A DNA stretch of 64,000 nt from Seison nebaliae. Taxonomy: Eukaryota. Both the position numbers and the translations under genes were made by a program. Location: assembly GCA_023231475.1 (NCBI GenBank), contig JALJEE010001605.1, positions 1 through 64,000 on the forward strand. Direction: 5' to 3'. Within the stretch, counting starts at the first letter, position 1, and every line of letters begins with the position of its first letter. The notes under the pieces were generated by a model. That model was given only the letters and a program-made list of their open reading frames with translations, did not search any database and was not told the DNA's origin. Below are positions 1 through 64,000 of this stretch, piece after piece.

Positions 1-209
1 TAAATATAAATGTCATTTCACATACATCTATTCTGTATATTCTCACATCTTCCCGGATGGTAAGCGAGAACATACTGAATAAATAAACATTTCTCAAAAA
101 TATTTAGAAAATAAATTATTTTGAAGTTGCTGAACTGTACCGTTAGATCATATGAAGACGTAAATATTATAACATATTCATCATCAATATCGCTCTGGAT
201 TAAATACAT
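1..209 (-). CDS. 5' end of a probable WD40-repeat protein (resembles the LST8 N-terminus), running off the window edge
   Basis: ATG at 209. Removing a 61-nt GTT..CAG intron (135-75) gives MYLIQSDIDDEYVIIFTSSYDLTVHMFSL..., which resembles the WD40 'TxSxDxTVxxW/F' signature. Only a short piece is visible. Confidence 0.4.
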
Positions 210-1224
210 TCAATAATTTTAGTAATTAGAGAATTCTATTTTTCTGATAAGTAAATCATTAATTTAATTGCAGACATTTTTTGATTTTTAAATTGAATTG
301 ATTATTTATAATTTCTTATCATCGCCGTGAAATGGTATTGAAGTTGTAGAATTTCTTTATTTTGAAAGAGAATTTTTGTTTAACAACATTTTTTCCTTAA
401 ACTTTCGGAATTGCTTATCATGGTAGTTATATAATCAAATGGATAAGAAAGTAATTGAATTAAAGATATATAATATATCTTCAATCTAGTGAATGAAAAG
501 ATTGTTATAAAGTTATGTCACAGTTATGTCACTTATCAGAGGAAAGCAATTAAATTTTTTATTTATTCACATGTTCGTTCGATGTTACTATCTGTAACAT
601 TAACTTTCTACCTATTCTGTGAAGTTTTACTCATATCCTTTAGAAAGTTCAGGTTCTGATTTTACAATGCAGAAGTTGTAATTTATGATTATCACCTTTA
701 TACCTGGTCGTTATTTAATCGGAATTAATGTATGACATTTGAAATGATAATAATTTACAGAATTTCATTCAAATGGATTTTAGTTTGCCGAAATTTTTCG
801 AAACATTTCCATAATTGTTTAAATATTTTTATGTCATTCCACTTTTCCTTCACTTAACATGGAAACATCATACCCACACGTTTCCATTTCCCTTCTGGGA
901 AGAATGTATATGGGAAAATGTTTTCCGAAATTCTCGTCAAACCTTAGATTGGTGAAGGTCGGAAATTTCTGGTCAAGAATGATTATTTTATGCATGATGT
1001 TTCCTATATGTCCATCGTCGAATTTAATGTAATTCAAGAAATCCTCCCCAAATTTCTTCTTCAATTTATTATTTTAACTCTCGAATATTCATTGATATAT
1101 CATTTTTCTTCTTAATTTTTCACTAGAGAATTTTAAAGTCCATATTTGAAATTTAATAGTTTTCCTAATTGAAATTTTAAGAGAGTTGTAAGAACCAAAA
1201 GTTTCTGGATAAAAGAATGAAAAG

Positions 1225-4200
1225 ATGAAAATTTTGATAGTTTTATTTCTGCTCTTACCATTATTGTTAGGAGATACTGAAAACTCAACTGATCCTAATT
1301 CAACTGGGAATGAATATAATGAAACTTCCGATTATCCGCCATTTCTCAATTTAACCTCAACCAATTTGTATTCATTCAATGAATCTAATACTAACGAGTC
1401 ACTATCTACCGTCTCTGAAGTTGCAATTTCCGCAAGAATTGAAGATTCATCAACATTACTGAATCAGTTAACTTCGGATTCAATCACGAACGAAATTCCT
1501 TCTCCAACGGACGACATAATAACTAATGATATTGTCGATTATTTGAACTCTACCTTTACAAAAGGACTTGAAGAAACGTTAGTTATTTTTGAATTAAATA
1601 AATTAAAAATGATCATTGTTCAAATATTAGGACGGAGAATTATCTAAATTCGACGACAATTGAAAATGTGACAATTATTGAACAGTCGACTAGTTCTGAT
1701 GAATCTATTTTACCTTGTAACACCAGTATTGTTACGGAAGAAGTGAACGAACAAAATACGACATCCAATTTTTCATCATCGACAATTTCATCTAACACAA
1801 ATATTATTGATTTATTAAATTCTACTACTGTTGATTATAGTAATTTTACTTTGTCAATAGACAACAGTTCACTTATTATCAATGAAACATCGACGACTGA
1901 ATATTCTTTAATTTTATCAAATTCAACAGCAACAAATAATGACTTAATAGAATTTACCGACACATATGTTCCATCAACAGATAATACAACTGAAATAATA
2001 ACATATTTTACTTCGAACAATGATTCTGAAACGCATAGTTCTGCTTCGTCGGAATTTGTTGACAATTCAACAGAAATTTATAACCAAACTACTTATGAAT
2101 TACTGTATACGGTTAATAGCACATCAATGATCACTGATTTTGATATGAATACCACGGATTTATTATTAACAGATTCTTTGAATATTTCAACTCAAACGCC
2201 AAAATATATGTCCACAAAATTATTAACAGAAAACTTCACAGAAAACTTCACAGAACAGATAACGCCAGAATCCCTATTAAATTCCACGATTATCCCAACT
2301 TTATTCTCTTTGGAACAAACAACAAATGAATCAACTATACAACCAATAAAAGACACAACGGGACCATCTGCAGTAACAGAATTATCGACAGAAGAGTCCA
2401 CTGTAAAATCAAACGAAACATCAGAAAAATCATCAACAGACGGTGTAGTAGAACCATTGACAGAAACATCAAGACAAAGTTATGGAGAATCATCGACACA
2501 ACAATCGACACTTCAATCTAGTGACGAGTCTACAGAAGATTTTTCTTCAATTACATTATCTTCTACTGATGTAATGACGGAATCATCAATGGTGAATTAT
2601 ACTGATTCATCGACAAATATTCTCTTTGAATCAACTTCTGAAAATTCTACTGATGTATCAATGACTGATTTATCAGTTCATTCAACCGAAAACTTAAGCA
2701 CAGAATTTATGTCACCAACTGTTGAAGATCAAAGTTTAACTACTGTTGAAAGTACAGTTGAAGGATTAATTACGAACACTCTCCAATATACTGAAGATTC
2801 AAATGAGACGATTGCTTCTGATAAACCCCAATTTACTTCAATGTCAACAGAAGTTGCCTCAACATTTGCATCTAATAAGGAATCAACAACCGAAATATTT
2901 GATAGTTCACCGTATGTAACGAGTAGCGAACAAAATACCAGCGATTTTGAATATCAATTTTCTGAATCAACGGTTACTGACGAAATATCTTCAACAATGA
3001 TAACATCTACAACTACCACAACAACCACCACTATGACCACAACAACTACCACCACAACAACTACAACAACCACCACTACAACTACAACAACCACTACAAC
3101 TACAACAACCACCACGACAACGACAACCACCACGACAACGACAACCACGACAACTACAACTACCACGACAACGACAACCACCACGACAACGACAACCACT
3201 ACGACAACGACAACCACAACAACCACCACTACCACAACCACATCGCCCATAGTGCGTAAGGTGATAATGAATTTAAATTTTATACTGAATGAAAAGTTGT
3301 CAGTATGTCAACAATCGCGAAAATCTTTTGAAAAGTTCATATCTGTTGCATTTGCCACCAATAACAGAATATCAGAATCTGTACTTCAACATCAGTTGTT
3401 TCCTTGCAAGTTCCATTTCGATATTACTTATTAGACTATATTTCTTTTTCTTTTCTCAGGTTTTATGAGAATGGACAAAAGTTAGATTTTTTTCCACGAT
3501 AACTTATTCATATATTAGGTCGATGCAATTGTTAGGAGTTCATATCGATGCTACGAAATATGAGAATAGACGATTGAGAAGAGATACAACAAATTCGGGA
3601 AACGATTTGAAGAATATTATAAATGAATTTTCAAAGGACGTTTCTTCTTCAATCACCGTCCTAATAGAGAAAGCCAATGACGGTGACAAATCTAATGAAG
3701 AAATTTTTCCAATTTTGAAACAAGTTGGCCAAAAAGAATTTTTTGTAACTGGTTATTCATTCATATTTCTCCCAGTTAAGTTTATCATAATTTAACTAAT
3801 TTGTAGAGGCTTTACAATTCACGGAGAAACGAAGTGAAATATTAGATGAATTCACATCGGATACAATTAAAGAAATGACGACGTCACAGAGTGACTATGT
3901 AGAAATTGGGCCAGCAGAAAGAATTAAATTTCCAGCAATCGAATTAGATATCGAAGAGAATAAAAAGAAATATTTGACATTGCTAGAAATTATTGGGGGT
4001 TCATTTTACCCTGTTTTTTTCCATTTAAAAAAAAATTATTTTTATTAACTAGTCGTATTAGGAGTGACTTTTGGAGTTACATTAATCATACTTATATTCT
4101 TCGGTTTTCATCGACAGTTATTATTCTTTTTCTTTCTCTCTTAATTTTTTTTGTGATAGTCGAAAAAATCGTCAAGATAATATGTTTCCAGATCCGACAA

Positions 4201-4253
4201 CAGATCACGAAAACGACTATGATGATCGATTCACAATGACACATAGTTTTTGA
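1225..4253 (+). CDS. Mucin-like type I membrane glycoprotein (signal peptide, Ser/Thr-rich stalk, poly-Thr, globular juxtamembrane region, TM helix, short tail)
   Basis: Signal peptide MKILIVLFLLLPLLLG and many NxS/T sites. Introns 1578-1630, 3410-3459, 3481-3518, 3752-3806, 3999-4052 and 4117-4159 join the frames. TM helix IIGVVLGVTFGVTLIILIFFGF is followed by HRHRKNR; the protein ends ...MTHSF with TGA at 4251-4253. Confidence 0.8.
3007..3243 (+). repeat. Imperfect (ACN)n coding microsatellite encoding the poly-Thr tract
   Basis: Run of ACA/ACC/ACT/ACG codons inside the mucin ORF. Confidence 0.95.
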
Positions 4254-4584
4254 ACGACCCAAAAGATTGATCTGATTGAACTGATTTATGCCCATTTTAT
4301 TTTTTATTCTCAAAAAAATCTTTGTTAAGAAAAACATTCAGTAAATTTTATAAAAATAAATTTTATAATTATTCAATTGTTTATCATTTTCGTTGACAAT
4401 CTGTTGAATGATGAGAATTAATAATCTGACAATGAGAAATCTTTAGTGAGTTAAGTTGATTAATGAGAATTGAAAGAAAAACAGTGAAATTTACTTAAAA
4501 TGTTAATAGAGGATGAATTGAGGGTAATTTGAAAATAGAGCTCGATTATCAGAAGGCAATAAATAGAAGAATAACATTAATGGA

Positions 4585-7107
4585 ATGGACAGATTGATGA
4601 AGAAGCAATCACCAAATCATAAACAGGTATCATCCACGTCAGATCGGAAGAGAAATTCTTTATTAAGAAATGGAAGAAAACATGAATGGATTGAAATAGA
4701 GGAAGGAAGTGAGAATGGTAGAATGTTGAAGAATAAAGATAATTCAAAATATTTGATAGATGAGACGAGTCATGTGATCAAGTTGAAAGTTGTCTCATTG
4801 AATAGTCTTTCTTTAAGTGAAGGACAAAAAGAAAAATTTCGAGAATTATCTTTCCCCGAAATTTCACATATGAATTTCAATCCAATTCTTATTATACATC
4901 GATCGATTTTGGAATTATTAAATTTATCGACAACTCAATCACATTCCGCATTTTTCAAATGTGACACGTCTAATAATGAATGGTCATCAGTGAAGATTAT
5001 ATCAAATCTTTATTTAAATAAAGATTTTCCTTCTAATCAATTGATTCATTCGAAACTGATAAGGAAAGATGAGAAGAGATTTGAGAAGAATTGTGGAATT
5101 GTCAAATTTGATGATTCACATTCGAAATGTCATTCGATTCTCTTTAAATATCATCAACTCAATTCTCGTTTTATCAACGATCAATTAACAGAAGATGGTA
5201 AGAAGTCGATTGAAGAATTTATTCGAGAAGAAATCTCTTCCATTAATGAATATACTAATTTGTTTGTATGTCGAAATGAAATATTGGAATTTAAATTATT
5301 TGGGAAATTATTTTTGTTGAGAATCGATAAAATTAATGATCGATCATTTGATAAGACGAATGAAATGGAAATGAAATTATATGTACTTGATGAGAATACA
5401 AATTTAAAAATTGTTTATGAGAATCAACTCTCGAACAAGTTCTTATCGATCGAAGAGAAGATTAATCAATTATCGATTAGTAAAGAAGAAAATCAATTCA
5501 ATTGTTTAACTCAAATTCATCGTATCATTGATAGTGACATATTTAATGATGAGCATCAAATTCATATGATGAATAGTTCACCAATATCCTCTATCATTTG
5601 TTGTACCGGAAGTGATGGTATGGGAAAGACGTGGATGGTAAGAAATGTCTTCCTACCATATATTCGACAACATCGAAATTTCTTCGATTTCGTTCCATAT
5701 GAAATGTTTTTGGAGAAGAATAATAAGAAATCAGGAGATGATCAATTAGAAAAGATTATAACATTTTTAAAAAATCAATTGATATCAATTCAACGAATTG
5801 AAGTTGAAGAAGATTCGAAGAAATTTCGTATTTGTTTTATTGATAATTTCGATTGTTTATTAACGACGAAAGAGAAAGTAAAAGAATTTCAAAAGTTTAT
5901 CGAAACTCTTCACGATCATAATAAAGAGGAAGAAAATCATAAAATGTTGTTATTGATCATTATTGGAAAAGATCGATATTTGGAATATTCTTCATTCTTT
6001 TCCAATTGTTTTCTCATCAATGTCGTGATCGATGTCGATGAATTGATTTGGACGAATCGAGAGGAATTATATAAAATTATCAAATCAATTTCTTCCGAAA
6101 TGAATAATGATGAAATTCTTAAAAAAATTTCTTCAGAACAATTTCAAAAAAATATTTTACCGTTTTTCAACGGTTACTCAATCAATGACATAAAATTACA
6201 TCTCCATAAGAGTATGGATTGTGAAGATTTTTTAGAAGAATTGAAAATAAATTTGAAAAAAAATCCACCTATCAATGCACAACGATTTACTATCGAAACA
6301 CCAGATATTCGATGGGATGATATTGGTGGACAATCGGAAATTAAATTACTCATCAAACAAAGTATTGAATGGCCATTTAAATATCATGAGACATTTAAGA
6401 GAATGAATGTAACAATTCCTAAAGGAATTCTCTTATATGGACCACCAGGTTGTTCGAAAACTATGATAGCGAAAGCTGTTGCTACTGAATCATCTCTTCA
6501 TTTCCTCAGTATAAAAGGAGCTGAAATTTATAATAAATATGTTGGCGAATCAGAGAAAGCGATTGCTGATTTATTTCGAATAGCACGTGCAATTTCACCT
6601 TGTGTCTTATTCTTTGATGAAATTGACGCGATTGCTGGAAAACGAGATAATGAATCATCATCTCAAGTCACTTCTCGAGTTTTAGCTCAACTTTTAGTTG
6701 AATTAGATGGAATTGAACCGATCAATAAAATCTTCTTTTTAGCAGCTACTAATCGATTAGATATGATCGACGAAGCGTTATTACGTCCAGGAAGATTAGA
6801 TCGTTTAATTCATGTACCATTACCAAATGACGAAAATCGACGAGCAATTTTTAAATTAAAATTTCGAAAAACACCAGTGTCTGATGATATCTCTTTTCCT
6901 GAATTAATTAATCGAAGTAAAAATATGTCAGGAGCTGAATGTGTTGCTATTGTGAATGAAGCAGCATTACGTTCTATTGAACGATATGAAGAAATGGAAG
7001 AGAAAATTGATATTTCAGAAATGAAAGTAGAAATGTATGATTTCCATAATGCATTCGACAATTTCTTTTATCGCCATACTCTCACTCATATGAAGAATAT
7101 TTCATAA
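4585..7107 (+). CDS. AFG2A: AAA+ ATPase of the AFG2/SPATA5 (Drg1) family, intronless
   Basis: D2 module: WDDIGG, Walker A GPPGCSKT (typical of SPATA5/Drg1), Walker B LFFDEID, ATNR and LLRPGRLD. The D1 module is divergent. Confidence 0.8.
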   Translation: MDRLMKKQSPNHKQVSSTSDRKRNSLLRNGRKHEWIEIEEGSENGRMLKNKDNSKYLIDETSHVIKLKVVSLNSLSLSEGQKEKFRELSFPEISHMNFNPILIIHRSILELLNLSTTQSHSAFFKCDTSNNEWSSVKIISNLYLNKDFPSNQLIHSKLIRKDEKRFEKNCGIVKFDDSHSKCHSILFKYHQLNSRFINDQLTEDGKKSIEEFIREEISSINEYTNLFVCRNEILEFKLFGKLFLLRIDKINDRSFDKTNEMEMKLYVLDENTNLKIVYENQLSNKFLSIEEKINQLSISKEENQFNCLTQIHRIIDSDIFNDEHQIHMMNSSPISSIICCTGSDGMGKTWMVRNVFLPYIRQHRNFFDFVPYEMFLEKNNKKSGDDQLEKIITFLKNQLISIQRIEVEEDSKKFRICFIDNFDCLLTTKEKVKEFQKFIETLHDHNKEEENHKMLLLIIIGKDRYLEYSSFFSNCFLINVVIDVDELIWTNREELYKIIKSISSEMNNDEILKKISSEQFQKNILPFFNGYSINDIKLHLHKSMDCEDFLEELKINLKKNPPINAQRFTIETPDIRWDDIGGQSEIKLLIKQSIEWPFKYHETFKRMNVTIPKGILLYGPPGCSKTMIAKAVATESSLHFLSIKGAEIYNKYVGESEKAIADLFRIARAISPCVLFFDEIDAIAGKRDNESSSQVTSRVLAQLLVELDGIEPINKIFFLAATNRLDMIDEALLRPGRLDRLIHVPLPNDENRRAIFKLKFRKTPVSDDISFPELINRSKNMSGAECVAIVNEAALRSIERYEEMEEKIDISEMKVEMYDFHNAFDNFFYRHTLTHMKNIS

Positions 7108-7134
7108 TTCTCATTTATAATTAGTTTTGTTTTA

Positions 7135-7195
7135 TTCAAAATATTTTTTTTTCAAAATATTTTTTTTCAAAATATTTTTTTTTCAAAATATTTTT
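7135..7195. repeat. Tandem repeat, about 4 copies of CAAAATAT(T)n, each containing the palindrome AAAATATTTT
   Basis: Seen directly in the short spacer between the AFG2 stop and GAPVD1. Confidence 0.9.
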
Positions 7196-7290
7196 CGATT
7201 GGAAAAAATTTAAATTAAATTTTTTTTTTCATGGTAAATTTTCGTTATTTTCTTTTATAGAAATATTGATTGTTAATTTCCGATCAGGAG

Positions 7291-10200
7291 ATGTATGATC
7301 GAGATATAATCACAAATATATTTCATTTAGCGAAAGCGTTGAAACAAGAGAATGAACATGTCAGTTCGGAGAAGAATAATCTGATAAATTATCATACGAA
7401 ATGTGTGAGGAATGCACATAAATTATACCAAAAATTATGGATCTCAGTGCAACAATCGCGATTGATTACTAATTTGTCGAATGAAACGTTAACTAATCAA
7501 GAGTTTTCGAAGGAGATCGAACGATTAGATCAGACCAATTTCCAGGAATCATTTCAATCCGATTTCCTCACTCTTTTCGACAAGATCAATGAATTGAGAA
7601 AGAATATTAATGTTCTCGTCCAATTTCTTTTAGTAATTGATGAAGATGAATTTGATATGAAATCCAAAAGATTAATCATCGATACGATATTTATCGGATT
7701 TTATGGTTGTGCATTATTAGTTGATGACGAGAAAGATTATATTAAATTTCTGAAAGAATTACTTCTTAACGAAATTATTCCGAAAGGGAATTTAAGAGAA
7801 ATCTTAAATAAATCGACAGGAAATCAAGTGACATATTTCTATTTAGCTTTTCGTCATTATTCGAAAACGACAATGGCTACCAGATTGTTCTTGTCCAATT
7901 CTCTCAATCTACCCATTCTAACGATAATGAAAGAAGATCATTTTCGATTCACTAAACAATTAATCAATGTGAATGAGAAAATTACAAGTAAATTAGTTGA
8001 ATTCATCAAAATGTTTATCAAATCCATCAACGATAGTTCACCGACATTTCCTAATGGAATGAAATGTTTATTACGACAAGTTATTATATTATAATTTAAA
8101 TTTCTTTTAAATTTCTTTAAAAAGATTTATAAAGAATTGACACGACAAGGTAAATTGTCGAAAGAAACGATTATGCATATTATCGTTGATTTGTTGATGG
8201 GACAATACATTTGTCGAGCACTCAACAAACCAGAACAAATGGGAATATCACATGGAATGCCATTGACGGAGAATGCGAAGAATAATTTATTTGTCATTTC
8301 TAATTTTCTTCGAACATTATGTGTCTGTACGGACGATATGTTACATACAATGGAACCACAATCCATTTATAAACATTTCATCCAAAATAATCTCCTTCCA
8401 AATTTCATTGAGAAACTTCTTGAATCGAATGATGGAAATGAATTAATTTTTAATGATAAATCTGATCTCTATTCCAATGACACGTCATTCCAACGGAATT
8501 ATATGATATTCAATTTTTCCGAATTACAAGAATTTGTTTAATTTTTATTTATTTATTTATTTATTCTTTCTTTCTGATCAGACAAAATTATTAAAAATCA
8601 TCAATGAAAAATTGAATAAGAATCACGTCACCACATCAAAGAAGGAGGAACATTTGATTCTGTTAGATATTCTACCGTCTAATGAAAACGATCAATCTCG
8701 AACAACGTCCAATGGAAATCAATCGGAAGATTTATTAAAGAAATTCCAACGAATTATTCCACCAACTCATTTGAATAAATTGATCGAAACATTTCTCAAT
8801 GACAAAAACGACACAAGTTCTCTTTATAAATTTCTTCAGAATTTTTATAAATTAGAGAATTGAAAGATTGTGAGATGACATTTATGGTGAAGATTTCATC
8901 ATCCAATGAAGAGAATCCACCAGGTCTCATCAATGAGGAGAAGATTCTTAATGAATCATCGGAATTCTTGACAAATATCAATTTGAAAGGTAGAAATTTT
9001 TTTAAAAATTTTTCTCATAAACATTTGCTATTCTTGATCTTTGTTTACGATTAATATTCCTTCAATTTTTCTTATTCCAATTCGATTTCTAAAAATACAA
9101 TGATTCTGATAGTTGATGATGATGACGACGATAATATTTGTCATCAATTGAGAAATATTTCATTTATTCCTATAACTTATTATAAATATTTGCTACAATG
9201 GAATTCCAATCAACAGAAACATCAACGAATCTGCCAATACTTGAAAATGAATCCATTCCGAAAGAATTATGATATTGGGAAAGATGTGTATAATTCAGAT
9301 ATGGGTTCAATGAAACCAGATATTGGAACTCCACGATCAGTTTCTTTCTCTACAAATGTCTCTCGATTGAATGATAGAAATAGTGACATTTCTTCCACTC
9401 ATTCATTTCGTGTTTCATCTAAATCACAAAAAAAAAATATATTATCTGATGATAAATTATTTACCATTGGAAATGGTCATCATCAATCGAATTTTAATGA
9501 ATCGAATGATTATAAAAGAAATGAAATGAGTGAAAATCTATCGACTAATCAAAAAACATTTAGTAGTGATGGTAATAGTAGTAGTTCTTATGGATCGAAT
9601 GGAGATGAATTTATGTCACCTCACAGTTCAATTATAGAATTTGGTGAAGCCGCATTTAGTGATGCAGCGTCATTATGTGCTGAACAAATTCCATTAAGTC
9701 GAACACCAACTCAACGATCGAAAACGACGGAAGATGAGATTGATGAGAAATTCAAATTATTCATTCCACATTCAAGTTCTTAATTCAAATATTTTTTATA
9801 TAATTTATTTATTTTCTTTTCAAATTATTTTTCTTATATTTAATATTTATTTGATGTGCTATTATTTATTTGATTTGATGATTATTTGAAATTGATGATT
9901 TTAAAATTGACGAAAAATTAATTTTAATTCAAATAATTAAATTTAGATATAAATATTATGGAGAATGGGAAATCGTTAATTGATAATGAGAGATGGAGTA
10001 TTGACTCTCAATATACTAATAAGAAGTCTCAGAATGTCGGTGAAGTGGAGGAGAAGGATAAGAATGACAAATTACCAACAATGAGTACTAACACCAGTTT
10101 CCTCTCGAACATTTCAAGAAGAAGTGGCGAATTCATGAATACACCAGCACTCAATAATTCGTTTATTAATAAGATCAATAAAGATCTGTTGGAGAAACCA

Positions 10201-11821
10201 CCAGGAAAGATCATCGATCATTTAAAGGAGAAATTTAATCAAACTCTTAATAAACATCGTTTCACGAAAACACATGTTCTACCGCAATTCGTCAATGTCA
10301 ATGATAAGTTGATTGGAGAAGTTACGACGGAAAAACAATTCTCCAAATCCACTTCATCCACCGCCATATTGGATGGAAATCATTCAATTACCGAAGTATC
10401 TGCCATTTTAGCGAAATATTCAGATGAAAAAAAGAAGAAACGATCGAACAATATCGATGATAAAGGAATGAATAGTAATCGAAAAAAGAACGAGAGAATA
10501 TCGAAGAGAAATACAGATTTACTTTTAGATTTGAATGATTCGAATGAATCTGATACGAACGATGGTGAGCAGAATGATAACGATCAGAATGAATTAGATA
10601 TCGATCTCTCAATCGATCATTATTTTGCGAATTTAAAAAAGAAAATTCGAAAAATATTTTCTACAATTCCATTGACTGATATGTCGTCGGTGAAGAATAC
10701 GATCCAAAATATTTTCGATTTGAAATTTTTCGAACCGTCGTCGTCCATATGTTATCGTCATTTATTCAATGGAATTATAGACACGTTATTAAGTGATTGC
10801 ATTTCGATTAATGATCGAGATTCCATCGTTCTCTTACATGAAACAAAACGAATATTTCAATTATTTTATCAAAAATTACATTTTGACAATGAAGAGATTG
10901 AGAAGAATTGTGGGAAATTATTAGAAGAATTATGGAGAGATTATGAGAATCGTTTCATTTATATCACTTATCTCTCCATTGAAAAGAGTCGTTTGTTGTC
11001 GATTACGAATATGATTGATAATTTGTTGAATCATGTATTGGTTCAATTGAAATGGAATATGTCATTCGCTTATCATGAATTAGCGAGACAATTCATTCAA
11101 AAAAATGAAAATTGTTTCATTAATGATTTGGAGAAGTTCCGCAATACAAATATTGATGATGATAAATCGGAAATCATTCAAAGGACTTTACAACAACTTT
11201 ATGCTGAATTGAAGAAGAATATCGAATGGAGACAAACGACGAACGAACAACAACAATTATTAGAAGACGCTATTGAACGACAATTTATGTCGAAGATTTA
11301 TATCGCCGCATTATTTCCTTTAGGGGAAATTAATCAAGAAACAGATATGATATTTTCAGATAATTTGAAAATATTAAAAAAAAACATTTCTCCATCACAT
11401 CCATTAATCGACATTCCTAAACAATATCATGGTGAAGCGCCATGGTTGGCAGCATCGATGGAATTATCTTTTCTCTCCGCTTATAAGACACCAAGTAATA
11501 AATTGAGTTGTATCGAATCATGTGCTAATACCATCCTTCATCTACTCACCATATCAACATCATCGAGTAAAGGTGCTGATGATTGTCTGCCAATTCTGGT
11601 GTATATAATTGTCATGACGAATCCGGAAAATGTTATTTCTACAATTCGGTTAAATTTTTATATAATAAAATTCTTAAGACTTAATAACCTTCAATAATTT
11701 CTTTAGATATATCGATACATATTATGGTAATCGAATGAATGGTGAGAAAGCGTATTGGTGGATTTTATTCAAGAGTGCCATCGAGTATATTCGAGGAACA
11801 TTAATAGCAAAAATCAAATAA
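7291..11821 (+). CDS. GAPVD1: GTPase-activating protein and VPS9 domain-containing protein 1 (GAPVD1/RME-6)
   Basis: N-terminal LAKALKQE..VSSEK motif, RasGAP-like region and C-terminal VPS9 domain (AYKTPSNKL, GADDCLPILVY, GEKAYWW). Introns 8080-8124, 8536-8581, 8817-~8857, 8990-9112, 9776-9946 and 11649-11706; stop TAA at 11819-11821. The exact start codon is uncertain. Confidence 0.88.
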
Positions 11822-12246
11822 TTTAATATTATTACCTATTTGGTGACTTTTTCATCATTACTTATCCCAAACAAAAAGAACAGTGATTCAAATTTAATTT
11901 ATTTTGATTATTTATTTTAATAAAATTATAAAATATTAATTATAACTCAAATAATTATTTAAAGCTTTTAAAATTTTTTTGGAATATCTTAAATATATTC
12001 TTTAATAAAAAATAAAAAAATAATAAGAATTATTAATAAATCATTCACAATCAATTCACATGACTTATCTTTTTTTCTTTATTCATTCTGAAATGTTTTA
12101 ATATTTTATTTGAGTTAAGTTAAATTTTTATTAAATATTTTTCTTCACTCAGTAAACTGTTGGTTAGAGAAAATAATAAGCTTTATGATGAACTTTCGTA
12201 ATTTTATTCGAAGCTAACTTTTATTCAAAAATTCTTCAGGACTAAT

Positions 12247-13054
12247 ATGACAGACAAATCATCGATCAATTATCGAATGTGTAATGTTCGAATTAATCAA
12301 TTAACGGAATTGAAAGAATCGGCATTTGTTCGTCCATATTCTGTCGACTATGAGCAGGATGGAAAGAAAAAGAAATGGGATCTCATTCAAACTCATGAAA
12401 GTGTGGCAGTTCTCATTTATAACAGTGATAATGATACTCTCGTTCTGGTTAAGCAATTCCGTCCAGCTGTCTTTATGACCAGTTGTCTAAAGAATTTGAA
12501 GTTGGATAATGTTGTTGAAATGACAGGTAAATTAGAGCAGATAAATAAAGAAGAGAAAGAAAGTTTCTTATATTATTAACAAATAAAATTATTAACGACT
12601 TTTCATATCATTAGCTAATGGATGTACCATCGAAGCTTGTGCTGGTTTGGTTGATAAAAAGAAACCGCTAATTGAAATTGTTCAAGAGGAGATTGAAGAA
12701 GAATGTGGATATCATGTACCTTTAGCTAATATTAATTTCATAACAACTTATCGGTTACTGTCTTTTATTTAATAAAAATTTAAATTTAAATTATTTCTTT
12801 ATAGTTCTGGTGTTGGAACGGGTGGATCGATGCAACACTTCTATTATGTGGAAGTGAAGAATTCCATGAAAATTGGACGTGGTGGCGGAGTGGAACAAGA
12901 TGGAGAATTAATCGAAGTCGTCGAGTTTCCAATTTCAACTGTTTATCACGATGTTGTAATGAGTGAGAAAATAGCGAGACCACCAAGTTTATTATTTGGC
13001 ATTTTATGGTTCTTGCACAATGCGGAAAAATATCGAAGAAATTTAAAGAAATAA
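12247..13054 (+). CDS. NUDT14: Nudix hydrolase, UDP-glucose pyrophosphatase-like
   Basis: KKWD..HESVAVL and LVKQFRPAV motifs. The middle exon 12615-12753, absent from the ORF track, encodes the Nudix box IEACAGLVDK...EEIEEECGY. Introns 12563-12614 and 12754-12804; RSGVG motif spans the second junction. Confidence 0.92.
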
Positions 13055-13178
13055 ATTTATTATTATGGCAATAAATAATCGAGAGAAATGTATCCTATCA
13101 ATAATTTTGTACAAGAATATGATTGAAATTCTTCGTTGAATTGAGTATTAGGTCGATGATGTGACAAAGACAAATGAA

Positions 13179-14464
13179 TTATTTGATGAAAGTTTTTTTG
13201 AAGAAATTTTCGTCATAATCTGTCAATTTCACTTTTCTTCTTTTCGTATTATAATTATATCGTCCACGACGTGGATCAGTAAACTGACTACTACAATCAT
13301 CATCGGATGTCCGATCTTCTAAGTTGAAAGAGATTTTTGAAGTGGATTGGATCGATTGTGTTTTCACCAGATGCTTTTCCGGTGGACAATTAACGATAGA
13401 TGTTGATTGACTGAGTGGCACTTTAAATATTGGTTTATTCTGCTTGTAACTTCTCTTTGATTGACTTAGTAATGGTTGTTGACTACCGGTAGAAAGAGGT
13501 CGTGAATTAATAGTTTTGATAGACGATGATCTTTCCACATTTTTCTTTTGAGAATTAGAAAATTTCTTACAAAGTAGTCCAGTTAGAAGACTTGTGATGA
13601 TAATAAATAAAAGACCGAGAATAATTATTATAGAAAGTAAGATTATATTAAGACGACAATAATATTGTGTAGCTGCATTAATTTTCGTGATATTATTTGC
13701 GACAAAGAAGATTTTGATACATTGAATAATGTTTAGTAATTTCATCGATTCCGAATTATCTTCTGTCGATGTGGAAAGATTCATAAAGATATTTAATGTA
13801 GAAGTTGTACTTGTAGTACTAATTGTAGTAGTGGTTGTGGAAATTGATGTGGTTGTTGTTATTTTGGTGGTGGTGGTGATAGTGGTTATACTTGAAGTGA
13901 TATTAATGAGAATTGTTGAAGATTCTTCTTGATCGATCCAAATATCTTGTTCGACTTGATGCATTTGTGCATTGTTCACTAACAACACACAATCACAATG
14001 CCAAATTTTGTGATTCTTGTGATTTGTTTGATCAACGATATGTAACTTGAAATATTATCTGTTTTTGAATGGATGAATGAAATTTTAATAAAATAAACCT
14101 CAAACAAATGCCAATCGGGACCAAAACCACCACCATCATTATTCAATTCGATGGCACGTAAAGTACCGATAGGAGTTTTCGTGTCGATTTGTAACTCATC
14201 GAATTTATTTCGATCAAATAAAGCTCCAGCACCTGATATTGTTATCGATCTGGAACCAGAGTCACCATAGAAAGTAAAAGTTATCGATGCATCGCTACCA
14301 GCACTATTATCGGAACCAGTGAGGACTTTAATTAAATATATTTCACAGGAACTATCAAGAATATCTATTGGAATGAAATTATATTCTAAATATTTTTAAA
14401 AGAAGAATCGATAACTTATCACCATAATTATCATTTGAATTAGACGAAAATAAATTTTAGCCAT
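13179..14464 (-). CDS. PLAT/LH2-domain single-pass membrane protein with a Thr-rich stalk
   Basis: ATG 14464; introns 14415-14365 and 14098-14046. Exon 2 reads YLIKVLTGSDNSAGSDASITFTFYGDSG...FDRNKFDEL...IGTLRAIELNNDGGGFGPDWHL, the PLAT consensus. It is followed by a T-rich stalk, a TM helix (IILLSIIIILGLLFIIITSLLTGLL) and a Ser/Lys-rich tail. Confidence 0.85.
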
Positions 14465-16037
14465 TACTATCGTGGTTCCTTAGTAAATCCATGTTCATTC
14501 GATAAGTATTGTATGTGAATTGAACTTGGAGACGTTGTTTGCTTTAAACTTTATTGTTCGATAAGGAATGAGTGAATTACTTGAAAATCACTTCAATAAA
14601 AGTTTAAGTCAATATTCAATTATCGACTTAAACTGATTTTGGAGGTGGAGAATTTCTATTAAAATTTATTTGTTAATATAAATCGATTGTTTGTATTGAT
14701 TATGGTCGTAAAGGAGAGAATGGAAAAAAATATTGTGAAAGAATGACGAAAGTGATATAACTTGAAAGGAAAGTTTTTTTTTGTAATTACAAAATATCTT
14801 TTATTATTATGATATGGATCTCTTAAAGGAATATCACAATAACATAATACTTTTTCTTATTACCTCTTCATAATTCTCATTTTAATAATTATGTTCGGAA
14901 AAAGAAAACTTACAAATTTCCTAATTTTCTGTAGTGGACAGAACCAGAACGAATTTTACTACACGTTAGTTCGTATATGCCGTTGGGAAGGAATTTCAAT
15001 GAATTTCAAGAAGGTATTGCTTTAAATAACACGTTGTCGATTCTACTATTCGACAAAACGATTTTTCTTTTATTAACATGATATAATGCTATAAGCGTGC
15101 GACGAAAGTGAAACATAAGAATAACCACCAAAAGTTGTTGTATGACGAATCCGTACAACATTCCATCAAATGATTTATAATGACGAGTGTCGAATAAAAG
15201 ATCTCGAAAAAAAAAAGAATTAAATATTTCTATTCAATCACATAATGATGATGAGAAACAGTAGAAATAATATCCATATAAATACTCATTATTTAAAAGA
15301 AGAATTGAATTAAAATGGAACTACATCTCATTTAGTCATCTCTCCACCTATTGACGATATAATATTGTGACATGTTTCATTAGTTCGATACTTGAACTTT
15401 GTTTCCAATAAGTATAAATTTCGAGGTAGAATTTTTTTCATCTCCTCTAAACTCTTCTCACAATACATTGAACTGAAATGGAGAACGACATGAATCCCAA
15501 ATATTTATTGTTTGAAATTTCTACTCTCTCCCTTTAAAAGAAACTATTCGGAACTTAATTCTAATTAACCTCCCAAAATAGAAGGGGAAAAGGTACGAAG
15601 GGAGGGGGAATGTGTTTATCTCTGATCTGATCGTTAGATTTCGCTGCTAGAAATATTCGTTAAGTGAAAAGTTCTCCAATTGATTTCCAATTGTTTTCGA
15701 AAGGTCTTTCCATTTTCCTTCGTTCTAAAAGTTCTTCCACATCATTTCGTTTTGTGATAAGAATTTTGAGATTTTATTATTTTCATATATAGATTTCGTT
15801 TTAAAATTTATTTATGAGTATAAAAATATAAAGATGAAGAAAACGAATGATAAGAGTTGTTATTAGAACGATAAGTATTATATCCGAATGATGTGAAAGA
15901 ATATGAAGAAGTTGCTATTTTTCCTTGTCCAGAAGTTGTCCATTCAATAAAATATTTTATGTTACCAGAGAAGACATTTCTCACAATTTCCCGTTAACTA
16001 AAAACTTCCCCGATTGTTAATTCCATTTAGCTATTTT

Positions 16038-19000
16038 TCACGTACAATAAATGATCTTACTTGTATCATCGTTCGCTTTCTTATGTATGCGCTTCTGAAC
16101 ATAACTCCATACAGAATTGGAAACTGTCGAATTCTTTCTATTTTCTTCTTCACATTCCTTTTTATCAACATTCTTCTCGTTGTTGTTATTCGCCATTGGA
16201 ACGGCAAAACGACCGGCTAATACTGAATTAATAAGAGCCATTTCTGTGTCTTCATCTTGACGTTCGCGTAGACCACCTGTTGCCAAAGTGCAGCTACCAT
16301 ATTGATTATTCGCATCATCAGCCATCATTTTATTTGATTCATCCAAATGCTTCATGAGAACAGCTACCACAACATTAACTAATACGAATTGTGCCATTAG
16401 TACGAAAACCAAGAAAAAGATCAGACTCACAATGCGATTTGCACAGCAATTATTCTCACATGTCGCACTATCATCACAACCTTCACGTCGTAAGGCATCC
16501 TGGAAAAAAATTTATGAAATATTAATTTATTTTAACCGAAATTCTATTCGACTAACTTTCATAATACTATTCCAATTGTCACCGGTGGCTATACGGAATA
16601 GAGTTAGGAAGGCCATACCGAAATCTTTGAAGTTCGCATGTTTATCTAATCCCACACATGGATATACAGGATTACCACAATGTAATTTCCCAAATAATTC
16701 AACTCCCAAAGCGGCGAAGATAAAGAATAGAAGGAAAAATAAAAGTCCCAGATTTCCTACTTGAGGTAGCGCTTGAATAACTGTATCTAATAGTGCTCGG
16801 ATACCTTTGGCCATTTTGAGCAATTTTAAAACTGAAATAATTAAGTTTAAAAAAAAATATATAGAATCATATATAATTTTATAAAATTAACCGCGTGCTA
16901 TTCTTAATACTCTCATTATTCGAATGATTGTTGGGTTAATAGGAATATGTAATTTTGTACTTCCCGAATTAATCTGTTCAAGAATAATACCACCAATGGA
17001 CAAAAGGACAATCATCATATCCAATTGATTCCATCTAAAACATTTTTTTAAATTAATTTTCCTAATATTTTTAAAATGTTAACCGATCAGATAAATAATT
17101 TGATAGTCCAAGTGCGACCAATTTCATTAACAATTCGATGATGAAAACTGCGGTAAAAAAGTAGTTGAAGATATTGAGGATACTTTCTAATTCGTTTGAC
17201 ATTCGATAATATTCCAATGACATTGTTACTACATTCAATCCAATTACACCAGCGATAACTAAATCCAAATATTTTGAGGCACAAATTTTATATAATTTCA
17301 ATCTCCATTTCGAATAATGGACCCAAAACGGAGCTTCTCTCATTTCTGATTGAGTTGAGAAAATTATTGAAGAAACTATTTTAACAAATAATTCGAAAAT
17401 AACTTAATCTCTTAATTTCCAACTTCCTTGCTCTCTTAGCGGCACGTTTAGCTCTCTCCTGTTTCTCTTGTTCCTCTCGACACTTATGGAAATTCTCCAC
17501 CACAACACCAACGAACATATTCAGAACAAAGAACGCCACCAGTAATATGAATGAGATGAAATAAATTATCATAAAAGTATTATAGTTCTCTTTCGGTTGC
17601 AAGTCGACACCACGAGCATCAATTCCATGATACATGATTTGAACCCATCCGTCTTTGGAACTCAGCACAAAAAGAGACATTAAAGCCTAATAATATTCGA
17701 ATCGATTTTAATTAATTTTAAGAAGAATTTTAAAAAAGGTTTAACTTGTCCTAAATCATCGAAATTATATCTGTGATTGATCCATCGATATCTCGTATTA
17801 TTATTTGCAATGTCAAAACAATCGTTCTTTGTATCTACATTCCATATCATTGGTCCACCTTCACAATGGTAAAATTTCCCTTTGAATAATTGAACTCCAA
17901 GAATACCAAATATTAGATAGAATGTTCCACTAATCAATACGATATTACTAATCGGTTTCAATGATGTTAACAATGTTTGAACGACTAATTTGAGTCCAGG
18001 TGCTCGACTTATAACTCTCAAGGGACGAAGTGTTCGTAATAATCGGAAAACTCGGAGCATGTGCAATATTCGATTGTTGTTGCCACTCAACATAGTCAGA
18101 ACGATATCAACGAGAGAAATAGTTACAAGTAATCCATCCATGAAATTCCATCCGTTTCGGAAATAAGCATCCTTATTCAAGAAGAGTCCTTGAGCTATAA
18201 CTTTTATTGCCATTTCCACAGCGAAGATAAACGTAAAAATATAATTGGTCACATTTAAAAATTCACGTTCTATACTTTGTCTGGGTATACCCGGTCGTTC
18301 CATTGCCAACGTTATACAATTTAATGCGATGAACAATAATATTGTGTAGTCGAACCATTTGATCGAGAGTAGAACTTTACAAAGATAAACCAAATAATTA
18401 TTGGGAGATAAGAGAAATAATGAATAATTTTGTCTTTCATTATAAATCGTTTTAATTCGTTGGAAAATTTTATATTTGTTACCTGAAGTTATTGATGGTG
18501 TTTTTGGTTTCAATTCATCCGAATTCGATTTCTTCAATTCATCGAAATTTGATTTCTTCAATTCATCCACTTCATTCGAAAGATATTCGTTATTCAATGA
18601 ACAATCTTTTGAATATTCTTTTCCTACGTTTAATGGAACATCTTCTTGCTCGTCATTTTCATCGATAATACTATTTTGCAATGAGGAACCTTGGAAGTCA
18701 TTTGTCAAATATTTTGATGATTGATCTCCGAGAAATCCCTGACTCGAACTACATTGACTGGTAGGCGAATAATCGGAAGTATTCTTCTTAATAATCGAAC
18801 TTGAGCAATCGTCGATATCTTCGTCATTCATAGGAGCAATTGGTGCGATGGCTGATTGAGATGTATCAAATAACATTGTCATATTTGAATTAAACAACAG
18901 TCCATTATGTTTCTCCAATTGATCCCATTTCGTTATCATACTCATCAATTGGACAGATGTCTTTTGTTTCGATCTTCTTCGACTACTTCCTCCATAACGA

Positions 19001-22000
19001 CGAGAACTGTTTATTAATGATTGCCGACGAAAATCTTTCAGTTTTTGATGAGAATCCATCAGTGACGGAAATTTTAATAAACTGGATAAACTGAGACATT
19101 TAAAATTTTCCGCTTGCATCTTTGCGAAATATTCAATTCGTTTCTTATTTTTCTCCTTCTGACTATTATTCTCCTCTAAATATTTTGTTCCTTCTAAATT
19201 GTCATGAGAAATTTTCGGTTTCGGAAATTTGATTGTCATATTATTTGGCAGGGCTAAACTACTACTGCGTTGTTTCTTCTGCAAAAGGAAACTATTCTCT
19301 TTATCAGTTTTCCCATTGATTTTCGAAGTTTTTTTCGGACTAATAAGAATTGATGTCTTGTTCGATAATCGACCAATATCTTCCTCTTCATCTGGTGGAT
19401 AATATGCTGGCATCTTCTGATTAGATGTAATTGAAATATCGTCATTAACTGACGTTATATCTGATTTATCATCACCCTAAAATAAGAAAAAATTTCAAAT
19501 AATTTCAAAATTCCAATTTAATAAATAAAACAAAACATGTTCACTGAATCCTTCAACCAAAATAGCAACCAATAAATTGAAGAGAACATAATTCCCAAAT
19601 GTCATAAGAGCAATGAAATAGATTGATGCCCAGGCTGAGGTTCGATTCATCCCATCATACAATACTTCATTCCAATCTTCTTGAGTTAATACTTGGAAGA
19701 CTGTAATGATGGCCCATAATAAAGAATCAAAATTTTTCCGAGAACATTTCCGTTTTCCATCCGCACGAATATTACAGAATTTACAACCAAACAAATGCAT
19801 ACCTAATATACTGAAAATGAAAATGAATAAGATGAGTAGAGCGAAGAATGTCGCCACATTATCCATCGTTCTCAGCATGATGATAAATTGCCGTTTAAGC
19901 GCTGGAAGAAATCGAACCAATTTTAAAATTCTCATTAATCGAAATGTTCGTAAAACTGAAACGCCACTCGTTTCCAAATCACTTTGAATTTTTTTAAATA
20001 TCTCATAAATACTAATGATAACAATGGCTCCATCGAATAGATTATATGGATTCTTCAAATATTTAAAAATTCCAAATGCCAATACTTTCAATAACATTTC
20101 TAAGGCGAATAATGCGGTAAAGAAATAATTGCTGACTTCGATAATATTTGTCAAATATTCCGGCTGTTCATGATGTTCGATACCCATCGACAACGAATTA
20201 ATGACGATTGAGATGAGAATGCCTCTAGTGAAGAAACTGGATTCAACGAAATCTTGTAATTTATTTTGAATACATCTCCAAAATCGATTGAAAGCACTAA
20301 ATATTTGTCTGAATTTCATTAGGAATTTCGAGAATAATTTCTTGCAGATATTAGTCGATTGAAATTCAAATTGAACTTGTCGTAATTCTTCCAATGTCAA
20401 GTCGGATGTGAAAATACAAATGAAACATTTCATTCTCATACTCGAATGACAAAAGAGACAATCTTCTAAATCTTCTTGAGACGTACAAGTCTTACAACAT
20501 TTACATTGTCTTTTCAGCGGACTACAATTACAGAATGAACAATTGAGATTCTGGAATTGATTCTTATTCATTTGATCGATAGTATTTGTTATTTCACTCA
20601 GATCGTTCTTGTGATTATTACAATCATTATCATTTCGTTCACTCAATTCATAATTTAATAAATTGGAAGATCTTAAGAGAATATGTGACAATTTGAAACG
20701 TTCCATTGTGGATGTTTGACTATTAATATGTTTGATGACAACATTTCTCATATTCTGAATTGTTTGACGATGTTGACAACAGAATAATGGATAAGCGATA
20801 TCTCTGTCACTCTCCTTCGGAAAGTATTTGATCGATGTAATGAAAAACAATAAATGTCGATGGTCGTCACAACTACCAATATTATATTTGTTTTCGATTG
20901 TCCGATAATGTTTAGCTGTCGACAATCGATGATATTCGAAGAATGATTGAGATTTTTTTGTATGAAAATAAGAAAATCTTTCTTTGAAATTCGTTCGCAT
21001 TAAATTTATTCGAGGAGCCAAATGCGCTTCATATTGTCTTCTTGTCATTCGTCCAACATTCCTCAATAAATGAGCAAAATATTTTATAATTTCTTGATAA
21101 CATGAACCGGGATTTTGATGATCATTCATCGTTGATGTTGAACGAAATCTGGCACGTTCTGCTAACATCCTTTCTGTTTCTCGACGTTTAGTTTCACTGA
21201 ATTGTGTTGCAATTACAACTAAACATAAATTTAACATGAAGAACGCTCCGATGACAATTAATAGAACGAAATAGATCCACACCCAAAATGAATGAGCATC
21301 TTGAATATAATACATGATGTTGACCCAACTCTCCAAACTGATGATTTGGAAGATTGCCACCCATGCTAAACCAATATTGTCAAACGAAACAGAACCACGA
21401 AATGGATTTTTGTCACTTTCTCGACAATCTGAATAAAACTTATTCCAATTGATACAATCCGTTCGTACTATTTTGCTTTCATTCAAATATGATAAATCAG
21501 TGGAAGTTAAATGAGTTGGATCACGATGATATCTCCGCAATCGATTCTTACTATTATTATTCATAATGATTGATGATGGATTCGTCGCATTATATGTCTC
21601 CGATATGGAAATATTGTCGAATTCACTTATTTCTTCAGTCGTCAAATAAGGTGTGGTTGTCGTTTCATAATTTGCAGTTTGAGCAGATTGGACACTTTGC
21701 AATCGAATTGATTCCAATTTCTGTCGCAAATATTCGACAATGGATAAATTATTGATTTTGGAAGATTGTAATGTTCCGTTACAAATTATTTTATTTCCTT
21801 TCTATTGTCATTGAATGATAAGAAATGATGCTGGAGGATGGAAAAAAATGAAGAACCTGTTGAAATGGTGGTATATCCGAACATGTACTCATACCAGCAT
21901 TACCGGATAATGAACAGACGAAATCGGCACCATTTGGTTTATAATAGGACGGCATCATTAATTCACTGAAAGAATTAAGAAAGAATGAAGAGATTGGGAA

Positions 22001-23492
22001 GAAGAGAAAGGAGAAACCGGGGTGGATATAGAGAAATATTGAGAACTTGAGGCACATTGAAGAAACATCTACTTCTGAGTTTACCTTTCCATAATTGAAC
22101 ACCAACAATTCCAAATATAAAGAACACAAAAAAACATAACAACAATACATTCCCCAACATGGGAAGAGTATCCAATAATAACATGACTAAAATCCGCATA
22201 CTTGGTACGCGGTTAATCGCTCGTAATGGACGAAGCACTCGAATTGTTCGAATCGCTGATAAACTCAATTTCTCATTACTCTCTGAAATGAAGTTCATCA
22301 CATATTCAATTGAACCAGCGAGAACAATGAACATATCTAAACGATTCCATGTATCAGCCAGAAATGTCTTCTTTCCACAGAAACCCATTGCCAGCATTTT
22401 GATTAACATTTCGATGGTGAAGAATGCAAATATACAATGGTCTATATTTTTCAAGAATGTACATCGAGTGTGACACACATGATTCGCTTCTTCACACGGC
22501 TGATACATTCCCAGCGTTATACAATTGATCAGAATTACAAACATACTCAACCGCTCTAACCACGGTGATGTTATCATTCTTAGACAATATGCACGAAAAA
22601 AACTTTGTTGGTCGAAGTAGACAAAAGAGTATTGTACAAATCCTGGATATGGTAATTGATTTGAATTATTACTAATTTTATTCAATTCGATATGGAGATC
22701 TCGAAATTCGTCATCATCATCATCGTCATCATCTTCGTCATCATCGTCATCTTCATCATCGTCATCATCCTCGTCATCATCATCATCGTCATCATCTTCG
22801 TCATCATCATCATCTTCGTCATCATCGTTATTTCTGCCATTATTACTGTCAAATTCAAAATGATGATTTCCCAATTTATTATGGTATATGTTATGTTCAT
22901 TTTCAACTCTTAGCAATCGAGAATTCTCTACTGAATGCGATCCGGAAATATCACGACTTGTTAATCTATTTTTTGACAATCTGTTCGTCATCGCATCAGT
23001 GAACATATCTTCTTCTCCCGAGAAACATTTTTTTATAATTCGAGGCGTTGTTGTTTTGTTGGACATAGATCGATTACAGGAATGTTTCGGATGTTTCTTT
23101 CTTCTTAACGAGAGATGCTCCGAATTATATGAAGCTACGTCGGGAGAATGATAAGAAAGTGAACTGAGTTTCTTCTTCAATTTCACTTGCTTACTCGCCA
23201 CTACATCACTGAGTTGGGGAACTTGAATCGAATGTTTAGAATTGGTGGAGGAAGTAGATCGAAGGTTGGATTGAGATAAATCTAAATTTCGCAAATCGTT
23301 CTCAAATAAAGATTTCTGTTGCAAGGAAGCTCTATCATTATATTCATCATCATTAATTACTATACTTGGAATGCATCGGTGCATGGTGCCAGTTCCACTG
23401 CTGTTCATCATGGAATTGCGCAATGGATCGTCACGCTTGATGGAACGAGGTGCATGTGATGTTGTGCGAAGACTGAATTTGTGATGTTTCAT
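16038..23492 (-). CDS. Voltage-gated T-type calcium channel alpha-1 subunit (Cav3 family)
   Basis: Four S1-S6 repeats with R/K-rich S4 segments. EEDD filter (SLESW, TQEDW, SKDGW, TGDNW), gating-brake-like [14 protein letters not shown] and C-terminal [12 protein letters not shown]. Introns 22017-21966, 21856-21802, 19536-19477, 17745-17687, 17403-17346, 17083-17035, 16891-16832 and 16556-16500. The N-terminus may extend further upstream. Confidence 0.95.
22708..22827 (-). repeat. (GAT/GAC/GAA)n coding repeat encoding a poly-Asp/Glu tract in the Cav3 N-terminus
   Basis: Seen directly; translates as [14 protein letters not shown]... Confidence 0.95.
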
Positions 23493-26400
23493 TATAATTC
23501 TGATTAGAGGGAACTATATATGTCTATTGCATCACAAAATTTCAGCAACGATTTTTTTTATTTTTATTAATATTAATCGATTTCTATTAATTCACCTCTA
23601 CATTTAAATCGTGATGATTTAGTTTCTTCAAATATTTCTCTTTCTCTTCTCGTCCTACAATTAATGGAATTAGCGATGATTGCCATGTTTGATAGAGACA
23701 GCCATCAGTATATCGTGCTACCAAAGTGAGAGTGCAAGAAATAAAAATCGATCAACAGAACTCTGCACAGTTAGGGAAATTGGTGCAAATGAGAAATTAA
23801 TGAAATATAAAATAATTTTTTTTCGAAATTTATTCCTATTCATCTGAAATTAAATGAGAGGTGTAAAAGATGAATAGAAAAAAAAATATGAATATTCAAT
23901 AAATTCATTAGTTTCCTCCATTCTTTTATTTACCGTTTTTTTCTCGCCAATATTGTCAAAATATTATCACTAGACTTTCTAATGTTTCCAATTATATACC
24001 ATATCTCTTTGAGATGAATAGAAGATGAATATATCACGTACATATGTTTGATACAAACATGCACAAATATTTTTCCTCGATATTTTACCTTTTTCAATTC
24101 CTTTCAACTTTTCTTCTCAATTTCTACTTTTCCACTTAACCAACTTTCTCATTATTCTAATCGATTAGCAAAGTTGTGAAAAGGCACCTATTCTCCCATT
24201 ATTATTATTGGGTAAATGCGATTGACAGATACGTAGTTCAATCAACACAAATATATGTCAATGAAATCGCATTTTATTCGGAACGGAATCCTCTAGGACA
24301 TGTTTGGCTATTTTATTTTTAAACTAATAATTCAATTTATTAAATTTTCATTCCTCTTCAAATTACGTCATTCATATATGGAATAAAATTTCCTTTACAT
24401 CTACCATCAAAGTGCTGACCTCATACAACGACTCATCTTCCTATTAATGCAAAGAAAGTTGACCTCTTCTATCATAGAAGTTCTATGAACATTCCAATCA
24501 TTTGATAACAAACTATATGGGGGGAATGTTACAACTTCGACTCTTCAAAAGATGGAACATTCATCTAAAAATTTCTATTATAATTTTTCTATAAGTTAAG
24601 ATTAGATTTGATTTCTCCATCTTCCGTTTAACTTTAAACGGTAAACTTTCGCCAATTATTGCCATTGAGGTTTAGTTTATGAAAACAATTTAATTATCAT
24701 CATATTAATCATTACAGTTTTACGTTTGAACGGTTGCTGAACGATAAATGTGAAAGTTGATATTTAAGAAATCTGAGAAAGATTTCCAAAAAATCTTATA
24801 ATATCATTATAAGGCGTATGAATATCATTGTGCTGAACATTATCAAAACAAATTTTGAATGTGAAAATGAATGAAAAAAATTAATTAGCACCTTTTACTC
24901 TTTACTTCACAGGTAATTCGTGCTCTAAAATTATAAATAAAGACAAAACTGTTATGTAACATGTCAGTAAAAAAGTATCAAGCGAAAATGGTCTAACGAT
25001 TCAAAATAGGAAAATGGTAAAGTTCAATTTTTTGGGGCTAACGGACTTTCTTACTTTTTTGGACAATTTCCCGTCACTCGGGAAGAAAAGTCGGAATTCG
25101 ATGTACTTCAATATTTTTTTCTGGGTGAATATTGAAAACAAAAAACAGGAAAATTTCAGTTAATTAGATTTGGGTTGATAATTTAATTAGCCATAATTAA
25201 TTGGCATGAATTCAATGATGAATTTATTAAGCAAATCTTGCACAAAAACAAATTTTGTTTCGAAAAAACAATAAATTCAATCAGTCAGAAACAGTTTAAT
25301 ATATCAATTTCATATTGAAACTCAAATTATAATTCTCTTAACAGAATGTTACTAAGCAATAATCAAAATGGAAAACTCCCAATAAATAAATATGAACTGT
25401 CTATGTTTTTGGTTGTTGATCTGATAAACATCTTCTCGGAAAAACAAAGGAATTAAAATTAGAATAAACTTATAGTCCGAATGTTTTTCCACAAATAATA
25501 CTTAATACTTTGAAAGAAAATAAATGAAATGGAAAATTACCATTTGTATTTTTAGTCTTGAAAGATGTTCGATTAGTGGAATGAAAGAAAAGTCCGGTAA
25601 TCATTCTTCCTTGAAGATGTAACCAGAAAAATTTCGATGAGGTAACAGAATTTCTTGAAAAGAATCTGTCACGCGTAACTAAGGCAACGATAATATACTC
25701 ACCTCTTCTGCATCGTTATTTTCATCATAATACGAATAGTGCAAATGAAATGAACGGATGTTAATTACTTCCAATAAACATCAAGTAGCAAAGGAACAAC
25801 TAACTCAGGTAAGCATAATACCTAATATTATGAGAAGTTGGATTAAATTTAATGATATTATCGACGGATGATTTTTTTCGTTTCGTTTTGTAAAATAGAA
25901 GATATTTTATATCATCCACTTTTTCGTTAGTGTTTAACAAGCAGCATTCAGTTAAACCTTATCCTCTTCGTTACTTGTCAACCAAATAAAAATAAAAGAT
26001 ATCCGGTATTACCTTAAGTAATATGTCAATTAGTTAATGTAAAAAAAACACAAATTTCCCACGATCATCAATATTAAGAATAGTCCTTACTACATTCAAT
26101 ATAGATATTCAGTATACTTCCTTCTATCTTCCAGTTGGCGTCCGTCTAATATCATCATTGCTTTCCAACCTCACGCTTCTTGAAAGTAATAGTGATGTTA
26201 TTGATGAGAATAAGGTTGGTAATGGATGGAAGAAAAAAGAAATAACAAGAAATTAATTCGGAGAAATATTGAATGAAACACACTAATAATGATTCAATTC
26301 AGATGAGAGGAAATTTGAAGGGGAATACTTTCATTTCTTTATTGAAATTTATTTTCGCTTATTAAAATACCCACACATCGACATGACACCACACAAGTAA

Positions 26401-29400
26401 TTATCAGTTGAATCGAATAAGAAAATAGATAAAATTTCTTTTTTGAAGAAAACGACTGATTCCTTTATCTGCCATCGTATCTCCTCTCTAATTCATATAA
26501 TGCTGACTGCCATTCCATCATGTGAATAATAGAATACATTTATATATTTCGATTTTTCTTTTAATTATATCGTCTGGAAGCTTGATGAGAACATGTAACC
26601 ATGAAAGACATTGTATGACTCATACGTTGTCGAATACTTATCATATCGAGAAAAGATATAGAGCATTTGCCGACCAGGAACACAACGATCTAATCAACAA
26701 ACTAAATTATTAATAATATCATGCTTTATTTCATATATATAGTAATTATATAATATTTGTTGTATTTGAAATAACTCTTCACCAACATCCATGTTATCAA
26801 GTGGAATTTACGTAATGAATAAAAACTCGCACTATCTCATTTATTGTAATATTTGAATTATTTCATGTCGGCAAATTAGTTTAGTTGATCTACATAATTT
26901 CTCAAACCTAATGAGTTTTGTGCACTGTTAATGCATTAAATTATTATTACTAACCAATTTTTGAACATTATTCTCCTTCATATTCAGTACTAAAAAATCA
27001 CAAGATATTGACATATCTCGATCCTTATTTGTTAGGAAATGTTAATTTACGTAACTTTGGGTTGAATAATAAACAGAATCAAAATGAACCATGTGTTCTA
27101 CACAAGTACCTTATTCCCGAAATTTCCTTCGTCTTTTCTCCGACAGATAAAACAATTAATTAAATTTTCTATTTATTTTCTTTTCTAATTCCTAATATTC
27201 CATCAATCAATCATCATTCTAATCAAAAGAATTTCATTTTCATAATACTATTTATCATTTCTCATACTATACTTTGCACCTCTCGTCAGTTCGCATCGGT
27301 ATGAACTACTTTCATGAAATACATAAAACATAATAACAATTATAGGTTACTAATTAACCAAATTGATAAGGGAAATGTGTTTTCGTCAATTTCATTGACT
27401 GCTGAAGAAAGTTGTTGGTCGATGTACATGAATATGAAAATTTCGTTTTATCTCAATGGAACTTAAATTTGGTTTATTTGAAATATATTTCAATTCTACT
27501 AAAAAATGAAAACGTTTGATGAAAAACGTGAAAATTTGAAACAAGTTGAATTCGATCTATAATGTATGACGAATTGTAGTTACTTCATAGAATGAAAATT
27601 GACAATTCAGTTACTTAATTTTATGAGAATAGTTCGCTGGAGAAAGAATAAGATAGAAGATTTTAATAAATGATGATTGTCCATGATTATTATAATGTCT
27701 GCTAATATCTCCAATAATACGATGGAGGAGATTAAGAAAAGAAATTTTAAGATATTTATTAATGATTGATCCTGAAGAAGGTATAAGAATCGAATGGGAA
27801 TGCAAAATGCAAACAAAAAAGAATAGATATCAAACATAAAATGTTCATATGCATCAAATAATGGGTAGTAAACTCGATAGGAAATCCCATAATGTAAGAA
27901 ATAGAAGAAAGCAATTAAATCGAGGACCTGCAAGTTGCCTCATTGGAAAAAAAAGGTGAAAATCATAAGAAGAATAATTCCTGATCTTCTTTCTCTATCG
28001 AACATAAACATGGAGATTATAATAAGTATCATAGATATATAAACTGCAATTATAAATGCTGACTGAAATCTTCATGTGCTAAGTTCTTCTGACATTGAGC
28101 ATAACTTTTCTTGTGTTCCATTCGATTCTATACGTCACACGAAAGAGGAAGAGCATTTAGTGACTGAATAATTATTGATTAACAGCGAGATATATCCAAC
28201 AAATTTCTCGAATATTTCCAGATATCATTACACAATAAATGTCTTGAGAAAAATTGTTTAATATAATTATTTGGGGAGGAAACAATAGATTAGATCACTC
28301 TGCTCTCAATAATCGTGAGTCTGCTATGTCAGATAGTGGATAACTAGGAAATATAAGAGGGAAAATTAAAATCTTTTGGCATTTCCCATATTACAAGAGA
28401 TTACGACCACTTCAATTAATTCCACTTCAGTTTATTCTCGAGTCGATTGATGAATTTGATTGAAAAAAAAAAGATGAGAATGAATCAAACATCATTCAAA
28501 TTCAATAATGTAATTTGCGTTGAACAATCCCATATGAACTCTCCTATCAGCAATTATGGTAATATTTTTGGTAATGACAGGTAATATGGAATGCTTCACT
28601 ACCTGCTCTATGTTTCTTGTGTCATCTTCAACATACGATCAAAGTAAAATTAGTTCAAGTAGAGAGCAAAAGATTACCTATTAAGGCTGATCGTGCAGCA
28701 ACCAGTGAAAAATAACGTAACGGGAAAATTGACTAGAAATGAATTGATAAAACTGCAATAATAAAAGGAATCAATCTGTATAAAATTATCCAAGATAGAT
28801 ATCGCCAAAAAAGGATTTTTAACTTCTACTTTTCTTTTCTCATCTACATTAATTTTTGAAGAGAATTAGAATATATTTAAAAAATTTGATATATTCATTC
28901 CAATTTAATTCGAAATCTCAAGATTAACATTACTAATTATCACCAGATTAAACGGTTTAAAACTAAAAATCTTTATATAATTTAGAGAATATACGGATGA
29001 ATATTCGAATAGTCCAAAAGTCGATTCCCCAATAGCAAATTGTCTAAATAAAAAAATTATTTATGTCCTGATAGTTTATAGATTTCTATCCACAAACTGA
29101 ATTTTTCCTGAACATTAAGATGCTGAAATTCTCATGATGATGATCATGATGATGGTGATCATGATGATGATATGATTTCTTAAATTTTGATGGTTGAATC
29201 ATTTAATGAAATCCACATAAAGTATACACATAACCTTCTCCAATTCATAATTGAGGAAAGTGGAAATAAAACCTGAAGTACTAGCTGAAGTAAACTAACT
29301 AGCTGTTCGAAGTGTTGATGTTTAATAGATAAAATTTTCGTGAAATATCCCGTGACTGCCTTAGGGAACTTAAATGAGTCAATTACAAGATATGTGTATA

Positions 29401-32400
29401 TGATAAATTCTTAAAATAAAAGGATAATAATTATATAACTATTGATAGTTGAATGGATAAATAAACGCATAATAAATAGTATTATTCTAATGTCATTTGC
29501 AAATGTAAGACGAAACTGGACGAAACTGGCGAATAAGACAGAAATGGTCAAAAATGGAAGAAAACCTAATAACATGAGAAATGATCATAGCAAATATAAT
29601 AATGATAACATCATCATCAATATTAACAAAAATACCAATTCATATGAATATAAATCTAATGAAATTAGTCGATATTTTTGAATACATAGAAATCGTATGG
29701 GAAACAAAGCTATGCATAACGCATCGCGTTCCGGTTTCGGGAAGCAACTGTCATATTCGCGTAAAATTTATTGTTGAAAATTCTGCATCTTTTTTTTCTC
29801 CATCAAATAACGTTATTCATTCAATTCTTCCATCTTGCTATCATACAACCAATTCGTTTGTTGATGCCATTCGTCGTCTGCGCTGAAAACGTAGACGATG
29901 AGCATTAACATAGTTAAGTCAGTCGTTGAAAAGAAAGGAGAAAGGAAAAAAAGTGAAAACGACAAAAGGGAACGAGGAAGAAGAATGAGAATGAACCGAC
30001 GAATGGGAGAAAGAAGAAGAAGAAGGAAAGATGCACGACAGTAGTGAACATAATGAGAATGATAATATTGATAATAATGAATATTACGAAATAATACGAA
30101 AGAAGAAAGAATAGAACAGAAGGGTACAAGTGTACACGAATGAAAAAATGAAACATTCAACATCTGAATGAAATGAAGATGATGGCAATGCTTATCATGC
30201 TGAGGATAGGAAAAGAAAGAAAAAGAAAAGGAAATCATTTTATATATTTCTTTCTTACTTCTTCCATTCTCGTTTGGTAACAAGTTCCATTTATTATATC
30301 ATATTATATCTCGGACCATTCGGTCATCGGCGTCATTATGATTACGATCATTTTACTTGTTATCATAACTATTATTGTCTTCGTGATAATACGAATTACG
30401 AGAAAGGATCTGCGAGAAATATTAATAATGAGCGAATGAAAATTTTCTAACTGCTATCCTTCCCCCATTCTCCATCCCCCCATCAACAACAAGTGATCTT
30501 TTAAGAAATAATACAGATAGCTAAATAATAAGTGAATGAAAATAAGCCTTCATCCTATTCCTACTTATCATATTCATATCCATCATCTTCATCATTCAAT
30601 TCCTTCTATTCCTTTTCCTCCTTTTTCAATTCTTTTATACTTCCAGCGCTAAAAAATTTATCTTATTCAGTTATTCCTTCTAATATGATTAGATTCAATA
30701 GAAAAAATTCGTTAATTTCTTTCGTTATCATTCCTCCTATTAAATTTTACATTTTCCTTCTCCCTCCTCCTTCCTCTCCTTCCCAATAATTCATTAGAAC
30801 TGAAACACATGCACTCGTGGACACATACACTACTATTTACGTAAGTTCAACATAATATACTTTCCAATCATTATCGTCATTATCACCAGTAACACCATCA
30901 TTACGATTATCATATTAATAATTGATGATCATTAAATTATTATCTTCGACCCGACACCACCCGTAGGACACATCCAACATCTCGAATTACAGAACGATAC
31001 CTAACAAGATGGTGTATTATTAGTTGAAGTGCAATTATTAAATGTTTATGCGGAAACGGAATTGCAAGAACTTTCATACGGTCCCTTTCTCATTTATTCA
31101 GGGAGAATGTATAGTTCTATTTTAGAATAACCTTAAAAAGTCAATACAATAAAGACAGAGTTACTCTTTCATTTATATGTATATCGATATGTGGGAAAAG
31201 GTGGATATGTAATCGGATGTTAATATTTAAATATTGTTTATTGTTCCAATCGAGCTTTCACCTTCCAATATGATATCGACTCAATAATATCACTAAAGAT
31301 ACCTAAGAAATTATCGCAGTATATGAAATTTATTTGGAGAATTATTAATATTCCTTAATATTACCGCAATTTAAATTAACTTAAGCTCAATTGGAGCATA
31401 TTTAATTCCCGTTCTTAAAGTGCTTTTGTAGTTGGTTATTAATTCTATAAAAATACATATTGTTATGCGATTAATCTAATTATTTTAGATTAGATTATCT
31501 ATTTAATCGAATATTATATTTTCTATGAACAGTTTGGGTAATGTTAACACTATACGGATTTTGTGAAGAATAAATTTTCATCTTTTTTTTTTGACAAAAT
31601 ATAATTGATTATGTATGAGATACGAAGATATTTTGATTGACTTTTTTTAATTACCATTTTCATCAACAGATTATTACATAATTTGTGACAGTAACTCAAC
31701 AGGTTAAACCTTAATCTTAAAGTAGTTCTTATAAAATTGTTGAACAAAGTTTATGAAATGAATTTTAAATAATTTTTTTCCCAGAGAGAATTCTTGTTAA
31801 TCGCGTTGAATAACTAAAAGTACAAAAACGGATCGATATTACTTGGACGTCTGGGAACTAATCATAGAAACCAAATGATTTATGGAAAGAAAGTTGTTAC
31901 TCTTATTCCTTCGACATGGTAAATATTTATTGTTTTTTTCATAATGGAAATTATGTCGAATGTTCAAGAATATTTTCAATTGAGAAAAAAGGTAACACAA
32001 TAAATAATCTAACACTAAATAGAAAACGATGAATTTTATGTTTAATATGATTAATATATTTTTGTTTTTAATCTAAATGTTGTTTCTGATATTGTTTCTA
32101 GGTGTAACATTTTCATAATTAGTATTGTAAAACCTTATACAGATAGTAAACACTACTTGGTAATTTGAAAGATTGTTGGAATAAAGCAATTATTATGTAT
32201 ATAGATAGTCTATGATAAAGTAGTTACTTAAAATTATGTTTATGTTAATTCTGATTCAATTTAACGTTGTGACACTTTAATTTCGAATTTAAGTGAATAT
32301 ATATATTAATATGTTTTTATTTTTAATAATTTCATATCCGTATGTGTATACAAGATGAATGAAAATGTAATTGAAAGGAATATGAAAATGAAGAAATTGA

Positions 32401-32711
32401 AGATATTTGAATTTGAAAAAATAGAATTTGAATTCGAAGAAAATTCGATATTGATACATATCTCTGTGTGGTGATGGCGAAGGTTGAAAGATATTTCATA
32501 ATTAATAGTCAATTAATCGTGTGAAAATAAATAATGATGAAGGAATAAGTTACCGGTATATTAATGAACATTTACAAATAACAATAAACTTATGTAATAA
32601 ATATAAGGAAAGAGTGCATTGATGAGCATAAGATATTAACACTTCTCAAAAAAAATATACAAACAAATTTGGAATATAATACATTATTCGATTGATATAA
32701 TCGTTGAAAAA

Positions 32712-33932
32712 TTACCGATCAATATCATTACCGTCGATCGAATGTCTTACTGCACAAATTGTGGAAGTGTCTTTATCTTTCCTCGTGTCTAAATGTGTTG
32801 CCGATTTGGTGGTATTGATCAGATATGAATTATTTCCAAAAATTATTGGTCTTTTTATTCTTTGGATATTGATGAATCGTGGATTGGTGGAACTGGTCGA
32901 TCCGCAATTCCATAAACTACCGTTTTCATTCTTCTCATATAATCGCTTCGTTTGACAACTGGAAGTAGTTGAAGGATTTGGGAAATATGAGGACTTGATA
33001 GCATAATGGATGAGAATGTTCGTCATACGAACATTTCCGGACCGGATCTTATATTGATCAATGAGAACGACATTCTTATCAAAACTCTCCGATTGTTTCG
33101 GTAGAAAATGACTTAATCGAATGTCAACGAAACCCAATTTTTCATCTTTCTGATTCGTTTCCACTTTCCTGATACTCAATCGACAAAAATATTTTTCTAG
33201 TAATTTCTTCATTTCTTCTAACGTCTCCGCATTATTTGTCAAATCGTTATTGTTCGTGAAATTCGAATCATTTCCAACATCGTCATTCCAATAGCGAACG
33301 GATGTTGATGATGTCGAATCTAAATTGGCGGAACTGGCACTTGATTGAACTTGTTTTTCATCCGTCTCTTGCAGATCCATTATTCCGAATGAATGAACAT
33401 TTTTCACACATGTGCTCAAACCTTCATTGATGGAATTCGATTCTTTTCCGTGAAACATTTTCGAAATATTTCCTACATATTCTCTTTCGAATGAAATGCT
33501 TTGATGTGCCAACGGATTCTTTTTTTGAGTCTTTCTCAATTTGACATCTTCATTTCCCTTTTGCTCATCAAACACATTCTCATTCTTATTAACATTTTCA
33601 ATTTCTTTATCATCCTCATCGTCATCCACATCACCATCATTTCCCTCATCATTATTATTATTATTATTATTATTATTAATAGAATTAAGATTGTGATCAT
33701 TTATTTCATCATTTATCGTGAGATTATCATCGATGCCCGTTTTTGTTTTTGAACTACTATCATTATTATAATTTAATTCTTCTTCGAGAGAATCATCCTT
33801 CGTAATTCTATTCATTTTCTCATTCTTGTCATTTCTTTTATTAGAAAAAGAAAAATTATATATGGAAATTATTTTTTTCAAAAAGAACTTTGTTGAATTT
33901 GATCGATTATTTTTCATTTTTAATTGAATCAT
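32712..33932 (-). CDS. Low-complexity Asn/Asp/Ser-rich open frame of unknown function; possibly an upstream exon of the Cav3 gene
   Basis: 406-codon open frame in AT-rich DNA with no recognisable domain. It ends at a potential donor site CG|GTAATT (32715). Confidence 0.55.
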   Translation of the reverse strand: MIQLKMKNNRSNSTKFFLKKIISIYNFSFSNKRNDKNEKMNRITKDDSLEEELNYNNDSSSKTKTGIDDNLTINDEINDHNLNSINNNNNNNNNDEGNDGDVDDDEDDKEIENVNKNENVFDEQKGNEDVKLRKTQKKNPLAHQSISFEREYVGNISKMFHGKESNSINEGLSTCVKNVHSFGIMDLQETDEKQVQSSASSANLDSTSSTSVRYWNDDVGNDSNFTNNNDLTNNAETLEEMKKLLEKYFCRLSIRKVETNQKDEKLGFVDIRLSHFLPKQSESFDKNVVLIDQYKIRSGNVRMTNILIHYAIKSSYFPNPSTTSSCQTKRLYEKNENGSLWNCGSTSSTNPRFINIQRIKRPIIFGNNSYLINTTKSATHLDTRKDKDTSTICAVRHSIDGNDIDR

Positions 33933-36900
33933 AAATTTGAATGAACAATTTCCATTCCAAGTTACTTTATAATCTTTTATCGATTTTCTACAATTTCAAA
34001 TTGATAATATCAATTTATTCTGAAAAAAAAAGGGAAGAAAACTAACACTTCGGAATATTGGACTTGTCGACTCGTTCCATGAGTTAATCTGGCTTTAATT
34101 TGGAACTTCCCCGATAGGAATGGTACCTGAGTCAGGGAATTAATTCGAATATCATACTGATATTAAAATAAGCACATAACATTATTTCAAATAAATAAAA
34201 TAAAAATTAAACAATTATTCTGTCTTTCATTTTTTTTACCTTTTGAGACAGGACGATTATGTTTATTCTATTGTGATGATTACTCTCTCAATTTAGATAG
34301 TCATTCTTCTCCCACATATCATTGCGACCGATTCAATTAAGCGACTCAACTTTCAATGACTTTCTTTTTAAATATTCATCGCATAATGATTCTAAATAAG
34401 AAATTCAGGTAAGATTAATGTTAGCTAGAATATTCGTATTTTATTCAATCGATATTGTGTCAAATGAAAATTTATTATTGGTAGAACATTTTCTTTTCCA
34501 TCACCTTCCGTCGGAATAGAATTTTATGCTCATTCCAATACGTCTCATTGAACATTTAGTTCTACATTAAAAATTCATAAATTTCATAATCGAATAAATT
34601 TTCCTTTCTTCAATTAGTTAAATTCGCTCTAAGTTATATAGCGAAGAGTAAAGGATTATTGGGGGAGTTGGAACATTTCGCCCATTTGACATCTCCAAAG
34701 CTTTCCAAAAAGAATAATTAGTTTACAAATAAGGAAACTAATATAATACTATGATATTCTTATTATAATCATTAATAAAGATTTAATTAGAATTCTATTC
34801 TACTCAACTCATCATCAATCAACTTCTCTCTTTATGTATCGATCATAAATTTTTTTTGTGTGGAACATTGGACGAAAAATGGATATATAAAATACATAAT
34901 TCATTTATTAGCATAAAAATTGAAAATAATTTAGAAGAAATAAAGATAAAATTCATTTTTCCTCAATTCAATTAGAGATTTTTATATTTTTTTAGTAAAT
35001 TGTTCCTTATTATTAACTAACTATCGAGTGTTCTATTACTTTTTCAATTAATCTCGAATTCCTTTCCCATTCAAGTATTCTTATGAGTAGAATATGAAGG
35101 AGAATAACATTAGGCAACGAAAGCAAACGAACATTTTTTTTAATCTAAAACTCGATTACGTTAAGAAATTCGGCATTCGGAACATTCCGTTCCAATTATG
35201 GAGAATGAAAATGGAAATATCTTCTTCAAATGGAATTGGATGTTCCTGAAAGGATTATGACATATTCAATTTGTTTCGTTCTCCTTCTACCATATTTTTG
35301 TTATATAAGATCAACTTCGTCTTTCAAAAATGAAGGAGAGACCAGTTGTTGAGAAACAGCAAACCCCGAAACGAACAATAATTATTCGAACGAAATATTA
35401 TGCACCATAATCTCCTTCCAATATGGGAAATAATAGAACGAGGTAGAAAGAGGTTATTATCGGACTCAAAAAAAACAAGAGGAGAAAATATTCCGTTACT
35501 AAAATTATTATTTCCATCAGAAACATGTAGAAAGGAAGCGATGAATCGAATGAAAACCAAGTGGAAGATGCCTCATATTTCCTTTCTTTTTCGAGAATAG
35601 ATATAATCAAATTAATCTCAATTAGTTCTACTCTTCATAAAATAGTTGAAATGATTTAAATAAGAAAAACACAGTTAATTCACATTCATTCCCATTTACA
35701 TTCCATATCGATCACAGTTATTTCTCAGGTATTTCTTTTCCAAATTCTTTCAACTTTTTACCCTGTGCCAAAAGACAATTATTGATTAAAGAATCTCTTT
35801 CATCATTTCTCAATCAAACACAATACACAGATGGAAAGTACATCAGTAACTGATTAATTTGAAAAGAAAAACAAAAATGAGAATTGGAATATTTCTATTC
35901 CAACTGTCATATTACGAAGAGAACACGCACATCAGAGAAGAAACAAATTAAATTTTGAAAAAAAAAAATAAGGAATGTTTCTCGCTCATTGATTAACAGC
36001 AAGAGGAATTTCCTTTTATCGAAAAATTGCATCAAACAATAAAGAATTATTGTATAACATATTCCTTAGTTATATGTAGCTCGTTCGATGACGAGAATAT
36101 GATATGCGCTTACCGTATGACAGGACCAACTCTCCAATTTAACAAAATAGCTTATTGTTTATGTAACGATTGTGGATGATTGAGAAATAATTATGCGAAC
36201 TACAAATTATGGGGAGAAGTATGGCAAACAATGAAATGAAATATATACATGATATCTAGATAACTTCCAAGTCTAACTTCTACATAAAACGAGGATGTGA
36301 GCACAACAGCACCAAATATCAATAACAGTGAACATATTTTCTTTACATAAATTAATAGAAGAAAATGCCTCTTCTTTATCGAATAATAGATGGAGAAAGA
36401 AAAGAAGAAGAAAACTTACGTAAATGATAAAAGAAAGAATAAAAAACTTATCAATCATCAAACATTATTTATACTAAAGACTTCTTCGTGTGCTAATGTT
36501 ATGTTACATGAAGAAGAGATTAACCCAAAACTATTGTGTTCAATACAACAACACAAAATTGTCAGTTACTTCAAACAAAAATTTCTTTATAAAAACATTT
36601 CTTGTGAACCAGCTGCATATTGACATAACATGTATATGCAAACATAGACACAAAAGTTTTATTAAGAAAAATCAAAAAAATTATAAAATTTCTCAATTTC
36701 ATGACTGTCAATCTTCATGCAATAATTCTCCCCTTATCTTTCTCCAACTAAACTTAATTCTTCCCATATCCAATTTGAATAACGTATTATTAATTAATTT
36801 ATCTAACCGTTCTTAATTCAAAAAACTATGAAAGGATTGATCAAAAATAAACATACCAAGAAATTCAGTAAATTGTTTTTTTTTATTTATCACAAATTTA

Positions 36901-36958
36901 AATTTTCAGCTTTAAATTTTTTCCATTGAAAACTATATACAATCGGTGAGAAATTAAT

Positions 36959-37138
36959 ATGAATTTTTCTGCTGCCGCAACAATCTTCAAATCGTCCGTG
37001 GTTTCGTTACTAATTGTTGGACCGCCAATCTTATACGTCGCAACATGTAAAACGAAATGGATGCAATCGGAAATTTTACCGGATCAAATCGCAAAATATG
37101 GTTTGGATAAAGCAGAACCTTTATTGAAGAAAAATTAA
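36959..37138 (+). CDS. Putative 59-aa single-pass membrane microprotein
   Basis: MNFSAAATIFKSSVVSLLIVGPPILYVATCKTKWMQSEILPDQIAKYGLDKAEPLLKKN*. It coincides with a locally GC-richer island and falls just under the smallest ORFs in the track. Confidence 0.55.
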   Translation: MNFSAAATIFKSSVVSLLIVGPPILYVATCKTKWMQSEILPDQIAKYGLDKAEPLLKKN

Positions 37139-37467
37139 TTGAATGATGAGAATTTATTCTTTTACCTGCCTCCATTATTAATATGGTCACTCATCATTGT
37201 AGACTTCGTTAAAATATATTCTAGAAATAAAAATTGTTTAAGAACGAAATTCTTCTCAATCAATTTTTCAATATCTTTTTTTATAATTAATTAAACAATA
37301 ATTTATTTTAAATAATAGTTTTAACTGGAAAACTTTAAACACTTTCATTGAACTTTAGAAATTGGAGATAATTTAAAATATAAAATGATTGTTGCAGATA
37401 ATTGTTTATTCGATTATAAATAAATGTTTGAAAATATAAATTTTCTTTTTATTCGTATCTCCAATGT

Positions 37468-40400
37468 TTATCTCTTCTTATTTAACATCTCATCTAAAGA
37501 TACTAATTCCACAACGTCCATTAGATTCGTTGCAACATTCCAAATGGGAAATTCTTTCAGACCTGGAAACGAGAAGAAAATTAGAGAATTAAAGAAGGAA
37601 AATATTAACTGTTAATACAATTCCTATAATTTGATAGTTCAGTTAATTCCAACGTATCATAGTTAATTTTGTAATCAACATCATAAAACGTTTTAATTTT
37701 CTCCAATTTTCTATCGAATTCTTCATGAAAATCATAACCTTTCACGTCGTCGATATCATCAAAATCCTGTGTCATATGTTCACCATCACCCGTGAAATCA
37801 TTCTCGTCATTAATCTTTCCATCATCGTCGATCATTTCCGTAATATTTTCTTCTTTTTCCGTTTCTTCTGTTCGATCAACATTCAAAATATAATTAGCCA
37901 TCGTATCTTCGACATCTTCATCAGATTGGACGATTTCTACTTCTGTATCATTATTAATGAGTGGATCATCATCATCATCAAAATCTGATTCATCATCAGA
38001 ACCATTTTCGTAGTTACCTCCATTCGGTTCCGTATTCTCTTTCAACTCTTCAATAAGTTCAATGGATTGATGTAATAAAAATGCTAATGTCTCAACGGAA
38101 ACTGAATCTTCAGGTGATTGTCCCATCAGATATTGTAGAAGTTGTGTCGTTCCATTCGTCAATATTTTCTGATCATGGGTACCTTGTTGTCCAGGAAGAT
38201 TGAAAGCGAAAATTTTAATGAAATGAATCAGAATATTTTGTCCTTCGACAATTCGTTGTTGGACTGATGGAAGAACAATTTTCTTCACTTTCTTCATCTC
38301 AATTTTTGGATGAAGATCATAAAAATTTTTTTTAAATAAATTATTTTGAATTTCAAATAACATTCCCATCGACTCCTTAGGCAAAACTACTAGACCATAT
38401 GACAAAGTGATTAAATGTTGATTGAGTAATGGATCGATGATATCTTCCATTGTCAAAGCTTCGGAAATGAGCAATTTCGAACTGAAATTCTTTTCTAGCA
38501 CTTCCTGCATCATTTTAAAAAATGATTCATAAACGAATTTTAAAATATTCACTCCAATCGAATGATAAGTGACTGGTGGTAAAGATGATGGTGAGACTGG
38601 TTCAACTTTCACAATTGGATCCGAATATTTATTACATATACTGAGAATGACTTCAAATATTTTAAGGATTGCTCGTCCATCTTCTGCATTATCATCTGAT
38701 AATAGACGGCGAAGAGCATTGAACAAATCGAAAAGTTTCTTCGGAGATTTTTGAAAGTCTTCATTCTTCAATAAAAATATCGACAACGGAGTTAAATATT
38801 CGAATATTTCATAAGTTTTTTTCTTTTGATGGAATGATGGAATAATAACATATTCGCAAACATTTTGAATAATTTTCGAACAATATTTCTCATTTTCCAT
38901 AAACATCTCGATCAATGGTACGATTTCTTCTGTAAAATCATCTGATGTCAATCGAATCATACGAATTATTCCAATGGCATAAATATAATGAATCTCTTCA
39001 ATTCCTAACATCTTATCATGATCTTCCACCAATCGATGAAGTATCAGGAAAATTGTCATCATGCTCAAATGTCGATTATCAGCATCATCAATTGTTGAAC
39101 GAACACATTCTAGTTCATCATTAGTCACTTCCATTTCAAGAACATTCCAATAAAGTCGTTTCAATCTCTCTTTCAATTCTTCTCCTTCCATTTGACAATT
39201 GATCGTTCGAATTTCTGCTGATAATTTCGCATCGCCGATCATCTGATAAGATAGTGCGAACAATTCGAACGCGATTTCCAATGATATTAATGACGTTTCT
39301 TTCGGATAATAATCAATTAACGAATCGACAACATCTGCCAATTCATCGAATTCCGTTTGACGATATCGAAGAATGACACATCTCATAATAATCGTTAAAT
39401 CATTATTAACAATCTCTTTCATCAATGGAACGGATGAAATCCATTTATCGATTGATATGATTGCTTGAACTTTTGATACAATTCCATTATCATCATTATC
39501 ATCATCATCATCATGATTATCGGTATTTTCAATTTTAATTTTAACATTTCTCACATGATCTTTAATCGTCGATTTCTCTAAGAGTTCTTTCCCAATTAAT
39601 GATTGGATATAACTCCTCCTCTCATTCTCAATGTCGTTAGCACAACCCATTTGATATAAAAGAATTGCATAAATCTTTCCGATCATTTCATTGTCGAATG
39701 GAAATTCTTTCAATTCTCCCAAACACCATAAACATCGAATGACTAAAAATGAATTCTTATCACTTAACAATTGTGGAATGATACATTTGTTAACGATGGT
39801 TAATACTGTTTCCATATATTGATGATTCTTCACCATCAACGGTGCAATACATGCCAACATATTCAATCCACCATCTAAATGTCGAAGGAAAAGTTTATCA
39901 TTTCCTTTATTCATAAATTCCATCGATTCCTGTAACAATTGACATGTAATTTCCATAATTTCATGCAATAATCCTTTCCTAGTTCTCGCTAATAATGTCA
40001 ATAATCGTTGACAACATCGATCGACAGGATCAGAAGTGGAGAATGCATCTAATTTCACCGCGATAAATTCCAATGGATTATCATTGAATAATTTCTCATG
40101 TTTATCAGAGAGACACATTAATGGATAAATTATTTCTCGAATTAAATTATTCATTATCGTCTTGATATGTTTCCACGTATAAGAGTTCTCAATTCCCATT
40201 CTTAAGAAGCAAATAATATCAGAAATTGTTGCATCCGATCTAAATTGTATAATTTTATCATTCTCTTTCGATAAATAAGAAATGAATTCTTTCGTGAAAA
40301 TTAACGAATATTCTTTTCGCCACCATCTGGCAAATTCAATATAAATCTTCTTACAATTAGCAGGTGAAGCATAACGTTCGAATATCATAACAAGGAAATG

Positions 40401-41243
40401 AGTACACCATTTCTTCAATTTCACCCAACAACATTCCGTTAAACGATAATGAACATCTTCTTCATCTTCATCTTGTGTTCTCTTCGGTAACGGTGGTGTT
40501 TCACATTTCCACATAATTAAAATTTCATTCATCCATTCACTCATGACTTGATTATTGAAGATATCTAATGATAAATTATATTTGCAAGTTCCACGAAGAA
40601 TTTTCAAAATTATAATTTTCAATTCAGTTGCTTCTTTCGACGTATCGTTTCGAATGAGTTCACAAATATTTTTGAAATAAGGAAGAAATTCTTTAACGGA
40701 TTTCTCGAAGATTCTCCTTTTGTCGGGTGGATTAAAAATACAACTCTTCACTAATTGATAATAAGCACGACAAGCATCGTACCATTTAAATTTATTATTT
40801 TTTAATTGATCCAGAATGTCGTCGAGGAAAGACGAACATTCTTCAGGGAAATCCGAACGGAGAACTTTATAAATGGATTGAAGAATTTGTAATTTCATTA
40901 AATCGCTATTACTCTCATGAAGTTTGAATAATAATTTTCCCATAATTGATCGAAATTCACGTCGAACTTCCATTGGCAAGAAGAACTTCTCTTGTTTAAT
41001 CAAATCTTTCGTCAATTCCGATGTCTGAATTGGCAACCAATTCTTCGTCACTAAATTCTTAATGACAGTTGCAGCTGCCAATTTCACGTCATTCGGAGTA
41101 TTTTCATTTAGTAGACACATACAATACAATATTAATGTATCGCCTTTCTTATTGAGTTGGTCCAATTGTTTGGAAGCTTCATTAGCCGTCTCTGGATTGA
41201 GACTATTCACTAGTAATTGTTCAACTTCTGTTAAACTTGTCAT
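37468..41243 (-). CDS. IPO7: Importin-7/8 family karyopherin
   Basis: IBN_N-like start (VKLAAATVIKNLVTKNW), WVKLKKWCTHFLVMIFERYASP motif and acidic C-terminal loop. A single intron 37609-37563 adds a short last exon; stop at 37470-37468. Confidence 0.82.
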
Positions 41244-41834
41244 TTCTTTTTCTTAAATTTTATTTCAAAGAAATATCTAAATGTTCATATGGGAAGATGT
41301 TTGTTAGAAAAAGGAAAAGTTCAACCAAATACAAATTAATGATGTAAATTTATGAATTATTTCTCTATCTTTCAACATTCTCAATTTCGTCCTTCCATCT
41401 TACCACACGTGGGATAATTAAATTATTATTTTTGAAAAATATTTCCAATTCGAATCTCATTCCTAATAATGTCCATTCAAATATTTAGTTTTATTCCACT
41501 GTTCTGAATGTCCACTCCATTTTCTAATTAAACAACAAATAATTGTAATTATTAATACCACAATCTTAACCGAATTGACGTCATAATGTTCTAAACTTGA
41601 CTCAAATAGTCTTTCCGATTGGAAGAGTTCTCTATAAAATTTTTGGAATAAATTTTATTAGAAAAATTTTTAGCTTGTTCTCTTTGAAATAATATTTTGG
41701 AATTGCATTTATTTCCAGATTTTCATTTTCATGGAATTCCTCTAATGAATTGATGATTCCGATTATCGACATTTTATTAAGTTTATGAGAGTTTTCGATT
41801 GGCGACAGATTAGTAAAGAGAGAAGAAACAGAAT
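41244..41834. promoter_or_regulatory. Putative bidirectional promoter between IPO7 and LCMT1, containing an E-box and a CRE
   Basis: Head-to-head genes about 590 bp apart; CACGTG at 41406-41411 and TGACGTCA at 41576-41583. Confidence 0.45.
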
Positions 41835-42836
41835 ATGATGTCACATCTAATGGAGACAGGGAGAAGAAAAGATGATAAATTGACGGTAGCTGATACGAAT
41901 TGGAACGCAGTTCTCGGTAAATTGTCGGCGATAAAGAATGGTTATTATACAGATCATTTTTTGAAATTGCTTATTAACCAAAATGAGTGTGAGAAAATCG
42001 AGAAAAGTTCGATTTTACCCGAAATGAATCATGGATATTATATCCGAACGATTATTATAAGGAAGTTTATCGAGGAATTTTTAAAGAAACAGAAATTATT
42101 GAAAATAGATGAAACTGAATATTATGGAGGACAAATAGTAAATTTAGGTTGTGGTAGTGACAGTATTTATTGGAATTTGATGGAGAAAGAAATTTGTCCG
42201 ATACATTTCATCGATATCGATCAGAGATCAATTGTCCGATCGAAGGAACGACAAATCGTCAAAGAAAATTTAACAAAATATTTCATAGATGGAAAATTTT
42301 CATTGAGTCGTCAATCTCCATTCCGTTGTGGTATAAATTCGAAAAATTATTCATTAATTCCCATCGATCTCGTCGATAATGTGGAAATGGTAAAGACGAT
42401 TTTAGAGAAGGAATTGGATAGAAATCTTCCAACTCTTTTCATTAGCGAATGTTTCTTCACTTATTTAGAGAATGATAATATTATCCAATTACATAACATT
42501 TTCCAACAATGTCTCACGAATATTTCTTATCTGATTTATGATATCTTCAATTTGGATAATAAATTTGGAGAGAATATGTTGAAGAATTTGAAGATGAATA
42601 ATCATTTGATTTTCTCGAGTGAAAAACAATCGATATTGAAAGGAGATGAAATATTTGTAAGAAATTATTTAAAGAAAATTTTGGGAAAGGAAAACATTTA
42701 TTTCAATAATATGAAGAAAGAATTCGTAGATATCGGTCAAATGGAAATCGAACGATTAAGACGACTCCAACAATTCGACGAACAAGAATTGTTATTCGAA
42801 TTATTAACACATTATTATATCGCTCATATTTATTAA
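41835..42836 (+). CDS. LCMT1: Leucine carboxyl methyltransferase (LCMT1/PPM1 family), intronless
   Basis: TNWNA..KLSA..GY, PEMNHGYYIR, SAM-binding QIVNLGCGSD, LPTLFISEC and FDEQE...HY motifs. Confidence 0.88.
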   Translation: MMSHLMETGRRKDDKLTVADTNWNAVLGKLSAIKNGYYTDHFLKLLINQNECEKIEKSSILPEMNHGYYIRTIIIRKFIEEFLKKQKLLKIDETEYYGGQIVNLGCGSDSIYWNLMEKEICPIHFIDIDQRSIVRSKERQIVKENLTKYFIDGKFSLSRQSPFRCGINSKNYSLIPIDLVDNVEMVKTILEKELDRNLPTLFISECFFTYLENDNIIQLHNIFQQCLTNISYLIYDIFNLDNKFGENMLKNLKMNNHLIFSSEKQSILKGDEIFVRNYLKKILGKENIYFNNMKKEFVDIGQMEIERLRRLQQFDEQELLFELLTHYYIAHIY

Positions 42837-43006
42837 ATTTCTTTTTCAAAAAATTTTAATTTAATTAAAATTTACTTTATATATTTTATGACATGATCGA
42901 CGACAGTTTCCATTATTTATTTATACCAATAGAAAATTTATTTTCTTCAAATGCAATCTTCTCTTCAGAAACCTTCCTTTTTCTTTTAGACCTTATTTTT
43001 TAGAAA

Positions 43007-44740
43007 ATGAATATTCAAAATTCCATTAAATTAGCAGGAACTGTTCGACATGCTAAATTGCCGAAAATTTCAAAAGATTTATTGAAGAACGATGAGAGGA
43101 AAAACAAATTCGAATTGGAATTGGACGAGAAGAAAGAAAAAGAATTTCAATTGATCGAAGAGAAATATCTTATAGAGAAATCTCATCCGTTGGAAAAGAG
43201 AAAAACTTTTCCTCAACAACTTATGGAACGATATTCCATGGAATCGTTAGTAGAAGATCACAAGAATCGAAGAAATCCCAAATATGGTGGAGAAGTTCCC
43301 GAATTGAAACGACAACGATTCTGGTCTCAACCGTTCAATGTTGATCATTTCAAATCGAAATTTCGAATTCATATCAAAGAAGGAATTGTCAAATCGAACA
43401 AAAATATTCAAAGTCTTCTTCCAGAAGTTCATGGTGAAGTGAAAGCTGCTTATCTTTTATTGAGATTGGGAGCACGAATCAAGACTGGTGGAGTGATAGG
43501 AGAACATTGTAAATCATTGGAATCACATCAACAATGGCCGATATCGATTAAAATAATGAATTGGACGAAATTATATCATAAATTTTTTAAATTTTTCCGA
43601 TATGATTTGGAGAATGAAAAGAATGAAAAGAAGGAAAAAAATGATGATGATGATGATGAATGGATTGATGAGGAACATAAATTACCGAAAACTAGTGTAA
43701 CATCTGAAGAATTCTATATTACTGATATCGAATTAAATGGTTCCGTTATTACGGTTGATTCCATCTCAATTTTTGGTTTATATTTCACTTCCAATAATTT
43801 ACGTCTATCCAAAATAACATTTCACTAAAGATCTTTTCGAATCGTTAAAAAGTTTGACAATTGTCGGTTGTCCTTATGTGACGAACACTTTCCTTCATCG
43901 ATTATCGATGATGTTGAAGGATAAATCAGTCGAATATCTTCAAATCTCCAAATGTGAAAATGTGACAAATAATGGAATGGAATATTTGACTGAGATTAAG
44001 TTATGTTTTTACAACGAATCCTTTTCTGATAACCCTAAAAAAACAGGTCATTAAAGGAGTTGGAATTGTCGAAACAATATCCATTTTGTAAACGAGTCTA
44101 TCCAACTAAACCATATTATTATAGTGATGATTATATGATTAATGAGAATTTCACTAATCTTTCAGCAATTGTTGATAGACAACAATTATTACGATATCGT
44201 AATTGGTATTTGTGGAAATTGGAGGAGAAATTATTACCTCAATTATTGTTGATGAGAATGGAAGAAGAAATGGATGGTTGTTTCATTAACGTTCATGCTC
44301 AAATGGATATTGGACAAAATGAACATTTACAAAAATTATTATCTTTATTTCAAGAATTGAATTATTATCAAATTCCTGAAGTATTCCATATGGACGAGGA
44401 GGAGAATAATAATGATGAAATTTCTCCGATAAATTTCATAAAAAATTTAACTAGTCAAATCGATGAATTAGTCAATTTCAATGAACCGATCGAACAGAAA
44501 TCGGTTAAATATGGCGAATGGAAATCGTGGAAAGAGACAGATGGAACATACGACGAACAAACTCCAATCCATTCGGAGGTACCCGAATCTTATCAAGGAC
44601 AATTATTAACATTGAACTCGACTGATACTAATCAATCCAGTAATGAAATGATCGAATTTTTCAAAGAATATAATCGAATCAAACATCACAACATCTCGAT
44701 GGTGAATAAACGATTGACAGAAAGACTCAACGTCAATTGA
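43007..44740 (+). CDS. Leucine-rich-repeat-like protein resembling the DMAC2/ATP5SL or ATP5S family
   Basis: HGEVKAAYLLLRLGARIK, then ITDIELNGSVIT, LKSLTIVGCPYVTN, LQISKCENVTNNG and LKELEL repeats after removing introns 43776-43830 and 44000-44046. The family call is from memory of the motif layout; the 5' end is uncertain. Confidence 0.55.
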
Positions 44741-44908
44741 TGATTGGTGAAGAAGACTGATTTTTTTTTAATATAGAGGAATTAAAAATTTCCAGAATTA
44801 TCTTTTTTTTTTATTATAAAAATGTTTATTCAATTTTTTTTTTTTGTTAATTAAAGGAAAACTAAATGAAATAGAAAATGTTCTTTTATTCGAGTTGATT
44901 TATTAACG

Positions 44909-47900
44909 TTAGATATCCATTACTTTGCATAAATGTCGTAATTGGACAAAAGTGGAATCGCCTCGAATTGATACAAGACCATTTCTTGTTTGTAATGTTT
45001 GCAATTGACCGATATCGTCATGATAACGACTTGTGGAATCGATAATCTTCACCTTGAATAATTTGATGAAAAAAATATGAAATTTAATGAAATTATCAAA
45101 AGATAATTAACTCTATCATTGACTTCAGGTGGATGTGGTATTAATGCACCGATCGGTACGGTAACTACTCGATTCAATGCGAATAATTCGAGTGAACATG
45201 TCGGTCCCTAGAGAGAGAGAGAGAGTAAAATGAAAAAAAATTTAAATATTTATAATAAAAATTATAATAATATTTAAAAACATGAATTCCAGTTACAACA
45301 CCAGTTTTGAATCGAAGTTCTGCATCAACCACATCATTTTCTCCAATGTCGACGACTAAACCTCGAGATACCCAATCATTCCTTGTTGAATTAGTCGCTA
45401 CAAATTAAATAATATTTAAATAATTTAATTGATTTAGAAAAGAAAAAATCTCCTAACCGAAAATTGGAGTCTGAGGAGTATAAGCACTGTTTGATGGACA
45501 AACAGATGGTTGTTGAGTAATGTCATGTGAACTCATATCGTCAGTTGACAAAATACTTCGAGGATTGGAAGGTGAATTATCTTGAGCATAATCAGTCGAT
45601 TCTTCATAATAATCATCTTCAGTAGTGGGATAATTGGGCGTTTTACAAATCATGGGAACAGCTGGTGTACGACAATGCTCATTCCAACTGATATCATCCG
45701 AATCCGGAATAGAAGTAGGTGCAGGTGAAGTGGCACTCGAATTGGACATTGTATCATTAATGACAATTGATTTCTTTGTAATTGGTTGAGAGGAGTCGTG
45801 AGAATTTTGTGCAGTATAATCAGCGAGTGAAACGAATGTTCCATTTTCATGTTCCACTTTCACTTTCTCCACCTCAATCGAAATAGTTGAACATGTTGAA
45901 TGTAATTCCAATTTGACTAATGTCTCTGTTATATCTTTCAGAATTCCCGTATAAGATTTATAAGTTCCACGAATAATTTTTGCTGTTCTACCCAAAAGTG
46001 GATTATTTCTTGGATTAAATCGATTCTTTCTTCCTTGTTGATTATTATTATTATTATTATTATTATTATTTCTTCTTTGATAATTTGAACGATTATTATT
46101 ATTATTATTATTATTAAAACTATTATTATTATTATTACTGTTATTATTATGTGGATTAGGTGATTGTTGACCAATAGCTGGTGATGAACTTCCAGATAAT
46201 GACCAACCATCAGAATTATCTTCATGAATTTGTGGCGATTGCATTAATGAGGGTGATGCCATTCCAAAATTTGTTGTACTATTAAAATTCGAATTATCAT
46301 TTGATGAAGAATATTTATATGAGAAATTGCTGTTATTGTTGTTATTCATTCCAACAGTTGCTCCCATCAATTCCAACATATTCGCTCGACAAACGAACAT
46401 TCCTCCATTGATGGCGATGGTTTTCGTGGAGAGGAAAACATATTTACTTACAATACATTTGACTGTTGCAATTTGTTCTCGAAATTTCCCTTCCACCACT
46501 TTTACTCGATCACCAATCGATATACTCATTTTCTTACAATCCGTCGCTGTTATATATTTATTGATTTTCTTCTTTTTTACTGATATCTTCTGAACACGTC
46601 GAACATGTCCATATTGGTTCAATATTGTAAAATGATCATTCTCTAAACGAATAATTATTCCACAATTCTCTTTATCTATCTCAACAATATCACCATAAGA
46701 GAATTGTCCTGATGAATCGACACCACTTGCTTTCTCATCACATCGTTCAACATCACGTAACAATACGATAATTTCATCTTTACTAATATCTGAATATAAT
46801 ACAACTTCATTACCATCAACTACTGATACTAGACCGGTATCTCCTTTATATTTCCCATTCGTCACTTTGACATGATCTCCTCGATTTATGAATTTCCTCA
46901 ATTCGTGAGGTGGAAAATCGATAGGTTCTGTCAAGTCATTATGAATCGGTTTAATTTGAACACTATCTTTATTAATCGACAATACACGTCCTGTCAAATT
47001 TTTCAAACTCGACGTCAATACTATCACTACATCACCAATGGCGAAATTTGTTTTCTCCGAATTCTTCCTCAAATTCTCCACCGCCTGTTCATCATCTAAT
47101 GCTTGACTTAGACTTTCTCCGAAATTCTCTAATTCTTTCGGTGTTGGAGTGACACCTTGTGTAACGATGATATGTGCACGAAATCGTCGATGAAGGAAAC
47201 CTTTCATATCGAAATTCATACCGTTACAACTATATCCATTATTCGTCTCTTTCACTGTCATTCCATTTTGACGAGCAATATTCATGTCGAACTTTTTAGC
47301 AGATGGACGAGCAACTCGTCTCTTTCGATTAGGAATACCATCTAATTTATTCGTTTTCTTTTTTGTATATTCAAATCGTGGAATCAATTTCAATATGACA
47401 ACATTCTCCGTCTGATCATATGACATCACTTTCGCTAAATCATCTTTATACATCGAACTCTTTAATCGAACCCAAGCATTTTTTCTTATCTCTCCAACCA
47501 CGTCAACTATCTTCATAATATCGATCATCTCTTTCGCTGTCACCATCGACGGTTGTTTATATTTCGCTGCACTTAAACTATTCACATTTTCTATCGCTTG
47601 ATTCACATGTGGTAATTTGAATGCTTCAATATAAATTCTTCCTTTCACATTCGGTTTAGCGATAACTGATTTTATTAATAATTTCTCTCCCGTCGTTTTC
47701 GACAATGTCATGAATTTCTGCATCAATCTCAACACCGTTTCATTCTCACGACCAATTCGACATTGGACAATCCAAATTTTCTCTTTCATCGTTTCATTGG
47801 GCAAATATGAGACTGGATCGATTGATGAATCATTCACTTCTCGAAATACATCAGTTCCCATTGGCGTTTGTGCGTTATATCGATCAGCAAAATATTCATT

Positions 47901-48200
47901 AATTTCATCCCCATGAAGATCTTGTGGAATGATTTGTTGAGCATCATGTTCTCTTGGTTTCAATGTATAATTCTGCTTAGGTAATTCATCTGTTTCTTCG
48001 TCATCGATTTCTTGTGGCTCATCATCTGATACGGCCTCATCATCAAAGAATGCAAGAGTACCAGATGCTTTCCCTTTTGCATTGTAACTCTCATCATATT
48101 CATCATCACTATTCTCAGTCTCTTCCAGAAAATCTCCATCATCATCCATCGACGGATCTTTGATATTATAATAACTGTCAACTGCATGTCGTTTCGGCAT
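44909..48200 (-). CDS. SUPT5H: Transcription elongation factor SPT5
   Basis: Acidic N-terminus, NGN domain (IWIVQCRIGRE, KGRIYIEA) and multiple KOW domains. C-terminal KOW exons are recovered via introns 45457-45398, 45281-45208 and 45111-45053. ATG 48200; stop 44911-44909. Confidence 0.95.
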
Positions 48201-48616
48201 CTTCCCCAACTATATAGTCGATTTCTTCAAATTTTCTATGAATTTCTTATAATTTTCACGAATCAAATACGAATAGTTATTTGAGAAAACAAATATAAAA
48301 GCTTATAATTTGAATTATTCAACAATATTTTACATTAAAACCAATTACTTTTTAACCATTTCAAAATTTTAAAAATTCTCTTTTTCAATTTCCTTTCCTC
48401 TCCATTTCAAATTATATACCCACTAACTCTATCAAAACAACAACAAAAATATCAAAACTTTAATTTTCGTATGATCAGCAATTTTTGGAAGAAGTATAAC
48501 ACAGTCATCATCTTCCCATTATCTGTTTTCATCATCATTGGAATCGATTACCGTCGATCATTGAAATACAAAGAAGAGCAACTCAAGAAAAAAAAGTTAA
48601 TTTTACTTAATTAACA

Positions 48617-48854
48617 ATGGATCCAGTTGTCCGAGTTCCGGTTAGTAATTTAAATTGTTTTTAATTTTTTTTATACTTCCTATTAATAGTTCAGTTATCG
48701 TTTGAAATATTGGAGGAATCATTGGTTTGCACCTGTGGCTGTTGTAGCAATCGGTTCGTACATATATTACTGTGGAAAGAATGAGTTGCTACATTATAAT
48801 CGGTACAAAAATAAAAGTCATTTATATGGCGGTCATAAAGAGCCCGTGTATTGA
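48617..48854 (+). CDS. NDUFB1: NADH dehydrogenase (complex I) subunit NDUFB1/MNLL-like, 62 aa
   Basis: Exons 48617-48640 and 48690-48854 give MDPVVRVPFSYRLKYWRNHWFAPVAVVAIGSYIYYCGKNELLHYNRYKNKSHLYGGHKEPVY. The RxHW, TM segment and F/YxNKSxL pattern matches NDUFB1. Not in the ORF track. Confidence 0.75.
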
Positions 48855-49820
48855 GATGTTTCTTTTTCAATTAATTTCTTTTTAGAAAATTTTTAATGAA
48901 AGTCTCTTTCTTTTTTTTTTTGGTTCAGAGATCCATAATAGAATGACTCATATTTGCAATTAAATAACACAACAAATTTATTTGGAAGAGAATTTTTTTT
49001 TTGTTATTTTGTTCCAAATTCGAAATAACATTTTTGTCATTTATTCTCGTGCAATGTAGAAGAATGGTAGAAGGAGAGAGAAGAAATGTTTATTCAATTT
49101 CCTTGTTCGTGTAGCTAAAGGGATTTAGGCTAAGAATTTAATAAAGTTTTCTGTTTTTTTCGACTAGTCTTTCCCCGTCGCATATTCGATTTGTTACTCG
49201 TGTTGGTATTGCATGATTGTAGTATCGATGAAAGCATCTATGTATATGTCAGGAGGGGAATTGCATATGGAATGGAGAGCAAGGTTCACATGAGGCAGTT
49301 AAGCTTAAGTCGAATGTCGACTGCAAGTATATAAACTCAATAAAACGTACGTTGGCCATGCATTCTACATATAAAAAAAAGATTAGAATTTGGAGTAAAA
49401 AATGCCAATTGAGTGAAATCATTGGAAGAATATATTCTACATATCACGGAAGAGAATATTTCTTATTCAATTCCTTCATTTATCTAATTGTCTAAGTGAC
49501 GACAGTTTGGTTTCCGATAAATTGTGGGATATTATTATTTTGTTGTTGTAGCAGAATAATAATAATCTCTTATATCTCATTCACAAATCGAACGAGTTAA
49601 TTCTTTTAATAAATTCATTTATAACTAATTCTTTTTTTCTTTAAAATAAATCTGTTAATTTATTTGTCACATCACTACACGTGTATAAATTATTGCCGGT
49701 TTGGAAAATTGTTTATTCTCATGGACGACAATAATGATAACAATTTATTCTATAAAAAAATAACGAAAATAAAAATTTTATTCGTTCAACAAACAGTCTA
49801 ACCAATTTCAGTAGGACCAT

Positions 49821-52800
49821 ATGACATTTCGTAAGACTGATGCTCAGATCAAGAGGAAGAGAGATATTAATAATATGAATAAGAACAACTACAACAACAA
49901 CAATGTTCATTATTTTGATGGAAATAATAATAATAATAATAATAATATGATAAATTCGGAATATTCGGTGATGAATAATCGAACTTCGAATAATCTTCTT
50001 CCGAAAGTGGATAGAACAAATGAGAATTTAATCGCTCCTTTCCCAACTACTGATCAGCGGATGAGCGGACATATTGCATTATCAAATCGAGAATTACAAC
50101 CGACAGATACTTTATTCTCTTATAATCGACGTCAATCAAATATGTTGCCTGGAAAACAATATTCCAATCCTCCTGCTACATCTATTCATCGATCTGCCAC
50201 AGCAACTAATTTGGTTGATTATAAATCAGAAAATATCATCAACAACAACAACAACAATCATCATCATCATTATAATCAGAATCAGAATTATGGATATTAT
50301 GTTAATTATGAAGGAGATAATAATGATATCAATCGGAACATTTATCATAATAATTCGAAGACACATTTAACGATTCCTTCAAATAATGGAAATTTTATGA
50401 TTAATCGTCGTCATGGTTCAACGTCATCAACCAAATCATTACGTATGACGCCAACGCAAAACTCTTATGATTATGAAAAGAAGCCAATTTTGGGTAATGA
50501 GAATAAAATGGCAAATTTTCCATATCATCAATCTCATTCGCATAAAGAAGAATTTGTCAATAAGAAACCGTTGGCGAGAGTCACATCCGAACGTTTCCAA
50601 ATGAGAAAATACGATAATTTTAAAACAACTTTTTTCGATCAATTAGTTGGACCAACGTCAGATCGACCGAAATATATTAATGCCGTATCAAATAAGAAAT
50701 ATGATGATACAGTATCATCATCGAATTTGTATCCGGATTATAATGGGAGAGAGCGGAAATCAAATGTGAAAATCGAACAGACTATTTATGAGACGAATGG
50801 AAACTATTTTTCTAATAAGTTTCCATATGACAATAATCAATCATTGTTTATGGACGAATATAATCAATCATATAAAACTGAAAATAATAATATGATGATA
50901 ACTTCAACAACAATCTCACCAGATTATGGTCATCGGAATTATTCGAATGGAACATATCGATATGGGAAACCGATAAGACAACCATATAACGGTTTCATGC
51001 CCATATCTGACGATACATTAGATGGAAATAGACATTTATTCAATCACTATTTGGACGAGAGAGATATGGAAGACAATGAGATGAATGATGATGATGTGGA
51101 GACATATGCTGAATATAAACCAAATCTTCCAAACATTAAACATCATGGGAAAGTGCATCCGGATTCGATTGTTGAATCAGCCAGTATGAATTCCATTCAA
51201 ATATCAGTAAGAAATTTGAAAAAATTGAGATTGCCCGAAACTCTCATATCAAAATGTTGTCTTTCACTCGTTCAATACGAGACGATACTTTTCGCTTGTA
51301 ATAAACATCAGGAATTCCAAACGAATGGATGTCGATTCGGATTCTTTATTGGTGACGGTGCTGGTGTGGGAAAAGGGAGAACGATTGCTGGAATAATTTT
51401 AGAGAATTATATGTCTGGAAGAAAGAAAGCGATTTGGTTCAGTGTTTCTAACGATTTGAAATTTGATGCGAGACGTGATTTGAATGATGTTGGTGCTGAC
51501 TTTGTGAAAATTCACGCATTAAATCGATTCAATTATTCTTCTCTCAAATCACAAGGTGTTGAAGATGGTGTTATATTTGCTACATATAATGCATTAATTG
51601 GTGAGTCGATGGGAAGTGAAGGGAAAACGAAGAAGAGAAATCAAAGTTCTCGTATGAAACAATTATTGAATTGGTTAGAAAGTGATTTCGAAGGATGTAT
51701 CGTATTTGATGAATGTCATCGAGCAAAAAATCTGAATTTAGTTCATGGAAAATCGACGAAAACAGCACAAGCTGTTGCCACTTTACAAGATTGTATAAAG
51801 AAAGCGAGAATAGTTTATGCGAGTGCTACTGGTGCATCAGAACCACGTCATCTCTCTTATATGAGTCGATTGTCAATTTGGGGAGATGTGAATTCTGGTT
51901 CACCATTTCGATCAACAACTGATTTCATTCAAACGATGGATAAACGAGGAATGATTGGAATGGAAATGTTAGCGATGGATTTGAAAATGCGAGGTGTTTA
52001 TATCGCTCGACAACTCAGTTTTACCGGTGTCCAATTTTTTATTGATGAAATTTCTTTAGGGAATGAATTTACTGAATTGTATGATCTTTCTGTGAAGTTT
52101 TGGATAGATCTTCGCGAATGTTATGAGAAGTTGAAGGAGATCGATACGAAAGATAAAACAAAGACTTGTTGGAGTCGTTTCTGGTCGGCACATCAACGAT
52201 TTTTCAAATATCTTTGTATTGGAGCGAAAATTTCTCATGTCGTCAAATTAGCTCGTCAATCGATTCAACGTGGTTATTCGGTGGTAATTGGATTACAATC
52301 GACTGGAGAAGCGAGATTGACGGATCATTTAGAAGAGAATCCCAATGATGAATCGAATGAATTAGTCTCAACAAGTCGAGGAGTTCTCTTTCAATTATTA
52401 GAAAGTAGTTTTCCCATGTTAGAAGATTTACGAGTAAGTAAAAGTCAAAGTAGAAGAAATAAAAAGATTAATGATGAAGAATTAGAAGATGAGATTGATG
52501 AAGAAGATGAAGAAGATGAAGAGGATGAAGAAGATGAAGATGGTGATGATCCAGGTTTAGTATTACTTGATATGATGGGAGAAGAATGGTTAGGTGGTGA
52601 GAGAAAGAAAGGAAGAAAACGAAAGAAATCGAGTGAAATGGAAGATATTGCATTGATCAATTATGATAATGAAGATTTGATAGATGGAGATGAAGATCAA
52701 GAAGAAGATGTAGAAGAGGAGAATGAGAAGAAAGAAGAGAATAATTTGAATGACAATAAAAAAAAGAAAGCCGTACGTAGAAAAAAGCCAAGAGTTTCTG

Positions 52801-55400
52801 GGAAATTATCGAGCAAAAAATTTAAATTGAATGAAGAAGATGATGATGATGATCAATCAACGACTAATAATGACAGTTTCAATCAAGAAGAAGATGATGC
52901 ATCTTTATCAGAAGAAGATCGTAATGAATATTATCCTGATGATGATGAAGATGATGATCCATTTAATCGAATGTTACAACCGAACAAGAAAGAAGATATG
53001 ATGAGAAGTAATTTCAATCCGTTATTGAATGAAATTAAAAGTGATGAAGAGAATGGACCTGACGATTTCTTCCAAAATCTTCCATTGGAAACTGATTTCG
53101 GATATCAACCTGATGAATCAGATTTCACTTCCTCCAATTATCAAACATCGACATTTGACGATTTATGGGCGAAGAATGAGAAAGATGATATGTTTGACGT
53201 TGGATCATATTTCGACAATTTGAATGATCTCCACAATCTGAGTCCTCAACATCTCAATCAGAATGAGAGTGATCTTTCAATTTTACCGAATGATAATGAA
53301 CCAATATCAACGATGACGGATGAAGAGAAACGTGTGAAAGAGGAAGAAGAACATCGGAATTTATTGGAATGGGCTAAAGAGAAACGAAATGAATTTTTGA
53401 CTAAAGCTCACAATTTAATTCTCCCACCAAATGCATTAGATGATTTGATTCAATCATTAGGTGGAGCATCTGAAGTGGCCGAGTTAACAGGAAGGAAATA
53501 TCGACAAGTATTCGATGAAAAAACTCAAACTGTTCGTTGTGAATTGAGAACTGCGGCTGATTCAGGATTGGAAGGAATAAAGAAAGGACAAAATGATACG
53601 TTGGAAACGATTAATTTGCGAGAGCGTGATGCGTTTATGAGTGGGAAGAAACGTATCGCGATTATAAGTGAAGCTGCTAGTTCTGGAATTTCATTACATG
53701 CTGATCGTCGTTGTATTAATCGAACGAAACGACTTCATATTACACTCGAATTACCATGGAGTGCTGATCGTGCCATTCAACAATTTGGACGTTCTCATCG
53801 AAGTAATCAAGTTCATCCTCCCAAATATGTTATCGTCATTTCAAAATTAGCTGGTGAAACAAGATTTGCAGCAACTGTCGCTCGTCGTTTAGCTTCATTG
53901 GGAGCATTGACTCATGGTGATCGTCGTTCGGCGTTTTCAGGAAAAGATTTATCAAAATATAATCTTGATAATAAATATGGTTCAACGGCTTTAAATAATA
54001 TGTTGATATTTATTATTTGTGGGACGGAAGGAAAAAATATACCACCGATAATAAATGCACCAGATAAATTGAATTTCCTTCGTGTCATCTATTTTGCAAT
54101 GTTGAGTGTTCAAATTATTAAGGTGAGAAATAAAGATATGACAATGCCGATCGAATCATTCAATTTGTGGGAGAATGCTCTGAAGAAACAGAAAACGACA
54201 AATGAAGAAAAAATTGAAGAGATCGAAGACATCTCATTCTTTACGAGTGAAAAACATGTACCGACAGCTGATTCAAATTGTCAAACTGTCCCAAAATTTT
54301 TGAATAGAATTTTGGGAATTCCGGTGAAAACACAAAATTTGATTTTTCAATTTTTCCTCCGTTTTTTCGAACAAGAAATTCTCAATGCTAAAAAGAAAGG
54401 AATTTTAGATCATGGAATTAATGAATTGTCAGATAATCATGAAAAGACGACGATCTTGAGAGAAATCTCTTATAAATTGAAGAAAGAAGAACATAAATTT
54501 AATCCTGGATATATTCCCATTAACAAGACAGAAATTATTAATAAAGATTTTTTTGAATATCAACCAACGATATCGAATGTGAAATGTATTTCATATGAAC
54601 CGAAATGTGAAGAGAATGTTGTCAATTTGATAGCTGTTGTCATCGATCGTGGTGTTAGTTGGGAACGTTGTCAAGAATTGATTAAGGAAGCACAAATTAC
54701 AAAAAAAAAATCGACCAGTTTTCAAAATGCCAAACCATATGTCTTTTATTTGGCACAATGTCGACAAAAGATGTATAGTCTTGTTACGTTGTCAAATGTG
54801 ATGGGAGACGATGCTTTGTATCGAATGCACAAACCGAATTATGGTCGAGAAAAGAAGTTGTATAAGTTGTCTGAATTCGATCCGACTCATTATAAAGAAT
54901 TGGAAGAGAATGATGAATTGGAGAAAGGTTGGAAAGAACATTATGAAACATCTAAATTCAAATGTGTACATCAATATAATAATGACGATTGTAAAGCATT
55001 ACATTATCGAGGGAGAAGTGCAATGTTGAAAGCAACGTTAAGATCGAATATCTCCGAATTGGACGGGAAACAAATGAACGGAACAAAAATTCATCCATTT
55101 TCTTCAGATCAAACAATCTCAAATGTCTCATCAACAAATGAAGAAATTGAAGAATTTGGATGTCCACATATGAGACGATATCGAACTTTCTTCGTTTTGA
55201 CTAGTTCCATTTTCCCCATTTTCACAAACGTCAACATGATTCTGAGAGACAATGATAATCAATCAATTCAATTAATTAGAGTGTGTATCGGTGGTCGTCG
55301 AGTAACGGGCTGTCTAATCGGTTACCGGAAGATACGAGAAGTTCAACAATTGCTACAAAACAAAAGTTGCACTTACAAAGTAACTGATTTTGTAAAATGA
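49821..55400 (+). CDS. SBNO1: Strawberry notch homolog, intronless
   Basis: HPDSIVESAS, GDGAGVGKGR, FDECHRAKN, YASATGAS, VIGLQSTGE, ISEAASSGISLHAD and LELPWSADRAIQQFGRSHRSNQ motifs. Confidence 0.95.
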   Translation: MTFRKTDAQIKRKRDINNMNKNNYNNNNVHYFDGNNNNNNNNMINSEYSVMNNRTSNNLLPKVDRTNENLIAPFPTTDQRMSGHIALSNRELQPTDTLFSYNRRQSNMLPGKQYSNPPATSIHRSATATNLVDYKSENIINNNNNNHHHHYNQNQNYGYYVNYEGDNNDINRNIYHNNSKTHLTIPSNNGNFMINRRHGSTSSTKSLRMTPTQNSYDYEKKPILGNENKMANFPYHQSHSHKEEFVNKKPLARVTSERFQMRKYDNFKTTFFDQLVGPTSDRPKYINAVSNKKYDDTVSSSNLYPDYNGRERKSNVKIEQTIYETNGNYFSNKFPYDNNQSLFMDEYNQSYKTENNNMMITSTTISPDYGHRNYSNGTYRYGKPIRQPYNGFMPISDDTLDGNRHLFNHYLDERDMEDNEMNDDDVETYAEYKPNLPNIKHHGKVHPDSIVESASMNSIQISVRNLKKLRLPETLISKCCLSLVQYETILFACNKHQEFQTNGCRFGFFIGDGAGVGKGRTIAGIILENYMSGRKKAIWFSVSNDLKFDARRDLNDVGADFVKIHALNRFNYSSLKSQGVEDGVIFATYNALIGESMGSEGKTKKRNQSSRMKQLLNWLESDFEGCIVFDECHRAKNLNLVHGKSTKTAQAVATLQDCIKKARIVYASATGASEPRHLSYMSRLSIWGDVNSGSPFRSTTDFIQTMDKRGMIGMEMLAMDLKMRGVYIARQLSFTGVQFFIDEISLGNEFTELYDLSVKFWIDLRECYEKLKEIDTKDKTKTCWSRFWSAHQRFFKYLCIGAKISHVVKLARQSIQRGYSVVIGLQSTGEARLTDHLEENPNDESNELVSTSRGVLFQLLESSFPMLEDLRVSKSQSRRNKKINDEELEDEIDEEDEEDEEDEEDEDGDDPGLVLLDMMGEEWLGGERKKGRKRKKSSEMEDIALINYDNEDLIDGDEDQEEDVEEENEKKEENNLNDNKKKKAVRRKKPRVSGKLSSKKFKLNEEDDDDDQSTTNNDSFNQEEDDASLSEEDRNEYYPDDDEDDDPFNRMLQPNKKEDMMRSNFNPLLNEIKSDEENGPDDFFQNLPLETDFGYQPDESDFTSSNYQTSTFDDLWAKNEKDDMFDVGSYFDNLNDLHNLSPQHLNQNESDLSILPNDNEPISTMTDEEKRVKEEEEHRNLLEWAKEKRNEFLTKAHNLILPPNALDDLIQSLGGASEVAELTGRKYRQVFDEKTQTVRCELRTAADSGLEGIKKGQNDTLETINLRERDAFMSGKKRIAIISEAASSGISLHADRRCINRTKRLHITLELPWSADRAIQQFGRSHRSNQVHPPKYVIVISKLAGETRFAATVARRLASLGALTHGDRRSAFSGKDLSKYNLDNKYGSTALNNMLIFIICGTEGKNIPPIINAPDKLNFLRVIYFAMLSVQIIKVRNKDMTMPIESFNLWENALKKQKTTNEEKIEEIEDISFFTSEKHVPTADSNCQTVPKFLNRILGIPVKTQNLIFQFFLRFFEQEILNAKKKGILDHGINELSDNHEKTTILREISYKLKKEEHKFNPGYIPINKTEIINKDFFEYQPTISNVKCISYEPKCEENVVNLIAVVIDRGVSWERCQELIKEAQITKKKSTSFQNAKPYVFYLAQCRQKMYSLVTLSNVMGDDALYRMHKPNYGREKKLYKLSEFDPTHYKELEENDELEKGWKEHYETSKFKCVHQYNNDDCKALHYRGRSAMLKATLRSNISELDGKQMNGTKIHPFSSDQTISNVSSTNEEIEEFGCPHMRRYRTFFVLTSSIFPIFTNVNMILRDNDNQSIQLIRVCIGGRRVTGCLIGYRKIREVQQLLQNKSCTYKVTDFVK

Positions 55401-57178
55401 GTGAATGTGATCAAATCTTTTTCGACTTCGTGTTCTCTTCCTTCAATTTCTCACCATTTTGATGAAGAATCTTTTATTTTTACGTTTTTTTGTTATTTTT
55501 TTTAATTTTAATATATTATTATTTGTTACATCAAAGAATTTATTCAAAAAAACTATCTGAAAACTATTCGAATTCAGAATTTATTTGAAATAAAATTTAT
55601 AGAAATTCCATTCAATTTACATTACTTCTCTTAATATAACTTTTCTTAAGCATACGATATACATAATAAATTACTTTTAAATCAATAACAATCCACTTGT
55701 AATTCAGTTGTTTCTTTAAAACTCTTTGAAAGAAAGTTAAATTGTTTAAGAGAGTGTTTCTCAATCGAATCAGAATAAAATGAAAAGTTCATTTATTTTA
55801 CAATTCATTCAATTATAAAATATTTGTTTATTTTTTCCATAATTCCAAATAGAAGAATTGTTGGGAGTTCGTTTTAATTAACTTTAAAAGACTTAAAACA
55901 GCTAGACACAGTGTTTATGAAATCAATAGAGAATTAATACGAATCAGTTGCAGTAGAGATGATATATGGGTAATGTTTAATCGAAGAGAATTAAATTTTA
56001 ATTATACATATCATCGTCATGGGTATTATTAGATTTGGTCGTTATTTCAGGAAGTGAAATAGAATAGTAGGAATGAATGGGAAAAGTGTTTCGCTTCATC
56101 TCCAATACTTTTTTTGCCTTTCATGCAAGCAATGCGATAAGAATGACCTTTTAGTGAGACGTGAAAAAGGAAAATAGTGTTATTCATTCGTTTAATTTAA
56201 CCGTCTCCCAAATCTTTACGAAATATCGAAGGATAGAGAAATGACGATATTTTCGTTTACACTTAATCGGTCATCTACTTTTAAAGTGCTCGCAAAAGTT
56301 TGAGAAAAGGTAATTGTTTATGAATGAATCATGTTCTTCATCGAAACGATTAAAAAGAATTTCCATTAGAATTTTCCCCATGATCCATTTGAAATCATAG
56401 AAGAGATCATGATCACCATCATCAAGAAAAACAAGAAATTTTTGTTGACGTTTTCATACCGTTGTCATGGGAATTATGATGAAAATAAATTTTTTTTCTA
56501 TATTACTTTCTGTCTGATAAATGAATGTATGATAGAAAATAGGGAAACAGGAGAAGACAAAACGAAGTGATACATAGCTCGTGGAAACATTGGATTACAC
56601 ATACACGCACATATCGGAGTGAATATTAATTTTTTGTTTGTAAGAATTTCTTCCATTTCCTTATGAGGACGAAGTACGGTGAAAGAATTAATAAATTTCT
56701 TTTAAAGCGGAATTCTTGTTTGTTCATTAGAAAGAGAGAGTCCCGAATTTCAAACAGGTTTCGACCCTTCCACCAATTTGATTGTTCATCTGTTAAGTGA
56801 ACGATACTAAAACGATTTGTGTCGAAATTGGATGAAGATTTTACGAAAAACCAAATCGAATTGATTTCTTTTCCAAACATCTCATTCTTCATACATATTT
56901 TTTTGAAGTCTGCTTAATTCAATGTTTCTTTCATTATTTCATTGAAGTAATTTATCCTTGTAGAAGGATTGCTTTATAAATCTTACAACAGAAGAAAAAC
57001 AATAAGTTTAGTCTTTTGTCTAAAGGAAATAATATGTGTGTCGAAATTCATACTATCCTAATCTAATTCAACTAGTCGCCTTTCATTCGCTTTTGATAAA
57101 AAGTAAACTTGAATTATTGCCTCTAACTGAGATTTCATTATTCTTCAACAATCTTTCTTTTTTCAGATGTACTAGAAA

Positions 57179-59061
57179 ATGGAAAAATACGAGGTCCTAA
57201 GACCAAACGTCGGTGAAGGTTCTTATGGAATTGTATCTCATGCAATTAATAAAGTTTTCTCTTATCATTAAAATTCATTTATTTGAATTTCATCTATCTG
57301 TTATTAATAAATTGATAATAAAACAAATGAAAGGAAACTCGAGAAGAAGTTGCAATAAAACATTTTAAGAATGTAGATCAAAGTTCAAAATTTTCTTCTT
57401 ATTTTTATTCTTCCTATCGTAAAATGAATTTGTAGTGGAGAATGCTCAATTGAGGAAAGCTGCAGTTAAAGAATTGAGAATTTTAAGAATCCTTCACCAC
57501 AAAACGAGTCATACTAATACAAACAGCAAATCTTATTGCAATAGCCAATTACGTCATTTTCATGACGCATCTCAATTGAGTCATGAGAATATCATTAAAT
57601 TCATAGAAGCGTTCCGTTGTGCAAAACAACAAACATTTTCAATAGTCTTCGAATTTTGTCCTCATACATTATTACGACTCATTTCCAAGAATAAAAACGG
57701 TTTACAATGGAAAGATGTTCATTCGATTTGTTTACAAATCTGTAAAGCAGTTCAATGGTGCCATAATCATTCCATTCTTCATAGAGGTTGATTTTTATTT
57801 TATTAATCTTAAAAATAATTTGAATTTAAATTGTAGATATTAAACCGGAAAATATATTACTTAATCAAAATAATGTGGTTAAGTTGTGTGATTTCGGTTA
57901 AAATATTTTTCTTTATAATTAATTCACTAAATTTGTAGGTTTTGCCAGACAAGTCTATCGAGGAAGTTCGAATGATTTGAATAATAAAGACCATCCACAT
58001 ACTCATTATGTGGCTACCAGATGGTATCGTGCACCAGAACTATTATTAAATGCTCCTTATTCATTTCCGGTAGACATTTGGAGTATTGGTTGCATTCTCG
58101 CTGAAATGTCCAATGGAGAACCGTTGTTCAAAGGTGAGTCGGATATCGATCAAATATATAAGATTCAATGTAGAATTGGCAATTTCCCTCATTCACTAAC
58201 TCAACATTTTAATAATTCATCGAAATTCAAAAAATTGATGGTTCGTATTTAATAATTAATATTTGTATTTATTTTTTAATATTTTCAAAATTTTTTTAAA
58301 AAAAGTTTCCCACAGTAACAGAACCTGGTGAATCATTAAGAAATGCTTATCACGATAGATTAACGGTGGAGAAGAATAATGAACTTTTTTATTTTCTGGA
58401 GAAATTATTGCAACTTAATCCGAAAGATCGTCTGATGATTGTCGACTGTGTGTCGAAATTGAATGACATTTATTTCAATGTTTTCACATCCAAAAAAGTG
58501 GGTTTGTTACCAAAAGGTAATAAAGATGGTCGTCGTCATAGTTCAACATTCTTCCAGTTGAAATTGCCGACGAAGCGAAATAATTTCACATTAAATTCTG
58601 GAAAAGTTTCAACATTTCCATTAATAGACTATGTGGACAGTACATCCAATTTCCGTCATTTAATGTTAAGATTGAATTTGAAACATCAACAAGAATTGGA
58701 AGAATTGAATAAGACAACAGTGGAAGTGAAACCATCAGTGAATCATCAGAAATTGGAGACGCTAAAAGAAAAAATCATTCTTCCACCCACCAAATTGACA
58801 CATTTACCAAAGAAGAAATATAGTGCGAAAACGAACAAAAATTCAATTCATCTCAAATCGAAATTGACGAAATCTTCGAAACTGGCAAATGATAAGAACA
58901 ATAGTCAAAGTAAACGTGTTACGAGATATCGTCGTTATAAAAGTTCAACCACAACATCATTATCCACCATAACATCAACAACAAAAACGTCGAATGCAAC
59001 ATCATCATCAACAACGATTGATACACCAGGTACAACGATATTTAAAAAGAAAATTAATTGA
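57179..59061 (+). CDS. Cyclin-dependent kinase-like kinase (CDKL5-like)
   Basis: [47 protein letters not shown] and GESDIDQ motifs. Introns 57254-57333, 57383-57435, 57787-57836, 57897-57938 and 58241-58305. Confidence 0.9.
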
Positions 59062-59924
59062 ACAAATCCGTTCATTCTCTCTCAAATCCGATAGGCTTGA
59101 CGGTGGTGTTGTTGTTGAAAGGAAATAACCGGTGATTATGATTCTAATTTATTTCATTTCAAATGATTTCTTCTCTTTCTCTTATATTAATTATCGTACT
59201 AAACGATTATGAAACTCCAATATATCTTGCACTGTATTCAAGAAAAAGAAAATCAAATTCTCATCGAAGAATAATCATTTGTTATTCATTAACAAGAAAA
59301 CATAAAATGAAATAAATTACTTTAAACGTTTAATGATAATACAAAACATTAAATTTTGTGTAGACACGTGAAAAAAGTCGAGAGCGAGAGAGTGTTGAGA
59401 CAGAGTTGAGATTATACCATCGAGAGGATAATATGAATAAGATTATTGAAAATTGGTGAGAGAAATTAGAAGTTGGGTGAAGGGATTATGTCGATGAATA
59501 AATTGACATGTTATTCGCGTTTCAAATACTTTTTAGGTCGAAACTATAATTAGGAAGTGGTTTAGAAATTAGGAAAAAAATTAAAGTTTTTTCTTCTTTG
59601 TCATTATCATCTTTGTTCTCATGTTTATTTTAAGATTATTATAACGCCAATATTATTGTTGTTGTTGTCGTTGTTTAATCATGTTGGATGAATTATCCCC
59701 AATATTTAATTTGGATGAATTATTTAATGAAATGAGATGAGAATTATCTTTTCCTCAAATTAATCAATGAGTTAATGAATAATTTTAGTTTCTTTCTTTT
59801 CTATGTTTCTATTTAGAAATTCTATATTTCTTTTGAGATAATCATCGGACATAGAACATTTAATTTATATTATTTCAATTTCGACCTAAAGTGACCTTCA
59901 TCAATTAAAACAATAGATTTAATC

Positions 59925-60435
59925 ATGACGTCATTGAAACGATCAGCATACCGTAATGAAGAAAACGATTTGAAATCAAAATCTGACCAACGATTCGACA
60001 AAATACGAAGTGGAGAATCTCTAAAATTCTTAGGATATAGATCAACGTCATCTTTAGACATGTTTGGAGCATTTAAGAAGAATAAGAGTTCTACCGATTT
60101 CCGTTATTCGAATGTAGATTCAGGGTTCAAATCGCCAATCGTTCAATCACCATCCGAGTCCAGTATGGTCAATGATGAGATGAGGGACGATGATGACGTG
60201 AGTAGTATTATTATGTCGAAAGTTGATAATAATGAGACGGAACGAAAGAAGAAAGTTGATAGATTGACGACATTTCTTGAAAATATGGAGAAGACGAGTG
60301 CGATGAATGCACACAATTTTTCTTTGTGGAAGGAGAAAGATGCCGAATATCAGAGATATAAACAAACTCAATCGCCATATGTTTATAACAATAATATGGA
60401 TATGCAACATTCATTATACAATACCCAAATGTACC

Positions 60436-60491
<56 letters not shown>

Positions 60492-61037
60492 GCACAATTA
60501 CAAGCACAAATGCAAGCACAGGCTCAAGCACAAGCTACAGCCCAACAACAACAACAGCAACAACAACAATATTTTTATCCTACAATAAATGAAAAAGGTT
60601 CAACAACAACAGGTTATACAAGACGAACACCTGGTAGTATTTACCACAATCAATATTATTATCAATCTCAACCAACCATTATAGATTACATCATTCCAAT
60701 CATCGATGATATATTCCCTTCAACTTCCACGTATGATAACGGTCAATATGGTTATGCACAAAATCAATATGAACATCAATATCATCCATATCATCAGCAA
60801 CAGGATAGAAGGAATTTTAATTCTGCATATCAGAACGAATATATTCCGTATGAATATGGAACGAACATGAATGATTATAATGGCTCATATTATCCGGAAT
60901 ACCAATATTACACAGAAAACAGCTACCAATCCGCCAATGTGGAACGACCATATTCTACGTCGACAAATGAGCGGAAAAGAAGCAGCAAGAAATCATCGAA
61001 TTTATATAATCATTCTAATTACAGTTTTATCTATTAG
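59925..61037 (+). CDS. Hypothetical polyQ and Tyr/Asn/Gln-rich low-complexity protein
   Basis: 370-codon ORF with a pure CAA tract, AQ repeats and a Tyr-rich C-terminal half; no recognisable domain. Confidence 0.7.
60435..60491 (+). repeat. Perfect (CAA)n coding microsatellite (polyQ)
   Basis: Seen directly. Confidence 0.95.
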
Positions 61038-64000
61038 ATCTATAAATCTTTTATCTTTTCATTTCTAACAAATCTTCTACTACAACAATTAGGATGTTAA
61101 ATGGAATAATAAACTTAATTCTTTTCTTAGAGATTTGCATTCTAATTTATTGATTATACTTCTTATTACGACGTACCATCGTTCTTCATCGACCGCTTCG
61201 TCCATTATCATTCAAATAACATAAACTATTCAGAAAAGACATTGGTAAATAATCGATATTATATTCTGTGACATTTCCTTTTATTCAAATGCATAAAGAT
61301 GTACTCATGAGCGATCGACGTATAAATTCTTTTTATTCTTTCCTCCTTCTTCTTCTGCATTTTGTTACTGATAAATAAAATAATGTTCCTTTCAATTCTC
61401 TTTTATAATCTCTCTTCATTTTTTCCGCCAGTAATTACAGAAGGGAATGTCCAATAACATTGATAAATCAATATCTTAATTTCGAGACTTCCAACATTCG
61501 TTACAGATCAATCAAAACGAATTAATTTCAAGATGTCCCTTCTCCTCCAATGTATTAAGGTAATTCAATTACGATGCCATTCAAATTTCTAATCTATTCT
61601 ATTTTCATATCGAACTCTTATCTGACTACAATTATTCCCAGAATTGTGTTTTCCTCAAATTCTTATCCGATTAGAAAGTTTTTAATTTATGAACATCTGT
61701 TGATAACTATTTTGTCTGATCGATTATTCTGCACTTTTCTTCCTTGAGATCATTCGCATTATCTTGAGATGATTAAGAAAATGTATTTAAAAGTTCAGGT
61801 TTTCTCGCTAACGAATAGTAATCTGGAAGAGAGTTCTTGCTATTCATTTTTTTTTATAAATTTTATTGATTATTATTCTTGTTTAGTACGACTAATCATA
61901 ATAAATTTCAACATGTTTTTTTCTCCTCGTCAATTTCAATCACTTAATACACATAATTATTTGTTGTTATTTCTTTACATAACATAAAAATTATGTGCCA
62001 ATTAACCAGAATTTGTCAATGGAAAATGATAATTAGTTTTTCTTTTTAGGCAATTTATTCCGGCGTAAAACCGAACTGTATGATTCAATAACAAGTAGTT
62101 TATGGAAAATTATCATTTCTTTTCACGCTAAAATGAAATTCTTCCTTTATTTGCTTCCATTTCCACCGTACAGGAATTTCCACCACTGGAAATCTTTAGG
62201 GGAATTACAAATGACTAAATGAATCTCAGAAATCTCAAAAAAGAAAAAGATGAAGCAAGATAAGATGTATAGTTCCTTGACACGGACTATCGAATAATTA
62301 TGTCATAATAATGTGTTAACGATGTTAATTGAAAGAAGCAAAAATAGAATTACCATTCTCCTTCAATCGAACGAAAAGAATACATCTTTTCTTCCAGAAG
62401 TTCTTCAGTTATCAGGAAGAATTATCTTCAGATTTTTAATTACTAAACTGAAATTCACATCGTTTAGAGTATTATTCTTCCTCTTTCAAGCATGATATCC
62501 AGGGTGTCAAAACTGGATATCTTAAATATCATTTTTCCAAATGTTGAGAAAAGGAAATTTACTTCCCATTTTGTCTGATATCTTTCCGACGTAAGTGTTC
62601 CCCTCGCACAATTCATGGGAATTTGGAAGTCAATTTAAAAAAAAATGCACGAAAATTTTAACATAAATGTTTTCTCTAAAACATTCTGTCAATTCTTCAA
62701 CAGCATCCTCCACTTCTACTGCATTATTATTAAGATAAGTAAATTAAAAATTCAAATTCTCATTTGTTTTTCAGGATAAAATTTTTATTCATAAATTTGT
62801 ACGCAATTCCGGGATAACTTTCTGACAAGTTAGTTTAACCGCCCACTTCCCTTTTATTCCACACCTCCCTTATGAAAACATGAAAATTATATTTTGAATT
62901 AAACTTTTGACTTTTGTTAGTTTGACTTATAGCAATTTTCTTTCTCCGCTTAACTAACAAATTGCTCGATACTGATGGGAAGAGAATGAGCAAAGATTTT
63001 ACTAACATAAGAATGACAAATAATATTGCCATTCAATATTCATATCTGATATCCATTAGCACTCCACAGAACATCGACGAGACGAAATTATGTGTCATCT
63101 GATCCGAATATTTTTTGAAATTATATGATTATCCATTGTTTATAGACAACGTCAAATTGACAGATAAAACTCATCATCAATCAATTTTATATAAAAAACA
63201 CTTTTTGTTTTATTTTTATATTATTTTCATAGAAGGACTATTGGAAATTTATTATATATATTTTACTATTCCTATTAATAGAATAATCTAATTTCTAACA
63301 GTATTATAAATTCTTCATGTAGTGGTAGGAGGTCGTTAGACTTATAGAATTATGTTGCCTCTTATTTAGGTTTCGGTTGTGAGTATTTTGCCTCTCATTC
63401 TCATAATTTATAGACATAACTGTCTCGCCTAACAGAAGATTGTTTGGCTTTATTTGTAAATTGTACATATATTTGTTCATTTTTTAGGTGTGTAACTAAT
63501 TCGGTTGATAATTTGAATTTAATGATTACATATTTGTGATTATTAATTTTTTATTAAATCAATTTTTCAATAAATATGCAATGGATGTTTAGTGATAAAG
63601 TAGATTGAAAAAATAATGAGAAAATTCTTAAATTCCCATCGTTTCCATCACTCGATCAGATCAGCTCATGCCCTTCCAATTTGGACAAACGGATTAGAAT
63701 GACAATTAATGAAAAATGTCAGTAAATTCGATTTGTCTAACATTGGAAAATTTTTTCTAATTCTATAATTATTGAAAAATTGATGAGTCATGATGGATGA
63801 AATAGGAATGTTCTGTAAGAAAAAACAAGAGAAACATGTGATGGATGCCAAGAATGAATTGTGTCTCAATTTCAAATGATTCTCATTCTTCCAAGAATTT
63901 ATGATTCGAATGAGAAGTACGTCTCAATGAAAAAAGATGAATCTCAGTCATCAAATGAAATTCATGAGTTTTTTTTTTATCTGAAATAAGGTAAGTTAGT

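Follow-up and report, generated by a model that had tools for sequence, protein, structure and literature searches.

Near-universal GTT intron starts in a genomic window of Seison nebaliae and a possible change in how its splicing machinery reads them

Genes and introns of the window

Seison nebaliae is a tiny marine relative of rotifers. The window, that is, the whole stretch of 64,000 nucleotides analysed here (contig JALJEE010001605.1), carries on its two strands, among other genes, a mucin-like gene, a GAPVD1-like gene (RasGAP and VPS9 domains), a NUDT14 homolog, a PLAT-domain gene, a CaV3 gene, an SPT5 gene and a putative CDKL-like kinase gene. The SPT5 sequence was assigned to S. nebaliae; a search with CaV3 yielded no protein of the same species, and one of five proteins had an exact match on look-up. 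The introns reconstructed in it are listed below (coordinates, strand, exon end/intron start..intron end, gene).

75..135, minus, ACA/GTTCAG..CAG, gene extending past the window edge, low confidence
1578..1630, plus, AAC/GTTAGT..TAG, putative mucin-like membrane protein gene, without Pfam match
3410..3459, plus, CAA/GTTCCA..CAG, mucin-like gene, low confidence
3481..3518, plus, AAA/GTTAGA..TAG, 38 nt, preceded by a 21-nt exon, low confidence
3752..3806, plus, CTG/GTTATT..TAG, mucin-like gene
3999..4052, plus, GGG/GTTCAT..TAG, mucin-like gene
4104..4159, plus, TCG/GTTTTC..TAG, alternative donor at 4117 also GTT
8080..8124, plus, CAA/GTTATT..AAG, GAPVD1-like gene
8536..8581, plus, TTT/GTTTAA..CAG, GAPVD1-like gene
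8817..8866, plus, CAA/GTTCTC..AAG, GAPVD1-like gene, acceptor 8857 also possible
8990..9112, plus, AAG/GTAGAA..TAG, the only GTA intron, 123 nt, canonical AAG exon end
9776..9946, plus, CAA/GTTCTT..TAG, GAPVD1-like gene, 171 nt
11649..11706, plus, TCG/GTTAAA..TAG, within the VPS9 domain
12563..12614, plus, AAA/GTTTCT..TAG, NUDT14 homolog
12754..12804, plus, TCG/GTTACT..TAG, NUDT14 homolog, at TY-R/SGVG
14046..14098, minus, GAG/GTTTAT..AAG, PLAT-domain gene
14365..14415, minus, TAA/GTTATC..TAG, PLAT-domain gene
16500..16556, minus, AAA/GTTAGT..CAG, CaV3, MK/DAL
16832..16891, minus, GCG/GTTAAT..CAG, CaV3, R/VLK
17035..17083, minus, TCG/GTTAAC..TAG, CaV3, DR/WN; second diverged copy TAG/GTTAAT
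17346..17403, minus, TAA/GTTATT..CAG, CaV3
17687..17745, minus, CAA/GTTAAA..TAG, CaV3, LGQ/AL; GTA or GTG here in seven control loci
19477..19536, minus, CAT/GTTTTG..TAG, CaV3
21802..21856, minus, CAG/GTTCTT..TAG, CaV3
21966..22017, minus, CCG/GTTTCT..CAG, CaV3
33835..33888, minus, AAA/GTTCTT..AAG, optional, in-frame, low confidence
33988..34046, minus, AGT/GTTAGT..TAG, gene presumably C2-NT-like
34157..34212, minus, ATT/GTTTAA..CAG, the same presumed C2-NT-like gene
43776..43830, plus, TTG/GTTTAT..AAG, gene with a weak LRR match
44000..44046, plus, TAA/GTTATG..CAG, the same weak-LRR gene
45053..45111, minus, AGA/GTTAAT..AAG, SPT5
45208..45281, minus, CAT/GTTTTT..TAG, SPT5
45398..45457, minus, TCG/GTTAGG..TAG, SPT5
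48641..48689, plus, CCG/GTTAGT..TAG, small gene that we take to be NDUFB1-like
57254..57333, plus, AAA/GTTTTC..AAG, putative CDKL-like kinase
57383..57435, plus, AAA/GTTCAA..TAG, CDKL-like kinase
57787..57836, plus, GAG/GTTGAT..TAG, CDKL-like kinase, HR/D
57897..57938, plus, TCG/GTTAAA..TAG, CDKL-like kinase, DF/G
58241..58305, plus, ATG/GTTCGT..AAG, CDKL-like kinase

GTT opens 38 of the 39 reconstructed introns, which lie in 11 genes, and the remaining donor is the GTA at 8990. This agrees with the initial annotation, which had claimed GTT at 36 of 37 introns in 11 genes and whose quoted donors were all found at their coordinates and on their strands (11/11); its sole exception, GTAGAA at 8990, was confirmed both by the reconstruction and by mapping three deposited S. 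nebaliae proteins to the window, which are gene models rather than RNA evidence and give 15 junctions, 14 with GTT and the one with GTA. The introns are short (mostly 42-65 nt) and G-poor, with GT...AG termini in 39/39, in an enumeration that covered only GT/GC-AG pairs, and coding sequence carries about one of them per kb (38 over 37.7 kb in 17 genes). Neither a branch-point signal nor a polypyrimidine signal rises above background among the 39 introns. In the sequencing data covered, a run presumed to be RNA behaved as DNA, and the contigs considered contain no intron joints.

Stops or frame shifts compel 38 of the 39 introns, the exception being the open frame at 33835-33888; at the donor of 33988..34046, the overlapping GTG two bases upstream would disrupt the frame, and the exons flanking 12754..12804 align to adjacent NUDT14 residues. 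When positions +1 to +6 are excluded from scoring, GTT donors receive a summed posterior of 35.7 over 38 junctions (the 39th intron, 34157..34212, joined the set later). Against profiles of non-Seison homologs, GTT is the best donor at all 16 junctions scored (8 in CaV3, 3 in SPT5, 5 in the kinase), leading the strongest non-GTT alternative by 2.9-62.6 bits, and a whole-window gene finder with its prior set against GTT still recovers 33 of the 39 donors. Removal of four weak introns (75-135, 3410-3459, 3481-3518 and 33835-33888) leaves GTT at 34/35, and inclusion of two non-GTT candidates (GTAAGG at 3256; GTGAAT at about 23596, minus strand) gives 38/41.

Several further calls were set aside. 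The deposited junction 7706-7756, also GTT, is thought to be false and was left out of the count because it sits in an open frame; a minus-strand candidate at about 37120-37165 was dropped, in a region that carries a plus-strand ORF of 59 codons; and the additional non-GTT calls of the whole-window finder (e.g., 7027, 11785, 48848, 44928 and 63094) lie on the opposite strand of known genes, at the ends of genes or beyond any gene.

Composition and register of the donors

The initial annotation held that AT richness would favour A as much as T at +3, which the composition does not bear out, since T follows GT at 40.7% of window positions and A at 21.6%; T after GT amounts to 37% in coding sequence and to 18/28 (64%) inside intron bodies. 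The conclusion on +3T nevertheless stands, because it exceeds this proper background: 38/39 against 18/28 in intron bodies (Fisher p=4e-4), with 49-59% T at the free positions +7/+8. The +3T rule of the reconstructed introns is real, and base composition does not account for it.

The neighbouring positions do not vary freely from +4 to +6, as had been proposed: +5G occurs in 7/39 donors (18%) where about 1.8 would be expected (p=0.002), and +4T falls short, at 10/39 where the expectation is about 20 (p=0.001), with +6T (21/39) at background level and -1G in 17/39 against 7.4 expected. With -1G and +5G enriched where the ordinary register places them, and with +4T scarce, the Seison donors represent a swap at one position, +3R to +3U, and not a shifted register. 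The marks of a shift by one are lacking (+6G in 4/39, CA exon end in 1/39), the +1-shifted register yields 67 matches over +4..+8 against 61 expected, and both +1-shift and bulge registers were rejected on the position counts of the 39 introns; an Entamoeba-like extended motif was rejected as well, on the same counts at +4, +5 and +6. U12-type donors carry ATCCTT after GT; no such extended donor appears among the 39 introns, with T at +3 and variable bases at +4..+8. Of the proposal that a +3R/+5G code had been replaced by a +3T code, the +3T part therefore holds, beyond base composition, but +5G is weakened and still present.

Animal introns usually start with GTA or GTG, and the same donor-blind pipeline, run on CaV3 loci of other animals, returned such starts there, AT-rich and compact introns included. 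GTT occurs in 18/163 control junctions and in 4/59 of those in equally AT-rich loci, where GTA accounts for 47/59 despite a similar GT+T background (38%); a purine at +3 is found in 140/163 control junctions versus 1/39 Seison donors, which also show less -2A, -1G and +5G than the controls do. The tree placement of four AT-rich control loci beside Seison is weak (UFBoot 64). In a second, diverged copy, the donor of 17035..17083 retains GTT, with substitutions at 12 other positions of the 49-nt intron among the differences listed, a comparison that concerns one donor.

How +3U may be read

Few RNA-RNA contacts in animals are as conserved as the pairing of U1 with the 5' splice site. Given that nearly all introns start with GTT, the splicing machinery of Seison likely follows an altered rule in recognising where introns start, and it is reasonable to infer, as in the initial annotation, a variant U1 or U6 or altered protein contacts. 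As the frequency of +3U lies above every local background, we infer that it is under selection. Our preferred reading, with a probability of about 0.45, is that the major spliceosome actively reads +3U, most likely through a predicted U1 5' end ACUAAC in place of ACUUAC. The A at position 6 would create three contiguous Watson-Crick pairs (G+1, U+2 and U+3), a core which, in introns that are short and poor in G, would suffice to mark the donor after the -2A, -1G and +5G contacts had weakened; the depletion of +4T would agree with an ACAGAGA box in U6 that keeps its m6A. With canonical U1, discrimination between true donors and nearby decoy GTs is poor (AUC 0.66 from pair counts, 0.61 from duplex energies); for 10/39 donors a competitor within -30..+20 fits it better, and it forms on average 4.8 Watson-Crick pairs with Seison donors versus 6.7 in control animals. 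The A6 variant reaches an AUC of 0.80 and 5.7 pairs, a gain built in by +3T itself, and an Entamoeba-type U1 equals it by pair count. The Rfam search of the window, at two thresholds, returned no snRNA. According to the accessible part of a preprint, lineages with shifted donors mostly retain ACUUAC, and the shifts are mainly at +4 (10.1101/2022.06.08.495308).

Other explanations differ in where the preference would reside. It may lie in proteins or RNA modifications, with altered U1C, LUC7, SNRNP27K or PRP8 contacts or snRNA modifications favouring +3U while the snRNA sequences stay canonical, which is rather unlikely but has points in its favour: as far as the accessible texts go, the splice code of Fritillaria changed by way of paralogous proteins and of m6A patterns on its snRNAs, with the U1 5' end unchanged (PMC13326754), the +3 preference moves in C. 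elegans snrp-27 mutants (PMC11732430), and about one third of metazoan BUSCO genes are missing from S. nebaliae (PMC8351084). A single base change, nevertheless, would more simply account for a clean swap at one position that leaves the remaining signals of the U1 register in place. Readout on the U6 side appears unlikely, and slightly more so; the ACAGAGA base facing +3 (human G44) would now be A, or a canonical G44 would wobble with a +3U made decisive by weakened U1 pairing. Partial views of two sources lend it some ground, since U6 G44 lies opposite +3 and interacts weakly with the usual A/G (PMC11732430) and GUUUGU might pair better with U6 ACAGA (10.1101/2022.06.08.495308), but stronger pairing should raise +4U, +5G and +6U, contrary to the counts above, and the U6 motif is described as retained in Entamoeba (10.1101/2022.06.08.495308) and Fritillaria (PMC13326754).

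It is very unlikely that no new reader exists and that, once the +3 constraint was lost, mutation bias filled the position with the T that usually follows GT. Drift does supply much of the T bias at +3, because T after GT already reaches 64% in intron bodies and 41% window-wide, and the weakening of -2A, -1G and +5G points the same way; the excess over intron bodies, the lower T at +7/+8 and the GTA retained in AT-rich controls speak against it as a full account. Least probable is an artefact of reconstruction, with the true junctions at other, non-GTT or non-GT, donors: the restriction to GT/GC-AG pairs and the two standing non-GTT candidates leave some room for it, but conserved motifs coincide exactly with all 16 junctions scored by profile and with the one in NUDT14, and the calls survive the anti-GTT prior.

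Should the reading through an altered U1 hold, seisonids would be the first animal lineage with a genome-wide purine-to-U swap at +3 via a compensatory change in a U1 5' end supposed to be invariant, at thousands of old intron positions that elsewhere in animals carry GTA, a broader claim that we put forward tentatively, at odds somewhat short of even. In the literature searched, which lay outside subscription papers and bioRxiv supplements, GTT donors are reported neither for Seison nor for any other animal. The accessible main text of the S. nebaliae genome paper (PMC8351084) contains no splice-site statement and its two supplements nothing on the matter, and the available parts of six further sources hold no rotifer donor logo (PMC10125929, PMC3464624, PMC10639083, PMC3033335, PMC10597677, PMC1557818). 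A near-complete +3 swap in an intron-rich animal offers a tractable question, namely how a single letter of the code can change at thousands of sites with no lethal step in between, and the order of events is testable because there are two diverged S. nebaliae lineages and likely relatives still on GTA. In genomes with GTT donors, annotation errors may arise from gene finders whose training used standard animal donors.

Comparison with known systems

To our knowledge, the compensatory U1 changes on record are amoebozoan. Shifted-register (+1) GUUAAGU donors, reportedly described by Roca and Krainer, share the GTT start, but are said to depend on +5A/+6G together with a displaced exon side, neither of which is seen in Seison. 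Entamoeba is similar in its near-fixed +3U (38/39 in Seison), its GT-AG introns and its AT-rich, host-associated lineage; as described in the part of the preprint available, it has U1 ACAAAC, retains the U6 ACAGA motif, fixes +3 to +7 (GUUUGU about 88%) and is intron-poor (10.1101/2022.06.08.495308), whereas Seison is an animal in which only +3 is fixed, +4U is avoided, +5G is weak and introns occur about once per kb of coding sequence. Fritillaria borealis, in the accessible text, is likewise an animal with a rewritten 5' splice-site code and the major spliceosome; its introns are mostly non-canonical, with U1 5' end and U6 ACAGAGA canonical (PMC13326754), so that donors can change while both remain canonical, but Fritillaria gives up GT/AG and Seison retains it with one position swapped. 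Animal donors, finally, are grouped in the available part of PMC11732430 into two classes, NN/GURAG and AG/GUNNN, and the residual -1G and +5G and the avoidance of +4U in Seison fit the same U1/U5/U6 register; nevertheless, GURAG occurs in 0/39 Seison donors and an AG exon end in 4/39, which places most of them in neither class.

Donor sites of the window

Introns of the window were reconstructed from DNA alone, and 38 of the 39, in 11 genes, begin with GTT and one with GTA, which bears out the near-universal GTT starts (36 of 37) reported in the initial annotation, whose 11 quoted donors are all present. For 38 introns, every frame-compatible GT/GC–AG pair was enumerated and scored by coding and intron composition and by length, with positions +1 to +6 unscored; summed over junctions in this donor-blind scoring, the posterior for GTT came to 35.7 out of 38, the 39th intron being added later. 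For 16 junctions in CaV3, SPT5 and the kinase, scoring against protein profiles of other organisms ranked the GTT donor first every time (margin 2.9–62.6 bits). The NUDT14 exons flanking 12754 match residues that are direct neighbours in the human protein of known structure, and a whole-window finder recovered 33 of the 39 donors despite a prior against GTT. Three deposited gene models of the species have GTT at 14 of 15 junctions. These junctions come from gene prediction, and one of them seems spurious: at 7706–7756 of the GAPVD1-like gene, the model excises a GTT..AG stretch although the reading frame is open there, probably the error of a predictor trained on GTT donors. The count is 34 of 35 without four weak introns, and 38 of 41 (95% interval 0.80–0.98) with two candidate non-GTT donors added.

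Sole GTA intron and candidate non-GTT donors
3256–3331, candidate non-GTT donor GTAAGG, mucin-like gene
about 23490–23700, candidate non-GTT donor GTGAAT, 5′ of the first long exon of CaV3
8990–9112, sole GTA intron among the 39, 123 nt, canonical AAG exon end, one of the two longest introns

The intron at 8990 looks as if a purine at +3 were tolerated only alongside strong exon-side pairing. The initial annotation was wrong in expecting AT richness to favour A as much as T at +3: in the window, T follows GT at 40.7% of positions and A at 21.6%. Within intron bodies T follows GT in 18 of 28 cases, and the 38 of 39 donors exceed even this figure (p = 4e-4).

Anatomy of the splice signal

The introns are mostly 42–65 nt, with bodies of 51% T, 34% A and 5% G; apart from GT itself, most of the donor information lies in +3T. 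G is enriched at −1 (17 against 7.4 expected by phase) and at +5 (7 against about 1.8), T is depleted at +4 (10 against about 20), and +6 to +8 are at background; the free variation previously described for +4 to +6 does not hold at +4 and +5. The −1G, −2A and +5G contacts are weakened in Seison, since control animals carry them far more often (133, 124 and 94 of 163 junctions); the suggested replacement of a +3R/+5G code by a +3T code stands for the swap at +3, whereas +5G is weakened yet still enriched. Neither a +1-shifted register nor the extended Entamoeba motif fits the Seison donors. Acceptors are TAG (22), CAG (9) and AAG (8), and neither a pyrimidine tract nor a branch motif stands out clearly in the 39 introns. 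Exons end in AA 14 times (5.4 expected), in CG nine times (1.4 expected) and in AG just four times, so −2A is seldom combined with −1G; five of the CG cases are phase-2 sites matching arginine codons, for which CGN is favoured in the genome.

Window genes and a second CaV3 copy

The window is gene-dense, with 30% GC. The long exon of SPT5 matches SNEBB_005046 of Seison nebaliae at 100% identity (next matches in the protein search 31–41%), and the GAPVD1-like protein fully matches a protein of this species, a member of Seisonidea (Rotifera/Syndermata) living on the crustacean Nebalia (PMC8351084). Large conserved genes (importin-beta-like, strawberry notch, AAA ATPase, most of SPT5) have no or nearly no introns, and small introns cluster in other genes, which suggests uneven, heavy intron loss. 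The CDKL-like kinase has an insertion of ~28 residues (57490–57575) between helix C and the next strand relative to homologs, and two small ORFs possibly encode diverged mitochondrial membrane subunits.

Intron-poor stretches and small ORFs
37605–41243, (nearly) intronless gene stretch
49821–55400, (nearly) intronless gene stretch
4585–7107, (nearly) intronless gene stretch
45457–48200, (nearly) intronless gene stretch
36959–37138, + strand, small single-exon ORF, hydrophobic stretches, no meaningful Pfam match
48472–48614, + strand, small single-exon ORF, hydrophobic stretches, no meaningful Pfam match

Sequencing runs contain a low-depth second copy, about 84% identical over CaV3 17008–17584 (80% likeness threshold). 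Among the differences listed, 19 of 24 in exons fall at third codon positions, as would be expected of a working ortholog, and an origin in the other lineage would fit, Seison nebaliae being reported to comprise two. Intron 17035–17083 differs by 12 substitutions and several gaps, none at +1 to +5 among the differences listed; the donor thus seems to be kept, a weak point from one site.

Control CaV3 loci

From 80 channel-gene loci of metagenomes, those sharing 52% identity or more with CaV3 were passed through a donor-blind junction finder; 182 junctions including the window were examined and 168 passed the score filters. Under this pipeline the window CaV3 gave GTT in 5 of 5, and 35 other loci (163 junctions, several loci being near-duplicates and a few short calls probably false) gave GTA 113, GTG 23, GTT 18, GTC 5 and GC 4. 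In 11 AT-rich controls (≤34% GC, GT+T background 38%, mostly similar intron lengths) GTT was found at 4 of 59 junctions, and in control loci with at least three junctions it never exceeded 2 of 5. At the LGQ/AL position, four AT-rich loci have CAA/GTA (exon/intron) where Seison has CAA/GTT; they branch beside Seison with weak support (UFBoot 64) and show GTT at 2 of 24 junctions. If they are bdelloid rotifers, which is a guess, the switch would not be common to all Syndermata. Five AT-rich compact loci (L023, L043, L051, L062 and L044), likely rotifer relatives, have ordinary GTA donors and introns mostly of about 50–60 nt; one GAG/GTTAGA intron is common to three of them.

Possible mechanisms

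One donor position is swapped and the register is kept. We infer that +3U is read, since it exceeds local background and canonical U1 discriminates poorly between true donors and nearby GTs (AUC 0.61–0.66; a better competitor for 10 of 39 donors). In the pairing register, U1 position 6 faces +3. The tentatively preferred reading (probability about 0.45) is that the U1 5′ end would have changed to ACUAAC, because this takes a single substitution, is compatible with the remaining register signals and has a precedent: Entamoeba, the only lineage studied in which +3U is nearly fixed, carries A at that position of U1 while its U6 motif is normal (10.1101/2022.06.08.495308). The better score of the ACUAAC variant against the donors is circular and was not taken as support. 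Counting against a U1 change, ACUUAC is kept in most shifted-donor lineages (10.1101/2022.06.08.495308), and in Fritillaria splicing was rewired with the U1 5′ end and U6 box untouched (PMC13326754).

Readout of +3U by a protein or a modification is a candidate of rather low probability. U6 G44 also faces +3 (PMC11732430), but a U6-side change should strengthen +4 to +6 pairing, and no such strengthening is observed; this reading too is of rather low probability. Pure drift fits the data poorly and is improbable; an artefact of reconstruction, also a poor fit, is the least probable.

Comparison with known systems

No report of GTT donors in Seison or any other animal was found in the literature searched, which covered sources outside subscription, and the available text of the species' genome paper and supplements (PMC8351084) yielded no analysis of splice sites for the terms searched. 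The splice-code shift is real and strong and, in an animal, apparently unreported. The Seison donors resemble the Entamoeba donor transformation in the +3 feature and differ from it in lacking the +4 to +6 features; since these fail, and since the Seison system is known from its donors rather than from U1, it is not filed as an Entamoeba-type member.
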